This document shows positions 1 through 57,019 of a stretch of 57,019 nucleotides of DNA, piece after piece. Source of the DNA: a virus (taxonomy: Duplodnaviria; Caudoviricetes). How positions within the stretch are numbered: position 1 is the stretch's first letter; each line of letters opens with the position of its first letter. Location: positions 1-57,019 of IMG/VR virus record IMGVR_UViG_3300048839_000591. The stretch is one strand, 5' to 3'. The position numbers and the translations under genes are program-made. Under the pieces are notes generated by a model, which worked only from the letters and a program-made list of their open reading frames with translations, did no database searches and had not been told where the DNA came from.

Positions 1-141
1 GCCTCAGCCACCGAGTTGTTCCATGAGGCGTTGATGATGTGGACGGCATCGAGGCTGGAGGCCAGGCTATCGACTTCCTCTTTGAGCTGCTTGGTTGCAC
101 CGCCCGCCGCAGCCATGGCTGCGGGCATGCCCTGCTCCATA
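1..141. repeat. Terminal direct repeat, left copy (circular assembly overlap)
   Basis: 1-141 matches 56879-57019 except A127 vs C57005; the TMP reading frame continues across the join. Confidence 0.95.
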
Positions 142-2072
142 CGAGCGATGAATTGCTCAACCCCGACGCCGCCGAAGTCGCTCTTCTGGCCGACCTGGTC
201 GAGCGTCGCGTCAAGTTCTTTCGTTAGTTCACTGATATCACGACGGGTCGCTAAGACCGAATCACGCACGCTGTGAAAGACATCATCGACGCCACTGGCG
301 AGCGCTACTGTCGCGTCCATTGCCTCTTGCGCACCGCGATGCCATTGCTCAGAGGCGGCGAAACTCTTATCAAAGGCTTCCTGTGCGGCATCACCGGCTT
401 CGGTCCAGATGTTTTTCGCTTCGCTCAGGCCACCGAAACCTTTTTCTTTCAGTACCCCCAATGCATTGGTAAAGCCTTCGGCCACCAACCACGTCGATTC
501 GATCATGCCCTTGACGAGGAGAAGGCCGGAGACCGCCCCAGCACCAATTGTCTCGAACGCCTTACCAATAGCTAGAACAGCCGTCGCGGTTGCGGCAGAG
601 ACAGCCGCGATCGTCGCCAGTTTGTCAACTGCCCCATCAAGTCCGCCGGTATCAAGATCAAAGATGTCTCGCAGTACCGCTGCGGTTTGTGGTGCTCGGG
701 CGTTGATCTCATCAAGACTCATGCGCAGGGCAACAAATCCGCCAGCGAGTCCTGCCAGAGCCGTGGTTATGCCCGCGATGGCGATAAATCCCGGCCCACC
801 GACGAGACTCACCACGGTTCCGAGCGCCAGCGCAGCCGGGCCAGCCGCTGCGGAGACCGCCGCGATGCCAGCCGCGAACGCCAGCAAGTCCGGCGATGCT
901 GAAGAGACAAATCCAGCGACGTGTTCTACGGCGCCCCCAATGCGTTCGATTCCTTCGGCTATTCCTGGTTGAAAGGCTTGGAAGAGGGTGATCCCGATGT
1001 CACTGACTTCGTTGCGAAGCATTTGGAGTTGACTGGCCGTTGTCTTATACCGTTGCGCCGCCTCATCAACCAGTGCCGTGTTCTCTTCCCAGGCTTGGCT
1101 ACCAAGCTGGATACTTTCCCGTAACAGGTCACCGGCCCCAGACGCTCGGAGCAACGCATCACGGACGCGAATCTCTTGGAAGCCGAGTTCTTCGAGCACC
1201 GCAAAGACGTTGGTGCCCTCGTCGCTAATGCGTCCCAAGCCTTCGACAAACGTGATGACGGCTGATGCGGCATCCTGCTCGAAGAGCCGGGTGAACTCTG
1301 CCACTGAAAGCCCTGCAACTTCGGCCATCATGCCAAGTTCTTCGGTGCCCGATGCAACCGCGTTGGCCATCTCGATCATCACGCGGGATATCGCCGTGCC
1401 ACCGGCTTGCGCTTCGATGCCGACCGACGAGAGCGCCGTGCCGAAGCCCAGGATTTCCGCTTCGGTCAGGCCAATCTGCGCGCCCGCACCAGCGATGCGC
1501 AGCGCCATCTCAACGATTTCGGCCTCTGTGGTTGCGAAGTTATTGCCGAGCGCCACGACTGATGAGCCGAGCCGGTCAAAGTCCGCTTGGTTCATTTGGG
1601 TGATATTGGCGAGTCGTGCGAGGGCCGTGGCTGCCTGGTCGGATGCCAGGTTCGTGCTATTGCCGAGGTCGACCATCACGCGGGTAAACCCGAGAATGGC
1701 ATCGGTCTGGATACCGAGCTGTCCAGCCGCCTCAGCCACCCCAGCGATTTCGGTCGTCGTCGCTGGAATGGACTTGGCCATGTCACGGATGCCGGTCTCA
1801 AGCCGTGCGAAATCGGCTTCGGTTCCGTCAACCGTCTTGCGGACGCCAGCGAAAGCCGACTCGAAGTCGATTCCAATCTTGGCGACGCCGATGGCCATGC
1901 CTGCCAGCGGAACCGTGAGTCCCGCCGTCATAGCGGCACCGGTGCGAGTCATGCCCTGAGCGGCTTTTTGGGCGAAGGAATTGACCGTGCCGGTCATGCC
2001 TTTGAGCGCGGACTCTGCCTCGCTGGTATCGCCGCCCACCCGGACCATCAGTTGTGCGGCTGTGATGGCCAT
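1..2072 (-). CDS. Tail tape measure protein, N-terminal part (TP901-type); continues at 56878 down to 54511, about 1479 aa total
   Basis: Not in the ORF track. ATG at 2072 after AGGAGAGG reads MAITAAQLMVRVGGD...IDFESAFAGVRKTVDG...IAGVAEAAGQLGI...LGSSVVALGNNFATTE; in frame with ORF 54511..57018 via the repeat. Confidence 0.92.
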   Translation of the reverse strand, partial: MAITAAQLMVRVGGDTSEAESALKGMTGTVNSFAQKAAQGMTRTGAAMTAGLTVPLAGMAIGVAKIGIDFESAFAGVRKTVDGTEADFARLETGIRDMAKSIPATTTEIAGVAEAAGQLGIQTDAILGFTRVMVDLGNSTNLASDQAATALARLANITQMNQADFDRLGSSVVALGNNFATTEAEIVEMALRIAGAGAQIGLTEAEILGFGTALSSVGIEAQAGGTAISRVMIEMANAVASGTEELGMMAEVAGLSVAEFTRLFEQDAASAVITFVEGLGRISDEGTNVFAVLEELGFQEIRVRDALLRASGAGDLLRESIQLGSQAWEENTALVDEAAQRYKTTASQLQMLRNEVSDIGITLFQAFQPGIAEGIERIGGAVEHVAGFVSSASPDLLAFAAGIAAVSAAAGPAALALGTVVSLVGGPGFIAIAGITTALAGLAGGFVALRMSLDEINARAPQTAAVLRDIFDLDTGGLDGAVDKLATIAAVSAATATAVLAIGKAFETIGAGAVSGLLLVKGMIESTWLVAEGFTNALGVLKEKGFGGLSEAKNIWTEAGDAAQEAFDKSFAASEQWHRGAQEAMDATVALASGVDDVFHSVRDSVLATRRDISELTKELDATLDQVGQKSDFGGVGVEQFIARMEQGMPAAMAAAGGATKQLKEEVDSLASSLDAVHIINASWNNSVAE

Positions 2073-2084
2073 CCGTTGCCTCTC

Positions 2085-2330
2085 CTAGCGCCGCCGTCCT
2101 CTGGCTTTCGCTTTCGCCTCAGCCTTGCGTCGTTCGCTGCGTTCGTAGGCCGCCTCGGCGCTCATCGACTCACCAGCCCAGGCGCGCCAGACCAGCGGCT
2201 GTTCGGCCAGTTCCCACGGAGGCACCCCCAGGTATTTGGCCTGCTTGATCAGTGCGTACCATTCCGGGCACGTACCGATGCCGCCGTTCGACGCGAGCCA
2301 TTGGCGGAGCTCGCGTCCCTGGCGTTTGGG
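2085..2330 (-). CDS. -1 frameshift extension of the chaperone (gpGT-like)
   Basis: In-frame slippery heptamer C CCA AAC (2330-2324); -1 frame reads KRQGRELRQW...AKYLGVPPWELAEQP...GRRR to TAG at 2085, just upstream of TMP. Confidence 0.8.
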   Translation of the reverse strand, partial: PKRQGRELRQWLASNGGIGTCPEWYALIKQAKYLGVPPWELAEQPLVWRAWAGESMSAEAAYERSERRKAEAKAKARGRRR

Positions 2331-2635
2331 TTCTGGTTGTCTCCAATGGCGCGGGTGATAATCCCCATCACGCCCAGCCCCAGCGCACCGATCGTCTGCG
2401 CATTGACCGGCAGGGGCTTCTCCTTCTCATCCAGCACGTCCCACTGGACAATCAGTTCAGCCAGCAGTTCGGCACTGGCGGCAATCGAACCCTCATCGGT
2501 CTGTGCTTCTTTCAAGCGACGTTCGAGTTCCACCGTGAACTTGTTGGGGTCATAGGTCACGTTCAGCGTGTCCTCGCCAAACGGGATACTGATGCGCTCT
2601 TTGCCCACGACGAGTGCGGCAACCGAAATTGGCAT
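2249..2635 (-). CDS. Tail assembly chaperone (gpG-like), 128 aa
   Basis: Lies between tail tube and TMP genes; start MPISVAAL after a GGGGAG RBS; LIVQWDVLDEKEKPLP motif. Confidence 0.85.
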   Translation of the reverse strand: MPISVAALVVGKERISIPFGEDTLNVTYDPNKFTVELERRLKEAQTDEGSIAASAELLAELIVQWDVLDEKEKPLPVNAQTIGALGLGVMGIITRAIGDNQNPNARDASSANGSRRTAASVRARNGTH

Positions 2636-2657
2636 GCGGGACTCCCCTCTCTGCGGT

Positions 2658-3650
2658 CTAGTAGCCGCTCTGCTCGTTGACCACGCGAATCGAATAGGCT
2701 TTGCCCCAGTCGGCATCCTCGACAATCGCCAGCGACCAGGAGGCGACCGCCAGTTCCTGCACGTCTTCCATGGATGGCGCTTCCGAGACCTGCAACGCCG
2801 CGTCAATGCGCAGCGAGAAGGCACTGCCCCCGACCGTGGTCCCGCCGATGGCTTCAGCCCGCACGAACTTGGTCGCACCGGCGCGCATGGTGTCGAACAT
2901 GCCCATGCCCACGTCATCGGCCCCGAGCTGCAGCGTGGCGTTCACCGCCACCTCTTGTGATTCGATGGTGGTGGCGTAGGAGTCGAGCGCGCTGTTGATC
3001 GGCCAGATGGCCGCATGACGCCCGGAAATGCTGAAGGTGTAGTTGAAGTCACGGGTCAGCTTGGTGGTTCCCAGCGATGCGGAATCGTCATCGAGGTAGA
3101 CATCCCACTGGCTGGGCAGAATCGGCACGAGGTCAAGCAACTCCGGGTTGCTGGTGAGCGCCGTACCGGTGACCAACGCACGGCCCAGCATCGCGCCGGT
3201 GATGCTCGAATCCTCACGCGAGACCGTAATCTCGAAGTCGGTGAAGATACCGCCGGTAAAGAGGTCTGCCCGGTCAGAGTCACCGCGCTGGACGGTGAAC
3301 GTGTTGAAGGTATCAGCGGCGGTGTTGTTGGACTCGAACGTGTAGGCGTAGGCCGTCCCGGCTGCCGTGGTGCCGAACCCAACAGCGGTCCCGGCATTGA
3401 TGATGGACGATAGGGGGTAGATGATTTCGGTATAGGTGGGTTCGCCCTCGACACTCGCTTGCATCCACTCACGATTGAGTGCCGTCAGTGCCGCGTATTT
3501 CTGCCCTGCGGGGCGAAAGGTGTCAATCTCGGCCTGGGGCTCGAACATGATGGACATCGAGCGCAGACGGCGATTCGCCGCCGCTTCCGTGCCCGCAGTT
3601 CCTTCGATTCCGACCTGGGTAACCTGGTATACCGCTGCGTGATCAGCCAT
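2658..3650 (-). CDS. Major tail (tube) protein
   Basis: 330 aa, acidic and beta-rich, QVGIEGTAGT N-terminal motif, AGGAGG RBS, synteny. Confidence 0.8.
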   Translation of the reverse strand: MADHAAVYQVTQVGIEGTAGTEAAANRRLRSMSIMFEPQAEIDTFRPAGQKYAALTALNREWMQASVEGEPTYTEIIYPLSSIINAGTAVGFGTTAAGTAYAYTFESNNTAADTFNTFTVQRGDSDRADLFTGGIFTDFEITVSREDSSITGAMLGRALVTGTALTSNPELLDLVPILPSQWDVYLDDDSASLGTTKLTRDFNYTFSISGRHAAIWPINSALDSYATTIESQEVAVNATLQLGADDVGMGMFDTMRAGATKFVRAEAIGGTTVGGSAFSLRIDAALQVSEAPSMEDVQELAVASWSLAIVEDADWGKAYSIRVVNEQSGY

Positions 3651-3666
3651 GTGATGAGCCTCCTAG

Positions 3667-3778
3667 AAACGAAAACGCCCGCCTCATTGCTGAAGCGGGC
3701 GCTCGCGCGGCGGCTCACCTAGTCATCAGGCGCGGCACGAATCCGTGCGGAGCCTTACTTGCTATTGGCTATATTATA
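3667..3778 (-). promoter_or_regulatory. Promoter (-10 TATAAT) plus structured leader ending in an intrinsic terminator, upstream of the tail tube gene
   Basis: TATAAT at 3778-3773; hairpin CGCCCGC...GCGGGCG followed by TTTTCGTTT just before the RBS. Confidence 0.65.
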
Positions 3779-3863
3779 ACGCTTTTCGATTGCGCGCAGA
3801 ACAAGAAGAAGCCCACGCCGAATCTCTAGCCAGAACTCCCGGTCGCGCGTCTCGGCATCCATG

Positions 3864-4286
3864 TTAGGAATCGGTCGCATAGACACGGTAGATACCGCCT
3901 AACTCGTAGTAGGTGATGCCGTCTTGCTGGTAGACGTTGCGGAATGGGTTGTCACGTGTCGAAGCCAGCACTTGGCCGCCGACGATGGTCCCGGATGTCT
4001 TGTGGAGCTGGGTGTGTATCCGGTCAGCGTAGCCTTCGAGCGGCTGAAATGAGGGGCGGCCACTCCGAAACTCCTGCACCGCCACCACGACGTAGAGCAG
4101 GTTGCTCATGATGATGTAGGCACCGACGCCGGCCTGGGAATCGGTGTTCGAGAGCGCCCGGAATTGCACGAGCGGGAAACTCTCGCCCTCCGGCACCACA
4201 TGACCGTAAATGCCGAGCGCAGCAAGGGTGCTATCGGCTTCGAGTTGAGAATAGAGCCAGGTGTCACCGACGAACAGTTCTGTCAT
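3864..4286 (-). CDS. Tail terminator / tail completion protein
   Basis: Size, position and WLYSQL...IYGHVVPEG..FP pattern. Confidence 0.65.
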   Translation of the reverse strand: MTELFVGDTWLYSQLEADSTLAALGIYGHVVPEGESFPLVQFRALSNTDSQAGVGAYIIMSNLLYVVVAVQEFRSGRPSFQPLEGYADRIHTQLHKTSGTIVGGQVLASTRDNPFRNVYQQDGITYYELGGIYRVYATDS

Positions 4287-4627
4287 GCAATCAACGCTTC
4301 CAGTTGCTTGTAGGCGGCGATAAACGGCGCGCGGTTTTCCTCAGCCGCTGGAATCAGCATGCCGAGCGCGCTGATGTGGACGGTGCCGAACTCGTGAAAG
4401 ATGTGGTAGAAGACGCTGTTATAGATAATCCAGGTGGTGGCATCGAGTTGTTCGACGACGTAGCCGCCCTTCATCGCGCCGGTATCGACGCGGGTGGTGC
4501 GGTCGATCGCGCCCCGCTGGATATCGAAGGCTGTCTTGCGATTGATTTGGTCCGCTGCTTTGGGCAGCCGTGCGGCGATCGCAGGCAGCTTGTTATAGCT
4601 AATGCTGACGGTGGTTTTCAGCGCCAT
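4283..4627 (-). CDS. HK97 gp10-like neck protein
   Basis: RVDTGAMK and HEFGT motifs. Confidence 0.8.
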   Translation of the reverse strand: MALKTTVSISYNKLPAIAARLPKAADQINRKTAFDIQRGAIDRTTRVDTGAMKGGYVVEQLDATTWIIYNSVFYHIFHEFGTVHISALGMLIPAAEENRAPFIAAYKQLEALIA

Positions 4628-4992
4628 TACTCGCTCACCATCGCAATCACTCGCGTGCTCAGTTCCCAGGAGCGGGGAGCCAACGGCGCCACAATCTCAT
4701 AGGTCACGCCGTCGGAGACGATGCGGTCGGTCGATTCGATATCGGTCTCGGCTGGGAAGGTGATAATCCAGTTCGATTCCATGCCGCTTTGCCCGGCCAC
4801 GACCGGCTCATTCGGGCGGAGCATGCTGGGAGAGACGCGACAAGCCACGGTGCCCGCCGGTGAGACACTGCCACTGATCCAGCCACCCGCGCCGTCGGAC
4901 GTGCCCGCGCTCATGCGGTTGATGACGCAGGTCGAGGGCAACGAGTCGTCGAGCGTGCCACGCATGGCGGCGATTTCGGCGTCAGTTAGCAT
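4627..4992 (-). CDS. Head closure / head-tail adaptor
   Basis: DGAGG, TDIESTDRI...G.TYEI motifs; likely start MLTDAEI at 4992. Confidence 0.75.
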   Translation of the reverse strand: MLTDAEIAAMRGTLDDSLPSTCVINRMSAGTSDGAGGWISGSVSPAGTVACRVSPSMLRPNEPVVAGQSGMESNWIITFPAETDIESTDRIVSDGVTYEIVAPLAPRSWELSTRVIAMVSE

Positions 4993-5668
4993 GGAGCCCC
5001 CATTCACGCATCACGGTTTCCGCAGGGATTCGGTCAGGTCGAAGGTGCGATTGATTCCCCCATGCGCTGACATCAGGGGCTGAATGTGTTGCCAGGTCCA
5101 TCTGCACAAGCTGATAGCCCAGCGCACGAAGCTGTTGACTGGCATGGAGGTCTTCACCCGGACTGCGCTGCGGTATCACGTCACGAATCACCGGCCAGTC
5201 ACGGGCACGAAACGTCCAACTGGCAGACGGGACGCTATCTCTGACCAACGCCTTCTCACCACCAACCTCGACCATCGCACGCACTTGGTTCCAACTACTC
5301 CATAAATCCTCGATGAACAGCCCAGCCAGAATGATTTCGTCCGACGCCGCGCCCCAGAACGCCTCCAGCCGTGGCAGCCAGCCGTCTTTGTAGGTGATGT
5401 CATCAGCGCTGAAGACGACGATATCCGGACCGGATTCCAGCGCCGCTTCGATGGCGCGAATCAGCCCGTACCACATGGCGCTGTTGCGGTTGTCGACGAT
5501 GCCGCGTGGGCAGTCGCGAACCAGTTTGTCGGTCATGTCAACCGAACCGTTTGTGAGCACGATAGGCTCAATCCCCGCCGCTCGGATAGACGAGAGCGTC
5601 GATGCCAGGTAGCCGGCGCGTCCGGTCTTGATGGCGTTGAATGTCAACACGGCAGCTTCGATGGTCAC
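4982..5668 (-). CDS. GT2-like (GT-A) glycosyltransferase
   Basis: VLTFN, NGS.D, SADD (DxD-like) and GED motifs; GTG start overlaps the upstream TGA. Confidence 0.7.
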   Translation of the reverse strand: MTIEAAVLTFNAIKTGRAGYLASTLSSIRAAGIEPIVLTNGSVDMTDKLVRDCPRGIVDNRNSAMWYGLIRAIEAALESGPDIVVFSADDITYKDGWLPRLEAFWGAASDEIILAGLFIEDLWSSWNQVRAMVEVGGEKALVRDSVPSASWTFRARDWPVIRDVIPQRSPGEDLHASQQLRALGYQLVQMDLATHSAPDVSAWGNQSHLRPDRIPAETVMREWGLHAN

Positions 5669-6708
5669 AGCACCCGCTCCACATCCTGAACCCAAGCCAC
5701 CATAAAGTCACGCGCTTGCCTCGGTAGATACTCCCAGTAGGCCATATGCGCGACGAGGATGCGCAGCTTGCCGAGAATCGTGTCGGAGGCCAGTGGATAG
5801 ACCGTTTTCAAGTCAGACACGAACCGCTCGGTATGCCGCATGCCCCACATCTCGGCCTCGAGGTCGGCTAACAGGTCATGCTCGTGGCGTTCCTGCCGCA
5901 CGAATGGCTGGCCAAAGGCGACGTGATAATCCGTCTCTTGAAGTACTCTTTGTGCGATGTATGAGCCAAAAATATCGTCATACCTTCCGATGCCGGGCGG
6001 TAGGAGCATCAGTGGCGCGAGTTCACGACTATAGGCCGTATTCTGGCTGTTGATCGGGCTCCAGGCTGTCTTCGGATTGATGGCGGTGCCATTCCATGAC
6101 AGTTCACCGTAATGAGCAACGTGAGGAAGTGAGTCCATCCGCTCGGTAGCGTTGATATCGGGATCATCATGAATCAGTCCGGTGGCGATGCCAGCACGTA
6201 CAGTCCGACCAATCAAGTCTGGTTGCTGTTGTCCGAACTGCCAGCGTTGTCCATCTCGAAGACTGTAAGGGAAACCACGAGCATAATAGCTATCTGGCTC
6301 TGCCCAGCCGCCCACATTGAACCAACCATGGGGGTAGGTGTATTGATGGGCTGGCATCGGATTGGACAGCATCATCTCAATCTGCGTGAAGTAGTCTTGG
6401 CGTTCAGGAATGTTATCCGTATCCACCGTCACGATAATGTCAGCACCGCTCTTGATAGCCTCTAGGATCGCGATATTCCGCCGCTGGATGCTCTTCCAGC
6501 CAATCACGTCCGAACAGGCATAGCCGAGCGCTTCCTGCTCTTGTGGAGCGATGTAGCGCGCACCGATGCCGGTACAGAAGTCGGCTATCTCGGACTGTGG
6601 CCCGTTCACGTCGCCCGCCACGATGATGTCAACATCCGGGCCGATGCGCCGGTACTCGGCGAGAACGTGCGGCACATGGACGGTAGTACTGACTAAGCAG
6701 ATGTTCAT
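5665..6708 (-). CDS. RGP/GT75-STELLO-like protein (candidate NDP-sugar pyranose-furanose mutase)
   Basis: RRNIAIL, DTDN, RGFPYSLR, DPDINA, PINSQNT and GRYDDIF motifs. Confidence 0.75.
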   Translation of the reverse strand: MNICLVSTTVHVPHVLAEYRRIGPDVDIIVAGDVNGPQSEIADFCTGIGARYIAPQEQEALGYACSDVIGWKSIQRRNIAILEAIKSGADIIVTVDTDNIPERQDYFTQIEMMLSNPMPAHQYTYPHGWFNVGGWAEPDSYYARGFPYSLRDGQRWQFGQQQPDLIGRTVRAGIATGLIHDDPDINATERMDSLPHVAHYGELSWNGTAINPKTAWSPINSQNTAYSRELAPLMLLPPGIGRYDDIFGSYIAQRVLQETDYHVAFGQPFVRQERHEHDLLADLEAEMWGMRHTERFVSDLKTVYPLASDTILGKLRILVAHMAYWEYLPRQARDFMVAWVQDVERVL

Positions 6709-7001
6709 TCAGTTTCGCCTCGATACGCAGCAATCGCTTCTTGAACACGATCTTCGCCACTATCGGCAGAATCCCACCACTCAACGGCATGCCAGATGTT
6801 TCGTAACCGTTCCTGACGTGTTTCAATACGGACCTTGGCTTGACGGATAATCAGGAGCACTTCTTCCGTTTCACGGGCAGCATCTTCGGCATAGCCAAGC
6901 CCAGCTAGGCGCTCAGCCATTTGCTCGATTTCGGCCTCCATAGTGAAGAGGCCCATATCGCAGTCTTTGGCGAACAAATAGTTGTAACTTCCCCCGCTCA
7001 C
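6705..7001 (-). CDS. Hypothetical phage protein (MSGGSYNY family)
   Basis: Coupled start/stop overlaps on both sides; AVEWWDS motif. Confidence 0.7.
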   Translation of the reverse strand: MSGGSYNYLFAKDCDMGLFTMEAEIEQMAERLAGLGYAEDAARETEEVLLIIRQAKVRIETRQERLRNIWHAVEWWDSADSGEDRVQEAIAAYRGETE

Positions 7002-8011
7002 GCTGCCACCTTTCGCGCGGCGACCTGCTTAGCGATCCAGCGGTAGGTCGGCTTGAGTCCATCACGCAGGCTGGTCGTTGGCTCCCAGCCAAGCACCTCA
7101 CGGCAGAGCGAATTGTCGGAGTTGCGCCCACGGACGCCCTGCGGCTTGCTCAGGTCATGGCGAATCTCAATCTCGACCTTGGCCCACGCTGCGACCAATC
7201 GTGTCAGATTGTTGATGGTCGTGAGTTCGTCACTGCCGATGTTCAGCGGTTCAGCATAGTCGGACTGCATCAGGCGATAGATGCCTTCAACGGTGTCATC
7301 AACGTAGGTGAAGGAACGGGTTTGCTCACCGTCGCCCCAGACTTCAATTGAGATGCTATCGGTCGTGAATCCGAACTCAGCCCCGGTCATTGCAATCAGT
7401 TTCGCCGTTGCCACCTTGCGGCAAATAGCCGCTGGGGCCTTCTCACGGCCACCGTCCCAGGTGCCCATCGGGCCGTAACTGTTATGTAAGCGGGCGATGC
7501 GCGTCTCTAGCCCGTACTGTTCGCGGTAGTAGTGGCACGCCCGCTCGTGAATTAGCTTCTGCCAACCATAGGCATCCTCAGCAGGGTCGGCAGGCATCAC
7601 CATATGCTCAGCAAGTGGCGTCACGTCGGGGCGGTCCTGTAGATACTGGGGATAGACCACGGCGCTACTCGTGAACAGGTAGCGCTTGACGGCACAGAGG
7701 CGGGCCGCTTCGAGCATGTTGGAGTTGACCAGCAGGTTGTTGCGCATGATGTCGGCATGATGGCCCTGGTGGATGAATCCAAGTCCGCCCATCTCAGCAG
7801 CCAGGTCGTACACCTCATCGACGCCCTGGCAGACGCGGATGCACGCGCTCATGTGGCGCAAGTCGAGCAAATAGAACGCATCGGCAGCGGTGGCGCCGAA
7901 CTCGGGATACTTCAGGTCGGCCCCGATGACGTGGTAGCCCCGCGCCTTGAGATAGCGCACGAGATGCGAACCGATGAAGCCGCCTGCGCCGGTCACGAGT
8001 GCTGTGGTCAT
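6998..8011 (-). CDS. NAD-dependent epimerase, GDP-mannose 3,5-epimerase-like
   Basis: GAGGFIG, LAAEMGGLGFI, YGWQK (YxxxK), WDGGREKAPAAICRK and GVRGRNSDN motifs typical of the GME subfamily. Confidence 0.88.
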   Translation of the reverse strand: MTTALVTGAGGFIGSHLVRYLKARGYHVIGADLKYPEFGATAADAFYLLDLRHMSACIRVCQGVDEVYDLAAEMGGLGFIHQGHHADIMRNNLLVNSNMLEAARLCAVKRYLFTSSAVVYPQYLQDRPDVTPLAEHMVMPADPAEDAYGWQKLIHERACHYYREQYGLETRIARLHNSYGPMGTWDGGREKAPAAICRKVATAKLIAMTGAEFGFTTDSISIEVWGDGEQTRSFTYVDDTVEGIYRLMQSDYAEPLNIGSDELTTINNLTRLVAAWAKVEIEIRHDLSKPQGVRGRNSDNSLCREVLGWEPTTSLRDGLKPTYRWIAKQVAARKVAA

Positions 8012-8211
8012 TTGCTTCCACCTTGGGTCATGCCGCGAACCGACTCTGCGAGGAACGTGCGAGCGAGTTCGAATGCTTGTGCGTTAGAGAATCCCTGACT
8101 AAGCGCTTGTTGCCGAACCAAGGCAAGCACGCCAATGAAGTTAGCGATGGCTTCTGTCTGCTGGTCACTATTCGCGATACCAAACAGATTCTTCAATTCG
8201 TCGTCTTTCAC
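8008..8211 (-). CDS. Small hypothetical protein
   Basis: 4-nt overlaps with both neighbours. Confidence 0.6.
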   Translation of the reverse strand: MKDDELKNLFGIANSDQQTEAIANFIGVLALVRQQALSQGFSNAQAFELARTFLAESVRGMTQGGSK

Positions 8212-9011
8212 GTCGCCACCCTCTCGATAATCTCCCGGTCTGCCAGCCAGTGGTCGTATTTGTCGATGTTTGCGACCAAGTACGCCGGATGCTGCTCACC
8301 GAACGGCTCATAGACGTAGACGTTATCCGGGTTGCCGCTCGGGTCTTGCCCCGTCCTAATGCACTCGGCGAGATGCGCTTCGTTGGTAATGGCTGGGGTG
8401 TCACACTCGGCATGGCTGAACGATTTGAGCTTGTTGCGGAGACTAGCGACGCCGCCGAAACTTGAGTACGACCAGCCGCCGTCCTGGAAGCACCATTCCC
8501 CCTTCATAACCGATAGCGTGTTACGAAGTGACTGCGGCAAATCAAGGTCGGCATACCGAATCGCTCGCGTGCCAAACCAAGGCCGCGTGTGTCGCCAGTT
8601 GAGGGTCATGCTGTACAACGCCTGCTCATACGCCACACGTTCAAAGTCCGCAAGCAGGAACGGCAGGTGCTTTATCGTTTCAGGATTCGGAATCTCGTCA
8701 ACGTCGCTCACCAGAATCACGTCATCCGGCTCGCAGCCATGCAGCCCGCGCATAATCGCGTTGCGCTGGAAGTGCTCCCGATGCCAGGGGTTATCGGTTG
8801 CTGGCAGGTCACGCACAGCCACATAGTTAATCCGATGGATGAAGGCAGCGAAGCGTTCACAGTTCTCGGAAAAGTAGAGTGGCTTGGGATTGCCCCTGAA
8901 CGTCTCCGTTGCTTCGACGAGTACGAACTGGTCCACCACGTCACCGAGCACGTTCAGCCGCAGTTCGAGCATGTCGAGTTCGGAATCGAACAAAAACGCA
9001 TCGACAATCAC
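8208..9011 (-). CDS. GT17-family glycosyltransferase (MGAT3-like)
   Basis: ELDMLELRL, VLVEA..TF.G.PKP, REHFQRN, SDVDEIP, GGW..S.FGG and KL.SFSH motifs. Confidence 0.88.
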   Translation of the reverse strand: MIVDAFLFDSELDMLELRLNVLGDVVDQFVLVEATETFRGNPKPLYFSENCERFAAFIHRINYVAVRDLPATDNPWHREHFQRNAIMRGLHGCEPDDVILVSDVDEIPNPETIKHLPFLLADFERVAYEQALYSMTLNWRHTRPWFGTRAIRYADLDLPQSLRNTLSVMKGEWCFQDGGWSYSSFGGVASLRNKLKSFSHAECDTPAITNEAHLAECIRTGQDPSGNPDNVYVYEPFGEQHPAYLVANIDKYDHWLADREIIERVAT

Positions 9012-9328
9012 GGCGTTGGCTCCATCAGGTAGGCCACGAGGTCAGGATTGCGCTGTAGGGTGTCCAAGAGCACCGGACCAAGAACCGTCACAAGTTGTTC
9101 TTCACGATTCGCCGGAAGTGGCCTCCCACAGATGTCGATCAATGTGTGCAACACCTCATGAATCAAGACTTCCGCTTGGCGGGATGGAGCACAGTCAGAG
9201 TGAATCGTGATGACATGCTTCTTGTAATTGACATCGCCATAAAACTCGTTCTCATCAAGCCGAACGTTGTCATTCGTCTGAATCTCATAACGAAATGGTC
9301 CAACGGTTACTTGCGTCGGTATTATCAC
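9008..9328 (-). CDS. Small ImmA/IrrE-like HExxH metalloprotein
   Basis: EVLIHEVLH motif with a downstream EE. Confidence 0.7.
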   Translation of the reverse strand: MIIPTQVTVGPFRYEIQTNDNVRLDENEFYGDVNYKKHVITIHSDCAPSRQAEVLIHEVLHTLIDICGRPLPANREEQLVTVLGPVLLDTLQRNPDLVAYLMEPTP

Positions 9329-9876
9329 GGCGCCCGCCATTCCCAAATCGAATCCGCCACCACCGTCGCGTTCGGCAGCACGTCAGACAGCGCTTCCTTG
9401 ACCTGACCAACGCCCCAATCATGGCCGCACATCAGACCACCGGACGCCACTAACGGCAGCCAGTTCGTCACGTCATCACAGACGCTCTGGTAATCGTGGC
9501 TACCATCAATAAAAACAAGGTCGAACGTGCACTCCCGCTCGCGATACCGCTTGGCTGCGTCCAGGCTGGTCATGTTGAGATGCACGCATTTCCCCTTGAC
9601 CAATTCCGGCATCAGGTGCTGCGTAAACAGCTTCTGTAGGTATTCGGGCCTGAGCGGCTGGTCTTGCTCACCACGCCAATCGTCGATGGCGTAGACAATG
9701 CCCGGCGTGGCCATGGCTAATGCTTTGGTACTGCGACCGGCGAAACTGCCCACTTCTACGATGCTGTGATGGTGCTGGGCTTGCTCTGCGAGGTAGCGCA
9801 GCTCGGTCAACGACATCCAGCCAACGATGCGTGCGGCCTGGTCGACAATGGTGTCGATGCTCAAGGTGGTGGTCAT
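9325..9876 (-). CDS. Class I SAM-dependent methyltransferase (Methyltransf_24-like, candidate O-methyltransferase)
   Basis: VEVGSFAGRS, FIDGSHDY and GG...GHD motifs. Confidence 0.85.
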   Translation of the reverse strand: MTTTLSIDTIVDQAARIVGWMSLTELRYLAEQAQHHHSIVEVGSFAGRSTKALAMATPGIVYAIDDWRGEQDQPLRPEYLQKLFTQHLMPELVKGKCVHLNMTSLDAAKRYRERECTFDLVFIDGSHDYQSVCDDVTNWLPLVASGGLMCGHDWGVGQVKEALSDVLPNATVVADSIWEWRAP

Positions 9877-11966
9877 GCCGTCTCCTCTAGCGTCAACTGC
9901 TGCGTCTGCTTGGCCGCTTCACGCTCCCAGTGAGCAATCCGATGGCGGGCAATGGTGACGTACTCCGCTTCGGCATCTATCCCGATGAAGCGGAAGCCCT
10001 GTCGAGCCGCACTACAGCCGGTCGAGCCACTGCCAGCAAAGCAATCGAGCACCAGCCCACCTGGCGGGGTCACTAAGCGCACCAACCAATCACAGAGAGA
10101 GAGCGATTTAACTGTCGGGTGAGAATTGGTCATGCCGTCGGGTAAGCCAAGGTTCCGTTCGCGCCTGCTCGCCTTCGCCTGATAGATTAGGGGCGCGTCG
10201 ATGTCCGGGTGGAACTGGGGGAAGAAGCGGGCAGCCGACCCCGTATCTGGTTGCCGTTCTACGTGAATGCGCCGCTCCAGTTCATTGCCTCGTAAGCCAA
10301 CGTGACGGCCTTTGCCATCCTGCCCAGTGCCGCCACTCTTGCGCTCCCCCGACTGCTCCCCAAGCACCCGGACAGGGCATGACTCGTGGCATCGCCAGGC
10401 GGTCACATGCTCGCCGGCGGTGTAGGACTCAGCGAGGCCGTCTTGGCCCGCATGGCCGTTCGTGCTCAGTCCACCTTTGCCGCGCTTGGCCGGATAATGG
10501 CCGTTGCCCTTGACCCGCGTGGTGCCGAGCGGGACGCAGTGCTCGGTGTGTTGCAGCAAAAGATTACTTGGCCATCTCCCGGTACTTAGAGTGTGGCTTT
10601 GACGGGTCAATGAGGTGAAGTCGTGCGTGATCGCCCCGCCGCATGAGCTGCAAGTTTTCGAGCCGGTTGTCCTGTTTGTCGCCGTTGATATGGTGGAGGA
10701 CGTGTCCGTCAGGGACGGGTCCATGGGCGTCTTCCCATACTCGTCGGTGCTCAAGTTGGTTTTTCCGAATTGGCTTGCGCTTAGTACCGCCTGGCTCGGT
10801 CCACTGGAGCATCCAATAGCCGTTTTGGAGGTATCGGAAAGGCCGTTCTCGTCCGCGCCGTTCATCGTCAGCTCGGCATTGCTTGGAACAGTAGATGCCT
10901 TTGTTGCTGGTGTTGCGGGTCTCTGATTCTTTGCCACAGCCTCGGCACACGAAGCGCAAAGGGATAGCTCTAGTTCCCATGATTGTTCATTCCTTACTCG
11001 CGTGGCTCCGATATTCACTGCTCCAACTGACCAACGGGCGATGTTGTCCACCATGCGCCCCTGTGGCGGCTTCTGTGCCATACAAACGGGTTCAAGGCTT
11101 GGCTTAAGCGACTGACGCCCGTAGAACCAGCCGTCCCAGGCTTTCGCGGCGTCGGTGGCGGGTGCGGTGATGTCGTAGTGTCCTTCAGTATTCGCGCCGA
11201 ATCCCCATTGAGTTGCGAACTCTGGTTTGTTGCTCGGCGTTCGCCATTTGCTATCTAAGACCTCGCGCTCGGCTTCGTCGTAGAGCCGTTCAAAGTCAGG
11301 CGACAAATCCAGTAATGAGCGGACCTGATCCCAATGCTGGCGCGGTGGCATCCCGCCTCGATGATCGGTGCGTGCCCAGTAGCACGACGACGACTTGATA
11401 CCGAGCACGCGATCAATATCGCTATGGCTGTACATTGAAGACTTGACCGCCTGCGCATACGCACGGGAAAAGGACTGCCAGGCCACCGGGTTACCCCCGG
11501 CCTTGTCCAGTTGCTTAGACAAATTAGTAGCCTTCGGGAACCCACTTCCGTAACACCACCCAATGAGCGGATGCAGGATGAACCCCGCGTCCTCGATGGC
11601 AACCGCCATGCGGTGATACGTCCGGCTGCCTCCGAATGCCAGCAGATAGCCCCCTGGCTTCAAGACGCGATAGACGGCCTGCCAGGTTTCGACGTTGAAC
11701 GCGACGCCGGTTGCGTCCCATTGCTTGCCCATAAAACCTTTGCCGTGGCTGCGTTGGTTGTAGAGTTCGCCGCCGCACTTCGGGCAGGCATTCGGGTTGC
11801 CGTCACGTCCACCGAGCACCCGGCCACAATCGCGGCACTTCTTGACATCGGGTACACGGTTGGTCAGGTCATATGGCGGGTCACAGACCACGGCGTCGAT
11901 GCTGTTCGGCTCCATGCCGCGCATCACGTCCAGCGCGTCGCCGTGGATGACCTGCCAGTCGCTCAC
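9873..11966 (-). CDS. Beta-class N4-C/N6-A DNA methyltransferase with large insertions
   Basis: DPPY precedes HPTVK and DCFAGSGSTG; GRWPSN; GTG start overlaps the GT4 stop. Confidence 0.88.
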   Translation of the reverse strand: MSDWQVIHGDALDVMRGMEPNSIDAVVCDPPYDLTNRVPDVKKCRDCGRVLGGRDGNPNACPKCGGELYNQRSHGKGFMGKQWDATGVAFNVETWQAVYRVLKPGGYLLAFGGSRTYHRMAVAIEDAGFILHPLIGWCYGSGFPKATNLSKQLDKAGGNPVAWQSFSRAYAQAVKSSMYSHSDIDRVLGIKSSSCYWARTDHRGGMPPRQHWDQVRSLLDLSPDFERLYDEAEREVLDSKWRTPSNKPEFATQWGFGANTEGHYDITAPATDAAKAWDGWFYGRQSLKPSLEPVCMAQKPPQGRMVDNIARWSVGAVNIGATRVRNEQSWELELSLCASCAEAVAKNQRPATPATKASTVPSNAELTMNGADENGLSDTSKTAIGCSSGPSQAVLSASQFGKTNLSTDEYGKTPMDPSLTDTSSTISTATNRTTGSKTCSSCGGAITHDFTSLTRQSHTLSTGRWPSNLLLQHTEHCVPLGTTRVKGNGHYPAKRGKGGLSTNGHAGQDGLAESYTAGEHVTAWRCHESCPVRVLGEQSGERKSGGTGQDGKGRHVGLRGNELERRIHVERQPDTGSAARFFPQFHPDIDAPLIYQAKASRRERNLGLPDGMTNSHPTVKSLSLCDWLVRLVTPPGGLVLDCFAGSGSTGCSAARQGFRFIGIDAEAEYVTIARHRIAHWEREAAKQTQQLTLEETA
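10564..10980 (-). CDS. HNH endonuclease nested in an alternate frame of the DNA methyltransferase
   Basis: CRGC..YCSKQC zinc finger, EHRRVW, HHINGDKQDNRLENL and H motifs; upstream AAGGA. Confidence 0.85.
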   Translation of the reverse strand: MGTRAIPLRFVCRGCGKESETRNTSNKGIYCSKQCRADDERRGRERPFRYLQNGYWMLQWTEPGGTKRKPIRKNQLEHRRVWEDAHGPVPDGHVLHHINGDKQDNRLENLQLMRRGDHARLHLIDPSKPHSKYREMAK

Positions 11967-13152
11967 GCCGCACGCTCCGTGGCATCCCCGAATATGCGCT
12001 CTTGAATGCTCGCCAGTACAGGCCGCCAATAGACATCAGTCACCAGGTCGGCATCGTATTCGAGCGCCCCTTGTCGGGCAGCCTGACGCATCAGCGCGGG
12101 ATTCGTGACCGCGTAGGCCGCTTCCAGTTGCTCGTAGATGGCCTCTGGCCTCGGGATGAACTGAAACGTATTCAGCCCGTTCCACCACGGTATCGTGTCG
12201 GTCTTGTCCACCTTCCAACCGCTGAAGCACAACTCGCTCATGGCCGTCCAGTCACCAACCAGCACCGGGCAGCCAGCGGCTTGCGCCTCCAGGATGCCGA
12301 TACCAAACCCTTCACCTTTGGCCACGTTCATGTAGAGGTCCGCCGCGTTATAGACCGCATTCATGTAGACATCACTGAAGCCAATCAGCATCGTGTACTG
12401 GTCGGCAAAGACGACATCGGGACCGATGCGTAAGCCCAGATGCTCGCAGAGGGCCAGCAGGTTCTCGCCGCCGAGTTCACCGCGTGCGCCGGTCGTGGTG
12501 TGCAAATAGAGCAGCGCGTCCGGGTGTTTGGTCTTCAGCATCTTGAAGGCAATGAGCTGTTCCACGAAGGCTTTACGGCTCGGGTTGCCCTTGTTGGCGG
12601 CGACCATGGCGACGATGTAGGCATCTTTCGGCAGGTTCAGTGCTTCACGGGCTGAGGCGCGGTCAGCCGGGTGAAAGACGGTCGTGTCGGTGCCATGGGG
12701 AACGTACATCGTTTCGATGCCCGCCTCGTGACACACCCGTTCACCGAAGCGACTGAACACAATCGGCTGGAATGACTGGTTGACCACCTGAGCAATGCCT
12801 TGAGGTAACGGCTCAGAATCGACCGGGAACCAAGGCACGTGGCGCACGCCATGGCCGTAGAACTGCGGCTGGCAGACCCAGGCGTCCATCAGCGTCAACG
12901 CGATGTGCGCCCCTTGGTGAGCAGCGTGGGCCGTGACCACATCTTGACTGTATGCCTGATGCCCGGACGGATAGACCTTGATGCCGTGCCACTCGATGAC
13001 GGCGCTATTCAGCCCCCAGAACGCGCTAATGGCAATCGGGTAACCGAGCAAATCCTTGATGCGTGGCACGAAGAGCTTGGTCTGATTCGCATAGCCGGTG
13101 TTCAATTAGTCCATGGCGCGTTGGAAAACCAACTAATCGTCATAGACTGCAT
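11963..13152 (-). CDS. GT4 (GT-B) glycosyltransferase; first 16 codons (13152-13105) separated from the body by TGA and a frame change
   Basis: WFSNAPW / TGYANQT N-terminal motif; VPHG.D, RK and GEGFGIGILEAQAAG motifs. Confidence 0.85.
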
Positions 13153-13247
13153 GGCATCACCTCCTTTCACCATAACGCCAACTCCTTGTTTACTTGTGCA
13201 CGGTGCGTTAGAATACAAGCGAACATTCGTGCATAAGGAGGCGGCGA

Positions 13248-14057
13248 GTGCCCAGAGGCGAACATGCCCGCAAGTTGACGGACGAACAGCGTCGTGAATT
13301 GGTATGCCTGTACACGACGCCAGCCGAGGATGGAACCTGGACGGGCGTCTATGCGATTGCCCGCCATTTCGGGATTAGTTCGACGGCTGTCCAATACTGG
13401 TTGAACCGCATGGGTGTACCGCAACGAACGTCGCAAGAGGCGTTTGCTCATGCCAAGCGAACGAAGCCCATCAAGAACGTTCCGCCTGATGGTGAACCGG
13501 CTCCGCTCTGTCGCTGCGGCTGTGGTGAATCGGTTGCTTGGAACCGGCGTAAGAATCACTGGAATGTCTACGCAGTAGGGCACTATCGACAAGACGCGCC
13601 GTACAAACATCGTGAATGGCTGATTGACCAGTACGTTACGCAGAATCGCACCATCGTTGACATGGCCGCTGACTGTGGCGTCGATGTTACCCAGATTACA
13701 CGGTTCATGGATCGCTTCGGTATCGACCGGCGCAACAAATCTGAGGCGCGTATTGGTCGTCAAGCTGGTGCAAAGAATCCGGCCTGGAAAGGTGGCACGA
13801 CGCCTGAGCGTCAACGGCTCTATAAAACGCAAGCGTGGAAAGACGTTATCAAAGCGGTCTACGAACGAGACGGGTATCAATGTCAACGGTGTGGAGAAAC
13901 CAAGGCTAGACCGAAGGGTCGCCATGCGCACCACATTCGACCGTGGGCCGATGATGTGAGCCTGCGGTTCGAGTTGAGCAACTTGGTCACGCTCTGCGAG
14001 CGTTGCCATATTTGGGTGCATAGTCGGGAGAATGTGAATCGAGACTTCTTGGTTTAG
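13248..14057 (+). CDS. HNH endonuclease with HTH/zinc-finger N-terminus, antisense to the late operon
   Basis: CRCGCG, NPAWKGG, ERDGYQCQRCG, HHIRPW, NLVTLCERCH; TAAGGAGG RBS; TTGTTT-N17-TAGAAT candidate promoter. Confidence 0.9.
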   Translation: MPRGEHARKLTDEQRRELVCLYTTPAEDGTWTGVYAIARHFGISSTAVQYWLNRMGVPQRTSQEAFAHAKRTKPIKNVPPDGEPAPLCRCGCGESVAWNRRKNHWNVYAVGHYRQDAPYKHREWLIDQYVTQNRTIVDMAADCGVDVTQITRFMDRFGIDRRNKSEARIGRQAGAKNPAWKGGTTPERQRLYKTQAWKDVIKAVYERDGYQCQRCGETKARPKGRHAHHIRPWADDVSLRFELSNLVTLCERCHIWVHSRENVNRDFLV

Positions 14058-14089
14058 TGTACTCACGCGGCGGTAGCTCCCTTCTGAGC

Positions 14090-14536
14090 CTACGGGCGCG
14101 CTCGCTCCTCGTCGGAGTAATACGAATAGGGGTCCATCGGATAGATAATCGACTCACGTCCCACGCTGTAGCCGCTATCAGCCACACCCAGCGCCAGGCA
14201 ATCGGCCTCGGCTTGCTGAAACGCCTTCTCGGCTTGCGTGTAGAGCTGTGAGCGTTTGAAGCTCTGGCCATCGGTGGTGAAGTCATAATGTGCGGCGGCG
14301 GCTTGCATCACCGCACGCCAAACCTCACGTCGTGCCAATGCTCGGAGCTTGCGCAGGTTGTCGCGTCCGCTGATGTCGCCGATCGCATCGGCACCATAGG
14401 CAGCCACGGCCTCGGCAATCGGCTCGTCATAGTGGCCGCTGGCTTCGTCCCAGCCCAGCACCGTCGCCACGTTGCCCAGCATCCGATGGAGGTAGGGCTT
14501 CAAGGTGGCCTCAGAGTACGTCGCTGGGAGCGCCAT
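14090..14536 (-). CDS. Putative head-tail connector
   Basis: Position after the capsid gene; YDFTTDGQSFKRSQ motif. Confidence 0.6.
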   Translation of the reverse strand: MALPATYSEATLKPYLHRMLGNVATVLGWDEASGHYDEPIAEAVAAYGADAIGDISGRDNLRKLRALARREVWRAVMQAAAAHYDFTTDGQSFKRSQLYTQAEKAFQQAEADCLALGVADSGYSVGRESIIYPMDPYSYYSDEERARP

Positions 14537-14769
14537 TACGCCGCCTTCCGGGGCTTGGCTGCCGGTTGTGGCTTCGTGGCTTCTGCGACCGCTTCAAGCG
14601 CCATGACCATGGCCTCACGCTCGTAGAGATGCCGCATGGCGCGGTCTTTGGCACCAGGCCGGTCGAAGCCCTCAGCCTCAACCCCGAACCGCTCGGCAAG
14701 CGTGCGGAGCGTGGCCTTCATCGCCTCGTGGGCGTTGCGTTCGCGGGCAATCAACAGGTCGCGTCGCAT
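14536..14769 (-). CDS. Small head-associated hypothetical protein
   Basis: GAGGGGAG RBS; TAATG coupling to the next gene. Confidence 0.6.
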   Translation of the reverse strand: MRRDLLIARERNAHEAMKATLRTLAERFGVEAEGFDRPGAKDRAMRHLYEREAMVMALEAVAEATKPQPAAKPRKAA

Positions 14770-14790
14770 CGAACTCCCCTCAACGAGTGG

Positions 14791-14817
14791 AGGCGGTAGG
14801 TTGCCCCACCGCCTGTA
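14791..14817 (-). terminator. Hairpin after the capsid gene
   Basis: AGGCGGT..GG-GCAA-CC..ACCGCCT; no U-tract. Confidence 0.4.
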
Positions 14818-14823
14818 TCGTCA

Positions 14824-15882
14824 CTAGACAGCCAACGGTGCGTTGAACGCCGCCGGCACCGCGTAGGTCGAATCGTGGCCCTTGTACCAGACCACCGCTG
14901 CCGTGCGGTCCTGCACGCCAAATCCGGCATAGCGGATATAGCGCTCTTCATTCAGGTTGCCGTTCGGGCTGTGCGACTCGCGGAACAAGCCCTGGAGCGC
15001 CGCGCTCGGGTACTCCCGCATCGCCAGCGGCGTGCGGCCCACCTGATGCGCCACCAGGTAGTCATCCGGGAGCGCCGACCACTCGACCAGCCAGACACGG
15101 CTCACCTTGCCGATGACCTCATCACCGAAGCCGCGTTCCAGCCGTCCGGTCAGGACATCGGAGCCGGAGCCCTCGGTAATATCGGCATCACCCACCTCGA
15201 CAAACTCATCAAGGGATGTCAGCTCGTCGACGAAGTTTCCATTGGCATAGGCCACAATCGGCCCGCCGCCCGCATTCGACAGGTGCTCAGTCAGTTCACG
15301 GCGAATGGTCGCCATCTTGTCGGCGGTGACCGCCGTACCGGCCAGGTAGTGGTCATCGGTGGCAAACGAGCCACCGACCACGTTGAAAGTGACCGTGTCG
15401 CCATTGGCCAGCGGTTGGACGGTGACGTCACCGGCTGGGTCCGCAAAGGTCCACGACTGGTTGTCCAACAGGCCAGCCAGCGCGTGGCGTCGCAACCAGC
15501 GGGCATCGCGCTCCTGAATGTCGATGACGTGCCGGTTGAGTTCTTCCACGGTCATGAGCGCGCGCGTCACACGGTTGTCGCCGTGCGCGTCGCCACCGCC
15601 CTGAATCGGGAAGCCGACCGTGTAGTAACCCGCCGGTCGGGTTGGCAAGGGATTGCCCCACTCATCGAGCGGCTGCAATTCGCCGGTGCCCGGCAACGTG
15701 AAGCGCCGGGTGCGCTCGGTGGTCCGGTCCACCATCGCGGCCAGCAGCCCGTTGGTAATCCGGTTGTGCTCATCGAGCGACTGAGCCAATGCGGTATTGA
15801 TAACCCGCAGGTCAACCTCAGTCACCCGCTCAGCGAAGAGGTGTTCGAGTCCAACGAATCCGAAGAGGACGTTCTCTGCCAT
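14824..15882 (-). CDS. Major capsid protein
   Basis: 352 aa following scaffold and decoration genes; LQPLDE, RYAGFGV..R motifs. Confidence 0.8.
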   Translation of the reverse strand: MAENVLFGFVGLEHLFAERVTEVDLRVINTALAQSLDEHNRITNGLLAAMVDRTTERTRRFTLPGTGELQPLDEWGNPLPTRPAGYYTVGFPIQGGGDAHGDNRVTRALMTVEELNRHVIDIQERDARWLRRHALAGLLDNQSWTFADPAGDVTVQPLANGDTVTFNVVGGSFATDDHYLAGTAVTADKMATIRRELTEHLSNAGGGPIVAYANGNFVDELTSLDEFVEVGDADITEGSGSDVLTGRLERGFGDEVIGKVSRVWLVEWSALPDDYLVAHQVGRTPLAMREYPSAALQGLFRESHSPNGNLNEERYIRYAGFGVQDRTAAVVWYKGHDSTYAVPAAFNAPLAV

Positions 15883-15894
15883 GATTCAGCCCCC

Positions 15895-16308
15895 TTACAG
15901 ATTCACGTAGAGCAGTCGATCGGGCGCGGTGCCAGCAGCGAAGTTGCTGACCACGTGACCGACTGGTACGCTGACCGACCCGGCAGCCGTTCCCAGCACG
16001 CCGGACGTATTCGAGAGGAACATCGCCTGCCCATAGTTGATGAGCGAGAGCGCGGTTCCCATGTCGATGATGCCTTTGGAAACGGCGGTTATAGCGATAT
16101 TCGCCTGGTTTGCGCCGGTTATCGCAATGCCGCGATTGCCTGCATGGCTGTCTGCCGCGTCGCCCATCGCCTTGACGAGCTTGCCCGTGGTGGCATCGAC
16201 GTGAACCGCCTGGCCTGCGGTGATTGCCTCACCAGCCGGGGCGGTAAACTGTTCGATGACCTGGACGGGAGCGACCTCCGCAGCAGCAACGGTTCCGATG
16301 TCTGCCAT
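15895..16308 (-). CDS. Capsid decoration/cement protein
   Basis: AGEAITAGQAV motif; Ala/Gly-rich; lies between scaffold and capsid genes. Confidence 0.7.
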   Translation of the reverse strand: MADIGTVAAAEVAPVQVIEQFTAPAGEAITAGQAVHVDATTGKLVKAMGDAADSHAGNRGIAITGANQANIAITAVSKGIIDMGTALSLINYGQAMFLSNTSGVLGTAAGSVSVPVGHVVSNFAAGTAPDRLLYVNL

Positions 16309-16320
16309 AGATGCCTCCGG

Positions 16321-16908
16321 TTAGAATCTCGGCTTGAAGTAGGGTTTTTCACGCCGCTGTTCAAGCGAGAGTTGTGAATCGTGGTCTGCCTTTGGCGTGG
16401 CCGGGACACCGTTCGTCTTCTGGCTGAATGAGGCGCGATTGGCCGCGATGTAGCGCAGTTGCTTGACCGGCGAGAGTTCGTCCAGAAGCGCCGTCACATG
16501 CGCCGGGATGCCTTCACGTTCCTTCTGCAAGAACTCGTTGAGCACGCCGGTCAGTTCGTCGCGTTCGGCTTCCAATTGGTCAAGCGTACCGACTTTGGAC
16601 TCTAATTCCAGAATCGTTTGCGCTCGTGTCTCAGCCAGTTCCTTGAACTGTTCGTTCTTGGCTAGTGCCTCTTCCGCACCTTTGCGCGCGGCTTTCTCTT
16701 CCGCGTCTTTGCGCTTCTTCTCTTCGCGTGCCAGCCGCTCCTTGAGGGATTCGGTGATATAGGCATCAAGCTCGTCACGGCTCGCGAAGCTAATCGGCTG
16801 CTCAGCCGGATTCCCGCCGTTTGGTTCCCCGGTGGCGTCTACCGGTGGCTGCTCAGTCGCTGGCGCGTCGGTGGTCTCGGGTGTCTCGGTCACGGGGTCT
16901 GCTCCCAT
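16321..16908 (-). CDS. Capsid scaffolding protein
   Basis: Acidic Pro/Thr N-terminus, coiled coil (ERLAREEKK), synteny; GTG at 16893 is an alternative start. Confidence 0.8.
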   Translation of the reverse strand: MGADPVTETPETTDAPATEQPPVDATGEPNGGNPAEQPISFASRDELDAYITESLKERLAREEKKRKDAEEKAARKGAEEALAKNEQFKELAETRAQTILELESKVGTLDQLEAERDELTGVLNEFLQKEREGIPAHVTALLDELSPVKQLRYIAANRASFSQKTNGVPATPKADHDSQLSLEQRREKPYFKPRF

Positions 16909-16973
16909 CGTTTACCGCCTTGGGATGAATCCCTTTACCGCCTGGCGTCCGGGCGTCAGGAGCGCGCGGGGTT

Positions 16974-17075
16974 AAACACAAAGAACCCGCTCGGTTCAGG
17001 CTGTTCACCTGATTCCGGCGGGCGTGCCGCGCTGTTATTGCGTCTAGTGTACGCTGTGTGCTATGGCAACGTCAA
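16974..17075 (-). promoter_or_regulatory. Promoter plus terminator-leader upstream of the scaffold/capsid operon
   Basis: TTGACG-N18-TACACT, then AGCGCGG-N5-CCGCCGGAA hairpin and TTCTTTGTGTTT. Confidence 0.7.
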
Positions 17076-17284
17076 TCTGGGGGTGTTTTCGACTCGAATT
17101 GCACACATCCGAACGTCTTGTGAGTAATCATTATCGAACCATGCTGTGCGAAGTCGCTCGCATACGCCAATGAGTTCTCATGTTCTGGTGTTTCGCCCTG
17201 TGCTCCAGTAAGCTGACACCAACCCCAATCGCTGTCTGGTGGTGAAGCATCCCACCACGTGCAGTCTTTGCAGTTGCCCATCAT
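17072..17284 (-). CDS. Small Cys-rich protein
   Basis: CKDC..WGWC..FGC; AGGAG RBS. Confidence 0.65.
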   Translation of the reverse strand: MMGNCKDCTWWDASPPDSDWGWCQLTGAQGETPEHENSLAYASDFAQHGSIMITHKTFGCVQFESKTPPD

Positions 17285-17289
17285 CGCTC

Positions 17290-18369
17290 CTAATCCGCTG
17301 CCATCCGCATGAATTGTAGCGCACGTCGTTCGCCCACAATCGCACGTAGGCTGCGCTCGGCATACTGCTCACCCCAGACCTTGTCTCGACGCAGGCCAAC
17401 CAGGTCGTCAAGCCCAATCGTGCCGTCATGGTAGGCCGCCAGCTTACCCGGTCCCAGGATGCGCAGCTTGACCGCGTCATCCTGCCGCTCGAACCAATCG
17501 ACGCCGGATTCGATGCGTGGCCGTCTATCCGGGATTCCGCTAAAGCCGAGGTCGGACCACGAAGCCGTCAGAGGCGAAGCGACACATCGACATTGCCAGT
17601 GACTCCGCATCGGCTCGTCCAGTGGGAAAACTTGACCGTGGAGCGACAGACATACCGGACATGTCCTCGGCGACATGGTCGCTATCCAGGTCCACCCCTT
17701 GACCACGTCCCGGTTCGCCCGGTACGTCGCCAGGTTCGCCTCCCGGTAGGCATTGAGCGGCGCGGTACGTGAGAGCCGGAGCGCCGAATCGAGGGCCATG
17801 CCCGTCGCCTTCCGCATCATACGGGCTATCTCACGTGGCCCTTGCCCGGTGCCGAGGCCCACAATCAGCGTATCCTTGACCGCTTCGCTCGCAGCCGGTC
17901 CAAGCTGCGCCAGATGCACCGAGAGCGGCGTTCCGTCACCGAGGAAGCCCACGAGGCGCATCAGTGGTTCCGTGGCCGCACGAGTAAACGTCGCCAGCAC
18001 AGCGGCACGTGCAACAAGCGGCGCCGGTCCCAAGCCTTCGAGCATCAGTTGCGTGGCGTTGTCCAGCCCTGAACGCACCGCCTGCCCTTGCAGCGCCGTG
18101 GTCTCATTGGCAGCGATGGTGGCATAGCGGCCTATCTCGCGTTCGATCTGGTCAATCAGGATTTGGTAGCGCTCTTCTTGAAACAGCCAGGCAGGCGAGA
18201 CGTCGGTCCCAGCGGCACGGGCGCTAGCGATGCGTCCAGCCAGCGCGGTCATGTCCACGTTCAGGCGCTCAAGCACCAGCTCATAGGCACGAATCAGCCG
18301 AATGGCGGCGTCGCGTTGGCCGTCGAGCAGTTCACGCCGGAAGCGCCGGGCAGCAGCCTGGACGGTCAT
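17290..18369 (-). CDS. Minor head morphogenesis protein (Mu gpF / SPP1 gp7-like)
   Basis: W.A....TCPVC..LHG and HWQCRC motifs. Confidence 0.88.
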   Translation of the reverse strand: MTVQAAARRFRRELLDGQRDAAIRLIRAYELVLERLNVDMTALAGRIASARAAGTDVSPAWLFQEERYQILIDQIEREIGRYATIAANETTALQGQAVRSGLDNATQLMLEGLGPAPLVARAAVLATFTRAATEPLMRLVGFLGDGTPLSVHLAQLGPAASEAVKDTLIVGLGTGQGPREIARMMRKATGMALDSALRLSRTAPLNAYREANLATYRANRDVVKGWTWIATMSPRTCPVCLSLHGQVFPLDEPMRSHWQCRCVASPLTASWSDLGFSGIPDRRPRIESGVDWFERQDDAVKLRILGPGKLAAYHDGTIGLDDLVGLRRDKVWGEQYAERSLRAIVGERRALQFMRMAAD

Positions 18370-18581
18370 GCTAACCGCCGATAAGGCAACAGGTGGGGGC
18401 CAATAATCGTACGCGCCTCAAAAAGATGGTTTGCCCCTAAGACAGTGCTATTATTCCGATCCGAAATCGCAACAGCCTGCCTGTACCACTGCTCAAATGT
18501 TTCAGGTGAAACATAGGGACGCCAATAAACGATGACAGCATCCGCAACGCAAGTATGCGGTTTCGGTTGTTTATGCCTCAC
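18366..18581 (-). CDS. Small hypothetical moron
   Basis: Coupled overlaps; flanked by duplicated gene-boundary sequences. Confidence 0.55.
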   Translation of the reverse strand: MRHKQPKPHTCVADAVIVYWRPYVSPETFEQWYRQAVAISDRNNSTVLGANHLFEARTIIGPHLLPYRRLA

Positions 18582-18621
18582 TCGTCAGCCTCCTCGCTAT
18601 GCTGGGCTACGGCCTGGACGG

Positions 18622-18900
18622 TCATGCGTATGGCCCGTCGTAAGCGGCACAGCCTTGATGCTCAAACGTCAGGAGGCCACAACGATGTGATGCCGGATTC
18701 GTACAGACGCCCCAGTCAACTCCCAATTTGCCTTTGAGTTCAATAAACCAGCGACACCCCATAGAGCAATCCGCCCCCCATGACCCATCCGGGCGCGAGC
18801 GTGGCATGGTGCCGTAGCCTTCCCAATCGTCATTCAGACGTTTGACGATCGTCAGGAGATGGGTATGGTCCGGTTTCGCTGGCCTCTTCGTAGCCATCAC
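18622..18900 (-). CDS. DUF3027-like Cys-rich protein
   Basis: CSMGCRWF..L.G.LG.DWGVCTN....LTFEHQGC. Confidence 0.65.
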   Translation of the reverse strand: MMATKRPAKPDHTHLLTIVKRLNDDWEGYGTMPRSRPDGSWGADCSMGCRWFIELKGKLGVDWGVCTNPASHRCGLLTFEHQGCAAYDGPYA

Positions 18901-20519
18901 TCGTCAGCCTCCTCGCCACGGTTGAAGCGGTCTATCATCGCATCGGCCACCGTCGGCGGGTTCTCGCGTTGCTCCCGTTCGGCCTCGCTACGCATCTGGT
19001 CAATCTCCATCTCGTTCAAGCCCGCCTCGCGCCACAGTTGCTCATTCGAGTAGCCATATTGTTTCTTGAGCACCGCGCCCTGTGCTCGCGTGTACTCGGT
19101 TTGGGCGCGTTCGCTGGCACTGGTGGCAATCACGTCCCGCCGCTCGAAATGATGCTCGAAGTCACCCGCTTCAAACGTGCCGATGCGTTCGGACTCAAAG
19201 CCGGGGATACCGTTGACCTGGGCTAAGGTCAAGGCCATCTGCGTGACTTGCACCACAGCGGAGTCAGCGTTGCCACGGGCCTCAATCACGCGGTCAATGG
19301 CCGCCGTCAACAGGTAACGCAGCGCCACGCCGGAATCAGCCGATGCGCGGTGAATCTGGTAGTAGCGGAGTTCTGGAAGGTCGTAGTCTTCCAGATGCTC
19401 CATGCCATCCTTCAAGATAGCGAGGTGTTCGGCGTAATGCAGGTCGGGAACCATCGGCTCCATCGAACTCATACCGGGCATGAAGTACATCTCGTCATCG
19501 CCAACGGTAATCGTGCTATTGGCCTCCCCCATACGCGGGGCCGGCATCGGGCGATTGGCCGCGTCCAGCATGTTCGCGGCAACAACCCAGGTAACCTTAT
19601 TGTTGCGAAAGATTTGTTGATGCAATCTGGTAGCTGAGCGGTTGATCTCATCAATCTTGTCGATACAGGGCATAATCAACGCCTCGCCCCGCTCATCACC
19701 GATACTGCGAAAGATGCCGTGCGAGAACGGGACAAAGTCGATGCCCATCTGTTCAAGATATTGCTCATCGACTGGCGTACCCAAGCGATCGAGATTGTCT
19801 TCCTCATAGCGGAACCGCTCTGTTGGTGTCTCCCACAACCGAAAGAGCCCGCTGTCTTTGTCCCACACTTCTGTATGGACATAGGCGACTTTCTTGCCGT
19901 CCGACTGCCGTCGCGTTTTCGGAATATCGAGCCGGATATAGGTCATGAAACCACGCTCGTCTTTGTCGAAATCCGAGACGTGCATCGGGTCGATCATGTT
20001 GATGTAGGAGCGAATCACCTCGTCAGAATTGCGTCGTTTGCGAGTGGCCGCTTGCAGGAACTGGTCACCATAGCGCGGCATGTTGCGCGCCATCTCTTGC
20101 TTGTTCTGCTGCCAGTTCGACCACTGGTATATCTTGTCAATGGCCGGAATCAGCTTGTCATTATCGCTATCAAGCGGGGCATCAGCACCGGGTCGCGGGT
20201 CATGGACAATCTCGAAGACCTCTTCGAGCGAACCAGCCCATAGGGTCGCCGGATAGAACTCAACCGCCGCATGCGTCGGGTTCCTGAGCGGCTTCATTGG
20301 CTCTTTCCAGATACCACTCTCTTTGAGCAGCAAGGCCAGGTTCTCGTACAAATCAACCGAGCGGTAGTAGCGATCGAGCATGGCATAGCGCTGCCGGTGT
20401 GAGAGACCACTGGTCAACGCTTCCATGCCCGGTCGCTGAGCATACAGGCTATTCGGAGCGGCAAAGGTGTTCATCGCGCCGTACATGGCACTTTCGACAC
20501 GGTTAAGCGGCCACACCAT
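18897..20519 (-). CDS. Portal protein
   Basis: 540 aa directly after TerL; YGD, SGVAL motifs of SPP1 gp6-like portals. Confidence 0.85.
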   Translation of the reverse strand: MVWPLNRVESAMYGAMNTFAAPNSLYAQRPGMEALTSGLSHRQRYAMLDRYYRSVDLYENLALLLKESGIWKEPMKPLRNPTHAAVEFYPATLWAGSLEEVFEIVHDPRPGADAPLDSDNDKLIPAIDKIYQWSNWQQNKQEMARNMPRYGDQFLQAATRKRRNSDEVIRSYINMIDPMHVSDFDKDERGFMTYIRLDIPKTRRQSDGKKVAYVHTEVWDKDSGLFRLWETPTERFRYEEDNLDRLGTPVDEQYLEQMGIDFVPFSHGIFRSIGDERGEALIMPCIDKIDEINRSATRLHQQIFRNNKVTWVVAANMLDAANRPMPAPRMGEANSTITVGDDEMYFMPGMSSMEPMVPDLHYAEHLAILKDGMEHLEDYDLPELRYYQIHRASADSGVALRYLLTAAIDRVIEARGNADSAVVQVTQMALTLAQVNGIPGFESERIGTFEAGDFEHHFERRDVIATSASERAQTEYTRAQGAVLKKQYGYSNEQLWREAGLNEMEIDQMRSEAEREQRENPPTVADAMIDRFNRGEEADE

Positions 20520-21882
20520 GGTTCGTTCCTCTCGCGTGCCAACCGGCGCTCAGATAATGCTCCAGGTAGATGATGAGCTGGGCGAAGGCGTCGCCTTGGT
20601 CGTCATGCTCGGTATCCGGCAACGCAAACAGCTCACGTTCAAAGTCGTGCAACCAGGGCGCGAGCGGCGACGGCTGGGGCAGCCAGACCATGCCGAGCTT
20701 GCACCAGACGGCGGCTTGCTGGAAGCGTTGGCGTTTCTGCCCTTTGGGCTGGAAGGGAATCAAGAGCGGGCGCATCCAGTCAGGACCGGCATTGAGCAAG
20801 GTCTGATAGGCCGATGTGCCCGCTACCGTGTCTTCGATGATGATGCCGGAAAGCTTGCCGTCGCGGTTGTAACGCAAGGCCGTGTCTTTGATGCGGTCAA
20901 CGAGGTCAGGAAAGATGAGCTTTTCACGCCAGACCTCACGCAGCCCTAAGGCATAGTCGTCAAACAAATCCCCCACGGCACAGGCTGAGTAGTCGGACGA
21001 GTCCTTGTCCTTCATGGCCGTATCGAACGACAGGTAGCGTCCCACGGTCAGTTTCTGCAAACGTTCATCGTCCAGGTGGAAGCGATTTCGTTCACGCCAC
21101 CAGATGCGGTGGAACGCCCGCGTCGTCGGGTCGGTGACCCACAAGCCTTTGAGCAATTGGTCACGGGTAATCGGGTCCAGCTCGGACAGTGACAGCACGT
21201 ACTCGTCATGGTCGAGGTGTGGGTTGTCGTTCAGGTTGGCGGGCACGAACTGCCGATCAAGCGAACGCAGGGCTAAGAACCGCTCATACACCCACTCATG
21301 GCCTTCACCGCCAGGATTGGACGCAGCTCGCATGCGCAATGGCACAGTCGAGCCTTCAAGCCGGCGTAGACGAGAAAAGAGGTAGGTGTACATGGGCTCT
21401 GCGAACTGCGTTAATTCGTCATACCCTACGAACTGGAATTCTGAACCCTGATACCGATATTTCGTCTTCTCATATTCGAGATAGCCAAAGGTGAGCGTCG
21501 CGCCACTCGGGAAGGTCCAAGTCTTGGTCTTCTCATCCCACCGGGCATCAGTCCCAGCCAACCACTCATAGGCACGGTCCATCAGCGCACCAGGTAGTGC
21601 CAGGTCAGCGTAGGTGCGCCGTAAGAGCAACGCCGCATACCCAGGGACATCGACGTACTGAAGAGCTGCCATCAAAAGGGCTTCACTCTTGCCCCCACCA
21701 GCGCTCCCCCCAAATAACGCCTCACGCATAGGCAGGCTCAAGAACACGGCCTGCTTGGCCGTCGGCATGTGGGGAATGTAGTTATTCGTGAAGACCGTCC
21801 GTGTCAGCAGTTCCAGGCTCTGTTCCACCAGATCCGAAGATTGCCTGGAAGTTGGCACGGTAGGTGTCAACGTCGAAATCAT
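20503..21882 (-). CDS. terL: Terminase large subunit
   Basis: Walker A GGSAGGGKS, Walker B VGYDE, ASNP, SFDTA and HDDQGDA. Confidence 0.93.
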   Translation of the reverse strand: MISTLTPTVPTSRQSSDLVEQSLELLTRTVFTNNYIPHMPTAKQAVFLSLPMREALFGGSAGGGKSEALLMAALQYVDVPGYAALLLRRTYADLALPGALMDRAYEWLAGTDARWDEKTKTWTFPSGATLTFGYLEYEKTKYRYQGSEFQFVGYDELTQFAEPMYTYLFSRLRRLEGSTVPLRMRAASNPGGEGHEWVYERFLALRSLDRQFVPANLNDNPHLDHDEYVLSLSELDPITRDQLLKGLWVTDPTTRAFHRIWWRERNRFHLDDERLQKLTVGRYLSFDTAMKDKDSSDYSACAVGDLFDDYALGLREVWREKLIFPDLVDRIKDTALRYNRDGKLSGIIIEDTVAGTSAYQTLLNAGPDWMRPLLIPFQPKGQKRQRFQQAAVWCKLGMVWLPQPSPLAPWLHDFERELFALPDTEHDDQGDAFAQLIIYLEHYLSAGWHARGTNHGVAA

Positions 21883-22399
21883 GTTCGACCTTCATCGGTG
21901 CGCCCGGTATGCCGCCGTGTTCGAGCTTGTCGCTCCATTGGCCCAACTCCTGGGCCGCTTGCTTCTCGTGGTCAAGGAGTGCTTTGAGTAAGCCGGTATC
22001 GACTTCGTATTCGTCGATGATGGTCTGGTTGCGTCCGGTGCCAATGGCCCGCTCACGATGGACCAAGAGGCCGGTCTGACCACCAGGGATGCCAACCATC
22101 TTGGGATCAGTGCCGCGTTCGTCTCGCACCTGTTGCAACTTCAACCAGTCCGTATTGAGCCGTGCAACGCGTTTGCGTCGCTGGGCAATGGCCAAGCGCA
22201 GGGCTGCCCGTTCCAACTGGCCAACCACCTGTTGCACCTGTGCGACGAACTCAGGATGGTCCTTCCAACGCGCCAGAGTACGCCGGCTAATGCCTGCCTG
22301 CTCAGCAATCTGTTCGTCTGTGAGGTTGTCGTCAGCAAGCAACGCCGCTGCGGTGTGCGAGGATTGTGACCAACGGAATGCTGTGCCATTTTGTGCCAT
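21782..22399 (-). CDS. Putative terminase small subunit (N-terminal HTH)
   Basis: TDEQIAEQAGISRRTLARWK HTH; directly upstream of TerL. Confidence 0.75.
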   Translation of the reverse strand: MAQNGTAFRWSQSSHTAAALLADDNLTDEQIAEQAGISRRTLARWKDHPEFVAQVQQVVGQLERAALRLAIAQRRKRVARLNTDWLKLQQVRDERGTDPKMVGIPGGQTGLLVHRERAIGTGRNQTIIDEYEVDTGLLKALLDHEKQAAQELGQWSDKLEHGGIPGAPMKVEHDFDVDTYRANFQAIFGSGGTEPGTADTDGLHE

Positions 22400-22400
22400 A

Positions 22401-22595
22401 TCACGCCGCGCTCGCAGTGGCCGAGCCGCCCTGCCAGACGGTGGTCGTGCCGCACTTCTCGCAGGTGATGCGCGCCTCAGTCGTCTCAATCTCGCGCTTC
22501 ATGCCGCCGCGTATGTGGGCACGGATGGTCAGCATGTCGCCGTGGCGTTCGGCTAACGGCTGTTCGCACTTGGGGCAGCGAATGAGCATCGCCAA
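22401..22595 (-). CDS. Com-like zinc-ribbon regulator
   Basis: IRCPKC..PLA and I.CEKCG motifs; first gene of the late operon. Confidence 0.7.
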   Translation of the reverse strand: MAMLIRCPKCEQPLAERHGDMLTIRAHIRGGMKREIETTEARITCEKCGTTTVWQGGSATASAA

Positions 22596-22609
22596 TCAGC
22601 ACCGTCCTT

Positions 22610-22686
22610 AAACGCGAAAACCGCCGGTTGCCCGTGGTTGGGGCATTTCCGGCGGTCAATCCGCGCTACTATGCACGATAAGTATA
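22610..22686 (-). promoter_or_regulatory. Promoter plus terminator-leader upstream of the Com-like/terminase operon
   Basis: TATACT, then AGCGCGG-N5-CCGCCGGAA hairpin and TTTTCGCGTTT. Confidence 0.7.
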
Positions 22687-22982
22687 GCCTAGAGTCCGCT
22701 GTGCTTGTGAGCGGCCTCCGTGACACCAGCAAAGAGCCGATTCGTCACCAAACGAGTCAACCAACGCATGCGTAATCGCAACATCACACGCCGGATGTAG
22801 AACGTCCCTCGCCGTAGCGCTCGGTGCGCCGTTCGTGCGTGCTGTGTCATGCCTCTTCTCCTCTCACCACACCACCACCGTCACCAGCGCCACGAGGACC
22901 GTCCACAGCCCGAGCCCCGGCCAGCGGTACGGGGTGCGTCCGAGCCAGAGCAGCACGGCGATGGCGGCGATCGTGGGGATGG

Positions 22983-23303
22983 TCATGCTAGACCATGTTC
23001 CTTCTCGTATACCCAGGCACACGCCTCGTTATATGAGCGTTGAAGCTGTGAATCGACCCACAACGAGGGAGTGCCGAGACGTTCAATTGCTTGACGTGAG
23101 TAGAGTTGAACGCCATTCACATGCGCCGTCCGCATAGCCAAGAACTCGCGCTCCCACGCCTGGATCTTTGCTTGCTTCTCGCGTTCTTGTTCAGCGCGCA
23201 CGTCCCTGCGACCATCAAGACGTCCAATCCGATAAACGATGACGAGCGACATGGCCATGCAGAAACCAACGGCAATCAACCTGACTATCTGTCCATCGTC
23301 CAC
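22983..23303 (-). CDS. Hypothetical membrane-anchored protein
   Basis: N-terminal hydrophobic helix. Confidence 0.5.
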   Translation of the reverse strand: MDDGQIVRLIAVGFCMAMSLVIVYRIGRLDGRRDVRAEQEREKQAKIQAWEREFLAMRTAHVNGVQLYSRQAIERLGTPSLWVDSQLQRSYNEACAWVYEKEHGLA

Positions 23304-23368
23304 CCTACGCCGCCTCTCTCACTGCGCGCTGAATCACCGTCAACGCCTCGCCGCTGTCCACCATGTCG

Positions 23369-23746
23369 TCACACAACCGGTATCACGCACACCGACACAC
23401 CCTCTTCACGCCCAAAGTAGCCAGCGGTATAGATGCGCGCGGTGACGCTGGTGATTTGCCGGTCATTGGCGTAACAGATCCCTTCCAGCGCATCGGCATA
23501 GCATTTGATAATGTTGTCCACGTCCCAGCGCCGTTTGAGCCGGTCAGGAACAATGATCTTGAGGTCAAGACACACCGGCCCATCGATCACCTCAGCACCG
23601 GCCTGTTTCGCAGCCCAGCCCACATCCTTGCGGTACTGCCGATAGCGTTCGGCCCGTGGCTGGCGGCTCCCTTTGAGCACTCTGGTAAAGGGCACTGGCT
23701 TACCTGGCACGGTGAACTCAATCGGCAGCGCCCGTGGGTCAGTCAT
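23369..23746 (-). CDS. rusA: RusA-family Holliday junction resolvase
   Basis: FTVPGKPVP, DVDN..K...DAL.G...NDRQI. Confidence 0.9.
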   Translation of the reverse strand: MTDPRALPIEFTVPGKPVPFTRVLKGSRQPRAERYRQYRKDVGWAAKQAGAEVIDGPVCLDLKIIVPDRLKRRWDVDNIIKCYADALEGICYANDRQITSVTARIYTAGYFGREEGVSVCVIPVV

Positions 23747-23963
23747 CGGCGGCCTCGTCTCCGTTGCACACCGAACGTCTCTAGAGCCAACTTGACCGCA
23801 GACACGACTTTGATCTCTGCCTGACGCTCACTATCGGCGTACAGATAGATACGGGCCATCTCCGGCGGGTAGCGTCGTCCATCCTCGTCAATCAGGACAC
23901 CCGCAAAGCTCAGCACCTTGCCTCGTCGTCCTTGCCACTGGATATCGTCACCAGTTCGCAGTT

Positions 23964-24329
23964 TCACGTCCCACCCCCGTCCTGGCCCTGGCCCGTCGCC
24001 GCGTCCGGTGCGAACATCATCTTCCAAAACGTCATCTCCCAGACTGGACCGGTGGGCTCGTCTTCCTCGACACGCCACGTCCGACGAAGATCAGCGACGG
24101 GGAGTCCCGCACGGAGAGCAACAGCTAAGGCACGGAATCCTTCAGACCGGTCCCCATGAAACCGAATGGTTGGCTCCGGAAAGGCGTGCCCCTCACCGCC
24201 CTGACAGGACTCGAACGTTTCAATACCGCCCAATCGAAGTGTTACGACCGCTTTCGCGATACCGGCGTCTAACGGCGGTTCAAAGTCTTGACTCTCAAAT
24301 GGTGGCAATGTGAATAACTCATACGTCAC
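23964..24329 (-). CDS. Hypothetical protein
   Basis: LDAGI...V..L...GIETFESCQG motif. Confidence 0.6.
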   Translation of the reverse strand: MTYELFTLPPFESQDFEPPLDAGIAKAVVTLRLGGIETFESCQGGEGHAFPEPTIRFHGDRSEGFRALAVALRAGLPVADLRRTWRVEEDEPTGPVWEMTFWKMMFAPDAATGQGQDGGGT

Positions 24330-24810
24330 GTTTCAACTCCATTCCGTCCGTCGCCGCGTCGTAGGAACTAATGACATCCTGTGCCTTGCGCCATTCACAA
24401 TCTGCGGTGTGGTCCATCGCGTTTCGGTCTTCGTCGTTTGAACTCCAATCGCCGCAGAAAAAGCAACAATACTCACTGTCTAACCATGTCATGTCAGGCG
24501 CAAAGAACGGGCGAACCGTCTCCACCACCCGTCGCCCCGCCGCCAGTTCCGCCACCACCGCGCTCCCGTCGTTGGCCAGGGCGGCCTTGATGACGCGATG
24601 TTGCTCCGTGTAGTCCAATCCTTGCTCTGGTTTGCCAATTGGGAAGTAGCGCCATGCCAATTCAAGAGCGCTCCGCAGCTCCACGTTCTGACCGTTGGCC
24701 GCGTCGAGCTGGCTGCGCAGGGCGGCGTTCTCGGTGAGCAACTTGGCCCCTGCGTCCACTGATGCCGCTGCGAAGATTTCGAGCCGTTCGTGCTCAGTCT
24801 CGTCACGCAT
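24319..24810 (-). CDS. Hypothetical protein (coiled coil plus CxxC..H..C)
   Basis: GGAGG RBS; overlaps neighbours. Confidence 0.55.
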   Translation of the reverse strand: MRDETEHERLEIFAAASVDAGAKLLTENAALRSQLDAANGQNVELRSALELAWRYFPIGKPEQGLDYTEQHRVIKAALANDGSAVVAELAAGRRVVETVRPFFAPDMTWLDSEYCCFFCGDWSSNDEDRNAMDHTADCEWRKAQDVISSYDAATDGMELKRDV

Positions 24811-25123
24811 CGCCGTACCTCCCGTTCAGCGCACGCATCTCTGCCTTGAGTGCATCCGATCGCGCTCTGACCGCATCCGGGTTCTCATAGGCGAACTCTG
24901 CTACTCGGATAACGGCGGCAAGCGTCTCTTCAGGCATGTTCGGGTCGCCGTTGACGTGGACCGGGCCGTATTTGGTCTCGACATAGAATCCGCCGTCAGA
25001 GTCGGGTGACTCGGCCAGACAGTCATCACACATCCACGGCTCATCCTCTGGCATGTCCGGCATGGGACGGCTACAGGTCCAACATTTACCGCTCATCATC
25101 GTCTCCGATTCAGCATCCGCCAA
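24803..25123 (-). CDS. Hypothetical zinc-finger protein
   Basis: CWTC..CDDC; true start may be downstream. Confidence 0.5.
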   Translation of the reverse strand: MADAESETMMSGKCWTCSRPMPDMPEDEPWMCDDCLAESPDSDGGFYVETKYGPVHVNGDPNMPEETLAAVIRVAEFAYENPDAVRARSDALKAEMRALNGRYGDA

Positions 25124-25151
25124 AACGCCCGCAGCGCGTCCGTCGTCTCAG

Positions 25152-25376
25152 TCATGCGTCGCCTCGCTCTCGCTCGGAATCCAGTGGCCACTCTAGCCAC
25201 TCAAAATGACAGCGACGGCAGTTCCGATGAATGTGCGGCTCATCAATCCGAATTCCATGGCTCCATGTGTCGAATTTCTCTTCACAATAGCGCGTCGTAA
25301 TGTCGTCATTTCCGCACTTACAGCAGACCGCATTCGGATCAAACCAGTCAGTCGGCATCTTTAGCCGCTTGCTCAT
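25152..25376 (-). CDS. Small zinc-ribbon protein
   Basis: CCKCG...CRRC.FEW. Confidence 0.55.
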   Translation of the reverse strand: MSKRLKMPTDWFDPNAVCCKCGNDDITTRYCEEKFDTWSHGIRIDEPHIHRNCRRCHFEWLEWPLDSERERGDA

Positions 25377-25753
25377 GCCGCTCTTCCTTCCACCAGCCGC
25401 ATCACAGCCCGTATCGCATCCTTGACCGCATCCGGCGTCCGCTCATCACGCCACACCATCACCACACGCAGCAGCTCAGTATCGTCGCCAATCGAGAGCC
25501 CCAGCGGGTCAAGTGGCGGGTAGCCAGCGGCCAGCAGCAGCCGGTCCCGTTCCTGGCTGGTGAGTCCCAGCGCATGGGCCAGTTGCAGCACCCGTTCGAC
25601 TCTCGGCCTCTTGCGGCCGTGCTCGTACTTGCTGATTTCGCCGTGGTCCTCGCGGTAGCCGGTGGTCCGTTCGGCAACGTCGAGCTGCGACAGGCCGCGT
25701 TCGGTACGCAGCAGCCGTAGGTGCGCGCCGAAGGTGTGGGGTTGGGCGCTCAT
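25373..25753 (-). CDS. XRE-family HTH regulator
   Basis: FGAHLR.LR..RGLSQ.DVA, ISKYEHG..RP, LL.AAGY. Confidence 0.85.
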   Translation of the reverse strand: MSAQPHTFGAHLRLLRTERGLSQLDVAERTTGYREDHGEISKYEHGRKRPRVERVLQLAHALGLTSQERDRLLLAAGYPPLDPLGLSIGDDTELLRVVMVWRDERTPDAVKDAIRAVMRLVEGRAA

Positions 25754-26241
25754 GCCACGGCCTCCCAGAGTGTCTTTTGTCCGGTCGGATGCTGGTCAAT
25801 CCGTGGTCGTGAGGGACAATCCCAAGTCCCGCCAGCCGTCTGATAGAGCGCTTTCCAGCCCGCAGCTACCAGGCTGATTCCCGGCTCTTCGGCCAAGGTG
25901 TAGGTCACGAGCCGCCGATAGCCAAGCGCTTTGGTTGCACGCCAGGCGGAGCCATAGAGCATCGACGCGGCGTTCTTCGTCCCGTCAGTACAGCAGCGGG
26001 TTACTTCGAGCGTCCAGCCGTTATCGAGTCCACGCGCCACCGGACGCCCAACCGTCACGACACCGACGATGCGGTCACCATCGTTGACCGCAATCCCGAA
26101 TTTCCAACCGACGGGTGGCAGGTGATGGCGGTGATGCTGCCGGATGAACGCACACGCTTCGGCGTAGGTGATGGGCTGCAAGTGCAAGCTCACAGTTCCC
26201 GCTCCCCGCGTCGTGGCCGTGCCCGCGTTCGTGCCGGTCAT
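25750..26241 (-). CDS. XF1762-family / Mom-like GNAT protein (candidate DNA modification)
   Basis: AFI..HHRH, VGRPVAR.LD, LEVTRCCTDG..NA.SMLY, GYRRLVTYTL. Confidence 0.8.
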   Translation of the reverse strand: MTGTNAGTATTRGAGTVSLHLQPITYAEACAFIRQHHRHHLPPVGWKFGIAVNDGDRIVGVVTVGRPVARGLDNGWTLEVTRCCTDGTKNAASMLYGSAWRATKALGYRRLVTYTLAEEPGISLVAAGWKALYQTAGGTWDCPSRPRIDQHPTGQKTLWEAVA

Positions 26242-26256
26242 GCTGTGCCTCCCTGC

Positions 26257-27123
26257 TCAATCGTCGTAGTCCGGTAACGGTCGATATGCAGCCTCGTCTT
26301 GCCCTCGGTGGACGCCATTCGGTGATGCTCGGCTCGGAGCGCACATCGCCACCATGAGCTGGTCGAATTTCTCGCGAAACTTGCCCATGCTCAGGATGTT
26401 CTTCAGCCAAAACGGGTCATGCTGCGACCACGAAATCACGGCCCGAATGTCGTCAAGCTCGCGCTCATCACGTTCTCGCATCAAGCGAACGTCGTTGGCC
26501 CAAGCCTGTAATTGCCGCTCAGTCGCCTTTTTCGCCTTGGGATTGTTCTCACGAATCAGCCGTTGCAGGAACAACGCCGTCTGGTATTCGTCCGAATCGA
26601 CCGAAAAGACCTCAGAAACCGTCCGCGTCGCGCTAGCGGCGTCGGACTTCGGACTTTCTTTCTCGTTTTCGGGAGTTAAACGGGGTACGGGTAGGGGTAC
26701 GGGGGGGTCGTTAGTAACGTTCGGAGTAACACCGTTACTAGCTGTGTTACGTGACTCGTTACTCGCTTCATTGATAACAGTGTTTGTCTTGTTCCGTTCT
26801 CGCCATTCCGCCTGCCGCCGTGCGTTCTCGGCTCGCTGTTGCTTCACGTCCTCAGAACTGGGGTTGTATTCCAGGTAGTCGTTGATCTGGTAGCCGCTTG
26901 ACATTTGGATCCACAGGCCACACCGAACCAATTCAGCGGCAACACTCATCTCCACGTCCACCATTGCCGCTGACAATCGCAACGCAGCCGGTGATACGTA
27001 GCCATCAGTCAGATTCGCCGCCGCGTAGGTAAGACACGCCATGTAAAGAAGCTTGGCGTCCTTGGTTCGATCAAGCACTTTGGGATGGGTGAAGAACTGA
27101 TCGTCAAGCTTGACCCACGCCAT
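26257..27123 (-). CDS. Replication initiator / replisome organiser
   Basis: WVKLDD.F..HPK, INDY.EYN, W...DPFW..NILS..KFR.KFD motifs. Confidence 0.8.
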   Translation of the reverse strand: MAWVKLDDQFFTHPKVLDRTKDAKLLYMACLTYAAANLTDGYVSPAALRLSAAMVDVEMSVAAELVRCGLWIQMSSGYQINDYLEYNPSSEDVKQQRAENARRQAEWRERNKTNTVINEASNESRNTASNGVTPNVTNDPPVPLPVPRLTPENEKESPKSDAASATRTVSEVFSVDSDEYQTALFLQRLIRENNPKAKKATERQLQAWANDVRLMRERDERELDDIRAVISWSQHDPFWLKNILSMGKFREKFDQLMVAMCAPSRASPNGVHRGQDEAAYRPLPDYDD

Positions 27124-27124
27124 T

Positions 27125-28486
27125 TCAGGAGCGCTCCATTCTGCCTGCGCCGAATCGTTCGGAGAAGTGGGCCGTCTCGGGATTCCAGGTTAATTCCACG
27201 TCGCCAATCGGCCCGTTTCGATGTTTCGCGACGATCAGTTCGGCGTTGAATTCCGGCTGGCTGCTGTCATAGAGAAACGGACGATGCAAGAACATCACGA
27301 CATCGGCGTCTTGTTCGATGGTCCCTGAATCCCGTAGGTCTGAGAGGCGCGGTCTGGCATCGCTGCCACGGGTCTCGATCGCGCGATTCAGTTGCGCCAA
27401 TGCCAGCACCGGCACGTTCAGATGCCGCGCCAATCCCTTGAGCGCTCGGCTCACTTTGCCGATGTCCTGGGTTCGGTTCTCGCGGCTGTTGGGTACGTCG
27501 ATCAAGTGCATGTGGTCGATCACAAGCAGGTCAAAGGGCTTGCGCCCGTACATCTCGATACAGCGCGCCAGGATGTCTTTCAGCGAACTGGATGACCGAT
27601 CATCAACGTAGAGGCTCATGCGACCCAGTTCGCCAAAGGCGTCGGCTACTCGGCTCGCAGCTTTCCCGTCGTCATCATCCTGCTTACCGGCATGCCGTCG
27701 TTGTAGGTGCCGGTGCATGTTGACGTTCGCCAGTTGCGCCACCCAACGGGTGCGTAATTCGTCGCGGCTCATCTCAAGTGAGACGATGGCAACCGCTTTA
27801 CCCGTCTTGGCAATGCCGAGTGAGATCTGCGATTGCAGCGCCGTTTTGCCGACCGATGGACGGGCAGCTAGGACAATCAACTGGCCAGGCAGAAACCCGC
27901 CGAACTTCCGATCAAGTGGCCCAAACTGCGTCCGAATTGGCTGCACAACCGGCGCGTCAAGCGCGTCATAGGCAGCGGACAGATCGTCGCGCATATCAAC
28001 GAAGCCGGTCGATGTGGACGCGCTTCGGATGCGCGACATCCGTTCTTCAATGCGCGCTTCGAGTTCAGCCGGGTCGGTAATCGTGGCGGCATCAATGAGG
28101 TTCTGCTTGGTCGCCTCAGTCAACTGGCGATGAATCGACGCCTTCTTGACTTCCTCGGCATAGTCGATGGCATAGATCGCGGTCGGGACGACATGCTGCA
28201 ACTCTTGGAGCAACTTCAACAGCGGTCCCAGTTCATCCGGCGCGCAGCCTAACTGACTCTGCACCGTCACGTAGTCGGGGTTTATTCGCTTCTCGTAGCA
28301 GGCGACGATCGCACGGTAGATCTGCTGATAATCCGGGTCGGAGAAATCGTCTGGTTGCAGAATCGGCACAACCGAGAGGATCACGTCGCGGTCGATCATC
28401 ATCGACCCGAGAACGGCGGTTTCAGCAGCCAGATTGATGAGGGGGGAATTAATCTCAGAGGCTGGGGGAATGGTAGAATCGTACAT
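27125..28486 (-). CDS. dnaB: Replicative DNA helicase
   Basis: AARPSVGKT, SLEM, AQLNR, SDLRDSG.IEQDAD, AKHRNGP. Confidence 0.95.
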   Translation of the reverse strand: MYDSTIPPASEINSPLINLAAETAVLGSMMIDRDVILSVVPILQPDDFSDPDYQQIYRAIVACYEKRINPDYVTVQSQLGCAPDELGPLLKLLQELQHVVPTAIYAIDYAEEVKKASIHRQLTEATKQNLIDAATITDPAELEARIEERMSRIRSASTSTGFVDMRDDLSAAYDALDAPVVQPIRTQFGPLDRKFGGFLPGQLIVLAARPSVGKTALQSQISLGIAKTGKAVAIVSLEMSRDELRTRWVAQLANVNMHRHLQRRHAGKQDDDDGKAASRVADAFGELGRMSLYVDDRSSSSLKDILARCIEMYGRKPFDLLVIDHMHLIDVPNSRENRTQDIGKVSRALKGLARHLNVPVLALAQLNRAIETRGSDARPRLSDLRDSGTIEQDADVVMFLHRPFLYDSSQPEFNAELIVAKHRNGPIGDVELTWNPETAHFSERFGAGRMERS

Positions 28487-28675
28487 CAGTCGTTGCTCCT
28501 ACTCACACTAGGGCGACGGTCAGCGGCCGGGTTGGTGTTGCAAGCACCGCTCGGTCGCGTTCTATTTCCCCCGATTGTATCACAAAACAGCATAAAACGC
28601 CTCATTCGTACGCATCATCGAACCACCGCGAACACCTTGGCACGCGGCGGCTTGAGCGGCTTGTCCTCTGGGAAT

Positions 28676-29152
28676 TCAGGAATCTTGGTGAGGGCAGCGA
28701 CCATAGGCACCGATCGCTGCGTTGCAGTTCCAACACAGCACGCGATACCCATCAGGCCAACCCAGCTTGCGAAGTCGGCGGTATTGTTGAGAGCCGCCCT
28801 TGTGTCCCTCTGCGAGACGTGCGGCGTTACCGCCTCCATTGATGTGGTCAAGAGTGAGGAATTCGACGGTCGATTCTCCACAACAAGCACATGTCGGAGG
28901 ATCACCGCCATACGCGATAAGCGCCGCCAACCGCAAGCGCTCCCGCTCACTTCTTCGGTGATCGTAATACTGCTTGTTGTAATCGGGGTGTTTCGCTCGC
29001 CATTCACGAGCGTACGCGGCTCGATAGGCACGAGCTTCAGGAGAGTCGCTATCCCATTTCGCTTTACCGCTAGGACGCGGCCCTGGTTTGCGACAGACAT
29101 GACTTCCGTCTGTCCGCATGAATTGCTTGCAAATGGGACACCGTTCAGGCAT
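28676..29152 (-). CDS. HNH endonuclease
   Basis: YGG..CACCGE, LTLDHING, VLCWNCN. Confidence 0.88.
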   Translation of the reverse strand: MPERCPICKQFMRTDGSHVCRKPGPRPSGKAKWDSDSPEARAYRAAYAREWRAKHPDYNKQYYDHRRSERERLRLAALIAYGGDPPTCACCGESTVEFLTLDHINGGGNAARLAEGHKGGSQQYRRLRKLGWPDGYRVLCWNCNAAIGAYGRCPHQDS

Positions 29153-29189
29153 GAGGCTTGGCTCCGCATAATGGAACTACCCTTACACA

Positions 29190-30134
29190 TTATCTTACCA
29201 CAGCAAACACTCTAGCTCTAGGCGGTTTCAGGGGTTTTGATGGATCACCCTTGACGTAGGGCGCGATCCACTTAGGTTGGTGAACTTGTCGTGAGCGATA
29301 CCACTGCTGACGCCAATGACCAGATACGACCCATTGGCAGGAGTACTCGCGATTCTCTACCGGCTGTGATCCATGTTTCGGGTGTGCTGTTCTTCGAAGC
29401 CGGATAACGCGCACTAACGGCACGTCGTCGATCATTCGTGCCGCTCGACGACGGGTCGGACGATCCGCCACCTTACGATCGGTCGCTAAGACCGTCTGCG
29501 AAATCAGCGCCCATGACGCAGCGAAATAGCGGAGCTTCATGGTCAGACGATTCAACTTATCAGGCGGGTCTGCGTTTGCTGCGCGGGCAGCAATGAACTC
29601 AAGGTCTTCGCCGCAATGCCAAGGAATATGCGTGACGGGTATGCCAGATGGATTAAGTCGCTCATCCGCTACATAGAACGTCACATAGAACGTCGAAGGG
29701 TACAGGCTCTCAGGTTCAGTGTTATCCATCAGCACGAAGTGCGATTCTTTCGGCGCAGGATCAACCACGATATTTCTGATACGAATCCAGCTCAACGCGG
29801 TTAGTGGTGCTATCCAGTCATCTCGCCACGGCTCAAGATTGAGTGGCCGTTCAAACCAAAGGAAGCCGTTGTCAGTCGGCATCTGATCAAACGTCAGCGT
29901 CCAGTTGGGCATGTTCTCTGCTGCTATCTCCAAGAACGAGCACATCTCAGATGACCAATAGAAGGGATCACCCAATAGAAGCGCCCGACGAGGAGCACCA
30001 AACATCATTTCTTTATTTGACTCAGATGCCGTAACGCGGCTAAGTTGTGCATTCCAGAGTGCCTGCCCACGTTCTGACTCCATGAAGTCAAGGATTTCCA
30101 CCTGTTTCGCAAGAGCGCGGGAGTACTCGTGCAT
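29190..30134 (-). CDS. Conserved phage hypothetical protein
   Basis: C-terminal WVVSGHWRQQWY..WIAPYVKG motif. Confidence 0.7.
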   Translation of the reverse strand: MHEYSRALAKQVEILDFMESERGQALWNAQLSRVTASESNKEMMFGAPRRALLLGDPFYWSSEMCSFLEIAAENMPNWTLTFDQMPTDNGFLWFERPLNLEPWRDDWIAPLTALSWIRIRNIVVDPAPKESHFVLMDNTEPESLYPSTFYVTFYVADERLNPSGIPVTHIPWHCGEDLEFIAARAANADPPDKLNRLTMKLRYFAASWALISQTVLATDRKVADRPTRRRAARMIDDVPLVRVIRLRRTAHPKHGSQPVENREYSCQWVVSGHWRQQWYRSRQVHQPKWIAPYVKGDPSKPLKPPRARVFAVVR

Positions 30135-30402
30135 CTACATCATCCGTTCGTCATTCGTATGCCGGTACGTACAGGGGCGAGCGACCCCGCCCCCGCGTGT
30201 GCCTATGCCTGCCCCCAGCGCCGCTCCCAGCGCTCCCAGAGAATCGCCACCTGCGACGATGCCGCGGCCTGGACGTTTGACGGCGCGCCCTCTTGTCGAT
30301 AGCCAATCAACCGTCCATAGGCCCGGCAGACGGCCTCGGCATCACGCAAGCGGTTCGGCAGTACGGCCTCGTCAAGCAGCACGTCGACGGTGATGCGTTC
30401 GT

Positions 30403-31335
30403 TCATTCGACGGCCTCCCCAGCCTTGGCCAGTTCTTGGTCCGCAACCCAACGGTAGAGCTTCCGTCCTTGGGTTTTTGTGATGAAGGCGACCGGCGCCT
30501 TGAACAGCTCGCGTGCCTGGTTGTCCAGCGCTTCACGGTCGATGCCGAGCGACGCGGCATAGTTCACCAGCGTCGTGACCTGGTCGTCAGTCAAGACATC
30601 GAGCTTGGCAGCCGGCGTAGCGGGTTCCTCTTCAGGTTGGTCCTCGTCGACCGCCTTCCCCTCGACCTCAATCACCCGGCCTTCGATGTAGACGCTCGCC
30701 TGTTCCTTGGTGAGTTCCTTGGATGACTCCACGCCGAACTGCGCGCCTAACACCTCATGCCGCGCCTCATCCCCCACGCCAGCCGCTTTATCGAGTGTGT
30801 GAATCGCCTTGATTTGCTCGTAGGACAGCGACTCTTCCAGGCCCGGAATCGGAATCGGGAAGGCCGCACGCAGCGCACGATGGAGCGCACGCTTCTGGGC
30901 CATCGTCACCGCGTCGTTCTTCGAGAGCGGGTTGCGGTCCTGTGGGCCATTGGCCCGGCCATAGGCGACGATCGGGAAGCGCCGGTCCTTGCGATAGACC
31001 GCGCATTTCCAGATGACTTCCTCCTTAGCAGGCTTGAGCGATTCGAGTTCCCACGGCTCAATACCGAGCCACTGGAAACCGTCATAGGCCGGGTGGCGGT
31101 CGGCAATGCGAATACGCCCGTCGATGGTCACATATGGGTTGCCCTGGTACGGAATCAGCTCCCCTAAGAACGGGTCGAGTTCGTAGGCCAAGGCGATGCG
31201 GGCAATCTCCATCGCACCCGCTTTGTTCACGTCCTTCGGCCACTTGGCCAAGAGCTTCTGGCTCAGGTGCTCGGTCTCCTTCTGAAGGTCAACGGGCTTC
31301 TGTTCGATGCGTGCAATCGCACGTTCTTCGCTCAT
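30403..31335 (-). CDS. RecT/Bet-like single-strand annealing protein
   Basis: LDPF, IDG...IA, C.VYRKDR, M..KRA..RALR.AFP. Confidence 0.78.
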   Translation of the reverse strand: MSEERAIARIEQKPVDLQKETEHLSQKLLAKWPKDVNKAGAMEIARIALAYELDPFLGELIPYQGNPYVTIDGRIRIADRHPAYDGFQWLGIEPWELESLKPAKEEVIWKCAVYRKDRRFPIVAYGRANGPQDRNPLSKNDAVTMAQKRALHRALRAAFPIPIPGLEESLSYEQIKAIHTLDKAAGVGDEARHEVLGAQFGVESSKELTKEQASVYIEGRVIEVEGKAVDEDQPEEEPATPAAKLDVLTDDQVTTLVNYAASLGIDREALDNQARELFKAPVAFITKTQGRKLYRWVADQELAKAGEAVE

Positions 31336-31781
31336 GTGTGTGCTCCCCAATTCGTCTGTTCTTGCTTCGGATTGACTTTGATGTACGGCGCGCTGGCCTT
31401 CGATTCCCAGGCTGCCTGCGCTTCGTCCTCAGTCAGTACGCCGCGTTTGACGAGCTTCTTGACCTCGCTCGTGGCAATCGAGAGCGTGCAGTGGTCAAGC
31501 ACCTCAGCACGTTTCGGCAGCCGGTCAGCGTTGTAGGCACCGCGGTTCTGACGAATCAGTAGCACCTCAACGTCGGCGTTCTCGGCATAGCTGATGTCCG
31601 GCTCCGCCATCGCCTCAGTGAGTTCGCGTTTGGCCAGTGAGAGTTGTTCAGCCAGCGCCTCACGTTTTTCGATCACTGGGAACCATTCCTCGACAAAGGC
31701 GGCGAGTTCCCGTTCACAGGCCAGGTAGGTCTCCATAGCGGCGTTGATGCGTTCGGTCGGTGTGATTGTTTCAGTGCTCAT
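31332..31781 (-). CDS. Hypothetical protein
   Basis: GGAGG RBS; ATGA overlap with the recombinase gene. Confidence 0.6.
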   Translation of the reverse strand: MSTETITPTERINAAMETYLACERELAAFVEEWFPVIEKREALAEQLSLAKRELTEAMAEPDISYAENADVEVLLIRQNRGAYNADRLPKRAEVLDHCTLSIATSEVKKLVKRGVLTEDEAQAAWESKASAPYIKVNPKQEQTNWGAHT

Positions 31782-32138
31782 TGATGCCTCCAAATGCGGA
31801 CGGGTGCTGGCGTCGTAGCTGGTAGTCACTCCTTGACCTCCCGTTTCGCGCGTTGCTCCCGTTCGACGCAGACCATCACCAGCGCGCCAGTCAGCAGGCA
31901 GCCGATGAGCGCGATACCGGCGCTGGTGATGGCCCAGAGGCAGAGACAAAAGCCGAAGCCGATGGCGTTGGTGACCAGGGCCAATAGGCGTGTGTCAGCG
32001 GTCATCGCAGCCAGCCCAACAGCCAGAAGCCGCCGCCCATGACGACGGCAATCAGCACGAGGATTGCCGCTTGCCGCCAGTACGACGGCTCGGCTGCGGC
32101 GTGGCCAACGTCGGTGCGTGGGCCGTAGTCCACCCACT

Positions 32139-32471
32139 TCACGCTAACCACCGCCAGATCTGGTACAGCCCGTAGGCCCACAGCACCAGCCCCAGCGCCG
32201 TCGGCAGGCCAATCATCCAGCGCTCCCGGCGCGTCAACGGCTCGCAGCAGGGCTGCGGCTCCCGTGCCGTGCGCCCAATCTCGACCACACGCGGTGTCGG
32301 ATCAGACGGCGAGAATCGGTAGTAGGGACGCTGAGGTGGCGGGCTGCCGTCCTGCAAGAAGCGCAGCGTGTCCCAACTTGTGTTCGGCCCAGCGTAGGCG
32401 GCCTTGACCTCTTGCCAGCGCAGGGTGCCGGATTCGATGCGTTCAGCGTCGTGGGGTGTGATGAGCGTCAC
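32139..32471 (-). CDS. Hypothetical protein with C-terminal TM helix
   Basis: Overlap coupling; hydrophobic C-terminus. Confidence 0.5.
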   Translation of the reverse strand: MTLITPHDAERIESGTLRWQEVKAAYAGPNTSWDTLRFLQDGSPPPQRPYYRFSPSDPTPRVVEIGRTAREPQPCCEPLTRRERWMIGLPTALGLVLWAYGLYQIWRWLA

Positions 32472-32845
32472 GCCGCCGCCTCGCTCTCTGGCACGTGACG
32501 GTAGATACGTCCCTGAATGATGTGACCGATCGTGCTGCGAACAACCCCGTAGTCGTTAGCGATGGCCTGTTGTGTCTCACCTGTGCGGTGCCGGACACGG
32601 ATGTCGAGAATGTCATCATCCGTAAAACGCCGACTCATTGCAGTCCGTTGGTTCAGGGTTCGGAGCATTCCCTCTTTCAGAAGCTCCTCGCTCGTCTTGC
32701 CCCCTTGCAGGTAGTGCATCACCAGCGCACGATGGGCTTTGGCGTGGGTCTCTGGGTCGCGTAGTGTCTCGAAGCTCATGTCTGGTATCCTCAATCCGTT
32801 CTCAAAACCCCATGACGATCTCGGGCCGCTCATTCCGGCCCGCAT
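32468..32845 (-). CDS. HTH-containing protein
   Basis: TQQAIANDYGV.RSTIG.I..G. Confidence 0.65.
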   Translation of the reverse strand: MRAGMSGPRSSWGFENGLRIPDMSFETLRDPETHAKAHRALVMHYLQGGKTSEELLKEGMLRTLNQRTAMSRRFTDDDILDIRVRHRTGETQQAIANDYGVVRSTIGHIIQGRIYRHVPESEAAA

Positions 32846-33098
32846 GGTCGTCCTCGACTGGTAGCCCGGCGTACTGCTCGATACCGGACATCAGCACGTC
32901 CCAACGGGGGATGTCCTCACCAAGCGCTCGATTCCGAGCGATCGGGATGCCACAGAGGTAGCTGGTGCGGGTGATCGAGTCGTAGCCCTGGCGGAGCATC
33001 ACACGGAACGTTTCCAGGCCAATCCCCGAGCCGCGTCGCTGTAATTCCGCATGAGCTTCTTCCGCCGTGAGAATGGCCCGTGTCTCGGTTGCCGTCAT
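32802..33098 (-). CDS. Possible excisionase-like HTH protein
   Basis: ILTAEEA...L...G pattern; early-operon position. Confidence 0.4.
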   Translation of the reverse strand: MTATETRAILTAEEAHAELQRRGSGIGLETFRVMLRQGYDSITRTSYLCGIPIARNRALGEDIPRWDVLMSGIEQYAGLPVEDDHAGRNERPEIVMGF

Positions 33099-33289
33099 TC
33101 GTTGTCCACTCCCCCTGCCTGGTCGAGCAAGCGGCTCAACTCGCTGACCCGTCGACCAAGCTCCCCACGCCGTCCCTTGGCGTGCCACAGCCGCTCTTCC
33201 AACTGGCGACATTCCCGCATGGCGGCGGTGTAGTCATCGCAGGCGCGGGCATGCTCGATTTCGAGCGGTACTTGTGTTTCGGTGCTCAT
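33095..33289 (-). CDS. Small coiled-coil protein
   Basis: ORF coupled to the next gene. Confidence 0.5.
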   Translation of the reverse strand: MSTETQVPLEIEHARACDDYTAAMRECRQLEERLWHAKGRRGELGRRVSELSRLLDQAGGVDNE

Positions 33290-33355
33290 TTCGGTATCCT
33301 GTTCACAGTTCGCTGTCCCAATTCATCGTGCGAGACCGCTGTTCACAGCAGTGGT

Positions 33356-33628
33356 CTACGCCGCGTCCAAATCATCGTCGTGTGACTCTCCACCGCCATA
33401 ATGCCGAACCAACCCTGGCGTCAAACGATTGAGCCGGAGATAGCTGATGGCCTTGCGGATACCGGAATCGACCTCGTTTGCCTGATGCTGCAAAAGCCGC
33501 AACTGGCTCTTGATTGCCCGGCGCTCATTGAGATCGATCACCCCATCCTTTGCGGCATCCTCAAAGATCACCTGCAACTCCATTAGGTCATCGACCAACT
33601 CACTGCTAATCGGTGGGTGCATGCCCAT
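33356..33628 (-). CDS. Regulatory CII-like protein
   Basis: A.KDGVID..ERR.I motif; GGGAGG RBS. Confidence 0.5.
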   Translation of the reverse strand: MGMHPPISSELVDDLMELQVIFEDAAKDGVIDLNERRAIKSQLRLLQHQANEVDSGIRKAISYLRLNRLTPGLVRHYGGGESHDDDLDAA

Positions 33629-34130
33629 CGCGTTAACCTCCCTCTCTGAAATTGATGACGGATCAATCGCATCACCCGTAACCCGTGTTACGCTGCGATT
33701 GGGAGCGCTCATGCGCCCCGAGGAATGCCGGGCGTGAACCGGCACACGTCGGGAGGCAGGAACTGAGGTGAGAGACGAGGTATCCCCAGGGGTGCTGATA
33801 ATGGTTGGGAGAACAGCGGACGGCTGGGGGGATGCCAGCACGCCCGCTGCGTGTGTGAGTTCGGGCTTGGCCAAGGCCAGGCACCGGCGGCTGGAAGGCC
33901 TGTCACAGCCAACCAGCCAGCGTAACGTCGTCGAAGAACACATGAATTGTGATGTGGCCGCTGAATCGTCCTCGATTGCACCTCCAACCACGCGCAACCT
34001 TCCAAATCGCGCCATTGCCCGTAGGCCGGTCGTACCGTCAAACACGCGCAATAGTCGGCCTTCGCGTCCCTCTAAGGGCACCAGGGGACCACGTGGAGAG
34101 CTGCTATTGCGCGTGTCTGGCAGCGCGACC

Positions 34131-34463
34131 CTAGTGAGCACGACGCAGCTCCGTTCGCATCCAGCGACCAAGCAGGCCAAGGACCGTGGTTGCCGTCGCG
34201 CCGTGCGAGCAGACATCGTGCGCTTCACAAGGGCAATGCACCGTTACGCTGTCGTTGGGCTTATCGGTGATGACCTCGACGCCGTAAATCACGCTGGGGT
34301 CCGACGCGCTGGGCACGTCAACCACGTCGATGATGACCTGCCCGTTATCGAACCAGCGGGCATCCGAGAACCGCTGCCAGCCAGGAAAGTTGTGATGCAG
34401 CGCCGTGTCATAGGCGCGTTCGAACGATTCGAGCAGGGCAGTGCGGGTGAGTGTGGCGGTCAT
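34131..34463 (-). CDS. SWIM-like zinc-finger protein
   Basis: VPSAS....Y.V....CPC...C.H. Confidence 0.65.
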   Translation of the reverse strand: MTATLTRTALLESFERAYDTALHHNFPGWQRFSDARWFDNGQVIIDVVDVPSASDPSVIYGVEVITDKPNDSVTVHCPCEAHDVCSHGATATTVLGLLGRWMRTELRRAH

Positions 34464-34648
34464 GCGGCTACCGCCGTTTCAATCATGTCCTCGGCAAGCT
34501 CTTCAACATGCACCTTGAGGTACAGGTCGATACTGAGCCGGATCACTTCCGCCATGCTCTTGCCGCGCTTCTTGGCGAGCCGTTGCAATTGCTCATGCTG
34601 GATCGTCGTGATGCGTGTGCTCGTGAAATGTAGGTGATCGTCGTTCAT
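34460..34648 (-). CDS. Ribbon-helix-helix (CopG-like) Cro analogue
   Basis: TSTRI...L..LAKK.GKSMAEVIR..ID.YL; divergent from the repressor. Confidence 0.8.
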   Translation of the reverse strand: MNDDHLHFTSTRITTIQHEQLQRLAKKRGKSMAEVIRLSIDLYLKVHVEELAEDMIETAVAA

Positions 34649-34655
34649 GGTTCCT

Positions 34656-34740
34656 CCTATATCGGTACACCCATATTATCACTCCGATATCGGTACTGTC
34701 AATAGACATGTTCGGCGATATCGCTACACTGATATCGGTG
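34656..34740. promoter_or_regulatory. Divergent promoters and operator array
   Basis: Four CCGATATCGG-like palindromes near 34656, 34684, 34715 and 34729; leftward TTGACA-N16-GATAAT; rightward TAGACA-N16-TACACT. Confidence 0.75.
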
Positions 34741-34778
34741 TAGGTGATATGGAGTGCTGTGTGCGAGGAACAACGACA

Positions 34779-35405
34779 ATGGAAACAGTCGGTCAGATCG
34801 TGCGAGCATGGCGTAAAGAAAAGAAGATGACGCAAGAGCGCCTTGGCGAACTGATTGGCAAAGATCAGTCGTATATCTCTGAGGTCGAAACAGGGCAAAT
34901 CAAAGTGCCCGGCGACACCGTCCTCTTAGCCATCGCAAACGCGATGGAGATGTCGCCAGATCCATTGTTTGATGCTGGTGGGTATGAGATTCATCGAAGG
35001 GTGGTGGTGACTGATGAGTACCTAAGCGTGCCAGTGCAGGGCACCGTGCTGGCTGGTGGAAGTGACAAAGGGGCTCCAATGAACGAGATCCGCGTTACCC
35101 CGGAAAAGATTCAGGGTGCGCGCGATCCCTATGGACTTTATGTCTCTGGTGATGACCTGCGGGGATTTACCATTCTGTCTGGTGATGTGGTGATTGTCGA
35201 ACCGCTGTTTGACCGCAGGCCGAATGATCGCCAGCTCGTGGTGGTCAAAGACGGCAATGGACTCACCTTGCGACGATGGTGTCAGCGAGGGGACGCGGTT
35301 GAACTCGAAGACGCGGAGGGAAGGATCGTTCATCGTGTACAGGCAGGGGAAGACATTGAGGTGCAGGCACTATTCATAACATTTGAACCACTCGCACCAC
35401 GTTAG
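34779..35405 (+). CDS. Prophage repressor (XRE HTH plus degenerate S24/LexA-like domain)
   Basis: MTQERLGE...QSYISEVETG HTH; G.V.AG, V.GD.., GD.VIV. Confidence 0.88.
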   Translation: METVGQIVRAWRKEKKMTQERLGELIGKDQSYISEVETGQIKVPGDTVLLAIANAMEMSPDPLFDAGGYEIHRRVVVTDEYLSVPVQGTVLAGGSDKGAPMNEIRVTPEKIQGARDPYGLYVSGDDLRGFTILSGDVVIVEPLFDRRPNDRQLVVVKDGNGLTLRRWCQRGDAVELEDAEGRIVHRVQAGEDIEVQALFITFEPLAPR

Positions 35406-35584
35406 GGCGCGCAACATTTGACCCCGCTGACTTGGGGGAGTCTCGACGGGGCCAAACCAGTGAATATTTGGTTGTGGTGTCTACTTAATAAACGTACACA
35501 TTGAGGCCTGGGATTCTAGCCCTTTTGGGCTGGGCCGAAATTACTAGATGATCAATACAAGATGTTTACGAAAGGATCGCATGT

Positions 35585-35683
35585 GTGAACCCGCAACGCC
35601 GCAGCCGTGTGATTATTCTCGGGTTCACGTTCTTGCTTATCATTGTGACCATACTCGGTATCCTGCTACCCTGGCTGACGTGA
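35585..35683 (+). CDS. Small single-TM peptide
   Basis: GTG start; RRSRVIILGFTFLLIIVTILGILLPWLT. Confidence 0.4.
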   Translation: MNPQRRSRVIILGFTFLLIIVTILGILLPWLT

Positions 35684-35692
35684 AGGAGTGAG

Positions 35693-36142
35693 ATGAGTAC
35701 CAAGGCCGCCATTGTTATTGCGATCGCTGGCGTGCTGATGCTGGCCTGGGTCGTCTCGTTCGTTGGCGAGCCACCTGGTGACGACGCAGCGACCGCCACC
35801 GAGCCAACGGCCACGCAGCGCCCCGCTCAGCCAGTCAGCATCCAACCAACACCCACGCGCTACAACCAGCAGAAGACCGTCGTCTACCGCGTAACGGCGC
35901 CGGAAGGTTCGCTCACCTTCAGTAACGGGCAAGGCGGGACCGAACAGCTTGACATGGAAGAGCGTTGGACCAAGACCTACTTCCTGTCACCCGGTGCGCA
36001 TGCCTATGTCGCCGTACAGAACAAACGCGCCAGCGGGACCGTCACGTGTGAGATTCTGGTTGACGGCATCCCCTGGAAAACCTCGGAGTCCGAGGGTGCC
36101 TACAAGATTGCCACCTGTAGCGGATTGGTTGGTGTGGACTAG
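35693..36142 (+). CDS. Membrane-anchored MmpS-like protein (candidate superinfection exclusion)
   Basis: N-terminal TM, Pro/Thr linker, V.YRVT...VTCEILVDG...ATC. Confidence 0.65.
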   Translation: MSTKAAIVIAIAGVLMLAWVVSFVGEPPGDDAATATEPTATQRPAQPVSIQPTPTRYNQQKTVVYRVTAPEGSLTFSNGQGGTEQLDMEERWTKTYFLSPGAHAYVAVQNKRASGTVTCEILVDGIPWKTSESEGAYKIATCSGLVGVD

Positions 36143-36151
36143 GAGCGCCCC

Positions 36152-37288
36152 ATGGCAGAGCCGGGTATCTATAAGAAACAGGGGAAAACCGGCGTTAGCT
36201 ATCAGGCGATAGTGGACCTGGGCCGGGACCCAGCCACCGGCAAGCGACGTCAGAAGCGCAAGACCTTCAAGACGCGACGTGATGCCCTCGACTGGCGACG
36301 CAAGACGCTCACCGAGGTGCGGCAGCGCGTGTTCACCGAGCCGAGCCGGGAGCTGTTCAGTGTGGCGGCGGACCACTGGCTGGCAACGCGGGATGTGGAC
36401 GGCAGTACCGAACGGCTCTACCGCCGCGCGCTGACTGGGCACATCCTGCCCGTCTTTGGCGATACCGCGCTCTCCGACATTTCCCCGCGCATGGTCCAGG
36501 ATTTCTACAATGAGAAGCGCCACTACAAAGGCCGGCACGTCTACCGTGTGGTCCTCAATGGTGTGCTCCAATTGACCGTCGATGAGGGGCTGTTACTCCG
36601 AAACCCCGCCGCGCGTGCCAGCGGCATGACCCAGCCCAAGACCGAACGCGAGATCCAAGCCTGGGATGTTGAGACGTTGGCGCGCTTCCTGTCCTACACC
36701 GATGGTGACTATCTCTATCCCGTCTGGTGGGTACTGGCCCATACCGGCCTGCGCATCGGTGAGCTGGTCGCGCTCCGCTGGGAGGACATCGACCTCGATG
36801 CGCGGGTCATCCATGTGCGGCGCACCGAGACCGTCGATGCCGAGAGCCGGCGCATCATTGCCGACGCGGCCAAATCGGACCACTCACGACGGGATGTGAC
36901 CATCGACCCAGAGACGGCGCGTATCCTCGCACGCCAACGGATTCAGCAAGCCGAGCGACGACTGGCCCATGGCCGGGACTGGCAGGACACGCAGGCGGTG
37001 TTCGATCGCGGCAATGGCGACTACCTGACGACCGGCCAGGTTCGCGGCACCTTTGGCCGTCGTGTGGCCTCCGGCGGCTTCCCCGTATTGACACCCCATG
37101 GTTTGAGGCACAGCCACGCAACTGCGCTGATTATCGCGGGCCGTCCTATCCATTATGTCAGCAAGCGGCTAGGTCATGCCAACGTGAGCATCACGCTCAA
37201 TTTATATTCCCACGTGCTTCCAAATACCGAACACGAAGATGCCGAGGTGTTTGCTGAGATCATGCGCCGAGCCAGGCAGGCGGGCTAA
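36152..37288 (+). CDS. int: Tyrosine integrase
   Basis: GRDPATGKRRQ arm-binding domain; TGLRIGE, HGLRH, LGH and Y catalytic residues. Confidence 0.95.
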   Translation: MAEPGIYKKQGKTGVSYQAIVDLGRDPATGKRRQKRKTFKTRRDALDWRRKTLTEVRQRVFTEPSRELFSVAADHWLATRDVDGSTERLYRRALTGHILPVFGDTALSDISPRMVQDFYNEKRHYKGRHVYRVVLNGVLQLTVDEGLLLRNPAARASGMTQPKTEREIQAWDVETLARFLSYTDGDYLYPVWWVLAHTGLRIGELVALRWEDIDLDARVIHVRRTETVDAESRRIIADAAKSDHSRRDVTIDPETARILARQRIQQAERRLAHGRDWQDTQAVFDRGNGDYLTTGQVRGTFGRRVASGGFPVLTPHGLRHSHATALIIAGRPIHYVSKRLGHANVSITLNLYSHVLPNTEHEDAEVFAEIMRRARQAG

Positions 37289-37310
37289 GATGGGCCGTTT
37301 TCGAGGCCGA

Positions 37311-37556
37311 TGTGATAGAAATGTGACAAACTGATGCGAAGCTGGCAAAAAACCGCGTCTACATGCGGAGTCTTGAAGAACGTGAGGATACCTATACTAA
37401 CATGCTTACCTCTTGACTCCGCTCCGTTTCACTCGTGTTCGCTCGCACTTCCCCATCAGTATCACCAAACTCGGCAGGCTCATCGTAGGCACCTGAGCGC
37501 CCGTTCTGGCCTTGACTCCGCGTCCCTCTACATGGCTCGTGACCAAAATGTGATCG
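37311..37556. other. Putative attP with arm-type repeats
   Basis: GTGA-N3-AAATGTGA at about 37312 and 37539; inverted GCGGAGTC/GACTCCGC flanking an AT-richer core. Confidence 0.55.
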
Positions 37557-37670
37557 CACGCAGCCGCGCCCCGCCGGTGTTGAGATTGCCCTGCTGGAAT
37601 TAATTGCAGACAGGGTATCGCCTCGTACCATGGATGCATGAGCGCTGTTCGTATCGAGGAAGGAACACAC

Positions 37671-37907
37671 ATGATTCGTCTACGTCGCACGCTGGTTGCT
37701 GGTTTGGTTGCAGGGTCGCTGTTCGTGGGGGTGCTCGGTAGCGCCTCCGCTGGGGGTATCGGTGGTGGGAATTACGACCCGCTGAACCCGCCGGTGATTC
37801 CGCCCGAGTGGATGAACCCGATCCCACCGCCGGAGATGTGGAATCCGATCCCGACGTTGCCAACGGTCGGTGACGACGCGGGGTATTTCACGCCAGGCCA
37901 CAAATAA
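37671..37907 (+). CDS. Small secreted Pro-rich repeat peptide
   Basis: GAGGAAGG RBS; signal peptide ending ASA; NPxP repeats. Confidence 0.7.
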   Translation: MIRLRRTLVAGLVAGSLFVGVLGSASAGGIGGGNYDPLNPPVIPPEWMNPIPPPEMWNPIPTLPTVGDDAGYFTPGHK

Positions 37908-37932
37908 GCGACTACTAGCCGAAGCTCTCCTT

Positions 37933-37961
37933 AGCGGCTCTGGGCAACCGGGGCCGTTTTT
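37933..37961 (+). terminator. Intrinsic terminator
   Basis: GCGGCTCTGG-GCAA-CCGGGGCCGT followed by TTTT. Confidence 0.7.
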
Positions 37962-38211
37962 ATGCCCTCCGCTGATGAAGCTTCCGTGCATGGCGACGGC
38001 GAATCCGCTCGCGCTTTCCGATAGGGAAGCAGAGGAGATACTGTTCTGTTCCGACAAACATCGTTACCTGATCGAAGTCTCTGGGTCGCATCTGCTCGAA
38101 AGACGCCATAAGTTGGGTCCGACGGAGTGCATTCTCCGCTGCTTGTTTCCTTACAATATGAGCGTTAATCAGGTTGATGTCGTCAATACTCGTTTGCATG
38201 CCTGCCTCCAA
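37960..38211 (-). CDS. Small hypothetical protein downstream of the tRNA-like gene
   Basis: GGAGG RBS before MQTSIDD. Confidence 0.5.
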   Translation of the reverse strand: MEAGMQTSIDDINLINAHIVRKQAAENALRRTQLMASFEQMRPRDFDQVTMFVGTEQYLLCFPIGKRERIRRRHARKLHQRRA

Positions 38212-38221
38212 TCGCCGCTTG

Positions 38222-38314
38222 TGAGAAGGGCAGGACTCGAACCTGCACGCTGGGCTTTCGCCTGATCAGCACCAGAGCCATCTCTGGCGCGTCTCCCACT
38301 TCCGCCACCTTCTC
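38222..38314 (-). tRNA. Class II (Leu-like) tRNA-like gene with an aberrant 6-nt anticodon loop; no encoded CCA
   Basis: Acceptor GAGAAGG/CCTTCTC plus A73; D arm GCG..GG..CGC; T arm GCAGG-TTCGAGT-CCTGC; long variable arm. Confidence 0.75.
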
Positions 38315-38434
38315 TTCGCCAACGGATCGTTCGCGTCCGAACGGGTTGACGATGACCGAAGTATACCCATCCCCGACAGCGCCCCGGTTGCCCGAGACGC
38401 TGCCAGTACAGGGAGGGGAGGGTGGTCTGGTGTG

Positions 38435-38818
38435 CTATGTAGGTGACGTGGCGAACACGCCCGCTGGCTGGGGAATCATCGTGCCTAGCTCAATCGCTTG
38501 CTGCTCACCGCTGGACAGCCAGGCTTTGATAGCCACCGAGTACCAGGCCAGTGGCGTCAAGGTGCCGGTCTCGGGGTCGGTCAGGCGAAAGGTCAAGACC
38601 GCGCTGTTGTCGCCATTCACAATCTGCCCGATGCCTGCCTGGTCGCTGGTCGTAATCGCCTTGGTAATGAGCGCGTCATCGTCGGCATCACCGATGGACT
38701 CCTTGACCACCAGCCAAGCGTTATCGACCGTGACATCGTCTTCGAGGTCGTTGATGGTATAGACGATGGCTTTGTCGCTGTAGACGCTGAAATCGTCGAT
38801 GACCGAACGGGCTATCAT
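38435..38818 (-). CDS. BppU-like virion structural protein
   Basis: Acidic beta-rich; LT..ET..L motif. Confidence 0.5.
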   Translation of the reverse strand: MIARSVIDDFSVYSDKAIVYTINDLEDDVTVDNAWLVVKESIGDADDDALITKAITTSDQAGIGQIVNGDNSAVLTFRLTDPETGTLTPLAWYSVAIKAWLSSGEQQAIELGTMIPQPAGVFATSPT

Positions 38819-40236
38819 GATTCCCCTCCAATGCTGACGGTCTGCCGGAATGGCGCGAGTGAGACGGTGGTGGTGGGATTGGCCAGGCTGGTGGTTGCGG
38901 TGAACGGTCGCCAGGGGGCCGGTTCTTCGTCGCCGTTATCGACGCTGGCTGCGTTCGCCACCAGTGACAGATGAGCGGTGCCGGTGGGGAGCGTGACCGC
39001 GCCCAGATTCAGGCTGACGGCAGCAGCCACAATCGCGAGCGACGCTGGGCCGGTCTGAACGATGACCGCTCCCAACGTGACACTCGGGGGTTGCGCCGCG
39101 AGGCTGAGCGCGGCGGCTCCCGTCGTACCACTGATGCTGCCCATGGTGAGACTGGCGGGTTGTGCCGTGATGGTGAGCACCGCCGCGCCCGGTGCAATCG
39201 CCCCAGCGACGACGACGCTGGGAGCACGGGCAGCCAACGTCAGGGCCGCCGCTCCGGTCACGACCGTCACGGTTCCGAGCGTCACGCTTGGCGCGCCAGG
39301 ATTGACGGAGAGCGCTGCTGCCCCGGTGGCAACGGCTATCGGACCGACCGCGACACTTGGCGCTTGTGTGGCGATTGTCAGCGCGGGCGACCCGGTTGTG
39401 ACGCTGACTGCTCCAACACTGATGCTGGCAGCGTGTGCGGTCAGCGCCAGACTCGACGCGCCCGTCACGATGCTGACGCTGCCGAGCGCAACGGTTGTTT
39501 CCTGTGCCGTGATGGCCAGCGAACCAGCGCCCGCCTCAACCGTGACCGGCTCCGGCGCAGCCTCCGGCGGCTGAATGACCAGCACCACCACCGTACCCCA
39601 GGTGACGGTCGAGCCTGCGACATCCGCCGTGCCCACGTTCTCGGTGATTGCCCCCGCCGTCGCTTGCGTGGCGCTGGCAACCGTCATCGTTTGCCGGTTA
39701 TTGGCCCGGACATCGGTGATTTCGGAGGCTGTCGAGTGGGACCAGGTAAAGCCTGAGTTGTTGCTGTTCGAGCTGGCCGCGTAGCCGTGCAGAATCAGGC
39801 AATCATCACGTGGTGTCTCGATACTGGTCGGTGAGACATAGGTCAGCCCGCCGTCTTCATCGGTGATCGCGTAGACCACCCCAACCGGCGTGGTGGGGTC
39901 GTGGCCGCTTATCGCAAACGCGTGGCTTGAGCCGTCCGCGATATCCGCGCCGAGGCCAACCGCGACCGTGGTACTGTCCTCATCCCCCACCGCGCCGCCG
40001 GTTTTGCGGAGCCAGAGCTGGCGGTTGGAGACCGTTGATGAGACGACGTTGGCACTGGTCACGCCGTCGCTGACGATCTCCCAGCCGTCGGGCACGGTAA
40101 TGGTGCCCTCTTGCCGGATGTGGAGGCCAATGAGCAGGTCGTCACCGGCCTCCACCGTGGCCGGCAGTGGCACATCCCACGAGGTGAGATTATTGAACGT
40201 CTGGGTAACGACATCGCGAATCGACGGCGCGGCCAT
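38815..40236 (-). CDS. Virion fibre/appendage protein with nine approximately 23-aa repeats
   Basis: P.TV.AGD.L...TVPDGW N-terminal domain; VxTGAAALxLxAQxPSVxxG repeats. Confidence 0.65.
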   Translation of the reverse strand: MAAPSIRDVVTQTFNNLTSWDVPLPATVEAGDDLLIGLHIRQEGTITVPDGWEIVSDGVTSANVVSSTVSNRQLWLRKTGGAVGDEDSTTVAVGLGADIADGSSHAFAISGHDPTTPVGVVYAITDEDGGLTYVSPTSIETPRDDCLILHGYAASSNSNNSGFTWSHSTASEITDVRANNRQTMTVASATQATAGAITENVGTADVAGSTVTWGTVVVLVIQPPEAAPEPVTVEAGAGSLAITAQETTVALGSVSIVTGASSLALTAHAASISVGAVSVTTGSPALTIATQAPSVAVGPIAVATGAAALSVNPGAPSVTLGTVTVVTGAAALTLAARAPSVVVAGAIAPGAAVLTITAQPASLTMGSISGTTGAAALSLAAQPPSVTLGAVIVQTGPASLAIVAAAVSLNLGAVTLPTGTAHLSLVANAASVDNGDEEPAPWRPFTATTSLANPTTTVSLAPFRQTVSIGGES

Positions 40237-40242
40237 GCCGGT

Positions 40243-40671
40243 CTACGACCCGCCGAGCGTGACGAGCCCCGCTGCGTTCCAGGTAATCGTAAAATCCCCG
40301 CCATTACTGACCTGCGGGAAATCGGTATCGAAGTAGGCCAGCGGCACGCTATCGGTGTCGTCGTTGACGTGCAGGTAGACCACTGCCGCCGTCATAGTCC
40401 CAGCATCGAGCGCCGTCCAGGTCACATCTGAGGCATCGAGTGTGACCCGGTTGTTGGCATCGTCACGAGTGGCCGCCAGCCCCGAGAGCGCCTTGCGGCT
40501 GTAGTTCGTGCCGGATGCCTCACTGCCAGATATGTTGTCGGTGAAATCGTGGTCGGCATCAAAGGTGTAGCCCGCACCTTCGAGCATCATGACCCGGATA
40601 TCGGCGTTCTCCCAGTCAAGATCGCCCGTAGACAGCTTATCCGCGAGGTTGGTGTAGACTGCGTCTGCCAT
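40243..40671 (-). CDS. Virion structural protein
   Basis: E.SGT.Y.R..L, DA.DVTW, NGGDFTITWNA.G motifs. Confidence 0.65.
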   Translation of the reverse strand: MADAVYTNLADKLSTGDLDWENADIRVMMLEGAGYTFDADHDFTDNISGSEASGTNYSRKALSGLAATRDDANNRVTLDASDVTWTALDAGTMTAAVVYLHVNDDTDSVPLAYFDTDFPQVSNGGDFTITWNAAGLVTLGGS

Positions 40672-40686
40672 TGGTGGTTCCTCCTC

Positions 40687-42123
40687 CTAATTTGGCCAGG
40701 AAACCCCTGGCTCGTCGTATAAGGTCACGCGGGTTGGTTGATCGAGCGCTTTGGAGGGATCGTCTTCATGGATGAAGTCCCGCACGCCGCTGGTGAAGCC
40801 GATATGCTGTTTCACCGCGTATTCGCTGGTGTTTGGTCGCTCTGGGCCGGTGCCAAGGAGCTTCTGCCCGTAGATATCGGTCCAGTAGACCCCCGGCTCA
40901 CAGAGCGCACCCATCGCCATCCGTGATGTCCAACGGAGCGTTGAGTTGTGCCAGGGTGTGCCAGCTAACTTCTCTTCCATCGACCCAGACTCAATCGCAG
41001 TTGAGTCCATATTCCGGTAGGTGAAGACGTAGCTAAAGAACGGCTTGCCACCAATCGAGACAAACGGGTGTTGCCGCTTCTTATCCGAATCGAATGTGCT
41101 CACCATGTAGAAGGCGATGCCGCGATTGCCGCTTCTGAGTTCTTCCGCTGCTTGTTTCGGGTTCCGTTTATGCCGATCCACGAACGCGTGTTTATCAAAG
41201 GGCGTGACCGCGCTACTTCTGGCGTGGACGCCAGCAATCCCCATGACGAACCGCACGTCGATGTAGGTGCCGTTTGGCCCCAAGAGCACGCAGCGAATCG
41301 GGATGTAGGACGCCCACTCCCAGTCAGGATTCCGGTCCTTGACCAACGGTGGCTGTGCCCAGGCAATCAAGCGATTGTCGTTCACATTAATGAACTGGTG
41401 GAAGGATTCGTAGGGCGTGCCCTTGCCAACCACCTGCACCTTGTACTGTTGAGTGTGGAACGGCATGTCCGCGGGTGTCTTCCCGCGCAGTCGCAGGTGT
41501 TCATATTCGAGTTCGAGCAAGTCATCAAGGTCAACCGGAGGAATGCCCCGTGCGGCAAACTCCCCGCTTTCGTCCGGGTTGTCGCCGTGCTCATGCTCAA
41601 AAAGGCAGCCGGTCACAGGATCAATGGCCGGATGCCAGCGACCATGTAACCGTGTATGCCAGGGAACGCCGCACGCCGTGCCCGCTTCGGGCAGTGGTGG
41701 ATCAGGCTCAACCGGCGGCTCTGGCTCCACTATCTCGCTGACCGTTACCGGGATGATGACGCGGTCAATCTGCGCACGACCAGCCCGCGCTGTTGCTTGC
41801 AACTCAATCGTGCCAGGAAAGCCGGACAGGTCCACGGTGCCAGTCCACGGTGCGCTAGAGAGCGTCTCGATGGGGGTCCATGGATCACTCGGACGCAACC
41901 GGGCGTTGATGTTCACCTTCTCCGTCGCTGCTGGCACACGTAGCCGCACGGTTGATTTCGGGAGCACCGTCGCGCTGGGCTGTGGCTCCAGAAACTCGAG
42001 GTCGTCATCCTCTGGTTCCGGGTCAACCGGCGGGTCAGGATCTGGCAATGGGTCGGCTGGCAGGCCAACCACCTGAATCGTGACCGTCTCGCCGGGTTTG
42101 ACCTGGAGTTCAATCGGGTCCAT
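40687..42123 (-). CDS. Hypothetical protein (Ig-like N-terminus, WHP..C...HEHGD.P domain)
   Basis: Pro-rich linkers; His-rich motif. Confidence 0.6.
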   Translation of the reverse strand: MDPIELQVKPGETVTIQVVGLPADPLPDPDPPVDPEPEDDDLEFLEPQPSATVLPKSTVRLRVPAATEKVNINARLRPSDPWTPIETLSSAPWTGTVDLSGFPGTIELQATARAGRAQIDRVIIPVTVSEIVEPEPPVEPDPPLPEAGTACGVPWHTRLHGRWHPAIDPVTGCLFEHEHGDNPDESGEFAARGIPPVDLDDLLELEYEHLRLRGKTPADMPFHTQQYKVQVVGKGTPYESFHQFINVNDNRLIAWAQPPLVKDRNPDWEWASYIPIRCVLLGPNGTYIDVRFVMGIAGVHARSSAVTPFDKHAFVDRHKRNPKQAAEELRSGNRGIAFYMVSTFDSDKKRQHPFVSIGGKPFFSYVFTYRNMDSTAIESGSMEEKLAGTPWHNSTLRWTSRMAMGALCEPGVYWTDIYGQKLLGTGPERPNTSEYAVKQHIGFTSGVRDFIHEDDPSKALDQPTRVTLYDEPGVSWPN

Positions 42124-42146
42124 GGTTCCGTTCCTGTTCTGGTGCC

Positions 42147-43667
42147 CTAATCCGTGATGCTGTACGCCGTCTTGGTCGTGCTGTTCAGGACCGCCACACC
42201 GGAGAGCGTATTGGCCGTGCCAGCGTTGGTGATTTCGTTCGATGGGTCACCGTCGACGGTGGTCCTGAGTGAGATACGCCGAAACTCGTTGCGGTTGGAG
42301 TCGGCATCCAACACAATCGCGTCAACCATCCGGTTACTGAAGACTGGCGAGTTGGCTGGTGTGTAGCGGTTGACGAACTCGTTATCGCTGGAATTGACCA
42401 GGATGATGCCGTGCCCGAGTGCCGAGCCTGATTCGACCCAGGAGATGCCACCATCGACCACCGTACCGCCGGTATTGGTCGCGGGCCAGGTCGGCTCAGA
42501 TGCGCCACTAGTGCCACCGTTGGCCGCCGTGAAGTAGCTCAAGGTTGTCGCAGAGCCTGACCCCTTGAGGCTGGGACTGACGACGCGCGCGCCACTGGCA
42601 TAGACGGTCGTGCCCGCCCAGCTCGCATCGGTGGCATCCGGGGTTCCCAGACCAAAGCCGTCGATGGTGTTGTGGTGACAATTCTCGAAATAGAACTGCC
42701 CTAACTCACCTTGCCCCTCGTTGCTGACGTTGACCATGGTGACGCGGGTCGAGTTGGTGAATCGGAATCCATAGCCCTCGTTGCCTGACCGCCCGCCGTT
42801 ACAGAACACGTTGTCGATGGATGTCTCATAGAATCGCCCGGAGAGCGTGTTGGTGTAGCCACCGCGCCGGACCATCGGATGCAGATTGATGAGCTTGCAA
42901 TAGCCCATGCCGATGGTATCCGCGCCAAGGTCGCTACTGGTGCCATCGGGTAGCCGCAGTAAGAGTGTGTCGTACTGCGGATTGGCGCCCTGGCTGGGGT
43001 CGCCAAAGACGTTCTCCCACTTCGACAGGCGGCACCCGACTTCGAGATCAATGAACACCTCGTGGTAGGTATTCGAGCCCTCAATCAGGATGTTCTCTAA
43101 ATCCAGTTGCAGCCACTCGGCTGTTCCCGGCGTGCCGTTGGCCTTGTGCCAGATAGCTTTCGTGCCAACGACAAACGGTAGGCTAATCGTCAGGTTGCTA
43201 ATCTTCTGATGCCAGGCGCGTGACGTGGCGGCCTCCCACTCGAAGATGCCCCGGTTGGTGGGGAACGCTCCACTGCCTTTGACCCGACAGGTGCGAATCC
43301 CCGAGCCGACCACTTCCACCACCGTGGACGGCGTTGTGCCGGTGCGTGGCAGGACAATCGGCGCGCTGGTCACGTAGGTGCCTGGCTGCTGGAAATAGAG
43401 TTTCCAGCCGGTGAATGACGTGGTTCCCAGCGCCTTGATATCGGTGATCGCACTGGCCAGGGCCGTGGCGTTATCGGTCGTATCATCTGGCACGATGCCC
43501 CAGTCAGCGACGTCGACCCAGTTGGTAAAACGTGCCTGAATCGTGCGGGCAATCGTTGAGGCGTAGCCAGCATCGACCGAATCCAGGTTTTCGATACCCT
43601 CCTGCAAATCGTTGATGTAGTCGGCCTCGATGGTGCCGCCGTCGCTCACACGGTCAAACGTCGTCAT
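42147..43667 (-). CDS. Tailspike-like beta-helix protein (pectin-lyase fold)
   Basis: V.DWGI.PD.TTDNA.AL..AI, PGTY; Asn-rich repeats; inserted W....Y..G..V..EPTWP..V.DG...W module. Confidence 0.75.
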   Translation of the reverse strand: MTTFDRVSDGGTIEADYINDLQEGIENLDSVDAGYASTIARTIQARFTNWVDVADWGIVPDDTTDNATALASAITDIKALGTTSFTGWKLYFQQPGTYVTSAPIVLPRTGTTPSTVVEVVGSGIRTCRVKGSGAFPTNRGIFEWEAATSRAWHQKISNLTISLPFVVGTKAIWHKANGTPGTAEWLQLDLENILIEGSNTYHEVFIDLEVGCRLSKWENVFGDPSQGANPQYDTLLLRLPDGTSSDLGADTIGMGYCKLINLHPMVRRGGYTNTLSGRFYETSIDNVFCNGGRSGNEGYGFRFTNSTRVTMVNVSNEGQGELGQFYFENCHHNTIDGFGLGTPDATDASWAGTTVYASGARVVSPSLKGSGSATTLSYFTAANGGTSGASEPTWPATNTGGTVVDGGISWVESGSALGHGIILVNSSDNEFVNRYTPANSPVFSNRMVDAIVLDADSNRNEFRRISLRTTVDGDPSNEITNAGTANTLSGVAVLNSTTKTAYSITD

Positions 43668-43675
43668 CGCTGCCC

Positions 43676-43990
43676 CTAACTAATCGTGAACGGGTCACGC
43701 CGGACATGCACCCGCCCCCGGCTGGATTGGTCGACCGTGCCCTCGCCGACACAGAGAATGTCCCAGGTGCCAGAAACATCGACCTGCCACTCCAGGTTGA
43801 AGATGCCCTCAGATATCCGCGTCGCCTCGGCATCGCTGTCATAGACATAGCTGTCCTGGACACCCAGCGGATTCTCCACATAGAAGGTGACGGTATCCGG
43901 GTCAGCCACATCGCCCGCGGCGTCGCGAAACGTCACCCGAAATTGCACGGTGTCGAAGCGGTCAACGTCATTCAGTAGCGCAATCGTCAT
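43676..43990 (-). CDS. Small virion structural protein
   Basis: F.DA.G..ADP.TV...V..P.G; G.W motif. Confidence 0.6.
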   Translation of the reverse strand: MTIALLNDVDRFDTVQFRVTFRDAAGDVADPDTVTFYVENPLGVQDSYVYDSDAEATRISEGIFNLEWQVDVSGTWDILCVGEGTVDQSSRGRVHVRRDPFTIS

Positions 43991-46900
43991 TACAGGTTCT
44001 CCAATCCACCTCGGGCACTCCCAACCAACGCCAGCTCACCGTCTGCCTCGCTGTCGATCTCAAGCGCACCGACACCGCCGCCCGTCAGGACGATCGCGCC
44101 GGTTGCCTGTTCCACCACCGACAGCACGCCCGTTGCGCTCCCCACCAGTGAGAGCACGCCGCCCACGACGTTGGTCAGATAGACGGTGACACTCGCCGTA
44201 TCGAGCAGATCCCCGTCGCTATCCAGCCCCTGGACCGTGATGGTATAGCTGCCATCGGCGAAGGGTTCGGTATCCCAGCTATAGGTCAGGGTTGGAGCGC
44301 CAGCAAAACGCGCCTGGCCAAAGAGCGATTGACCGAAGATGCCGACGGGCAGGCTGGTCGCATGGAGCACGTCATTAATGAAGAGCTTGAGCGTTGCCAC
44401 CGCGCCGGTTGAGGTGACGCTGATGGTCACCGTGTCACTGACTGTGGTGGCTGTCAGTGGGGCGGTAATCGTGACCGTGCCGGGAGCGCTCACGACACTG
44501 GGGGCCTGTGCGCTCAGACTGAGACTCGCCGCCCCGGTAGCAACCGTGACACTGCCGAGCGTGATGCTGGTGGCTTGGGCCGCGAGCGTGAGCGAAGCTG
44601 CGCCGGTCTCGACCGTGACCGCCCCCAGCGTGATGACCGCCGAATTGGCCGCGATCGTGTCGCCCGATCCGCCGTTGGCAGACGTCGCCACGAGATCCGA
44701 GGAATGGGCATTCAGCTCGACGTAGCCGTTCGCAAAGTCGCGCCGGTAGACGCCGGAGGCGTTCACTTTGACGTAATCACCGTCTGGCGCGCCGAGGTCG
44801 ATATCCATCTCGGGAATCAGCCGCAGTCTGCGGTAGCGGTCGGAGTCGGCAATGCGGATGTCACACTGGCCCGACTCAGCAATCAACAGATGCGCGCCGT
44901 AGGCAAAGAGCATCTGTTGCTGAATCGTGCTACTCAGGTCGTCGGTATCGGGAATCGGGCTGGTCGTGTCGATGATCTGGGCGTTGACACAAATCCGCGT
45001 ATCGTGGTCATCAATAATCTGCTTGAGCATGACGAGCTGGTCTTCGAAGTCCTCCGCGCTACGGAATCCCGAGCCGTTGCCCGCCGTGTAGCCCGCTTCA
45101 AAGAGCGCCCAGTCGAGGTTCTTGGCAATCTGCTCTTGCTCGTATTCCGGCCCGCCGTCGTATTTCTGGGTGTGGATACCACGGGTGACGTTGCCACCAA
45201 TCCAGACACCGACCTCCTGCATGTACTGGACATCCGCCACGGCGGTATCCAGGTAGGTCTTGTTATGGCCGGACGTGCCATATTCAACCGTGCTGGTGCC
45301 GTTGACCCGCGTGCGACAGTCCATGTTGTCGAACTGCCAGGCCGTGAAGCGCTTGGTTGCCGTCGCCTCCGACGTGGACCAGGCCGCGCGCATCCATCGA
45401 AGCTGCTGCCGTCGTTTGAAGGCTTGCCAGTCCTCGTTGCCCGGGTCCATGCAGTAGGTGACATTCGCGCCGAGCACGTAGAAGAGTGGGACGGTGCCAC
45501 CGGCTTGATGCAAGAACCAGGCAGTCCCCGCATTGGCCGTGAAATCGTTGTAGGCCGTCGCATCCCACAACCAGCTATTGCGCCCGGTATCGACCTGCCA
45601 GATATTCGCCGCCGTGCCACCACTCGGGATGGCCGTCGAGCCGGTGTACTTGACCTCATTCGAAAGCACGTACTGGGCAATGTGGCTGTTCTGTGCCCGC
45701 CCGCCGTGGGTGCGGAGCACGGTCGTCCAGGCGGTGCCGCTATAGGAATCGTCATAGGTGCCGACGATGTAGTTCTGGTCGGCCCAATCCTCAACCGTCA
45801 CGTCACCGTTGGTGTCGGTGTCCGAATAGGCATTGTTCCAGATGGCCGTCTCGGCATAGCGGGTCGCGCTCTCGGGAAATGAGTAGGGGCCAAGCATCGT
45901 CCAGGGGCCATCAATCGTGATCGGATTGGTACCACTGACCCCATCATCATCCGCCCAGGTGAGCCGCACATCGCTGTACTCGGTGCCACCGGAGAGGCCG
46001 ACAATCGCGAACTCAACTTCCGTCGAGGTCCGCTTGATCTCATAGAGCGTCTTAGCCGTGAAGTCGGTCCCGTTGGTGGACACCTCAGCAGAGAGCGTCG
46101 CGTTCTGGTTCTCATCGCCGGTATAGGCCGCCGTGCCGTAGATGATCGTTTCCTGGTAACTGGTGACACTGGCAGCACCGGCAACCAGCACATTCGGCTG
46201 GCTATAGCTCACCGTGGCTGTGGTGCGTTCGGATGCGCTGGAATGCTCGTAGGCACTGATGTCGATAAAGGAGTCCGTGCCCGGCGTCCGGTTCTGGCTC
46301 GTCACCATCACGTTGACGTGGGTGATATCACCCTCAACCGCGTCGCGAACCTCTTGCAGCAGGTCAGCCAGGTCGACTGTGTAGGTGCCACCGTTCAGCC
46401 AATCGTCTGGCGTGTAGGTGATTTTGGCCGTCGTCAAGGTCCGGCCACTGTAGCTACTGGCCAGGCTGCCGCCGGAGAGACCCGCCCAGGACGTGGGGCT
46501 CTGCACCTTCTCGAGGTAGATATCGAGTGTCGGTATCGTCCCGGTGCCGTTCTGAAATGCAGTGAACACGACCTCAAACGAGTTGATGTTGACGCCATCA
46601 GGCACCGGGGTATCAAGTTCAACAATCAGCGAGCCGTCGTAGACCCGGCCATCACCACCGCCAGCGGCATCTGTGCCCACAATGACCCGCGTGCCGGTCA
46701 CACTGCCGGAGTTGTCCGAGTGCACATAGGCATCATGGTCACCGTCTGGCACCGCCCCCTCGGTCGTGGTTTTGTAGACCGTGGGAGCCTGCGCCGCGAC
46801 AACAATGGCCGCCGTGCCGGTGGTGACCGTAACCGGGGCTGGTTCGCTCCAATCGATCGTCAGTTTCGGATCGCTGGTTGTGCCGCCGGTATTGGCGCTA

Positions 46901-47421
46901 TCGAACGTGACGTACTCATCCGCCGTCGGCTCGCTCTGGCTGACGTTCTCGGCTGAACAGATCAGCAGCCGGGTCGCACCTGTTTTGTTGATGGCAGACC
47001 GGAAATTCGTGCCGTCCTCGGTGAATGCGTTGTAGCCACTGCTGTAACCGCTACTATTCCAGGTTGCCAGCCGGGTCAGGCCAGAGAGTTGCGCCGGCGT
47101 GCGCCAATCGCCGGTATCGAGCGACGTTGACCAATCGTAGGTACGCGCTTCAGCCACGAAATCAGTGGTCGAGTTATCGGTTAGGCCGTCCAGTGCCAGT
47201 TCAACTGAATTGATGACCGCGTCATCATCGAGCCCGCTGGTATCAAATGAGACGAACGACTGGTAGACGATAAAATTGACCGGCGTCGTTTGACCGACTA
47301 GCAGATTGCCAGCCGCCTGCGCACTCAGGCTTGACCCAGCCGCCGCGCCAGCGTAGTTATTGAAGGCGCTCGACTGAATGTAGCCGTCGCTGGTATCGGC
47401 GTAGACGGTCAACGTTGCCAT
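43990..47421 (-). CDS. Large multidomain fibre/receptor-binding protein with a putative glycoside hydrolase and Ig-like domains
   Basis: D.Y / P.L.I.W modules; MDPGN..W, FDN, DLGAP.G....GVYRRDFANG.V..N; C-terminal Ig (YSWDT...DGSYTITV.G.D). Confidence 0.7.
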   Translation of the reverse strand: MATLTVYADTSDGYIQSSAFNNYAGAAAGSSLSAQAAGNLLVGQTTPVNFIVYQSFVSFDTSGLDDDAVINSVELALDGLTDNSTTDFVAEARTYDWSTSLDTGDWRTPAQLSGLTRLATWNSSGYSSGYNAFTEDGTNFRSAINKTGATRLLICSAENVSQSEPTADEYVTFDSANTGGTTSDPKLTIDWSEPAPVTVTTGTAAIVVAAQAPTVYKTTTEGAVPDGDHDAYVHSDNSGSVTGTRVIVGTDAAGGGDGRVYDGSLIVELDTPVPDGVNINSFEVVFTAFQNGTGTIPTLDIYLEKVQSPTSWAGLSGGSLASSYSGRTLTTAKITYTPDDWLNGGTYTVDLADLLQEVRDAVEGDITHVNVMVTSQNRTPGTDSFIDISAYEHSSASERTTATVSYSQPNVLVAGAASVTSYQETIIYGTAAYTGDENQNATLSAEVSTNGTDFTAKTLYEIKRTSTEVEFAIVGLSGGTEYSDVRLTWADDDGVSGTNPITIDGPWTMLGPYSFPESATRYAETAIWNNAYSDTDTNGDVTVEDWADQNYIVGTYDDSYSGTAWTTVLRTHGGRAQNSHIAQYVLSNEVKYTGSTAIPSGGTAANIWQVDTGRNSWLWDATAYNDFTANAGTAWFLHQAGGTVPLFYVLGANVTYCMDPGNEDWQAFKRRQQLRWMRAAWSTSEATATKRFTAWQFDNMDCRTRVNGTSTVEYGTSGHNKTYLDTAVADVQYMQEVGVWIGGNVTRGIHTQKYDGGPEYEQEQIAKNLDWALFEAGYTAGNGSGFRSAEDFEDQLVMLKQIIDDHDTRICVNAQIIDTTSPIPDTDDLSSTIQQQMLFAYGAHLLIAESGQCDIRIADSDRYRRLRLIPEMDIDLGAPDGDYVKVNASGVYRRDFANGYVELNAHSSDLVATSANGGSGDTIAANSAVITLGAVTVETGAASLTLAAQATSITLGSVTVATGAASLSLSAQAPSVVSAPGTVTITAPLTATTVSDTVTISVTSTGAVATLKLFINDVLHATSLPVGIFGQSLFGQARFAGAPTLTYSWDTEPFADGSYTITVQGLDSDGDLLDTASVTVYLTNVVGGVLSLVGSATGVLSVVEQATGAIVLTGGGVGALEIDSEADGELALVGSARGGLENL

Positions 47422-47422
47422 G

Positions 47423-47809
47423 CTAGCGCCCTCGACTCCGCTTCACTGACCCAGCCACCGCCTGACCGATCATCGCCTGCCAGGCAGCATCAAGATCCTC
47501 ACGGAGCACCGTCTCGCCCGTCTCAGGGTCGGACTCGCGAACCATGACCGGTGGGTTGACGAACAAATAGGGATTGTTCAGCGCGATAGGCTTGCCGTCC
47601 TGTGTCGCTGCCAGCGTGACACGCAGCATCGTCCCATCGCGCACCGGCCCCTCGACCACGCTGATGCTGAGGCCGTCATGCTCGAATGTAGTCGGTAGGC
47701 TGGCCTTGGTGTAGGCATCGGCACGCAAGACGGCGCGTTCAGTTACGCTCTTGCCTTCGAGCGACCGGCTCACGTCGCCCCGTTCGATGTCACGAATCCC
47801 GGTACTCAT
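47423..47809 (-). CDS. Hypothetical virion-associated protein
   Basis: NPYLFVNPP motif; precedes the fibre gene. Confidence 0.55.
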   Translation of the reverse strand: MSTGIRDIERGDVSRSLEGKSVTERAVLRADAYTKASLPTTFEHDGLSISVVEGPVRDGTMLRVTLAATQDGKPIALNNPYLFVNPPVMVRESDPETGETVLREDLDAAWQAMIGQAVAGSVKRSRGR

Positions 47810-48012
47810 GCGGATTCTCCAAAGAACTCGGACAATTCACCATGCTCGTAGAGATGCTTGGTCAGGCGGAGCCAGTTGAACTCCTGATGGGTCCACTCGA
47901 CAAAGGTGTTTTTACCCCGGTCGCCAGCTACGCGCATGGTCACGCAGCGACTCGCCTGATAGACCTGTAACGGGCTGTAGGCTGACGTATCCGGTGGTCT
48001 CGGTGCGCTCAT
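47806..48012 (-). CDS. Small hypothetical protein
   Basis: ATGA coupling; RL...LY..G.LSE. Confidence 0.5.
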   Translation of the reverse strand: MSAPRPPDTSAYSPLQVYQASRCVTMRVAGDRGKNTFVEWTHQEFNWLRLTKHLYEHGELSEFFGESA

Positions 48013-48272
48013 GGTGTCGCCTCCCGTTCCTCGATACGGTCGATGTCGCCAATCACCATGCCGGGTTGAGATTCGCCAGTCGGGTGCGCGTGAATCCGCT
48101 CCCGGTCGGTCATGACCGTGATGGTGTCGCCGGTCACCGTGACGTTCTCGACCGATTCGCTGATGTCGTCGTTGTTGTGCCAGACGTGAGGGCGTTGGCT
48201 CGGTGGCATGGCTGGATGCCAGATATGCACCCGACGGCTTGGCTCGTGTTCGATGAAGACCCGCCCGCTCAT
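48009..48272 (-). CDS. Small hypothetical protein
   Basis: ATGA coupling on both sides. Confidence 0.5.
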   Translation of the reverse strand: MSGRVFIEHEPSRRVHIWHPAMPPSQRPHVWHNNDDISESVENVTVTGDTITVMTDRERIHAHPTGESQPGMVIGDIDRIEEREATP

Positions 48273-49732
48273 GCTGCCTCCTTTGCCTTCAGTAGCTCAT
48301 CACCGATTCTGCCGAGCTGCACGTCATAGTTATCCGGGTCACTCCCCTGTGGCATCAGCTCAAAGCGCGCTCGCTCGAAGTACTGAACGGTCATCCCGTT
48401 CTCTTCAAACTCATCGGTCAAGGGATAGCCGAAGATGCGTAGCCCGCCCCACTTCTCCCAGTAAGCCCGGAATCCATGGCAGAGCTTCTTGCCCGTCTCT
48501 TCAAACACGATGCAATCTGGCTCGTTTGACGCAGGTGGCACGGGTTCACTACCCACGGTGAAGCCAAGCCGTTTTGCCTCTTCAGCGAACGCTTCCGCCG
48601 TGGCTGCACCAACCGCCGGGAGATTGCCCATAATCGCTTGGAGGTCATCCTGGTTATCGTGGGAGCCATATTCGATGATCATCCGGGTGGTTGTGGCCTT
48701 GATAGCCGCCGTCACCAAGAACACGCCCAGTCGATGGCCTTGTGCTCCGACCCCCGTGTTTCGTTCTGACATGGTCCCGTCGCCACGCAAGCCAATACCT
48801 ACCGCCTGCGCAATCCGTTTGGCGGCATCCTGTCCGACCCGCTTGGCATCCAGGTCGACGTCATCGCCGGTATCGGGATAGATGGCAAAGACCCCGCGTG
48901 CGTTTGGCCCTGCGCCTTCGGTATGCACTTCAAGATAGAGATCCACTGGCCAGCCACTGTTGTGCTTCTCGACAACCTTGCGAGCGATGCCTTGCAAGCC
49001 AAGATTGGGATTCAGCCCGACCTCATCATGGACGTTGTAGACCTCCATCCCACGCGCTCGGCAGGCCGTTACGACCGCTGCCCCGATCTTGGGCGTCTGC
49101 TCGCGTTCGATGGCGTTGCCCCCGTCGGTGTTCCTGTGACCATATGAAATAGCGACGTGGAACGAGCGGTCAGGCATGGTCGGTTCCTCGTTTCGTGGCT
49201 GGGAGAGAATCAGATTCGCGGCATCACGAACACGCTCGGGATAGGTCGTGCCCGGATAGGCCCACTTGCCCCGATGGTCTCCGAGCACCGTCACACTGCC
49301 AGCGGTGCCAGCCGAGATGACTGCCTGATAACGTGGATCTCTATCGGCATACTGGCGTAGGTGCTCAGGCCAGTGCTCTTTCGAGCCAAGGCAGTACACA
49401 AGATGGTGAGCGCAGACGGCGATGATCCCCGCGTCGATGGTTGGGAATCCGGCCCCGGCTATACCGCCAGTCGCACCTAACCCCGCGAAGTTGAACTGTT
49501 CCGGTCGCACATCACCGCCATAGCGGAAATAGCCCGTCTCATGCATGATCTGGCCTGCGAGAATGGCCGTCCTGATGCCAAACAGCCCCGACCAATAGAC
49601 CAAGCCATGCGCGATGTTTTCGACCTGCCTGCGGTCATATTTCGGCTCACCAGCGCGGCTGTAGATCGCACTGATGATCTGGTCCGCGCCACAGTCCACC
49701 GGGCCAAGGATCGGCGTGGAAACGTCAATCAC
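48269..49732 (-). CDS. Endolysin: glucosaminidase-like, amidase_3 and cell-wall-binding repeat
   Basis: Q..HETG..NFAGLGA; GH..E..H..IIEYG; F.ETG....F..YW...GG...FGYP...E..VQYFERARFE. Confidence 0.88.
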   Translation of the reverse strand: MIDVSTPILGPVDCGADQIISAIYSRAGEPKYDRRQVENIAHGLVYWSGLFGIRTAILAGQIMHETGYFRYGGDVRPEQFNFAGLGATGGIAGAGFPTIDAGIIAVCAHHLVYCLGSKEHWPEHLRQYADRDPRYQAVISAGTAGSVTVLGDHRGKWAYPGTTYPERVRDAANLILSQPRNEEPTMPDRSFHVAISYGHRNTDGGNAIEREQTPKIGAAVVTACRARGMEVYNVHDEVGLNPNLGLQGIARKVVEKHNSGWPVDLYLEVHTEGAGPNARGVFAIYPDTGDDVDLDAKRVGQDAAKRIAQAVGIGLRGDGTMSERNTGVGAQGHRLGVFLVTAAIKATTTRMIIEYGSHDNQDDLQAIMGNLPAVGAATAEAFAEEAKRLGFTVGSEPVPPASNEPDCIVFEETGKKLCHGFRAYWEKWGGLRIFGYPLTDEFEENGMTVQYFERARFELMPQGSDPDNYDVQLGRIGDELLKAKEAA

Positions 49733-50055
49733 GACCCACCGCCGAACGCATAGCCGATGGCCAGAAGAATGAGCATGCCCATGAGCGCACCGAGGGCAAA
49801 GGCCGGTATCAGGCGCTTCATCCGATGTATCCCATCACGGCGAGGAGAATCAGAAACAGGAACACCATGATGAGAATCGTCCAGAGTTCCATGCGTGAAA
49901 TCATGTCGTTGCTCCTTTCAGAGCCAACCAGTGGGAGCACCACGAATGTACTTGGCTGCTTTCTGCACGACCGTCCAGACAAATGCGCCGATGACCATGC
50001 CGAACACAATCAGCGGCATGTTCTCGCGTTGGTTGAAGCGGCTGCGACGGGTCAT
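49729..50055 (-). other. Three tiny membrane-peptide ORFs (49918-50055, 49818-49904, 49729-49821)
   Basis: Each has one hydrophobic helix and an RBS or coupled overlap. Confidence 0.5.
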
Positions 50056-50444
50056 GACGCCTCCGCTTCCAGCGCGTCAAGTCGCTGCGCTTCCACGAGC
50101 ATGGCATCGACAATCACGGCCAAATCGGCCTCATTGAGCGTGTAGCCCATCTGTTGCGCCCGTTCAACGCCAGCGGCGAGGGTCAGGACACGGCTATGCA
50201 GGTTGTCTCGTGCGCCGCTGAATGGGTCGGTATCGTCTTCTGGCCTCTCGGTTTTCGGCAGCATGGCGATGATGGCCCCGATGGTTGGACGGACCCCAGC
50301 CAGGACCAGGCCGAAGAGCCAGCCGCGCCAGTCAGTGATGGCCTCGAAATCGGTCGTATAGAGAATGTTCAGAATCGGCCCGGAAAACGTCACGGCCAGG
50401 AAAAACAGGGTCTCCGGCTTCGGTTTCCACGTGTAATGCCCCAT
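50052..50444 (-). CDS. Holin-like membrane protein
   Basis: Two N-terminal hydrophobic segments; lysis cassette. Confidence 0.55.
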   Translation of the reverse strand: MGHYTWKPKPETLFFLAVTFSGPILNILYTTDFEAITDWRGWLFGLVLAGVRPTIGAIIAMLPKTERPEDDTDPFSGARDNLHSRVLTLAAGVERAQQMGYTLNEADLAVIVDAMLVEAQRLDALEAEAS

Positions 50445-50750
50445 CTACTCCACCTCTTTCAGCCAGCAGCGGATTTTCCACCAGAGCCAACAGCAGACCA
50501 CCAATAAGCTGACGGCCAGGCCAATGACCATCGCATCCGGCAAGGGCAGGTGCAGAAACGACCAGTTGCCGAGAATCAACACCACCAGCGTCATGATCCA
50601 GCCGAAGCCGAGCGCCGCCGAGCGAATCAATCGGCTGGCAATGCTGCGGTCCCCATGGATGGCCCGCAGGAAGCGGACGAAATCCCGCGCCAGAAACAGC
50701 ATGACCACGATGGTTGCGGCCAGAACCCAACTGACAAATTCTCTAGCCAT
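50445..50750 (-). CDS. Three-TM membrane protein (holin candidate)
   Basis: Three hydrophobic segments. Confidence 0.5.
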   Translation of the reverse strand: MAREFVSWVLAATIVVMLFLARDFVRFLRAIHGDRSIASRLIRSAALGFGWIMTLVVLILGNWSFLHLPLPDAMVIGLAVSLLVVCCWLWWKIRCWLKEVE

Positions 50751-50955
50751 GCTCGTGATCCCGTTCCATCTGTTGCTGGCGGATTTTCTGCTCGAACAAG
50801 ACGTTGACCAGCTCGACCTTCTCGACAATCTCGCGGGTCGTGTGATCGGCGTAGGACAGCAGATTGTTCTGTCGCCGCTCGTCTTCGGGACTCAACCCCG
50901 CTGGTTCTGATTTGTCTGGTCGTGCCCGCAACCAGTCCATCAACCGCCCAATCAT
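50743..50955 (-). CDS. Small hypothetical protein
   Basis: Coupled to neighbours. Confidence 0.5.
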   Translation of the reverse strand: MIGRLMDWLRARPDKSEPAGLSPEDERRQNNLLSYADHTTREIVEKVELVNVLFEQKIRQQQMERDHEHG

Positions 50956-51221
50956 CAGTCGCCTCGGTCTCGATAGAGGTCACGCTTCAACGTATCGGCG
51001 ATGTTCTCCAGCAGCCGCGCATTCGCCTCTTCGCGGGCCGTCTTCTGAAACAGCGCCGCTTCCAACTTCTCGTTCTGTTTCAGCGCCCGGTCCAATTGCT
51101 CGCGCATCAGTTGCACGTAGGCCGGGGTAAAGAGCCACTTCCAAATCAATGCGAAGAACAGCAGGGCAAAGAAGCCCTGACCTAACACCCAGGCGAGAAT
51201 CGCCCCGTTGTCGGCTGGCAT
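50955..51221 (-). CDS. Single-TM coiled-coil holin-like protein
   Basis: QGFFALLFFALIW followed by a coiled coil (BhlA/UviB-like architecture). Confidence 0.6.
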   Translation of the reverse strand: MPADNGAILAWVLGQGFFALLFFALIWKWLFTPAYVQLMREQLDRALKQNEKLEAALFQKTAREEANARLLENIADTLKRDLYRDRGD

Positions 51222-51236
51222 CGCTGTCAGCCCCTT

Positions 51237-52862
51237 CTAGTCGTCCCATCGACGCAGACCCTCACCAAAGCGCGGCATCTGATAGGACACCCCGTCGCGA
51301 ACATCAGCCAGAATCAGTGCCCGCCCGGACGCATCCGAGCTATCGAGTCTGACGGCGTGATAGGGCTTCTGTGTCCAGCGTATGAACCGCTCGTCTAACC
51401 GGCTGGTAAACCGTTCCCAGCGCTCGGCATGGGGCAAGAACCACTCGGGATCGTCCACCGGGATGAGCATCCCAAAGCGCGTGCGTTCCATCTCGAAGCA
51501 GGTGAACAGGGTCACGCTGCCGTCGTCTTCTGGCAGTTGCGCGACCTTGAGCGTGCCCTGGGAGTAGAACTGCTTGATATCGGCGTACTCGAACATGTAG
51601 CGGCCACTCATGGTGACGGTCTCATCAATGGCTTGGACGGCTTGCAATCGGGTCACGCCGGAGAGAATCACGTCCGACAGCTCCCGGTGACTGTGGCCGG
51701 TGGTGCCCGTCTCCCGGTTCTGCTCGAAGCGGACATTCCCTTGCTCAGCCTGTTCCGTCACCAGGTCACGAATCGGGTTGCTGCCCGCGCGCCCACCACC
51801 GCCACCACCGGCACTCGTGGTTGGTGTGCCCGCGCCTAACGCCGCTGGATTGACGGTTGGGATGACCTCCAAGCGCAGGTCCAGCCACTCGGCACCCTCG
51901 CTGTAGCGCCGGGTAAAGACGCGACAGTGCAGCGTGCGATGCCGGAAGCCCGCCGTGCGAATCAAGATGTCAATCCGGTCGCCTTGCCGAACTGCCCAGT
52001 GGTCCCGATGCAGCTTGCAGCCGATGGTGATTTTCGGCTGGCGTGCGGTGGTCAGCGCCCGTTCGAGTTCGCGTCGTGCGGTGGCGCGATCGGCACTAGA
52101 CAGCGTGACCAAGCGTTCAGCGGGCCAGAAGGAGAGGTCCGTGCCCTCGTTGGCATCGACCATGACCGGCTCGTTCGATTGGTAGGACGCGCTGGACGGC
52201 AGCTCACCGCGCATCCGGCGGACTTGCCCCATAATCGAACTGCTGAACGTCACGTCGACGACATCGGCGCCTTCAACCAGGAGCGTGGGATAGTGCGAGC
52301 CGACCGAGGGCAGCCAGTTGAAGCGCCCGTCGTCGGTAATCTCCCATTCCTGCCCGGTCGCGGTCATCAGGTCGTTGAGCACGTTAGACAGCGCTTGATT
52401 GGCAAAGGCGTAGGACGTAATCAACGGCGCTGAGGCGACGAATGAGCCCGGCACGATACCAGAGCGCCCGACACCGGCCAGCGCGTCTCTGAGGGCAGCC
52501 TGGACAATCACGCCCGCCGTGGTGGAGGTGTAGGTGCGTCGTCTGACCGGGCGAATCGCAGTCAGAATCGCGTGCTCATGGGCGAAGAGCGTGACGCCCT
52601 TTTGCGAGAACTGCGTCTCGGTCACGATGCCGCGCCAGACACCCAGCGCCTCATGCCGGATGGTCAGGCGAGAACCGCCGTCACGTTTGATGTATTTGCC
52701 GTCATAGACGCCGTTGATTTGGGCACTTGCAAAGGCGGGGTCCTCGGCTGGCACGAACACCCGCGCCACCCCGACCTCACGGGCCACCGCCACCGCCCAG
52801 GTGACATCCTGCACCGGGAGGTCACGAATGATTTGGTCCTGGTACTCAAGCTCGCAGAGCAT
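51237..52862 (-). CDS. Tail tip / baseplate hub protein
   Basis: Follows Dit; W.G.V, GQEWEI, V..GDRI motifs. Confidence 0.65.
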   Translation of the reverse strand: MLCELEYQDQIIRDLPVQDVTWAVAVAREVGVARVFVPAEDPAFASAQINGVYDGKYIKRDGGSRLTIRHEALGVWRGIVTETQFSQKGVTLFAHEHAILTAIRPVRRRTYTSTTAGVIVQAALRDALAGVGRSGIVPGSFVASAPLITSYAFANQALSNVLNDLMTATGQEWEITDDGRFNWLPSVGSHYPTLLVEGADVVDVTFSSSIMGQVRRMRGELPSSASYQSNEPVMVDANEGTDLSFWPAERLVTLSSADRATARRELERALTTARQPKITIGCKLHRDHWAVRQGDRIDILIRTAGFRHRTLHCRVFTRRYSEGAEWLDLRLEVIPTVNPAALGAGTPTTSAGGGGGGRAGSNPIRDLVTEQAEQGNVRFEQNRETGTTGHSHRELSDVILSGVTRLQAVQAIDETVTMSGRYMFEYADIKQFYSQGTLKVAQLPEDDGSVTLFTCFEMERTRFGMLIPVDDPEWFLPHAERWERFTSRLDERFIRWTQKPYHAVRLDSSDASGRALILADVRDGVSYQMPRFGEGLRRWDD

Positions 52863-54511
52863 TACAGCACCCAGGCTTTCCGGTAGGCCAGGCTCACCGA
52901 GCCGCCGCCCGGGTTGGTCCAGGTATGCTCGCCCGGCTCCAAGACCACAATCTGGTCGATGTCGCTTGAGACGATGCCTTCCCCGGCTGTGCGGATATCG
53001 CCGCTGGGATGGCTGAAGCCGCGTTCAGCCGTGTCGATTTCCAGCGGGCCACGGAGATACACCGTGTCGAAATCGACGGTCGTGGTGCCGCTGGGATGGA
53101 CAATCGACAGGTCATCGTCGATGACAAAGGCCGTGCCTGCCGCACCGATACTGACGCTGGGTGCTTTGGTCGGATTGAGCGACAGCGAGAACGCCGTGCC
53201 ACCACTGTTGCCGCTGAGCTTGAGACGGCTATTGGTCGTGTTGATTGCTACATCGACCGTCGCGGTATGGCCAACGGTGTCTATGTCCTCTGAGCCGACG
53301 ACAATGGCCACCGCCCCGGCCACGTTCAGCGCGCTGGTGACGGTGGTTGCCGACTTATCCGCTGCCGTCAGGTTGCCCCAGGCTTCGCGCCAGTCAGCCG
53401 AGCCAGCCCCCTGATAGCGCACGAAGGCTGTACCACCGACGTTGGCAACATCAACCAATGCACTGGTGTAATGGACCCGCTTCAGGTTGGTGATGGTCCC
53501 AGCTTCAACGCCGGTCACCAAGGCCAGGACGTTGCCGACTTGCCGGTCAGGGTCGCGTGGGTTGCCAGGGTCTTGTGAAACTTTCGACGTCGCGACCGCC
53601 AGCGTCACGCCGGTTCCCGCGTATTCCAGAATGTCGCAGAGATCGGTTGCCGCGCCCTGAAAGCCGAGGTGCCAGATGCCGTTGGCGACCGGGAAATCCG
53701 AGACCCGAAAATCGTTCCAGTGCCAGACCTGATTGGTCGTCTGGTTCAAGTCCATGCCGCCGTCGTCGTACTGGTTGGCCGTGCGGCTATTGCTGACCGA
53801 CGCGCCATAGTAGAGGTCAAATGACGACGTGCCCGAGGGGGGCAAATCGGCACGCCAGAAGACTTTGGCCGTCGCTGAACCGGGGTTGATGACCTGAAAC
53901 GGGATCGGCTGTCCCTGCCAGAACAATTCCACGTTGGACGCAGCGGTCGCTCCAACCCCGCTCATGTCCACCGTGCCCATCAGCGGGTGATTCTGTAACC
54001 CCCGTCCGGTCAGGTCGACCGCGCTAATCTGGCGGTAGAACGCCGTGCCACCATAGGGCGTGACGGTCAGCGTCGGATAGGCCGGGCTGTTGCCGAGCAC
54101 GTAGACGGTGCCACCGGACACCGCGTCCTCGGCAGTGGTCTCTTGCCAGGTGGAGAGGATGCTGAACTCGCCCTGATAGTGGGCCGGTCCCACCAGTGAG
54201 AAGGATGTGATGCGAACGGTGCATTGAATCTCGCCGCTGTTATCGTCGTGGCTGGCAACCAGCGTTCGATTGGCATTGCGGTAGGGGTCGAAGATGCGCA
54301 TGATGCTCTCATGCGTGGTCAGTTCCGATTTGCGCACCACGCTGAACGGAAACCGGCGCTCTTCAAACTGGCTGCCCTCGCGCAGCGGAAAGCGGCTCCG
54401 TTGCTGGCGTACCGTCGTTGAGACGACGTAGGACGATGGGCGGTCGAACACGACCACAAAGCCCTCAGCGCCGTTCAGGTAGATTCCGTCCAGCATCAGC
54501 GGTGTCGGCAT
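52862..54511 (-). CDS. Distal tail protein with an inserted domain
   Basis: Directly after TMP; GN.PAYP.L and L.PG..T...YRKAW motifs. Confidence 0.7.
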   Translation of the reverse strand: MPTPLMLDGIYLNGAEGFVVVFDRPSSYVVSTTVRQQRSRFPLREGSQFEERRFPFSVVRKSELTTHESIMRIFDPYRNANRTLVASHDDNSGEIQCTVRITSFSLVGPAHYQGEFSILSTWQETTAEDAVSGGTVYVLGNSPAYPTLTVTPYGGTAFYRQISAVDLTGRGLQNHPLMGTVDMSGVGATAASNVELFWQGQPIPFQVINPGSATAKVFWRADLPPSGTSSFDLYYGASVSNSRTANQYDDGGMDLNQTTNQVWHWNDFRVSDFPVANGIWHLGFQGAATDLCDILEYAGTGVTLAVATSKVSQDPGNPRDPDRQVGNVLALVTGVEAGTITNLKRVHYTSALVDVANVGGTAFVRYQGAGSADWREAWGNLTAADKSATTVTSALNVAGAVAIVVGSEDIDTVGHTATVDVAINTTNSRLKLSGNSGGTAFSLSLNPTKAPSVSIGAAGTAFVIDDDLSIVHPSGTTTVDFDTVYLRGPLEIDTAERGFSHPSGDIRTAGEGIVSSDIDQIVVLEPGEHTWTNPGGGSVSLAYRKAWVL

Positions 54512-57019
54512 TAGCCAAGAACCCTTCGCTTCTGGTCGTCCAGAAGGTCAACCAGTTCGGAGTAGAGCAGTTCACCGCTGGGTAGGTAGATGTTATTGAC
54601 GATGGACGATGGGCCACTCGACGGGGCGCCCGCACCGGAAACGCTCGCCTGCTCATCAGCCGTCGCCGTATTTGTTGATGACGCGCTCGGTGCTACGTAG
54701 CCCGCCGCGACCGGCCCGTAGCGTGGTCGCTGGCCTTGCCCTTGGCTGCCGACTTCGCCAGCACCAGGGCCGGTAATCAGGAAGCCATCGTTGAAGGCCA
54801 CCGCACCCGCTTCTTGCTTGATGAGGCCGAGGAGTTGCGCCAAGAGTTGGAGTTTCGCGTTCAGTTCATCAACGCCGTCGGCGCCGGTCAGCATGGCTTC
54901 CACGAGGTCGACGGTCAGCGAATCTTCCAGCCGTTCCAATTCGGGGAGCACCGCATCACGCAGCACATCGACCGGGAACATGGCCATGAATTGCTCAGGG
55001 GTGATCCCGCCTTCGAGGAACGAGTCAGCCAGAGGCCGGGCCAAGGCCGCGCCACTTTCGCCCATCACTGGCATCAAGGCGCGAATCTGCGCTAGGGCGT
55101 CATCGGTCATGACCACCACGGCGTCTTTCAGTGCCGGGTCTTCGATTAGTCCCTCAGCGATGGCTTGGGTCATGATGCCGCCGATACGGGCCAGGTCGCC
55201 TTCTTTGGTGGCCAGTTCATCGGATAACGCGTCAATCATGGCTTGCGGAGCACCAGCCATTGAGAGCACCGCGATATCCCGTTGCAGCGCGGCGATATCC
55301 TCAGCCATGCGTTCGACCAGGTCACCGGAGGTGAAATCGTCCATCGATCCGGTCAGGAGTTCCCAGAAGCTCTGTTCGCGTTGGGCGCGTTCGAATGCTT
55401 CGACCATGCCGCGCCGAACGGCCTCGCCGTAGAGTTGCCCGGCCAGTTCCAGTTCACGAATCGTTTCGCCGATGTCGTCACGCACACCAGCGAGCACGAT
55501 TTCCGGCGCGTTGATGCCTTCGAGCAACAGCAGTTCGGTACGCAGATCCTTCAGTTGCCCTTCGAGGTCGCTGATGTAGCCACCGGAGATAATGTCCTGT
55601 GTCTGCCCGGAGATGGTCGAGAACAGGTCTTCGAGCGCGGCTTGTGCGTCCATCCAGTTCTGTTCGTCCGTCGCGACGCCGACCAGGTCTTGAATCGTGC
55701 GTCCGGTGTTCTCCGACCAGCGGGCGAGCAATGCCCCAGCGGCGTCTAACTCACTTTGCAGTTTGGCGCGGGTCTCTTCATCGGCACCGCTAAGAATGGC
55801 GTCTTGCAGGTCGTCACCGAGTTCCTGGTAGCGCCGTGAGAGTTGCAGGGCCACCCGGTCATCAATGTGGCCCGCCAGTTCACCGATACGAGAGGTATCG
55901 GCTGCCATGCCGCTGATAATCGCGCTGGCGATTTCGGTGGCGCGTGATGAGGCCGTTTCTGCCGCGTCCGGCATCCCCTCGAACACCCAGTCCCAAGACG
56001 GTTGGGTTTTGAACGGTCCCTTTTCTGCCGGTGATTGCGGGATATAGGCGTTGAGATCCCAAATCGCGGCGATCGCCGCGTCGGTGTTGACATACGGATT
56101 GATGGTGAAGGTCCGCGGGACGCTATCGATCGCGCCCTGGAGATTGCCGATATTGGTCAGCGCATTGGTGACATCAGCCGTTGCCGTGATGCTCGGGTCC
56201 GGCATCGCCTCGCCCTCGATGTTGACGGTCTCGATGTTCTGTAAGGCGTTGTCGATGGCAACTTGTGCGACCAGCTCAGGGTCAGACATATTGGCAATGT
56301 CGCCACCGAGGACCGAGATGTTCTCCTGGGCGCTGTCGATGTGAACGTTGGCAACCAGTTCCGGGTCACTCAGATTGGCCAGGTCGCCAGCAAATACGGA
56401 AAGATTCTGGTCAGCCTCGCCGGTATCGAGCGTGACACTGGCATCGGTTGTTTCGGGAATCAATCCGAGACTCGCAATCAGGTCTGAGACGACGCTAACC
56501 AGTTCTTCAATCGAGCCATAGAGTTGTTCGGTAGCGGCCATCAGGTTCTCGGAGGAGACAATGGCTGGGTCGATGCCCTTGGCTAGTTCTGCCGCTGCTT
56601 GGTTGAACTGCTCCTGGTTGAGTTCGCCGCTAGCCAGTTGGGCGTTCAGGTCATCGAGACCCTTGTTATACCGGGCACGCGCAGCCTCAGCGCTCACCAG
56701 TGAAGCTTCTTCGTCAGCGACGCCGCCAGCGTACCGACCAACCGCCCAGGTCAAATCGTCATATTGCTGTTTCTGTTCTTCTGAGAGTGGAATACCGGCT
56801 TCGATCTGCTTATTCAGAATATCGAGCGCGCCTTCCGCGCTACTGAGCATGCCTTCCCAGTGGGAGACATGCGCGCTCGCCTCAGCCACCGAGTTGTTCC
56901 ATGAGGCGTTGATGATGTGGACGGCATCGAGGCTGGAGGCCAGGCTATCGACTTCCTCTTTGAGCTGCTTGGTTGCACCGCCCGCCGCAGCCATGGCTGC
57001 GGGCCTGCCCTGCTCCATA
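54511..57019 (-). CDS. Tail tape measure protein, C-terminal part (joined to 1..2072)
   Basis: Helical Ala/Glu-rich; PQSPAEKGP motif; VNNIYL C-terminus. Confidence 0.9.
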   Translation of the reverse strand, partial: MEQGRPAAMAAAGGATKQLKEEVDSLASSLDAVHIINASWNNSVAEASAHVSHWEGMLSSAEGALDILNKQIEAGIPLSEEQKQQYDDLTWAVGRYAGGVADEEASLVSAEAARARYNKGLDDLNAQLASGELNQEQFNQAAAELAKGIDPAIVSSENLMAATEQLYGSIEELVSVVSDLIASLGLIPETTDASVTLDTGEADQNLSVFAGDLANLSDPELVANVHIDSAQENISVLGGDIANMSDPELVAQVAIDNALQNIETVNIEGEAMPDPSITATADVTNALTNIGNLQGAIDSVPRTFTINPYVNTDAAIAAIWDLNAYIPQSPAEKGPFKTQPSWDWVFEGMPDAAETASSRATEIASAIISGMAADTSRIGELAGHIDDRVALQLSRRYQELGDDLQDAILSGADEETRAKLQSELDAAGALLARWSENTGRTIQDLVGVATDEQNWMDAQAALEDLFSTISGQTQDIISGGYISDLEGQLKDLRTELLLLEGINAPEIVLAGVRDDIGETIRELELAGQLYGEAVRRGMVEAFERAQREQSFWELLTGSMDDFTSGDLVERMAEDIAALQRDIAVLSMAGAPQAMIDALSDELATKEGDLARIGGIMTQAIAEGLIEDPALKDAVVVMTDDALAQIRALMPVMGESGAALARPLADSFLEGGITPEQFMAMFPVDVLRDAVLPELERLEDSLTVDLVEAMLTGADGVDELNAKLQLLAQLLGLIKQEAGAVAFNDGFLITGPGAGEVGSQGQGQRPRYGPVAAGYVAPSASSTNTATADEQASVSGAGAPSSGPSSIVNNIYLPSGELLYSELVDLLDDQKRRVLG
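56879..57019. repeat. Terminal direct repeat, right copy
   Basis: Matches 1-141 with one mismatch. Confidence 0.95.

Follow-up and report, generated by a model that had tools for sequence, protein, structure and literature searches.

The window, i.e. the whole stretch of 57,019 nucleotides of viral DNA that was analyzed, contains on its minus strand three intergenic cassettes, each consisting of a -10 box, a leader of 50–100 nt and a strong, U-tract-flanked hairpin. These cassettes stand 5' of the terminase operon (L1), the capsid operon (L2) and the tail operon (L3), the last being named by position only. The features are:

22689–22850, minus strand: Arg-rich 53-aa ORF with pI 12, a doubtful gene that ends at the L1 -10 box
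22681–22686, minus strand: L1 -10 box TATACT, without a good -35, adjoining the 53-aa ORF at its stop codon
22647–22667, minus strand: L1 shared element AGCGCGG-ATTGA-CCGCCGGAA (exact-pattern search, folding)
22610–22655, minus strand: predicted L1 intrinsic terminator, two-tier hairpin 22655–22621 (-22.3 kcal/mol) plus TTTTCGCGTTT
22401–22595, minus strand: zinc-ribbon protein (CxxC...CxxC), first gene behind L1
21782–22399, minus strand: small terminase subunit (HTH), operon behind L1
20503–21882, minus strand: TerL, operon behind L1
18897–20519, minus strand: portal, operon behind L1
17290–18369, minus strand: MuF-like gene, operon behind L1
17072–17284, minus strand: Cys-rich 70-aa ORF, last gene ahead of L2
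17046–17075, minus strand: L2 promoter TTGACG-18-TACACT (promoter scan)
17013–17033, minus strand: L2 shared element AGCGCGG-CACGC-CCGCCGGAA (exact-pattern search, folding)
16974–17022, minus strand: predicted L2 intrinsic terminator, hairpin 17022–16986 (-22.2 kcal/mol, one bulged A) plus TTCTTTGTGTTT
14824–16908, minus strand: operon behind L2 with scaffold (16321–16908), a 137-aa protein and major capsid protein (14824–15882)
3667–3778, minus strand: L3 with TATAAT, leader of ~100 nt, terminator GAGCGCCCGC...GCGGGCG and TTTTCGTTT
2658–3650, minus strand: first gene behind L3, a protein of 330 aa without family match

In L1 the -10 box TATACT (22686–22681) is followed after 13 nt by AGCGCGG (22667–22661), ATTGA and CCGCCGGAA (22655–22647), then by the apical stem TGCCC/GGGCA with a 7-nt loop, an A, CCGGCGG and TTTTCGCGTTT (22620–22610). 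L2 has the same order with promoter, 12 nt, AGCGCGG (17033–17027), CACGC, CCGCCGGAA (17021–17013), apical TCAGG/CCTGA, an A, CCGAGCGGG and TTCTTTGTGTTT (16985–16974). An earlier note on this DNA had described these leaders, and in a direct sequence check every feature of L1, L2 and L3 was found at its coordinates, including the layout common to the first two (-10 box, 12–13 nt, AGCGCGG-N5-CCGCCGGAA, apical 5-bp stem, 7-nt loop, A, U-tract). In L3 (-10 box TATAAT 3778–3773, a first hairpin GCACG/CGTGC ahead of the terminator, terminator hairpin 3704–3673, TTTTCGTTT 3675–3667) the proposed third leader is present as regards GCGCG-AG-CGCCCGC, terminator and U-tract, but the element AGCGCGG-N5-CCGCCGGAA common to L1 and L2 is missing from it. 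The 70-aa Cys-rich ORF ahead of L2 is replaced in some relatives by unrelated small zinc-ribbon ORFs.

A minus-strand scan for hairpins with T-tracts gave four top sites, of which three are L1 (-22.3), L2 (-22.2) and L3 (-18.6) and one is located at 51218 (-17.2 and -20.6 in two scans), and the folding z-scores are -4.5, -3.2 and -3.1, respectively. Taken whole, a simple terminator scan shows no enrichment (13 sites versus 14.1 expected). Judged from sequence, the cassettes have the GC-rich hairpin with a directly adjoining 3' U-tract that is typical of intrinsic terminators, and the putative sigma-70 promoter followed by a promoter-proximal intrinsic terminator that characterizes the lambda type. 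This supports the view that L1, L2 and L3 are promoter–leader–terminator units rather than stray hairpins. They apparently represent no catalogued RNA: Rfam covariance models gave 0 matches at gathering score across the window, and at E up to 5 the region 3600–22800 returned a single unrelated weak match (10280–10341).

L1 and L2 can be aligned over ~97 nt with one 11-nt indel and a score of 37 (maximum 35 in 300 shuffles), and on these sequence grounds they are paralogues. The exact 21-nt pattern AGCGCGG-N5-CCGCCGGAA occurs 2 times in the window versus 0.00 expected (100 shuffles); with 3 mismatches allowed, the 2 found versus 1.69 expected are not distinguishable from chance. An exact motif scan of IMG/VR gave 60 stretches, of which those inspected lie in coding or unrelated surroundings or repeat a few sequences; we take them as chance because none has the terminator layout. 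Conservation is asymmetric, with an identical 5' flank and 5' arm, and with 3' arm, N5 and apical stem differing. The apical stems had been called covarying, and indeed four of their five pairs have changed on both sides without loss of pairing, but this comparison comprises two sequences only (the MAFFT alignment of L1 and L2 displaces the apical stems by one column).

Folding reveals that GCGG and CCGC within the element can form a 4-bp hairpin (-4.1 to -4.5 kcal/mol on its own) that overlaps the 5' arm of the terminator. When this fold is forced, L1 reaches -18.2 instead of -24.0 and L2 -17.0 instead of -22.6 kcal/mol, i.e. the alternative costs only 5.6–5.8 kcal/mol and leaves the remaining stem detached from the U-tract. 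In silico the element would be of RAT type, its conserved sequence adopting a fold that is incompatible with the terminator, as in the bgl and sac operons. AGCGCGG additionally pairs with CGCG/GUGU within or 3' of the U-tract, which could account for its conservation without any protein. This pairing belongs to an explanation without any switch, which we consider unlikely: ordinary strong terminators would close the operon before them, keep the modules insulated, form together with their 5' flank long 5' stem-loops that stabilize or process read-through mRNA, and the promoters would leak at a fixed rate, the identity between L1 and L2 resulting from duplication and selection for an efficient terminator. 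Each cassette terminator does also close the 3' end of an operon, and in the read-through RNA AGCGCGG(A) builds helices of ~22 bp, with UUCGCGUU as partner in L1 and CCGCGC 3' of the U-tract in L2. Pairing of the 5' flank with the U-tract is common in strong terminators, and in six relatives a conserved purine-rich 5' flank AAGAUGA pairs with it. Against selection for the terminator alone speaks that the 5' arm was kept exactly while the 3' arm gained a bulge.

The first gene behind L1 was confirmed by translation of the ORF 22401–22595 as the CxxC/CxxC protein described before (a TTG start gives 64 aa, the ATG at 22589 gives 62 aa). One relative is known at 89% and four proteins of 64–78 aa at 45–49% identity; the phmmer matches further comprise five long proteins (735–3442 aa). 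The family motif is RCxxC...H[IV]RGGxKR...CEKCG, the two CxxC pairs (residues 5–8 and 43–46 of the 62-aa form) are invariant in six sequences, and the invariant residues comprise the four cysteines together with R27, G28 and R32. The AF2 model predicts an all-beta ribbon (pLDDT 86), for which fold searches with Foldseek (E 0.88 at best) and VIA (Z 2.7 at best) gave no informative match. According to sequence and model it would be a small C4 zinc-binding protein of ~60 aa, as is the Com type.

The designation “Com-like” is nevertheless not supported by family membership. By profile searches in Pfam and NCBIfam the protein does not belong to the Com family: Pfam at E up to 0.01 listed 7 generic zinc-ribbon families, all under their cut-offs and none of them Com, at E up to 10 Com was not among the 25 of 39 families listed, and the 15 NCBIfam matches were all generic and under cut-off. 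Profiles of the Ogr and Q families did not match either. The gene directly 3' is the small terminase and not mom, and the zinc-ribbon gene does not stand before the Mom-like gene (25750–26241), which is 3 kb distant. The protein had no match among cultured phages (blastn/tblastn) or in five related records. Alignment searches of metagenomes and genomes yielded only the two known contigs and two 15-residue matches, and with one alignment none.

In capsid relatives the layout recurs 5' of the scaffold gene. A terminator was found in the syntenic place in 41 (32 of them distinct) of the 68 IMG/VR loci with 1500 nt or more upstream, and in genome contigs, mostly of Chloroflexota, in 12 of 19 loci, 10 of these 12 also having a -10 box. 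A related prophage of Longilinea arvoryzae KOME-1 (L243) has this cassette too. A -10 score of at least 5 within 100 nt 5' of the terminator was reached in 19 of 32 distinct loci versus 7.2% of 3000 random windows, and in 14/30 windows upstream of terminators versus 4/30 downstream. A TGn extension or a TTGACA-like -35 is present in many of these promoters. The leader counts do not include the Logan contigs of the closest capsid relatives (94% and 64–67% identity) or those of the zinc-ribbon relatives P0124, P0128, P0130 and P0132. Counting against a switch, the cassette is absent from 27 of the 68 capsid-relative loci and from 53 of 55 terminase relatives. For TerL a single-protein scan of IMG/VR found no relative, and blastn/tblastn against cultured phages gave only distant terminase matches (at most 39% identity over most of the query).

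That the cassette is portable among unrelated phages suits the explanation by mere terminators. What it leaves unaccounted for is the distribution of the -10 boxes just described, since a promoter 5' of a terminator is wasteful unless termination is conditional, and hairpins of -20 to -37 kcal/mol with long U-tracts should stop most polymerases.

Leader sequences are not kept between relatives. One further phage (L112) has two paralogous cassettes, and the longest common substring near terminators did not discriminate within- from between-genome comparisons. In another explanation each cassette would encode a short RNA acting in trans, like lambda 6S RNA or Shiga-phage StxS RNA, by-products of PR'-tR'. 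Promoter, 55–110 nt and terminator do correspond to the anatomy of an sRNA gene, and a short RNA of this kind is described as made from a late promoter (PMC7547250). Against it stands the lack of leader conservation between relatives; moreover, the window holds no other complement of CCGCCGGAA and Rfam gave no match. We regard this as highly improbable, and such RNAs could coexist with attenuation without replacing it.

The link between cassette and zinc-ribbon gene, which the earlier note had proposed to look for in related phages, was recovered in part. The only relatives on viral contigs, L155 and L156 (two loci close to each other), carry both: TATAAT-N4-GCATAGT-hairpin-terminator-TTTTCGTTT directly 5' of the zinc-ribbon gene and terminase genes 3' of it, the counterpart in L1 being TATACT-N6-GCATAGT...TTTTCGCGTTT. 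A cassette of this type lies 5' of TerL in 2 of 55 terminase relatives, one of which is L156 with its zinc-ribbon gene. AGCGCGG-N5-CCGCCGGAA is absent from the L155/L156 leader. The zinc-ribbon gene is thus physically linked to a promoter–leader–terminator cassette in a second lineage, as these observations support; that a gene and the leader just upstream of it occur together shows linkage and is not evidence of binding. In contrast, nearly all other relatives with leaders are devoid of the zinc-ribbon family, which means that the layout does not need this protein. Small zinc-ribbon ORFs of any kind are enriched beside cassettes (6/14 versus 42/471), but this enrichment is fragile, as another ORF filter that also drops key ORFs gives 1/6 versus 27/241.

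L1 is located after RusA at the end of a cI/cro–RecT–DnaB–O-like early operon, and this is the place of Q-PR'-tR' in lambda. Such synteny speaks for the attenuation model preferred below and equally for antitermination by a different factor, either a Q-like or N-like early-operon protein working processively after loading at L1 or close to it, or a general polymerase-binding antiterminator of the P23-45 gp39 or Xp10 p7 type, the zinc-ribbon protein then having its role elsewhere, e.g. in packaging. In all three loci its gene is linked to the terminase genes as tightly as to the leader. Several early ORFs are without family assignment, some of them Cys-rich (24319–24810, 24803–25123 and 25152–25376), and the Arg-rich 53-aa ORF adjoins L1. 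The ORF 22983–23303 is likewise unassigned. The extended -10 promoters of many relatives point in the same direction; in P23-45, gp39 is said to be paired with promoters of this kind. The early regions of the relatives are unrelated to that of the window, which means that the head-module leader moves between phages with different regulators. This fits a generic or factor-independent role and is expected if any antiterminated polymerase reads through. The protein gp39 is described as an antiterminator acting at intrinsic terminators (PMC3351154) and a Q21-like antiterminator as having been recognized through structure and not sequence (10.1101/2024.11.20.624540).

On the other side, profile searches (Pfam, PHROGs, NCBIfam) gave no match to Q, N, sigma or RinA families among the 23 early ORFs; together with the scans of late genes this agrees with the earlier statement that no Q-like, sigma or RinA-like late activator was recognized, and no CAT-PRD RNA-binding domain was detected in any ORF scanned. 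The ORFs from RusA to L1 are tiny or hydrophobic; for the 53-aa ORF the homology search gave no homologue, and its own sequence is absent from the protein collection. A -10-like hexamer in the initially transcribed region is found in L1 only (CATAGT, with A2 and T6 present), the same region in L2 (CAATAA) and L3 (CAATAG) being without T6, and a by-eye search of relatives did not find a universal second -10-like pause element. Finally, a separate promoter for each late operon would be left unexplained. Antitermination by such another factor is a rather unlikely, if serious, alternative.

Altogether, an antitermination switch in this lambda-like metagenomic phage is plausible, with the zinc-ribbon protein as leading, still unproven candidate for its factor. 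The explanation that we prefer, with a probability of roughly 0.4, is that of late-operon attenuators opened by a phage factor, with this protein as first choice. In this lambda-like temperate siphophage, the three cassettes would be promoter-proximal attenuators, one for each late operon. Host RNA polymerase of the sigma-70 type would start at each -10 box, provided that the promoters fire, produce a leader of 55–110 nt and halt at the strong intrinsic terminator, if the hairpins indeed terminate. Packaging, head and tail genes would be expressed only once the phage factor suppresses termination. In L1 and L2 the GCGG/CCGC hairpin may exclude the basal terminator stem and free the U-tract, following the logic of RAT sites (bgl, sac), and the candidate zinc-ribbon protein could boost its own synthesis as BglG does and then open L2. 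A more far-reaching version, in which the zinc-ribbon family is a new class of sequence-specific RNA-binding antiterminators with a RAT-like target over the terminator 5' arm, which first turns on its own operon through positive feedback and next the capsid operon, and in which such cassettes are the standard late switch of a large phage group akin to the mostly-Chloroflexota prophages, is more doubtful than any of the explanations above except that by short RNAs.

To our knowledge, late-gene control is known in detail for few model phages and for none of those infecting Chloroflexota or similar uncultured hosts. Should termination at the cassettes be conditional, sequence would suffice to recognize the switch, as a strong promoter with a strong terminator immediately behind it before scaffold, capsid or terminase genes, and operon annotation would profit across thousands of metagenomic phages. 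Should the factor be the zinc-ribbon protein, it would represent a compact and portable antiterminator that binds RNA at a defined 21-nt target and belongs to a new fold class, both a useful genetic part and an extension of the known kinds of antitermination proteins.

Among known systems, P23-45 gp39 and Xp10 p7 resemble the present case in that the relatives often have extended -10 promoters before terminators. Like gp39, p7 is described as a small phage protein with which the host polymerase reads through intrinsic terminators (PMC6624301). Neither gp39 nor p7 is known to be site-specific, in contrast to the specific element common to L1 and L2, and no homologue of either protein was identified here.

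With lambda Q/PR'-qut-tR' the cassettes share the constitutive sigma-70 promoter with an intrinsic terminator close behind, the position behind nin/RusA in an early operon of lambda type and the late structural genes 3'. Lambda has one cassette and not three, one per late operon; its Q gene lies upstream of the promoter, whereas here the promoter-adjacent gene is downstream and no Q homologue was found; and the -10-like pause element of lambda is arguable only in L1. P2 Ogr and P4 Delta are small zinc-finger proteins that control several late promoters of a temperate phage, and the same combination of small zinc-finger candidate regulator, several late promoters and temperate phage is seen here. 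In contrast, Ogr activates initiation at promoters without -35 and without leader terminator, and its family gave no match. Mu Com binds RNA beside a hairpin and remodels this hairpin, and it is likewise a small phage C4 zinc protein (~62 aa). It differs in activating mom translation and not readthrough and in its gene being directly upstream of mom; the zinc-ribbon protein has no family match and its Cys pairs are 34 residues apart. BglG, SacY and LicT are CAT-PRD antiterminators that act on RAT-terminator pairs in response to sugars. Here the candidate is a 62-aa zinc ribbon, the competing hairpin has only 4 bp and the context is that of a phage without sugar sensing. What is shared with them is a conserved RNA element that overlaps the 5' arm at two sites whose terminators differ in other respects, and a candidate antiterminator gene that comes first behind its own target terminator, an arrangement that would give positive feedback.

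Three cassettes on the minus strand, each made of a -10 box, a short leader and a strong hairpin terminator with a U-tract, stand before the late operons of the window:

22686-22610, minus strand: L1, before the terminase operon
17075-16974, minus strand: L2, before the capsid operon
3778-3667, minus strand: L3, before the putative tail operon (assigned by position)
22401-22595, minus strand: zinc-ribbon gene, first behind L1, with a CxxC...CxxC product of 62-64 aa

The leader elements described in the earlier note were all found in L1, L2 and L3 at the positions it gave. All three cassettes are intergenic, directly 5' of the zinc-ribbon/terminase, scaffold/capsid and 330-aa operons, respectively; they are within the top four minus-strand sites of an energy-based scan for a hairpin followed by a T-tract, with folding z-scores of -4.5, -3.2 and -3.1. 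The exact element AGCGCGG-N5-CCGCCGGAA occurs twice in the window, in L1 and L2 (0.00 expected from 100 shuffles), and is no longer above chance there with three mismatches permitted. Its nonamer CCGCCGGAA is unique to these two leaders on both strands, and AGCGCGG alone is frequent (28 copies). The alignment of L1 with L2 extends from CACAGCG to GTTTAA (about 97 nt); it contains a single 11-nt indel and scores 37, versus a shuffle maximum of 35 (n=300). The terminator 5' flank and 5' arm are identical; N5, the apical stem-loop and the 3' arm (with a bulged A in L2) differ. The sole feature of L3 in common with the others is the promoter design: all three have a -10 box with CA(A)TAR 5-7 nt past it, a pattern derived post hoc from these leaders themselves and without another match in the window (0.44 expected). 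Judged from sequence, we put at roughly 0.4 the probability that the late operons are gated by promoter-proximal attenuators, with a RAT-like element (as in bgl/sac operons, overlapping the terminator 5' arm) shared by L1 and L2 and the zinc-ribbon protein as the most concrete candidate factor.

The terminators of L1 and L2 are two-tier hairpins of -22 kcal/mol. By computed folding, a 4-bp hairpin can form between GCGG of the upstream element and CCGC of the terminator 5' arm; forcing it costs 5.6-5.8 kcal/mol and leaves a residual stem 4-6 nt from the U-tract, so that a ligand stabilising this hairpin would abolish termination. In read-through RNA, alternatively, AGCGCGG pairs with CGCG within the U-tract of L1 and with CCGCGC nine nt past the U-tract of L2, which lengthens either helix to about 22 bp. 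From these models AGCGCGG may serve as competing hairpin or as clamp, roles that two sequences do not separate. The cassettes could also act constitutively, as terminator, insulator or stabiliser, which we consider rather unlikely, or release short trans-acting RNAs, which appears very improbable. No Rfam family matched at gathering score, nor did the leaders match any at E up to 5 (span 3600-22800).

Metagenomic relatives of the capsid protein number in the hundreds, the closest with 94% and 64-67% identity. The exact L1/L2 motif was not found in the 80 IMG/VR loci compared (33-56% identity). For the syntenic place, 68 loci including the window, with at least 1500 nt upstream of the capsid gene, were counted: 41 have and 27 lack a terminator with a folding energy of at most -14 kcal/mol that lies 400-1700 nt 5' of that gene. 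Nineteen of 32 distinct terminators have a -10 score of at least 5 within 100 nt upstream, and ten a score of at least 6. In random windows (3000 trials) these scores are reached in 7.2% and 0.9%, and a score of at least 5 in 4/30 windows downstream of terminators; windows were 83 nt in these comparisons and 90 nt in the count of 32. Many of the relatives' promoters carry a TGn extension or, at 16-18 nt, a -35 resembling TTGACA. Among loci on genome contigs, 12 of 19 evaluable ones have the terminator, ten of these 12 with a -10. This recurrence argues that a promoter just 5' of a strong terminator, before the scaffold gene, is a conserved feature of the head module. When 28 window proteins were compared with the capsid-relative loci, the scaffold matched 39 loci, a 137-aa protein 72 and three further proteins one each; the small ORFs matched none. 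Since head genes are the only window genes in common with capsid relatives, the cassette appears to move between phages whose early regions are unrelated. Of the terminase-relative loci with at least 1000 nt upstream, just 2/55 have a cassette 5' of TerL.

Chloroflexota labels, mostly Anaerolineae, are carried by 11 of the 20 genome contigs encoding capsid relatives (31-51% identity; loci L237-L256), among them the isolate Longilinea arvoryzae KOME-1; the remaining contigs bear eight other, scattered labels. By these labels the host phylum of the window phage is likely Chloroflexota. Further leader types were seen in relatives. One, conserved in L079/L246, L089, L243 (Longilinea arvoryzae), L248, L085 and L078, consists of TGnTAnAAT, about 40 nt (including GCUGC.ACUGCUG in 4/6) and GGAAGAUGAGCGC at the base of terminators that otherwise differ. 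Its U-tract pairs with a purine-rich flank, and 8/20 predicted pairs have changes on both sides; some phages have it 5' of the scaffold gene, and L089 has it near the late-region start. In the scaffold leaders of four Chloroflexota-labelled contigs (L242, L244, L247, L249) the terminator 5' arm is doubled by a preceding direct copy, AGAGCGCCC AGAGCGCCC ... GGGCGCUCU, and the apical parts differ. In another phage, L112, two cassettes (at 7725 and 16864) are likewise paralogous; they share the -10 region, CCAAYCR-CCCGCTAGAAA and a closing CGGCGGG and differ, like L1 and L2, in their apical stems.

The zinc-ribbon family pattern has two IMG/VR matches, at L155 and L156; these loci are close to each other. 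Upstream of the gene both have TATAAT-ACAC-GCATAGT, a GGGCGC/GCGCCC hairpin and a terminator of -25 kcal/mol ending in CGGCGGC-TTTTCGTTT, with the start codon about 30 nt on; the counterpart in L1 is TATACT-TATCGT-GCATAGT ... CGGCGG-TTTTCGCGTTT. Terminase genes follow downstream in both, and TerL of L156 is 46% identical to that of the window. Co-occurrence of leader and zinc-ribbon gene in related phages, which the earlier note had proposed as a check, was thus borne out, with a cassette in 3/3 loci that have the gene (two lineages), a tiny sample; of the two cassette-bearing loci from terminase relatives, one also has the gene. Such co-occurrence is also expected from joint inheritance, whatever gene and leader do. 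The family HMM revealed no further member in capsid-relative loci or contig pieces, 80 terminase-relative loci and 20 genome loci, giving four weak matches (E 0.024-0.073).

Matches of the zinc-ribbon protein in Pfam and NCBIfam are generic zinc ribbons, all sub-threshold; one weak PHROG match has unknown function, and tblastn gave none among cultured phages. A word-indexed search found one relative (89% identity), and full phmmer four small proteins (64-78 aa, 45-49% identity) together with five long ones. Four Cys and R27, G28 and R32 of HIRGGxKR are kept in the family alignment, a basic RGG-like motif that would suit nucleic-acid binding. AF2 models the protein confidently (pLDDT 86) as a ribbon of six strands, for which the PDB gave no informative match (Foldseek E 0.88 and VIA Z 2.7 at best). 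Unrelated CxxC...CxxC ORFs lie just 5' of cassettes in L085, L132, L096, L177 and L109, and a 70-aa Cys-rich ORF immediately precedes L2. Counted within 250 nt, such ORFs are enriched next to cassettes, at 6/14 versus 42/471 small ORFs; the enrichment is lost (1/6 versus 27/241) once ORFs overlapped by long open frames are removed, a filter that also discards the key ORFs in these GC-rich genomes. These ORFs show no Com family match, and most Chloroflexota prophages examined have none next to the cassette. The enrichment is a lead, not a result. Two such ORFs, directly 5' of the terminase leader in L109 (125-427) and 5' of the scaffold leader in L251 (3951-4157), have no detectable similarity to the zinc-ribbon protein.

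The window record is linear (estimated completeness 74%, G+C about 60%), with nearly all genes on the minus strand. According to profile searches its gene order is a lambda-like temperate layout. Features outside the late operons:

34647-35405, plus strand: cI-like repressor (profile search)
36152-37288, plus strand: integrase (profile search)
34460-34648, minus strand: ribbon-helix-helix gene, divergent from repressor and integrase (34647-37288, plus strand)
22689-22850, minus strand: Arg-rich ORF of 53 aa (12 Arg+Lys, pI 12) with a GGAG-type ribosome site, ending at the L1 -10 box

The divergent early operon encodes the ribbon-helix-helix protein, RecT, DnaB, an O-like initiator, a Mom-like protein, an HTH protein and RusA. 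It is followed by small and large terminase subunits, portal, MuF-like protein, scaffold and major capsid protein, and farther along by tail protein and endolysin (all from profile searches). No close cultured relative was found, the best terminase matches having at most 39% identity over most of the query. With a near-consensus promoter (TTGACA-16-GATAAT, 34702-34675), the divergent repressor/ribbon-helix-helix region and integrase look like a lambda-like immunity switch. The Mom-like DNA modification gene (25750-26241, minus strand; PHROG 1384, E 1e-38) is followed a few genes downstream by two small Cys-rich ORFs of 74 and 106 aa (25152-25376, 24803-25123). Since mom of Mu is controlled by a zinc-finger protein, one of them might be its regulator.

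Antitermination by a factor other than the zinc-ribbon protein is rather unlikely in our judgement. At the place equivalent to lambda Q lie an ORF of 106 aa whose N-terminus is hydrophobic, a hydrophobic one of 52 aa and the Arg-rich one of 53 aa; the last resembles an arginine-rich RNA-binding peptide, and neither a homologue nor its own sequence was found in the protein collection searched. Several unassigned Cys-rich ORFs are present among the early genes. A preprint reports a Q21-like antiterminator recognised by structure, not sequence (bioRxiv, 10.1101/2024.11.20.624540). The window may hide a Q-like protein as well.

For attenuation with the zinc-ribbon protein as candidate factor, the zinc-ribbon gene behind L1 is arranged formally like bglG, which sits behind its own terminator.

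Follow-up and report, generated by a model that had tools for sequence, protein, structure and literature searches.

Introduction

Homing endonuclease genes were believed to persist inside essential or useful genes only by way of self-splicing introns or inteins. I-HmuI, for example, resides in a self-splicing group I intron. T4 mobE is said to be a free-standing homing endonuclease that splits or flanks host genes, and the split nrdA of Aeh1 is reportedly another case of a free-standing homing endonuclease at a host gene.

A different arrangement, a nuclease gene nested out of frame in its host gene, is not new: it was first published in 2025, when the ShiLan domain was described as an HNH endonuclease hidden out of frame within the DNA methylases of mycobacteriophages (Arsenault, Gosselin, Gogarten 2025, Genes 16:178, PMC11855218; Gosselin et al. 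2023, PMC9957025). The Pacc40 gp60 methylase carries an insertion with a hidden HNH-like ORF (PMC11855218, section 3.6). Inteins with an out-of-frame homing endonuclease, endonuclease VII-like and in frame 3, are described in a preprint (bioRxiv 10.1101/2025.01.02.630785).

Here we analyse a related arrangement in an uncultivated tailed phage. The window is the whole stretch of 57,019 nucleotides of IMG/VR record IMGVR_UViG_3300048839_000591 (Caudoviricetes), in which an HNH gene lies inside a DNA methyltransferase gene.

Results

The host methylase

The longest ORF of the host gene covers 9873..12029 on the minus strand (718 aa, TTG start at 12029). The start is probably the GTG at 11966, in a GTGA overlap with the TGA stop of the upstream gene; from there the ORF runs uninterrupted over 697 codons. 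The product matched N6_N4_Mtase (PF01555, E 1.7e-25), with motif IV DPPY ahead of motif I FxGxG and both motifs intact. In the AF2 model of the 697-aa protein the core reached a pLDDT >90 around a low-confidence loop, and the best PDB matches were CcrM (6pbd, E 1.5e-7), M.BceJIV and M.RsrI. By profile, motif order and its predicted CcrM/RsrI-like fold, the protein is a beta-class N6/N4 methyltransferase. It may be under relaxed selection, since two nearly invariant prolines are replaced in it (HPTVKS for HPTVKP and LDCF for LDPF). The GC content at the locus is 55-57%. The best isolate matches of the TerL of this phage were 34-39% identical (psiM2, psiM100, Gordonia and Brevibacterium phages). 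Other DNA-modification genes in the window encode a Mom-like protein, a second methyltransferase and a glycosyltransferase.

Table 1. Positions of the methylase gene, the insert and the nested HNH gene in the window
Feature	Position	Strand	Basis or remark
Host beta-class N6/N4 DNA methyltransferase gene	9873..11966	minus	ORF listing and Pfam
Methylase motif IV, DPPY	11871-11882	minus	sequence
Shine-Dalgarno-like AAGGA whose end is 10 nt upstream of the HNH ATG; read within V-R-N by the methylase frame	10991..10995	minus	sequence
Insert in the methylase frame, 138 codons (414 bases), Ser/Thr-rich, NIGATRV to GRWPSN	10581..10994	minus	boundaries and composition
HNH-frame TGA, three codons before the ATG of that gene	10987..10989	minus	sequence
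Nested HNH_3 endonuclease gene, 138 codons plus TAA, ATG start	10564..10980	minus	ORF listing and Pfam
C358-x2-C361 (LCASC), methylase frame, first half of candidate zinc clasp	10947..10958	minus	pLDDT 61
HNH N-terminal Cys4-type zinc finger, C12, C15, C31, C35	10876-10947	minus	20-sequence alignment
C407, methylase frame, fifth conserved Cys	10809-10811	minus	clade alignment
HNH core, H96, H97, N109, H118, H122	10615-10695	minus	20-sequence alignment
C460-x2-C463 (TCSSC), methylase frame, second half of candidate zinc clasp	10641..10652	minus	pLDDT 57-64
GRWPSN, conserved methylase motif; codons double as HNH C-terminus (..EMAK) and TAA	10563..10580	minus	sequence
HNH TAA stop	10566..10564	minus	T of AGT (Ser) and AA of AAT (Asn) in GRWPSN
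Methylase motif I, FAGSGST	10020-10040	minus	sequence

The nested HNH gene

A first-pass annotation of the window had described a zinc-finger and HNH gene nested in this methylase, on the same strand and in another frame, from NIGATRV to GRWPSN, with a stop that overlaps the PSN codons. The ORF listing, the Pfam matches and the coordinates agreed with this description, and the TAA is indeed formed by the adjoining Ser and Asn codons (Table 1). The nested ORF matched HNH_3 (PF13392) with an E-value of 1.4e-16 and 60.3 bits, against a cut-off of 24.8. Residues H96, H97, N99, D104, N105, N109 and H118 were invariant across 20 aligned sequences, as were the zinc residues. Its AF2 model had a mean pLDDT of 86.9 and I-HmuI (1u3e) as best PDB match (prob 1.00, E 0.018, TMq 0.48). 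The profile, the catalytic residues and the I-HmuI-like predicted fold identify the nested protein as an HNH_3 endonuclease.

The HNH ATG sits in TCA/TGG of the methylase frame, and the methylase frame is the HNH frame +1. Because of the TGA shortly upstream of the ATG, the HNH gene cannot be a simple in-frame continuation from upstream; in relatives, the HNH frame opens 0-12 codons ahead of the ATG at the majority of loci. An in-frame HNH domain shifted by a sequencing or assembly error was rejected as an explanation, since the phase, the ATG and the upstream stop recur in independent contigs. At 10 nt, the spacing between the Shine-Dalgarno-like site and the ATG is rather long. In relatives this position is taken by AAGGAG, by AAAGGAGG or, alternatively, by a hexamer resembling a -10 element; a search for sigma-70-like promoters near the start of the HNH gene found none. 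Relatives at the same methylase site end in ..KMAQ, ..QMAE or ..KMAS, because there, too, the GRWPSN codons encode the HNH C-terminus.

The insert in the methylase frame

NIGATRV ends at 10995 and GRWPSN begins at 10580; between them the insert reads RNEQ at its start and ..LST at its end, after which comes the host Gly. An open methylase frame and a Ser/Thr-rich filler, both claimed earlier, were borne out: there is no stop in the 138 codons, and Ser plus Thr amount to 32.6% of the insert versus 11.4% of the remainder of the protein. In the 697-aa model, residues 351-430 had a pLDDT of about 30, and the loop is predicted to be mostly disordered. Nearly the whole insert is taken up by the HNH ORF: about 14 nt remain on the 5' side and none on the 3' side.

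The alignment to insertion-free homologues that the first-pass annotation had proposed put 138 residues of the window against 32 in P0001, the nearest methylase (82% identical in the best local alignment), which lacks the HNH insert; the remaining homologues had 6-50 residues at this site. P0001 does hold a true intein at another site (G/CLSDD...VTGN/SGFPK). A search of viral contigs for insert-free DNA alleles returned 22 methylase loci, none above 52% identity.

The same annotation had seen neither intein ends nor intron-like flanks, in line with the Rfam and Pfam results and with the boundary residues. An Rfam scan of 9800-12100 yielded no intron family at E up to 10; it returned just three sub-threshold sRNA/lncRNA rows, which we took as chance matches. 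Pfam detected no Hint or intein domain. An intein was rejected on this ground and because the insert has Arg at its N-terminus and is followed by Gly rather than Cys, Ser or Thr. A group I or group II intron was rejected as well, for want of a covariance-model match and with so few bases of the insert outside the HNH ORF, which occupies it almost end to end and therefore leaves no room for a ribozyme core.

The open frame in relatives

The set of close relatives comprised 20 distinct complete HNH sequences, that is 19 loci and the window. All 20 sit in N6_N4 methylase ORFs with the host frame at HNH +1 and without a single stop in that frame, while their +2 frame holds 1-18 stops. Methylase-frame stops in most homologous insertions, named in the first-pass annotation as what would speak against dual coding, were thus absent from this set. 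Two further, partial copies (L067 and L081) are open in the host frame up to the contig ends. Judged from these sequences, the window and its relatives never depart from this phase, in which stop codons are avoided most easily.

For the window taken alone, the statistical case against chance is modest. Among 138-codon segments in the +1 frame of 39 other ORFs of the window, 155 of 8591 (1.8%) were stop-free. When the HNH codons were redrawn from the methylase's own usage (an exact dynamic-programming calculation), the probability of an open frame was 0.069. A shuffle of the HNH gene's own synonymous codons, likewise suggested beforehand, left the +1 frame open in 0.58 of cases. Stop-freedom is therefore built into the residues and the codon choice of the element and not into the order of its codons.

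The relatives decided the matter. At AT-rich loci with an open frame (34-41% GC), 3.6-4.8 stops were expected from host codon usage, and the probability of an open frame was 0.0017-0.0076 (L074-L076) and 0.006 (L007). In the same calculation the value of 0.0 for L058 is unreliable, as it is based on 87 flank codons only, and the value for L063 comes from 72. Chance is untenable because all 20 relatives, the AT-rich ones included, are open in the same phase.

Another 49, more distant HNH_3 loci fell into two classes. In 15 of them the +1 frame had no stop, and the other 34 had 0.5-12.9 stops per 100 codons. All but one of the zero-stop loci lie in long host ORFs (13 methylases and one terminase intein); the exception, L051, spans 38 codons only. 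By stops in the +1 frame, HNH_3 loci are thus split bimodally into nested and free-standing ones. A truncated methylase remnant (L063/L064) still has an open host frame, as does L006, although the C-terminus of its methylase looks frameshifted; an open frame alone is therefore no proof of a working host protein. A scan of genome contigs with the HNH alignment gave 20 pattern matches, none of which was confirmed.

Selection on the element and its distribution

In all eight close pairs, differences piled up at the third position of the HNH codons (12/3/34 and 4/2/14, for example), a pattern by which the HNH frame is under purifying selection. The HNH genes of close pairs were 90-95% identical versus 57-84% for the methylase flanks, and such a greater likeness of the copies than of their hosts is expected for a mobile element. 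The nearest insert-bearing relative of the window's HNH gene is L058, with 75% identity of the HNH and no closer one found. A search based on the methylase recovered a nested HNH in just 2 of 20 relatives; the methylase of Klebsiella phage VLCpiS10a (hit H9) had no nested ORF of at least 80 aa. Within this methylase family there are at least four distinct insertion sites, and some methylases hold two cassettes. At L032, an HNH_3 gene lies in the same phase within a terminase intein. Free-standing relatives of the HNH gene exist as well. The term overprinted, used in the first-pass annotation, is thus misleading: the HNH gene existed before it was inserted, and its reading in the methylase frame is the secondary product.

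Conserved cysteines in the second frame

We compared 11 diverged members of the window's clade, two of them at a different methylase site. Five methylase-frame cysteines were invariant in all of them. Of the invariant HNH residues, 15 have at least four-fold degeneracy; the third base was invariant in only three of these, exactly those whose codons form cysteines in the methylase frame. The fourth Cys of the C-x2-C pairs was kept while the overlapping HNH residue varied between Met, Leu and Val, always with an xTG codon. Both CxxC segments had a pLDDT of 57-64 versus about 30 for the loop. This pattern points to conservation of the methylase-frame cysteines beyond what the HNH frame needs, which is possibly a new point. 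That the second frame encodes a Cys4 zinc clasp pinning the ends of the insert, with both frames under selection, is a tentative idea that we put below even chances. If it were true, a selfish nuclease gene would carry a protein-level substitute for splicing. If confirmed, the conserved methylase-frame cysteines would be a rare instance of selection on both frames of a mobile element.

Discussion

We consider it probable, with good though not complete confidence, that the locus holds a selfish homing-type HNH_3 cassette in an orphan methylase, which is not spliced out, is tolerated by virtue of its open +1 frame and has its HNH protein translated separately. The cassette would occupy a variable loop at the surface of the phage's orphan beta-class DNA methyltransferase, and neither RNA nor protein splicing would remove it. 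Ribosomes translating the methylase would traverse the stop-free +1 frame and yield a methylase with a largely disordered, Ser/Thr-rich loop of about 138 residues. The HNH protein would be made from the same mRNA, from its own ATG and an internal Shine-Dalgarno-like site, with the host's GRWPSN codons providing its last codons and its stop. Methylase alleles without the insert are presumably the targets that the nuclease cuts, in co-infections or in prophages, and repair would then copy the cassette in. Translation of both frames, nuclease activity and its target, and retained methylase activity are steps that we infer. A homing-type endonuclease tolerated by dual coding and not by splicing had been suggested in the first-pass annotation; the recurring phase, the empty allele and purifying selection support it.

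Alternatively, the same cassette might sit in a methylase that is already non-functional or dispensable in the window, so that the open frame is an inherited property of the element and is not maintained here. The two replaced prolines would fit, as would the open frames of the truncated remnant and of the frameshift-like L006, and the HNH gene's own codon set is open in +1 in 58% of shuffles anyway; furthermore, the methylase is not essential in mycobacteriophages according to the authors of PMC11855218. Intact DPPY and FxGSG motifs, the unbroken 697-codon ORF, a core with pLDDT >90 and a start translationally coupled to the upstream gene by the GTGA overlap make this reading unlikely, however. 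By chance, a free-standing HNH gene could have landed in the methylase with its alternate frame accidentally open. A GC content of 55-57%, long alternate-frame ORFs that are common in the window and 1.8% of comparable segments being open speak for such an accident, but the comparative data refute it: the frame is open in every one of the 20 relatives and the phase is shared, loci of 34-41% GC at P 0.002-0.008 each are among them, and the division into nested and free-standing HNH_3 genes is bimodal. We give chance practically no weight.

The open frame would be irrelevant if the insert were skipped by ribosomal bypassing, or removed as an intron that escaped recognition or as an unorthodox intein. 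Nothing positive speaks for removal beyond the variability of group I introns, divergent examples of which can escape covariance models. The Rfam scan without an intron match, the lack of space for a ribozyme core, the missing Hint domain and the Arg and Gly at the boundaries all argue against it; splicing would leave the open host frame in 20 of 20 relatives without a reason, and RNAweasel led to the same conclusion for ShiLan (PMC11855218). We regard removal as very improbable. The HNH protein might instead have been domesticated as a partner of the methylase, serving as a restriction-like or anti-competitor nuclease that, being nested, is always inherited together with the protecting methylase. 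Nuclease and methylase are indeed physically inseparable, non-homing roles exist for phage HNH proteins, and the window has its Mom-like protein, second methyltransferase and glycosyltransferase. Yet the insert is patchy among close methylases (it is missing from P0001 and was present in 2 of 20 relatives from the methylase search), it occupies four or more sites in the family, sometimes twice in one methylase, it is better conserved than its host, and one copy lies within a terminase intein. The cooperative nuclease-methylase unit entertained in the first-pass annotation thus finds no support in this patchy, multi-site distribution, and we hold a partnership to be quite improbable.

A tolerated homing-type cassette, which we favor over these alternatives, would add a third route to introns and inteins, namely a nuclease gene made tolerable by keeping a second frame open. 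The design is invisible to gene callers and to the expectation of one frame per gene: the methylase would be called as a single 718-aa protein, with the nuclease overlooked. It extends beyond mycobacteriophages and beyond a single site, as it occurs in GC-rich and AT-rich uncultivated phages, at four methylase sites at least and in a terminase intein. The start region of the window's HNH gene further suggests that an ordinary Shine-Dalgarno start can drive a hidden HNH gene.

Comparison with known systems

I-HmuI gave the best structural match to the nested protein and both are of the HNH_3 type, but the window insert shows no intron in the Rfam scan. With free-standing homing endonucleases the cassette shares a selfish nuclease that has neither intron nor intein and is tied to a conserved host gene. 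Those lie between genes or break the host into two ORFs, whereas in the window dual coding leaves the host ORF whole. The inteins with an out-of-frame endonuclease, as described in the preprint, likewise have a frame-3 nuclease gene in an insertion open in the host frame; there, however, the intein splices the insert out of the protein, while the window insert has no Hint domain. Pacc40 gp60 also has an out-of-frame nuclease ORF, lying in a methylase insertion through which the host frame can be read. By its description it differs in its host, a helicase-methylase fusion, and in its AP2/PacI-like nuclease.

The closest counterpart is ShiLan. The window shows the insertion, the open host frame, the frame-3 HNH ORF, the lack of splicing features and the disjunct distribution of that type, and holds a member of it. 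In Pollywog gp67, which we checked, the HNH lies in frame 3 of the host, the same phase as in the window. The hosts belong to the same methylase family, the window methylase being 40-41% identical to those of Quico, Florinda and Pollywog; in both systems the host frame is stop-free, intron and intein signatures are lacking, the loop is predicted to be disordered and the distribution is patchy. I-HmuI is the best PDB match of both HNH proteins, which are homologous: over 130 residues, the N-terminal zinc finger among them, they are 35% identical. The site differs, however, being between NIGATRV and GRWPSN in the window and between ALKPxxEP..KP and a repeated ..EPIVVARKP in Pollywog; in the window the native loop appears replaced, without a flanking duplication. 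The window protein is smaller (138 aa versus 195 aa) and has one zinc finger instead of two, the C-terminal one being absent. It starts with ATG behind an SD-like AAGGA, whereas ShiLan starts with GTG and leaderless initiation was proposed (PMC11855218); its stop comes from conserved motif codons of the host, whereas the TAA of ShiLan lies in the last 4 nt of the insert. The phage itself is uncultivated, and no isolate is a close relative (TerL at most 39% identical). Since the site differs and the HNH proteins are only 35% identical, with no C-terminal zinc finger in the window, the two are of the same kind but not the same element. Set against the main text of PMC11855218, the window holds, by its sequence, a new lineage at a new site.

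Results

An HNH_3 gene lies within a DNA methylase gene of the window, on the same strand and in another frame, between the methylase motifs NIGATRV and GRWPSN, just as the first-pass annotation had described it. Since the HNH ATG sits at TCA/TGG of the methylase frame, the latter is the +1 frame of the HNH gene. The HNH frame has a TGA stop three codons upstream of its ATG, and its TAA falls across the Ser and Asn codons of GRWPSN, a conserved motif; this bears out the claimed overlap of the stop with the PSN codons. The intervening 138 residues of the methylase frame contain no stop and are indeed rich in Ser and Thr (32.6%, against 11.4% in the remaining protein).

Positions of the features discussed (window coordinates unless a locus on another contig, L, is named)
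Feature	Position	Strand	Remarks
Block with modification-type genes	6998-13105	-	contains the methylase
Nucleotide-sugar epimerase	6998-8011	-	same block as methylase
Second SAM methyltransferase-like gene	9325-9876	-	same block as methylase
Methylase ORF	9873..12029	-	718 aa counted from longest TTG start
Nested HNH_3 ORF	10564..10980	-	138 codons, within methylase ORF; Pfam HNH_3 E 1.4e-16
Zinc-ribbon-like insertion	11772-11837	-	CRDCG...CPKCG, just after methylase DPPY
Glycosyltransferase	11963-13105	-	same block as methylase, upstream of it
Mom-like DNA-modification gene	25750-26241	-	
Methylase with post-GRWPAN cassette	L006:2270-3799		
Methylase with intein and nested HNH	L030:959-3613		HNH near C-terminus
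HNH_3 gene, HNH frame	L032:2782-3597		E 4.3e-18; same +1 phase; host frame L032:1223-3736
Methylases with two apparent filler inserts	L059:3-1517; L067:2-1246		both inserts stop-free
Methylase remnant	L063:2828-3430 (= L064:96-698)		201 codons
AT-rich methylases	L075:1663-3810; L076:639-3050; L077:1505-3928		further large insert at ShiLan site
ShiLan-like HNH genes	L084:2145-2762; L103:1899-2513		205-206 aa; zinc fingers both sides; same phase

The methylase matches N6_N4_Mtase (Pfam, E 1.7e-25) and has both motif IV (DPPY) and motif I (FAGSGST); Ser replaces Pro in HPTVKP and Cys replaces Pro in LDPF, both in nearly invariant columns. Rather than at the TTG, translation more likely begins at a GTG at 11966 (697 aa) that shares bases with the stop codon TGA of the glycosyltransferase gene upstream. 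The zinc-ribbon-like insertion is common to the window methylase, its nearest protein relative P0001, the homologue P0004 and L066; most homologues are without it. The window, a virus record of 57,019 bases in IMG/VR, looks like an uncultivated temperate tailed phage (integrase, repressor, TerL, major head protein, tape-measure protein) and has no close relative among isolate phages. DNA modification seems to be a heavy investment of this phage.

The predicted HNH structure was confident (mean pLDDT 86.9), its best PDB match being the homing endonuclease I-HmuI (probability 1.00, TMq 0.48), with a weak E-value of 0.018. Across 20 sequences there is little or no variation at the catalytic His/Asn or at the four Cys of the zinc finger. 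In the methylase model the core exceeded pLDDT 90 and matched CcrM, M.BceJIV and M.RsrI, while the insert stayed at about 30 apart from two short segments.

The signal in the window is of the Shine-Dalgarno (SD) type, an AAGGA that ends 10 nt before the HNH start codon; no sigma-70-like promoter was found around this start. An SD-like AAGGAG precedes the ATG in L006, L059, L060 and L063, and AAAGGAGG does so in L076. In L003, L058, L061, L065, L073 and L075 a -10-like hexamer (TACAAT, TATAAT, TATACT or TATTAT) ends 6-8 nt before the ATG, a placement that would suit a leaderless HNH transcript. At several of these loci the hexamer, in the region 6-20 nt before the ATG, is part of a conserved stretch resembling GGCCAACGGCCTA that the methylase frame translates as (T/A)GQ(R/L)P and that is absent from the window; here the element may carry a promoter of its own for a leaderless HNH mRNA.

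Discussion

Could the methylase frame be open by chance? From the window alone, the evidence against this is moderate. Stop-free +1 windows of 138 codons made up 155 of 8591 (1.8%) in its 39 other ORFs, and an exact calculation with HNH codons redrawn by methylase codon usage gave P 0.069. Synonymous shuffling of the HNH gene, a check proposed by the first-pass annotation, left the frame open with a probability of 0.58; the HNH residues and codon repertoire therefore already avoid +1 stops. Searching viral and metagenome contigs with the HNH protein added 19 close relatives, all distinct and complete, whose identity to the window's HNH in the 20-sequence alignment is 32-69%. All 20, window included, are enclosed by N6_N4 methylase ORFs and have no stop in +1, with 1-18 stops in +2; stops in the methylase frame of homologous insertions, which would have spoken against the dual-coding reading, are thus not the rule. 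Two partial copies are likewise open as far as the contig ends. For loci of 34-41% GC within the set, 3.6-4.8 stops were expected (P 0.002-0.008 each). The 49 more distant HNH_3 loci were bimodal: 34 had 0.5-12.9 +1 stops per 100 codons and 15 had none; 14 of the latter lie within long host ORFs, and the other is a 38-codon fragment. This comparative evidence is decisive and places the open host frame beyond chance.

The HNH frame is under protein-level purifying selection, since in 8 of 8 close cassette pairs nucleotide differences gather at third positions of HNH codons (e.g. 12/3/34, 12/3/21, 4/2/14), which are second positions in the methylase frame. Read in the methylase frame, the cassettes diverge more quickly (75-90% identity, versus 90-95% in the HNH frame). 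The methylase flanks of these 90-95% identical cassettes are 57-84% identical. The L063/L064 remnant fuses the methylase N-terminus directly to the cassette region; the core is deleted, the cassette intact and the host frame open, so that an open frame is no proof of a working methylase. The L006 host gene, with unrelated methylase-frame sequence past HHPTVKP where LMRWLxRLVTPPGG is expected, looks frameshifted, by a real event or a sequencing error.

The methylase-frame reading has a conserved pattern of its own. All 11 diverged members of the clade to which the window belongs, two of them at a different methylase site, share five invariant Cys (C-x2-C ... C ... C-x2-C). Among 15 invariant HNH residues of four-fold or greater degeneracy, the third base is invariant in only three, exactly three of the codons that give rise to Cys (Leu xTG, Val GTG, Leu xTG); these Leu codons occur as TTG or CTG, a synonymous first-base difference. 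The second C-x2-C keeps its other Cys even as the HNH residue overlapping it varies between Met, Leu and Val (each time an xTG codon) and the residue after that between Arg and Leu. Avoidance of stops does not account for this, since Ser, Phe or Tyr would result from the alternative codons. Raised confidence in the loop is limited to the two CxxC segments (pLDDT 57-64). Neither the L007/L069-L072 clade nor the AT-rich one shows the Cys pattern. We infer, tentatively, a zinc clasp joining the loop ends.

Removal of the insert by splicing was also weighed. An Rfam E-value scan of 9800-12100 matched no intron family, and no Hint domain was detected with Pfam. The insert's first residue is Arg and the residue just beyond its end is Gly rather than Cys, Ser or Thr; the HNH ORF occupies the insert nearly end to end. 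The claimed absence of intein ends and intron-like flanks is upheld, and as far as sequence can tell the insert is not spliced. P0001 carries a textbook intein elsewhere in the methylase (G/CLSDD...VTGN/SGFPK), and L030 has one at the same GSGFPK site together with a nested HNH; inteins and out-of-frame HNH cassettes thus coexist within one methylase family. The HNH_3 gene of L032 looks to be enclosed by an intein (C-VVDGTQI ... YYANGILSRN/C) of a terminase large subunit (Terminase_6N).

Alignment to insertion-free homologues, also suggested at first pass, placed a loop of 32 residues at the insertion site in P0001 (82% identical in the best local alignment) and 6-50 residues in others. Within this methylase family related cassettes use at least four sites: that of the window (L002, L003, L007, L058-L061, L065, L068-L072, L074, L075), one after GRWPAN (L006, L063, L073, L076/L077), one between AKASxxER and HPTVKP (a second HNH subfamily, 12 loci) and that of ShiLan, a published hidden HNH insertion (Pollywog, L044, probably L084 and L103). 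L059 and L067 each apparently have one filler at the site used in the window and another between AKASxxER and H(S/P)TVKP, which suggests that a single gene holds two nested cassettes. The additional insert of L075, L076 and L077 is flanked by ..LKPxxE..KP and a repeated ..EPI(L/T)VA(R/M)KP. Nested ShiLan-like HNH genes occurred in 2 of 20 relatives from the methylase search (L084 and L103, uncultivated viral contigs).

The ShiLan domain was described by Arsenault, Gosselin and Gogarten (2025, PMC11855218); full-text searching for hidden out-of-frame nucleases yielded only this paper and a preprint on such nucleases in inteins (bioRxiv 10.1101/2025.01.02.630785). That paper reports a 202-residue insertion in mycobacteriophage methylases with a stop-free host frame, lacking intron and intein signatures and predicted to loop clear of the methylase core; the HNH (195 aa, frame 3) has a GTG start and a TAA within the last four bases. 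Its distribution is given there as patchy (also Gosselin et al. 2023, PMC9957025). We confirmed the hidden HNH in Pollywog gp67, a tblastn match of the window methylase. Since ShiLan is already published, the window element is a further member of a recently published kind, and similar elements may already be within the survey of that paper. The two share their phase and, as reported in that paper for ShiLan, the top PDB match I-HmuI, with 35% HNH identity over 130 residues (Pollywog). The window element differs in its new site, shorter HNH, ATG start behind an SD-like sequence, use of conserved host-motif codons for its stop, apparent replacement of the native loop and occurrence in an uncultivated phage; the conserved methylase-frame Cys are possibly a new point as well.

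Follow-up and report, generated by a model that had tools for sequence, protein, structure and literature searches.

We have analyzed a window of 57,019 nucleotides (the whole stretch of IMGVR_UViG_3300048839_000591, from an uncultured phage of 60% GC) in which one of three HNH endonuclease genes, HNH1, fits the pattern of a splicing-free, translationally transparent homing endonuclease lodged within a DNA methylase gene. The original prediction had extended this idea to all three HNH genes, and our data support it for one of them. The three elements are HNH genes (by Pfam for HNH1 and HNH2, by PHROG for HNH3) and the three second frames are open as described (Table 1), but only the frame crossing HNH1 continues a host gene. 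The open frames over HNH2 and HNH3 look like the product of chance and of a recombination scar. Taken jointly, we find it quite probable that HNH1 is transparent in the methylase, that HNH2 is an ordinary free-standing gene and that HNH3 arrived together with its neighbor, gene A, ORF B being a scar.

Table 1. Position and assignment of the features discussed in the text.
Feature	Positions	Strand	Description
N6/N4 DNA methylase ORF	9873..12029	-	718 codons from first TTG; PF01555 E 1.7e-25; phrog_67 E 8.9e-53
Extra in-frame methylase segment	10581..10994	-	aa 346-483, 138 codons; between NIxxxRV and GRWPSN; alignment A1
HNH1, HNH_3 endonuclease gene	10564..10980	-	138 aa; PF13392 E 1.4e-16; phrog_1891 E 6e-17
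AAGGA, weak Shine-Dalgarno-like motif	10991..10995	-	11-15 nt 5' of HNH1 ATG; within methylase coding sequence
HNH2, free-standing HNH endonuclease gene	13248..14057	+	269 aa; PF01844 E 8e-10; phrog_8446 E 7.3e-36
Antisense shadow ORF	13167..14066	-	299 codons, GTG start; a0 frame of HNH2
Gene A	29190..30134	-	314 aa, phrog_15934; complete, own stop; C-terminal tail T1 29190-29246
HNH3, HNH endonuclease gene	28676..29152	-	158 aa; phrog_2255 'HNH endonuclease' E 7.3e-8
ORF B	28615..29190	-	191 codons, ATG start; +1 frame of HNH3, continuing into T2
T2, second gene A C-terminal tail	28615..28671	-	PEDKPLKPPRAKVFAVVR + stop; starts 4 nt after HNH3 stop

The methylase gene and the HNH gene in its other frame

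The methylase frame (whose true start is probably further in than the first TTG) crosses HNH1 without a stop. Alignment with Quico gp82, Cookies gp96 and VLCpiS10a places the motifs DPPY, GRWP, HPTVK and FAGSGS on both sides of the insert in one ORF, and the segment that holds the insert measures only about 4–45 residues in the three uninterrupted homologues aligned. HNH1 is read in the +2 frame of the methylase, i.e., the host frame is +1 of HNH1. It has a Cys-rich finger at its N-terminus and the His and Asn core columns that are invariant in alignment A2; at its 3' end, five codons and the TAA stop overlap the methylase codons for GRWPSN. Of the 37 distinct embedded copies, 24 have a Shine-Dalgarno-like motif at -18 to -4, compared with 1397 of 8087 control positions (17%).

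The same relative frame was found in all 37 distinct relatives that lie inside a longer ORF, which was a methylase or methylase remnant in 36 cases and a terminase ORF in the other. The embedded relatives (GC 0.34–0.66) occupy four methylase sites; by our own grouping of the 37, some 16 lie before GRWP, about 12 between AKAS and HPTVKP, about five some 25–30 residues after GRWP, three after KPxxEP and one in the terminase ORF. Six IMG/VR loci (four distinct, 48–64% identity to HNH1) and the 20 of 24 metagenome loci that were examined (L062–L081, 36–75% identity) all have methylase-like ORFs with the host in +1 and stop-free across the HNH gene. The embedded class is partly defined by its open frame; a tblastn search with three uninterrupted methylases, which lifts this circularity only at loci with detectable methylase flanks, found methylase segments abutting an HNH ORF at 39 loci, and +1 stops were absent from 39 of 39. 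After deduplication, 35 distinct embedded copies had no +1 stop in 4997 codons, a count over copies that share ancestry and are not independent. Per 100 codons, the +2 frames of these copies contained 9.3 stops where GC was below 0.5 and 2.6 where it was at least 0.5; the free-standing relatives (33 distinct) had 6.7 and 2.9 in +1, respectively, with 1–23 stops each and none open (0/33). Multiplying shuffle probabilities for one representative of each of 17 clusters (70% identity) gave 3.9e-20 for codon order and 6.0e-11 for synonymous shuffling, products that are not true probabilities, the lineages being related. Substitutions concentrate at HNH third codon positions (sums of 504, 371 and 968 for positions 1, 2 and 3), and differences in the methylase-frame peptide are about 1.3–5 times as frequent as those in the HNH protein (25% vs 6% between L063 and L064). 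The host is not always preserved, since L008 has its C-terminal piece and L046 its N-terminal piece in another frame, and L067/L068 retain a 202-codon remnant. At the level of sequence, the relatives strongly back the reading of HNH1 as a transparent insertion.

Chance, composition and the loci of HNH2 and HNH3

The original prediction had proposed that stop frequencies be compared with codon-shuffled controls, and in that comparison HNH1 reaches significance only through its relatives. Within the window, none of the three open frames is significant alone. As background we used 64 roughly predicted genes, 35 of them of at least 130 codons. Stops per codon in the 64 were 0.031 in +1, 0.044 in +2, 0.013 in a0 (the codon-aligned antisense frame), 0.033 in a1 and 0.040 in a2; among the 35 long genes, +1 was fully open in none and a0 in two. 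Sliding windows had an open +1 frame in 153 of 7410 cases at 139 codons (2.1%), in 1.9% at 159 and in 1.6% at 191 codons, and an open a0 frame in 392 of 4190 cases at 270 codons (9.4%) and in 8.4% at 299. In shuffles that keep the amino-acid content of each HNH gene (5000 each), by codon order, synonymous codons within the gene, synonymous codons by genome usage, or both, the probabilities of an open +1 frame were 0.07, 0.58, 0.11 and 0.026 for HNH1 and 0.27, 0.25, 0.08 and 0.13 for HNH3. That is, permuting HNH1's own synonymous codons left the frame open in 58% of trials. For the a0 frame of HNH2 the value was 0.15–0.16 (genome codon usage). The window contains other shadow ORFs, of 500 codons (14875–16377, plus strand) and 435 codons (44575–45882, plus strand).

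HNH2 lies between two genes of the opposite strand, a glycosyltransferase gene (11963–13105) and an ORF (14090–14536), and its +1 frame has seven stops, as in free-standing relatives. The ORF antisense to it shares its frame with neither neighbor and stands alone between the two genes. No Pfam or PHROG family was found in it, and its GC by codon position is 0.58/0.48/0.59 against 0.63/0.46/0.71 for the genome. An open a0 frame requires only the absence of TTA, CTA and TCA codons, and the chance of finding this one open was about 0.08–0.16 (0.15–0.16 in shuffles, 0.084–0.094 in sliding windows). It is probably not a gene. We take HNH2 to be an ordinary free-standing gene whose other strand carries a shadow frame, in a genome of 60% GC; a transparent insertion is not supported.

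At the third locus, gene A has an atypical GC3 of 0.54 (0.26 in T1) compared with 0.71 for the long genes of the genome. HNH3, for which no Pfam family was found at E <= 0.01, begins 38 nt 3' of the gene A stop. Its ATG is preceded by GGAG at a distance of about 11 nt, and its GC3 of 0.52 matches gene A. ORF B, in which no Pfam or PHROG family was found either, is one base out of register with gene A, its ATG sharing one base with the gene A stop. T2 is identical to the C-terminus of a gene A family member (P0005), has a genome-like GC3 of 0.74, and matches T1 in protein over the last 15 residues while most synonymous sites differ. We read T2 as a remnant of a resident gene A allele, i.e., a putative homing scar, and base composition suggests that gene A and HNH3 arrived together and the resident tail was left behind. 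They probably came by homing with co-conversion; the last 18 codons of the resident allele would have stayed just 3' of the HNH3 stop, and ORF B would be this scar read back via a second frame, open by chance.

It is thus doubtful that HNH3 is a transparent insertion now. It could have been one formerly, between the KG and PEDKPL codons of gene A, and have been uncoupled when an uninterrupted gene A allele recombined in upstream, ORF B being the 3' portion of the formerly interrupted gene. ORF B starts with M-C-K-G and ends with ...PEDKPLKPPRAKVFAVVR, so that a single open frame contains both flanks of the family motif YVKGPEDKPL; its start and the PEDKPL that begins T2 look like the left and right parts of KGPEDKPL. 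HNH3 shares the +1 relative frame with the methylase elements, and shuffled HNH3 has 0.75 +1 stops per 100 codons, compared with 1.31 for embedded relatives (GC of at least 0.5) and 2.57 for free-standing ones. However, the C-K-G match is of three residues, the frame would be open by chance with a probability of 0.08–0.27, and no interrupted gene A homologue was found in the searches for relatives. Besides, the GC3 of HNH3 is similar to that of gene A and unlike that of T2 or the genome, which groups HNH3 with the incoming gene A and not with the resident tail. We regard this earlier transparency as unlikely, and a joint arrival of HNH3 and gene A as the better reading.

Other readings of the open frames

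The open frame over HNH1 might mean little if the methylase were dead or dispensable and the insertion young, or if an ancestral lack of +1 stops had been inherited. It is fairly common for a single copy to stay open in matched shuffles (P up to 0.78), some hosts are degraded (the L008, L046 and L067/68 cases above), and the methylase that carries the related ShiLan domain is described as non-essential (PMC11855218). Against this, copies that have diverged to 36% protein identity over GC 0.34–0.66 include none with a +1 stop, their +2 frames hold 1–18 stops each, free-standing relatives of similar GC have 3–7 stops per 100 codons, and most hosts retain the catalytic motifs DPPY and FxGSG to both sides of the insert. 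We consider this reading very unlikely.

That all three HNH genes are selected transparent insertions, as originally claimed, is highly improbable, even with three open focal frames, a naive product of matched-shuffle probabilities of ~1e-3, the +1 frame shared by HNH1 and HNH3, and an HNH3 codon pool with few of the combinations that create +1 stops. The ORF over HNH2 runs antisense and belongs to no host gene, in a frame that is commonly open (2/35 long genes, 8–9% of sliding windows), and two HNH2 relatives (L106 and L107) have six and three a0 stops. ORF B and gene A are in different frames, and gene A terminates at a stop of its own; none of 36 gene A relatives (198–401 aa, in a search limited to 172–550 aa) is long enough to carry the insert, and one HNH3 relative (L060) has a +1 stop.

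HNH genes are frequent in phage group I introns, inteins occupy conserved sites and the HNH1 insert does border a conserved motif. Rfam gave no intron; no family was matched at E <= 1 in 9800–14600, and none reached gathering score in the whole window. Pfam placed no intein domain in the 718-aa ORF, only methyltransferase families and a weak YhfH (residues 453–467, 19.7 bits against a cut-off of 27), and no family above its curated cut-off in the insert. Splicing out of the HNH1 segment, as a group I or II intron with an HNH ORF or as an intein, with the open frame incidental, is extremely unlikely given that the extra 414 nt are almost wholly HNH ORF with no room for a ribozyme core, that HNH1 is out of the host frame in an insert with no Hint/intein family found and no confident fold, that the host frame is stop-free in 37 of 37 distinct copies, which is unexpected for introns, and that RNAweasel and structure prediction were likewise negative for the ShiLan domain, as described in PMC11855218. 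AlphaFold2 gave the core methylase blocks pLDDT 80–97 and residues 343–483 block means of about 28–46 with one short helix, in a model built on 21 sequences in which native residues 484–616 are also poor and which says little on the activity of a read-through enzyme.

A hidden HNH gene and its counterparts

Our preferred reading of HNH1 is that of a homing-type HNH_3 gene, its homing putative, lodged in another frame of a phage N6/N4 DNA methylase gene and requiring neither intron nor intein. The methylase would be translated through it, gaining ~138 poorly ordered, fast-evolving residues in a segment already length-variable among homologues, and the read-through product may be active. The nuclease would be made separately from the same mRNA, from its own internal ATG behind the Shine-Dalgarno-like motif. 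Selection would hold the +1 frame of the HNH1 clade stop-free, so that the host gene stays in one piece. From the genetic code, +1 is probably the cheapest frame to keep open; a stop there needs NTA or NTG and then a codon with A (or G) as its first base, and would be mostly avoidable by synonymous choice.

There are several known situations to compare. Group I intron-encoded endonucleases such as I-HmuI are HNH homing enzymes that interrupt a phage gene beside conserved sequence. The HNH1 insert, in contrast, is essentially only an ORF, with no ribozyme by Rfam, and its host frame is open, a feature that introns can do without. In phage T4, the gene 60 bypass element with mobA is another homing-endonuclease insertion in a coding region tolerated at the level of translation, but there the gene is split in two and ribosomes hop 50 nt, while those of the HNH1 host would read straight through about 414 nt. 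The free-standing T4 seg/mob endonucleases, with co-conversion of flanking genes, resemble HNH2 and HNH3 as stand-alone genes between host genes. In addition, gene A beside HNH3 is of foreign composition and a putative resident-allele remnant lies at the junction, although here the duplicated 3' gene end as a scar is our reading of the sequence, and homing and cleavage are putative. Non-canonical homing endonucleases encoded antisense or out of frame have also been described within inteins (bioRxiv 10.1101/2025.01.02.630785; see also bioRxiv 10.64898/2026.09.14.751524). In these inteins, as with HNH1, the endonuclease gene lies in another frame or strand of an open host coding sequence. However, their extra peptide is spliced from the protein, and the HNH1 host has no detectable splicing domain; the antisense ORF of HNH2, for its part, belongs to no host gene.

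The closest counterpart is the "ShiLan domain", a hidden out-of-frame HNH in mycobacteriophage DNA methylases (Gosselin et al., 2023, PMC9957025; Arsenault, Gosselin & Gogarten, 2025, PMC11855218; the Applejack announcement, PMC12613952, is grouped with this literature), for which the splicing-free transparent idea is already published (PMC11855218). The host family is the same, the methylase of the window being 41–48% identical to those of Quico, Cookies and Pollywog. As described there, the ShiLan methylase frame is also stop-free, with no intron or intein signature, an insert predicted to be poorly ordered and the HNH stop at its very end. The hidden HNH of Pollywog gp67 has the same relative frame and is 35% identical to HNH1 (E 3e-12), but is inserted inside the KP..EP..A.KP motif instead of before GRWP (Pollywog is not named in the text of PMC11855218). 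HNH1 is also shorter (138 aa, vs 195 aa given in PMC11855218), has no second, C-terminal zinc finger, and would start at an ATG behind a Shine-Dalgarno-like motif, whereas a leaderless GTG start with no ribosome binding site is proposed in that paper; the phage of the window, uncultured and of 60% GC, differs as well. HNH1 is a new member of this hidden-HNH arrangement, distinct in its insertion site and in its HNH clade.

Open frames across the three HNH genes

The window covers all 57,019 nt of a virus record of IMG/VR. This record is linear, with an estimated completeness of 74% (CheckV) and a GC content of 59.8%, and the majority of its genes are on the minus strand. It carries three HNH genes (HNH1, HNH2 and HNH3), two of them detected with Pfam HNH models and the third by PHROGs only. 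The original prediction held that all three are homing endonucleases that persist without splicing, each crossed by an open frame of the host strand. The three ORFs concerned do exist, but only the one across HNH1 is continuous with a host gene: HNH2 is opposed by a lone antisense ORF, and ORF B, which covers HNH3, runs 1 base off the upstream gene A.

Positions of the HNH genes, of the ORFs that cover them and of gene A with its two tails
Feature	Position	Strand	Family match or remark
HNH1	10564-10980	-	PF13392; inside the methylase ORF, in a different frame
Methylase ORF, 718 codons	9873-12029	-	PF01555
HNH2	13248-14057	+	PF01844
ORF covering HNH2	13167-14066	-	antisense, without family match
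HNH3	28676-29152	-	phrog_2255
ORF B, covering HNH3	28615-29190	-	other frame than HNH3
Gene A	29190-30134	-	GC3 0.54
Tail T1, end of gene A	29246-29190	-	
Tail T2, second tail of the gene A type	28671-28615	-	

A total of 65 genes were predicted with a rough, self-trained codon model, and stops were counted in the five alternative frames of 64 non-HNH genes. Naming frames relative to the gene under consideration (+1 and +2 on the same strand, a0 the codon-aligned antisense), there were 0.031 stops per codon in +1 and 0.013 in a0. The methylase frame corresponds to +1 of HNH1, that of ORF B to +1 of HNH3 and that of the antisense ORF to a0 of HNH2. When windows were slid along real genes, 2.1% of positions were open for +1 at 139 codons, 1.9% for +1 at 159 codons and 9.4% for a0 at 270 codons. 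The codon-shuffled control that had been proposed, with amino acids kept, gave probabilities of an open frame of 0.026–0.58 for HNH1, 0.08–0.27 for HNH3 and 0.15–0.16 for HNH2, none of them significant alone. These shuffles are less striking than the sliding windows. Two long shadow ORFs, one of 500 codons (14875-16377) and one of 435 (44575-45882), both on the plus strand and opposite real minus-strand genes, show that long antisense frames are easily open in this genome.

HNH1, a hidden gene within a DNA methylase

The HNH1 ORF shares its strand with the N6/N4 DNA methylase gene, in which it is wholly contained, with methylase motifs on either side. It starts 1049 nt from the start of the methylase ORF (frame +2), and its +1 frame has no stop over 139 codons. 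When the methylase was aligned to the uninterrupted ones of the phages Quico, Cookies and VLCpiS10a, about 138 additional residues (346-483) appeared between NIxxxRV and GRWPSN, where those phages have about 4–45. The ATG of HNH1 is 14 nt inside this extra segment, preceded by AAGGA, and the TAA stop and final five codons overlap the GRWPSN codons of the methylase. As the segment is almost filled by the HNH1 ORF, which it exceeds by just some 14 nt on the 5' side, the insert is essentially the HNH gene alone. Its length is divisible by three, and the DPPY, GRWP, HPTVK and FAGSGS motifs all remain in one ORF. No repeat of the downstream host sequence was visible at the start of the insert in the window; in relatives, inspection by eye revealed a GQRP-like stretch before the HNH gene that resembles the GRWP after it. 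A megablast search with 9300-14600 gave no near-identical match among GenBank phages, and no sequencing runs are listed for 9873-12029.

We have looked for signs of splicing. An intron of group I or II with the endonuclease gene inside it is very unlikely, given that Rfam gave no match to one and that the insert extends only about 14 nt beyond the ORF. Specifically, an Rfam search of 9800-14600 at E <= 1 detected no intron, only a single chance-level sRNA match, and nothing was found over the whole window at gathering score. An intein is very unlikely as well: no Hint or intein family was found by Pfam at E <= 0.01 in the 718-residue methylase ORF, and the in-frame peptide is modeled with low confidence and has changed faster than the HNH with which it overlaps. 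The absence of detectable intron and intein signatures is consistent with a splicing-free HNH1, although it is not proof that no splicing occurs. An AlphaFold2 model of the methylase, built from an alignment of 21 sequences (mean pLDDT 55.8), had confident methylase core blocks (pLDDT 80–97) and an insert with pLDDT 28–46 and one short helix. Native residues 484-616 were also below 50, and the low scores may come partly from the shallow alignment.

The relatives of HNH1 carry most of the evidence. With HNH1 and an alignment of its closest relatives as queries, we found 56 loci in IMG/VR and 24 in metagenome contigs (designated here by L-numbers); genome contigs, scanned with that alignment, yielded none. 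Among the 14 of the 56 IMG/VR loci that were read by eye, six (four distinct) were 48–64% identical to HNH1, all six inside a methylase-like ORF. All 20 of the metagenome loci L062 to L081, also read, were inside such an ORF too, with 36–75% identity to HNH1. At these six and 20 loci the host frame is the +1 frame of the HNH gene and crosses it without a stop. All 80 loci and the window were then tabulated for frames and stops, and the three uninterrupted methylases were used as tblastn queries so that "embedded" was not defined by the open frame itself. Methylase segments adjoined the HNH ORF at 39 loci, and at every one of them the +1 frame had zero stops; at two of these loci, L008 and L046, one of the flanks is read in a different frame.

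After dropping identical proteins and ORFs shorter than 70 codons, the 35 distinct embedded copies had no +1 stop in 4997 codons; their +2 frame had 9.3 stops per 100 codons at GC < 0.5 and 2.6 at GC >= 0.5. The 33 distinct free-standing relatives had 6.7 and 2.9 stops per 100 codons in +1 at the same two GC ranges, and none had this frame open. The embedded copies form 27, 17, 8 and 4 clusters at 90, 70, 60 and 50% identity. The product of the shuffle probabilities was 3.9e-20 (codon order) and 6.0e-11 (synonymous) for the 17 representatives at 70% identity, and 2.6e-9 and 8.2e-6 for the eight at 60%, values that overstate the case because the lineages are related. The contrast between embedded and free-standing relatives of similar GC does not depend on these products. 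Pure chance is thus rejected for the open frame over HNH1 by the comparative counts, not by the window alone. A scan with the methylase itself found 22 relatives, two of which (L110 and L128) likewise hide an HNH with this phase, bringing the distinct copies to 37. The non-embedded copy nearest to an exception is L010 (2837-3454; 197 codons), a relative that is free-standing and has one +1 stop and no recognizable host gene in that frame.

We have grouped the 37 distinct copies by insertion site from their per-locus rows. About 16 share the position of the copy in the window, immediately before GRWP; about 12 are located between AKAS and HPTVKP, about five are placed some 25–30 residues after GRWP, and three after KPxxEP; the remaining host, at L034, is the ORF of a terminase large subunit. 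By motif position, the three 3'-most methylase sites, namely those on either side of GRWP and the one before HPTVKP, map to the poorly modeled residues ~343-616, and the KPxxEP site is upstream of that stretch. A Shine-Dalgarno-like (SD-like) motif, in many cases AGGAGG or AAGGAG, was found 4–18 nt upstream of the HNH start in 24 of the 37 copies vs 17% of control positions. In 37 pairwise comparisons of related copies, the summed substitutions were 504 at the first position of the HNH codons, 371 at the second and 968 at the third, and the methylase-frame peptide changes about 1.3–5 times as often as the HNH protein. This excess at position 3, together with the faster methylase-frame peptide, indicates that it is the HNH protein that is under constraint. 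The read-through peptide appears to be a passenger, its conserved property being the absence of stops. The comparative evidence argues that selection has kept the +1 frame stop-free over a wide HNH clade and several insertion sites.

Other features of the embedded loci deserve description. HNH copies at L004, L005 and L009 are 57–61% identical vs 39–42% for their host methylases. L069 (1884-3482) and L070 (671-2317) have an identical HNH protein and methylases with differing N-terminal parts, and a Cys-rich segment (CxxC...CxxC) after DPPY is present in L070 and in the window (11736-11864) and absent from L069, which suggests recombination within the methylase gene. Some methylases with one hidden HNH have a second long in-frame segment of junk-like appearance, in the AKxS to HxT.KP interval in L063 (3-1519) and L071 (2-1247), and flanked by two KP..EP..A.KP copies, the type of site found in phage Pollywog, in L079 (1287-3437) and L080 (639-3053). 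These segments hint at multiple insertions of the same kind per gene. Some hosts look damaged despite an intact HNH: the methylase has its C-terminal part in another frame in L008 (2270-3802) and its N-terminal part in another frame in L046 (2468-4195), and those of L067 (2328-2933) and L068 (96-701) are remnants of 202 codons that lack most of the enzyme. The terminase host of L034 (1223-3739, 838 codons) belongs to Terminase_6N and matches phrog_38 over residues 37-465. Its HNH_3 gene (2872-3600, 243 codons, no +1 stop) is out of frame in the C-terminal part and spans host residues ~550-792, past the terminase-matching part; the ORF may have been extended by read-through or may have received an insertion close to its 3' end.

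There is prior evidence of similar elements in mycobacteriophages. Gosselin et al. (2023; PMC9957025) drew attention to a "ShiLan domain", unexplained and mobile between divergent methylases, and Arsenault, Gosselin and Gogarten (2025; PMC11855218) reported that it codes for an HNH in the third frame, with a methylase frame without stops, no detectable intron or intein and an insert predicted to loop out. Their section 3.6 presents Pacc40 as a second such insert at a second site, and another is annotated in the announcement of the Applejack phage genome (PMC12613952). Out-of-frame or antisense endonucleases have also been reported inside inteins (10.1101/2025.01.02.630785; 10.64898/2026.09.14.751524). 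We checked Pollywog gp67 (628 aa) directly and found a hidden HNH, 35% identical to HNH1, in the same relative frame and inside a duplicated KP..EP..A.KP motif. The element of the window has in common with ShiLan the host family, the phase and the logic, but its insertion site differs (NIxxxRV/GRWPSN instead of the KP..EP..A.KP motif of the Pollywog type), HNH1 comes from a different HNH clade, and it has an ATG and an SD-like motif where PMC11855218 proposes leaderless GTG initiation. Judging from its sequence, the HNH1 element is a member of this already published kind, a ShiLan-like hidden HNH. The main text of PMC11855218 describes the arrangement in a few actinophages and does not contain the strings "selection" or "metagenom"; supplements and repository aside, the evidence of selection and the breadth found here seem to go beyond it.

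HNH2 and HNH3

The interpretation as a translationally transparent endonuclease, which for HNH1 agrees with a recently published mechanism, finds no support in the other two genes. HNH2 is free-standing on the plus strand between 13105 and 14090, and its neighbors, a glycosyltransferase gene and an unknown ORF, are minus-strand. The ORF opposite to it is joined to no host gene and uses the commonly open a0 frame, fully open in 2 of 35 long genes of the window and in 8–9% of windows of this length. It has no homolog in Pfam or PHROG and lacks the codon-position GC pattern of the genome. A stop appears in a0 only where the sense strand has TTA, CTA or TCA as a codon, and at this GC such codons are uncommon. 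We read the ORF as a probable shadow ORF of HNH2. HNH2 itself has seven +1 stops, as in free-standing relatives. Its own relatives, L106 and L107, are of low GC with 3–6 a0 stops, too few and too distant for a test of the element.

HNH3 is an independent ORF between host genes, starting 38 nt past the stop of gene A. Gene A has its own stop and ends in ...YVKGDPSKPLKPPRARVFAVVR (tail T1), and ORF B is 1 base out of register with it. ORF B ends in ...PEDKPLKPPRAKVFAVVR (tail T2), which begins 4 nt past the HNH3 stop, and the closer members of the gene A family end in ...YVKGPEDKPLKPPRAKVFAVVR, that is, like T2. Most synonymous sites differ between T1 and T2. GC3 is 0.26 in T1, 0.74 in T2, 0.54 in gene A and 0.52 in HNH3, with 0.71 for the long genes of the window; gene A was not called by the codon model. 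Gene A and HNH3 are probably of recent foreign origin, together. The simplest reading would be that both entered jointly from a donor of lower GC, T1 being a variant of the target, and that the right-hand junction left the tail of the resident allele (T2) in place. The foreign composition and the leftover T2 would then be indirect signs of HNH3 homing. ORF B would most simply be this scar read back through an alternative frame open by chance (P 0.08–0.27), with a further one-in-three chance of being in phase with T2.

It is unlikely that HNH3 was formerly a transparent insertion in gene A. Shuffling the codon pool of HNH3 still gives few +1 stops, at 0.75 per 100 codons, and ORF B starts with M-C-K-G and so holds both halves of the KG|PEDKPL motif, both of which would fit such an origin. 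No insert-bearing form of gene A was present among 36 proteins of 198–401 aa in a search limited to 172–550 aa. A longer remnant of gene A under the 3' end of HNH3 (VAALTK vs IAPYVK) was too weak to retain; the same bases encode the HNH C-terminus conserved in L060. That locus is 48% identical over part of HNH3, with one +1 stop, and has a very GC-rich context; L061, located within a large ORF, was a spurious match. Such relatives are too few and too distant for a test of HNH3. In 3 of 20 distant relatives of gene A (L088, L092 and L097), a regular expression, as the only means of detection, matched a Cys/His-rich ORF of HNH-like pattern that starts at the end of the gene A homolog or directly behind it, so that the 3' end of gene A may be a recurrent landing place for HNH-like ORFs.

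Homing endonucleases inside genes

The content of the window is mostly ordinary, with one element of known type, one shadow ORF and one recombination scar. To our knowledge, homing endonucleases have been thought to persist inside genes only by way of self-splicing introns or inteins. We are inclined, if only slightly, to believe that there is a clade of HNH_3 genes whose +1 frame has been purged of stops by selection, so that they can be inserted into coding sequence in one phase and read through. If true, homing endonucleases would have, beside introns and inteins, a third means of residing inside a gene, and a cheaper one, in which an open alternative frame suffices and the host protein tolerates the nuclease gene as an extra loop. 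It would also be a portable trait, found at four methylase sites in phages of 34% to 66% GC, and other hosts would be possible, such as the terminase ORF of L034 and, once, gene A of the window. The nuclease escapes gene callers, since they annotate the methylase as a single long protein, and dual coding would constrain codon choice measurably. The 37 distinct copies, the four methylase sites, the GC range, the substitution pattern and the enrichment in SD-like motifs would turn a mycobacteriophage curiosity into a testable hypothesis of selection.

Follow-up and report, generated by a model that had tools for sequence, protein, structure and literature searches.

A candidate homing footprint of a free-standing HNH endonuclease gene in the 3' end of an AcrVA2/FinQ-like phage gene

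Intronless homing is carried out in T4-type phages by free-standing homing endonucleases. Around such homing endonuclease genes (HEGs), Barth, Dunham and Seed (2023, PMC10055350) describe 'HEG-islands' that hold fragments of cargo genes, and fragments of neighbouring genes lying beside HEGs may, in their account, act as recombination substrates. How could a nuclease gene enter a coding sequence and leave its target gene full-length? Work of Coughlan et al. (2020, PMC7282813) describes the WHO elements of Torulaspora and Lachancea yeasts, which home into FBA1. The 3' end of the target gene is, according to that work, donor-derived and resistant, and the displaced fragment is proposed to serve as a homology arm for the next homing. 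Mobile ORFs (mORFs) of fungal mitochondria were described by Beaudet et al. (2013, PMC3630166) in Allomyces atp6 and in Glomus atp6, atp9, cox2 and nad3; as reported there, the two C-terminus copies have low DNA identity (64-81%) and high protein identity. The gene concerned here resembles a third described system, the AcrVA2/FinQ proteins, whose activity, as described by Marino et al. (bioRxiv 10.1101/2022.11.29.518452), lowers a specific target mRNA via the nascent peptide.

The locus considered here has the order of parts found in WHO and mORF-type elements: a full-length target gene, a nuclease gene and a displaced 3' fragment of the target. It lies in a window of 57,019 nucleotides (the whole stretch of DNA that was analysed), which is positions 1 to 57,019 of the IMG/VR virus record IMGVR_UViG_3300048839_000591 (Duplodnaviria; Caudoviricetes). 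The favoured reading, fairly probable in our judgement, is that this arrangement is the footprint of homing by a free-standing HNH endonuclease gene into the 3' end of an AcrVA2/FinQ-like gene, after ...PYVKG.

Anatomy of the locus and its two tails

The features are given in ascending coordinates; GC3 is the share of codons with G or C at the third position.

27125-28486, minus strand: resident downstream neighbour, a DnaB-type replicative helicase gene (Pfam DnaB_C, E 4.1e-77; GC3 0.694)
28615-28671, minus strand: orphan tail, PEDKPLKPPRAKVFAVVR + TGA (coding 28671-28618, stop 28617-28615), matching the X-family profile
28615-29190, minus strand: alternative frame from the TAATG overlap across the HNH gene to the orphan, 191 aa, open, judged a chance frame
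28672-28675, minus strand: right-hand junction, 4 bases from the HNH stop to the orphan
28676-29152, minus strand: free-standing HNH gene (His-Me finger, endonuclease VII-like), 158 aa, apparently intact, ending in TGA
29153-29189, minus strand: spacer of 37 bases from the stop of X' to the HNH start, with GGAG 10-13 bases before the ATG
29190-29246, minus strand: own tail of X', DPSKPLKPPRARVFAVVR + TAA, the proposed 'replacement' 3' end
29190-30134, minus strand: gene X', the working copy of the target gene, an intact 314-aa ORF (phrog_15934)
30203-30451: small ORF between the RecT gene and X' (GC3 0.711)
30403-31350, minus strand: resident upstream neighbour, a RecT-family recombinase gene (Pfam RecT, E 7.8e-7; GC3 0.753)

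What is the target gene? X' matches phrog_15934 with E 1.1e-23, has no match in Pfam and has its closest protein homologue at 41% identity. The family to which it belongs, referred to here as the X family, is carried by phages and plasmids. X' keeps all 18 invariant columns of a 29-sequence family alignment, five of them in the tail, and its C-terminus reads ...PYVKGDPSKPLKPPRARVFAVVR, followed by TAA. Its predicted structure (pLDDT 81.9) aligns with the AcrVA2 chain 7ci2_A over 222 residues (Z 9.8, rmsd 5.2; residues 9-297 of the model against 2-316 of the chain), with the next row at Z 2.7, and Foldseek returns the same chain with E 4.7e-4 and probability 0.98. The model thus predicts an AcrVA2-like fold over the full length of the protein, the invariant C-terminal tail being a low-confidence part of it. 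Residues H273-W274-R275 are invariant in 29 of the 29 family sequences and lie at a distance from the C-terminus similar to that of H286/R288 in AcrVA2. At the level of sequence, a search of the 29-sequence X-family profile against solved structures (E 10 or better) returned one weak unrelated match and no AcrVA2 chain. By its predicted AcrVA2-type fold, X' looks like an anti-defence gene, and its H-x-R is a likely counterpart of the HxR motif of that family.

The orphan is the last 18 codons and the stop of a second, GC-rich X allele, with no gene body ahead of it. The profile built from 29 family members was searched against all stop-to-stop frames of 10 aa or more across the window, and the orphan matched profile positions 277-294, the last 18, with E 1.3e-6 and 24.3 bits. 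In the same search X' itself scored E 2.6e-102 and the next match after the orphan E 0.63; the orphan also turned up when the window's own record was searched. An earlier note on this DNA, made from the sequence alone, had described a tail of this kind beyond the HNH gene, and had read X' as bearing a tail of its own that differs from the displaced one in its bases. The arrangement, the coordinates and the codons it quoted are all present in the sequence, and the profile search shows the orphan to be real.

How different are the two tails? Of 18 residues 14 are identical, as are 31 of the 54 coding bases (33 of 57 when the stops are counted), so the divergence at the base level is as that note had it. 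Comparison of the two strings by eye shows 11 of the 14 identical residues to be encoded by different codons, and G or C stands at the third position of 5 of 18 codons in the tail of X' and of 14 of 18 in the orphan. The orphan equals the family consensus tail exactly and has a GC3 typical of the resident genes. At the conserved base positions of the tail (n = 29), X' has eight mismatches and the orphan none; six of the eight fall within the first 8 bases past the junction, and upstream of the junction X' departs at 0 of 16 conserved positions. Elsewhere in the X family the mismatches at conserved tail positions number up to 10, against the 8 of X'. The landing site is the most conserved stretch of the family.

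Two further likenesses around the block were considered and set aside. In both tails the stop overlaps an ATG, and the 9 bases that come next are identical at 7 positions; the improbability of that agreement is a rough hand estimate only, and homology beyond the stops was not relied on because stop-ATG overlaps are frequent in the X family. A 12-base near-repeat (28602-28613 and 30151-30162) proved to be one of 14 similar families at chance level in 2.2 kb.

Could the orphan be what is left of a tandem duplication of X, the second copy having decayed to its last 18 codons and the HNH gene having been inserted independently? Two tails in direct orientation, 575 bases apart, would suit such a history. 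It is highly improbable all the same: the X-family profile, run on all frames of at least 10 aa, finds no further fragment of a second copy in the window, the tails are saturated at synonymous sites and opposite in composition, and the repeat finder detects no DNA repeat between them. The two tails have only short identical runs in common and are not detected as a repeat, which speaks against a chimera of two phage strains produced in metagenome assembly, as does the position of the HNH-orphan junction outside any repeat. The window is indeed a metagenome-derived virus record, estimated to be 74% complete, and a look-up of sequencing runs containing the region returned none; HNH proteins from other samples, which are independent, have the same HNH-tail junction nonetheless, and such a chimera is very improbable.

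The earlier note had also drawn attention to a second frame that starts at the TAATG overlap, stays open across the HNH gene and ends in the orphan. The frame is there, and its offset to its HNH gene equals that of a methyltransferase frame to the HNH gene inside it, which likewise stays open. Is it a gene? If it were overprinted on the HNH gene, the 191 codons would be translated by coupling at the TAATG, where the frame begins on a stop-start overlap, and would carry the conserved tail. This is barely credible. Synonymous resampling of the HNH gene leaves the frame open in 4.5% of cases with local and 7.3% with phage codon usage, and permuting the HNH gene's own synonymous codons does so in 24%, so that its openness is compatible with chance (P 0.045-0.24). 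The 191-aa product has no match in Pfam or PHROG, and the relatives described below carry the tail in frame with the HNH protein itself, not in the alternative frame. For annotation, neither the 18-codon orphan nor the 191-aa overlapping frame should be called as a gene.

The HNH gene, its relatives and the junction

The protein encoded between the two tails matches the HNH endonuclease family phrog_2255 (E 7.3e-8) and keeps 23 of 23 invariant columns of a 21-sequence alignment, including the C..CC, DH and CxNCN motifs; C88, C90, C91, D102, H103, C140, N142, C143, N144, C153 and H155 are invariant in all 21 sequences. Its match to Pfam Endonuclease_7 is weak (E 0.84); 8 of the 21 relatives reach E 1 or better, the best being 0.023. 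The structure model (pLDDT 83.3) has the Gme HNH nuclease 4h9d_C as its closest solved chain, a weak match (Z 4.3, rmsd 3.8, 65 residues aligned), and T4 endonuclease VII at Z 2.5; the best structural rows are HNH nucleases, all of them weak.

Is the meeting of this nuclease gene with an X-type tail a single accident? Five of 297 HNH homologues, known from protein sequences (the replacement tail upstream of the HNH gene is seen only in this window), end in an X-type tail that is read in frame and joined at the same point. The last 17-18 residues of P0058, P0273 and P0040 align to X-profile positions 277/278-294 (E 5e-4, 0.023 and 0.047; next best E 1.2), and P0039 and P0280 bear, as judged by eye, the tails of two other X subtypes. 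In all five the join lies 1-5 residues past the CPH motif. In this window the HNH and orphan frames are offset by one base at the right-hand junction, whereas the five relatives read from HNH into tail in frame. Since the same join recurs in five relatives, the clade, as far as its protein sequences tell, is recurrently located at the 3'-end junction of X. The codon boundary ...YVKG/PEDK (the slash marks the junction), where the earlier note had placed the HNH element, is thereby backed as a fixed point by these five relatives, three of them profile-confirmed.

How widespread is the association? Among the IMG/VR relatives of the HNH protein, none of the best 80 (at most 58% identity) lies next to an X homologue, which suggests that only a small subclade has X as its target. 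A search of 1.84 billion representatives gave 24,710 at E 0.001 or better; no new tail fusion was found among 146 new proteins, and the matches were mostly tandem double-HNH proteins. Seen from the target gene, no HNH homologue lies near X-family genes at 152 other loci, and none of the 148 loci with a complete C-terminus has a second tail. Sporadic presence of the nuclease gene next to a conserved target gene, as looked for in a free-standing homing endonuclease, is what these loci display.

The abundance of free-standing HNH genes, and the fact that most HNH relatives are not beside X, would also suit a mosaic exchange of modules, in which the gene and the HNH gene arrived as one block by illegitimate recombination and the HNH protein is a passenger or has another role, such as packaging, with no homing into X. 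The limits of the low-GC block, which coincide with gene boundaries, agree with that too. A passenger would not be expected to have five relatives in which an X-type tail is fused in frame at one and the same junction, however, and the orphan begins 4 bases past the HNH stop, at an exact codon boundary in the most conserved stretch of the family. We regard such an exchange as rather unlikely. Homing into the 3' end of X remains the favoured reading. Searches for other signals returned little: no Rfam family, and so no intron signature, exceeded its threshold anywhere in the window, and a promoter and terminator scan gave nothing above shuffled expectation.

Composition and probable extent of the incoming unit

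How much DNA came in? The body of X' has a GC3 of 56/100, 55/100 and 55/96 in its successive thirds (about 0.56, 0.55 and 0.57) and the HNH gene one of 83/158 (0.53), against a mean of 0.709 for the other genes. Elsewhere in the window only 3.4% of 116 windows of 100 codons have a GC3 of 0.56 or lower. The difference in GC between an X gene and its flanks has a mean of 0.000 and a standard deviation of 0.035 over 80 related loci and is -0.06 or lower in 2 of the 80; here it is -0.070. GC climbs from roughly 0.50-0.54 to 0.66 immediately ahead of the X' start. Because low GC3 spans all of X' and the HNH gene, unlike the other genes, the incoming unit was probably the whole of X' together with the HNH gene. 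The repressor gene has an equally low GC3 (0.514), and the compositional case rests on about 470 codons.

A narrower unit has to be weighed against this. In that version only the recoded 19 codons, the spacer and the HNH gene, about 575 bases, moved in at the G/P boundary, and the first 296 codons of X' are native. This is the same unit as defined for the yeast WHO elements in PMC7282813. Its tail has a GC3 (5/18) below both the 0.56 of the X' body (binomial P 0.015) and that of the HNH gene (P 0.028), and the departures from conserved bases start exactly at the junction. The version is unlikely, nevertheless. A chimera of native 5' and foreign 3' parts is not the pattern seen in X', whose body is as low in GC3 as the HNH gene in every third, unlike the resident genes, and whose compositional break lies at the gene's 5' end, not at the junction; X genes elsewhere match their flanks in GC. 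A tail of the type seen in X', in which DPSK stands at the junction, is also present at L024 and L104, HNH-free loci that are the best matches of X', which fits one origin for body and tail.

The same two loci bear on how the tail came to differ. The earlier note had proposed a replacement 3' end recoded synonymously to resist cleavage. A replacement tail that differs in its bases stands; its compositional mark extends beyond the last 19 codons, low GC3 covering all 314 codons and the HNH gene. Since HNH-free relatives carry the same tail type, the DPSK tail is, by this comparison, a naturally occurring allele and not a designed recoding, and its divergence therefore need not reflect selection for resistance. 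That note had also counted empty alleles with the AT-rich tail as evidence against its proposal, and L024 and L104 are, literally, such alleles. The search for an empty site that it had suggested found no close relative of the phage, with or without the HNH gene: blastn of 28300-30400 against phage records gave no match, and tblastn of X' against phages gave two distant records. For want of such a relative, we infer from the locus itself what the empty site and the donor were and in which direction the transfer went.

The favoured homing event can be set out as follows. The HNH endonuclease would cut an allele with the consensus junction KG/PEDKPLK..., and the break would be repaired from a donor bearing the HNH gene. 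What was copied in would apparently be the donor's entire gene, including its tail and stop, then the short spacer and the HNH gene, and the recipient's last 18 codons, with the DNA downstream of them, would remain behind the HNH gene as an untranslated orphan. Immunity of X' would come from its junction codons, which read DPS instead of PED. The orphan would lack the left half of the cut site and would probably be the right-hand homology arm of the next homing event.

A bolder form of the proposal, which we hold to be doubtful, is that one HNH clade has become specialised for AcrVA2/FinQ-like anti-defence genes, whose ultra-conserved 3' end would give it a universal landing pad, and that its homing replaces whole alleles across unrelated phages. 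The part exchanged each time would be the variable body, which recognises the target; the displaced tail would persist as homology arm for the next round and, in many relatives, as the nuclease's own C-terminus.

What would follow if the homing reading is true? For an HNH clade that is so far uncharacterised, sequence alone would place the homing site within a few bases, at the KG/PEDK boundary. The locus would be a phage example of a 3'-end replacement that leaves the old end behind, an insertion into coding sequence with neither intron nor intein, and HNH proteins ending in ...DKPLK...VFAVVR would each carry a displaced piece of the target gene as a fused end. Homing could also move anti-defence alleles between phages, because the N-terminal part of AcrVA2-like proteins is thought to set specificity.

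Comparison with described systems

The likeness of X' to AcrVA2/FinQ proteins, as these are described by Marino et al. (bioRxiv 10.1101/2022.11.29.518452), extends to a size of about 1 kb, the fold over the full length, a conserved C-terminal H-x-R, a variable N-terminal part and carriage by phages and plasmids. X' differs in that its sequence shows no match to the solved AcrVA2 chain, and the invariant C-terminal tail is a feature of the X subfamily.

As with the free-standing HEGs described for phages, the nuclease gene adjoins its target and flanking DNA would be co-converted. The targets of those HEGs are essential genes and their positions mostly intergenic, whereas the landing point here falls within the coding part of an accessory, anti-defence-like gene, and relatives of the HNH protein are read in frame into the displaced tail.

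Closer still are the fungal elements. In the mORFs, as reported in PMC3630166, a foreign C-terminus has been inserted, followed by an endonuclease ORF and then a duplicate of the native C-terminus, the same succession as here. They differ in their nucleases (LAGLIDADG or GIY-YIG) and in residing in organelles; their foreign part was delimited, by comparison with a close relative, as a C-terminal piece only, and this phage has no such relative. The WHO elements described in PMC7282813 likewise have the endonuclease gene directly downstream of the full-length target and the recipient's displaced 3' fragment behind it, and no splicing is needed. Their nuclease is an intein-like WHO/HO protein acting in the yeast nucleus and meiosis, here it is an HNH protein in a phage; their target gene is chimeric, its 5' part being native, here X' looks foreign throughout; WHO cleavage has been shown to be allele-specific, whereas this locus is known from its DNA; and no cluster of successive elements is present here. 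In its architecture, the succession of X', HNH gene and orphan matches the yeast WHO elements and the fungal mitochondrial mobile ORFs.

The gene, the nuclease and the orphan tail

The IMG/VR virus record that makes up the whole window (57,019 bases, completeness estimate 74%) looks like a temperate tailed phage. On its minus strand, with recT on one side and dnaB on the other, lie X' (the member of gene family X in this phage), a free-standing HNH nuclease gene and an orphan X-type tail.

Features of the phage and of the X' region
3-2072: tail tape-measure-like protein
20503-21882: large terminase
26257-27123: replication initiator
27125-28486: DnaB
28615-28671, minus: orphan tail, 18 codons reading PEDKPLKPPRAKVFAVVR, then TGA
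28676-29152, minus: HNH gene, 158 aa, ending in TGA
37 bases from X' to HNH: spacer carrying GGAG
29190-30134, minus: X', 314 aa, ending ...PYVKGDPSKPLKPPRARVFAVVR, then TAA
30403-31350: RecT
34647-35405, plus: S24 (HTH-S24) repressor
36152-37288: integrase

Four bases separate the HNH stop codon from the first codon of the orphan. The X' tail and the orphan are identical at 14 of 18 residues but at just 31 of 54 bases, with different codons at 11 of the 14 common residues, and the pair was not picked up as a DNA repeat by a repeat finder. A profile built from 29 X-family members and run against every frame of the window matched X' (E 2.6e-102) and, with exactly its last 18 positions, the orphan (E 1.3e-6); no further match was better than E 0.63. 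Gene tail, nuclease and orphan are present where the earlier note placed them. X' also contains a perfect 12-base tandem duplication (29671-29694), giving the repeated residues TFYVTFYV.

A second frame running from the TAATG overlap to the orphan had been likened, by its offset, to a methyltransferase frame with an HNH inside. The frame is open and the two offsets to their own HNH genes are equal, but the openness is treated here as chance: it persists in 4.5-7.3% of trials under synonymous resampling and in 24% when the HNH's own codons are permuted. The second-frame product has no family match. As for the methylase itself, a 718-aa frame (9873-12029, minus) holds a DNA methylase domain in two parts (Pfam N6_N4_Mtase, two stretches) and remains open across an internal 138-aa HNH gene in another frame (10564-10980, minus), the overlapping part reading as Ser/Thr-rich filler; neither an Rfam intron nor a duplication of methylase sequence within the frame was found. 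It adjoins a run of sugar-modifying genes (4982-13105, minus) with glycosyltransferase families 2, 17 and 1, an RGP-like protein, an NAD-dependent epimerase/dehydratase and a class I methyltransferase. A 163-aa protein (25750-26241, minus) weakly matches the Mom DNA-modification family (Pfam Mom, E 9.9e-5, under the curated cut-off).

An AcrVA2-like gene as the probable target

What kind of gene is X'? It is without a Pfam match and belongs to phrog_15934, whose function is unannotated; its closest relative is 41% identical. Relatives occur in virus contigs (20 loci), metagenomes (309 confirmed, 80 of them kept), genomes of Chloroflexi, Actinomycetota and others (52 loci) and 58 actinobacterial plasmids. 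In their alignment the N-terminal two thirds are variable, and approximately the last 50 residues are almost invariant (...CQWVVSGHWRQQWYPS...PRWIxPYVKGPEDKPLKPPRAKVFAVVR); the consensus tail is identical to the orphan sequence. The AlphaFold model of X' (pLDDT 81.9) has a single match among solved structures, to the anti-CRISPR AcrVA2 (Foldseek probability 0.98), over the full length (Z 9.8, rmsd 5.2, 222 residues aligned; next match Z 2.7). The final 13 residues have low model confidence yet are among the most conserved. The AcrVA2 family, including FinQ, is described as ~1-kb genes on diverse mobile elements, with a divergent N-terminus and a conserved C-terminal HxR motif required for activity (bioRxiv 10.1101/2022.11.29.518452); X has an invariant H273-W274-R275 (GHWR motif). 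The solved AcrVA2 chain has no sequence-level match to X, so X is described here as AcrVA2-like by its fold and motif, family membership being unproven. In phages, in prophages and on plasmids of actinobacteria phrog_15934 carries no annotation; it may represent a branch of the AcrVA2/FinQ family that has gone unrecognised.

The nuclease and its junction

The 158-aa product of the nuclease gene has a match to phrog_2255 (HNH endonuclease, E 7.3e-8) and retains all residues that are invariant in an alignment of 21 relatives, among them the Cys pairs that bind zinc and the DH...N...N core. Its Pfam signals (endonuclease VII and HNH) are weak, as are its structural matches, mostly HNH nucleases (best Z 4.3). 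At E <= 0.001 this very large family numbers 24,710 representatives. Many of the relatives (P0042, P0044, many of P0098-P0243) are 230-330 aa long and carry two HNH units in tandem; such proteins were the dominant kind in the representative search.

Is the X-type tail peculiar to this nuclease? In five homologues (P0039, P0040, P0058, P0273 and P0280) such a tail continues the HNH reading frame to the tail's stop, joined 1-5 residues past the HNH CPH motif and, on the X side, at or beside the P of KGP. When 297 HNH homologues were scored against the X-family profile, only P0058, P0273 and P0040 fell below E 0.05 (next best E 1.2), their last 17-18 residues aligning to profile positions 277/278-294; the tails of P0039 and P0280, judged by eye against X-family sequences, are two other X subtypes. 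The tails differ among themselves, and the proteins bearing them are just 46-57% identical to P0040; this points either to homing many times over, each time independently, or to a long common history at a single site. Among X-family loci the HNH is sporadic: a homologue lies near none of 152 others, and a second tail is absent from all 148 whose C-terminus is complete. As none of the 80 closest IMG/VR HNH relatives lies beside an X gene, X would be the target of an HNH subclade only.

Around the junction, the codon boundary KG|PEDK, 45 of 93 bases are at least 70% conserved across 25 distinct alleles that lack the HNH and have a consensus-type tail. X' agrees with all 16 conserved bases upstream and departs downstream at 8 of 29, with six of these differences falling in the first eight bases; the orphan agrees with 29/29 in the tail part. 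This is the pattern expected of a resistant allele at a junction-spanning site, a hint and not proof, since family members show up to 10 mismatches.

What moved, and known systems

How much arrived with the nuclease? The earlier note had the HNH inserted with a recoded synonymous 3' end. Its insertion point is supported, the five relatives being joined there too; movement of recoded tail and HNH alone fits the composition poorly. The X' body has a GC3 of 0.56, 0.55 and 0.57 by thirds, resembling the HNH (0.53) and not the remaining genes (average 0.709); a value of 0.56 or less is found in just 3.4% of the 116 hundred-codon windows from elsewhere, and GC rises sharply directly upstream of the X' start. 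Nor are X genes AT-rich in general: across 80 related loci the mean GC difference from the flanks is 0.000 (sd 0.035), against -0.070 for X', and just two reach -0.06. The unusual DPSK tail of X' is also present in its best-matching loci, the HNH-free L024 and L104. Body and tail of X' therefore probably have a common origin, and the entire gene would have arrived together with the HNH. The narrower movement keeps some room, as GC3 in the X' tail (5/18) is even below that of its body (P 0.015). The orphan (14/18) would be the last remnant of the resident GC-rich allele. The repressor gene has the lowest GC3 among the genes measured (0.514), so low GC3 is not unique to the X'-HNH block.

Intronless homing occurs in T4-type phages. 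We think it reasonably likely that the arrangement is a homing footprint, in which HNH homing would have brought a whole foreign AcrVA2-like allele into the resident gene's place, and the resident's last 18 codons would have stayed behind the HNH as the orphan. Cleavage, resistance, the donor, the transfer's direction and the orphan's role are what we infer; the original observation is borne out, its interpretation in part. A keyword search of the open-access literature found no paper in which an HNH element targets AcrVA2-like genes, which is no claim of absence. Related anatomies are described elsewhere. Barth et al. report phage homing endonuclease genes flanked by fragments of neighbouring genes, possible recombination substrates (PMC10055350). 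In fungal mitochondrial mobile ORFs the order is foreign C-terminus, endonuclease ORF and native C-terminus, the two C-terminus copies being 64-81% identical in DNA (PMC3630166), an anatomy that the window matches. It likewise matches, with X', HNH and then displaced tail, the yeast WHO elements, in which the FBA1 3' end is replaced and the old end, left behind the nuclease gene, is proposed as a homology arm (PMC7282813).
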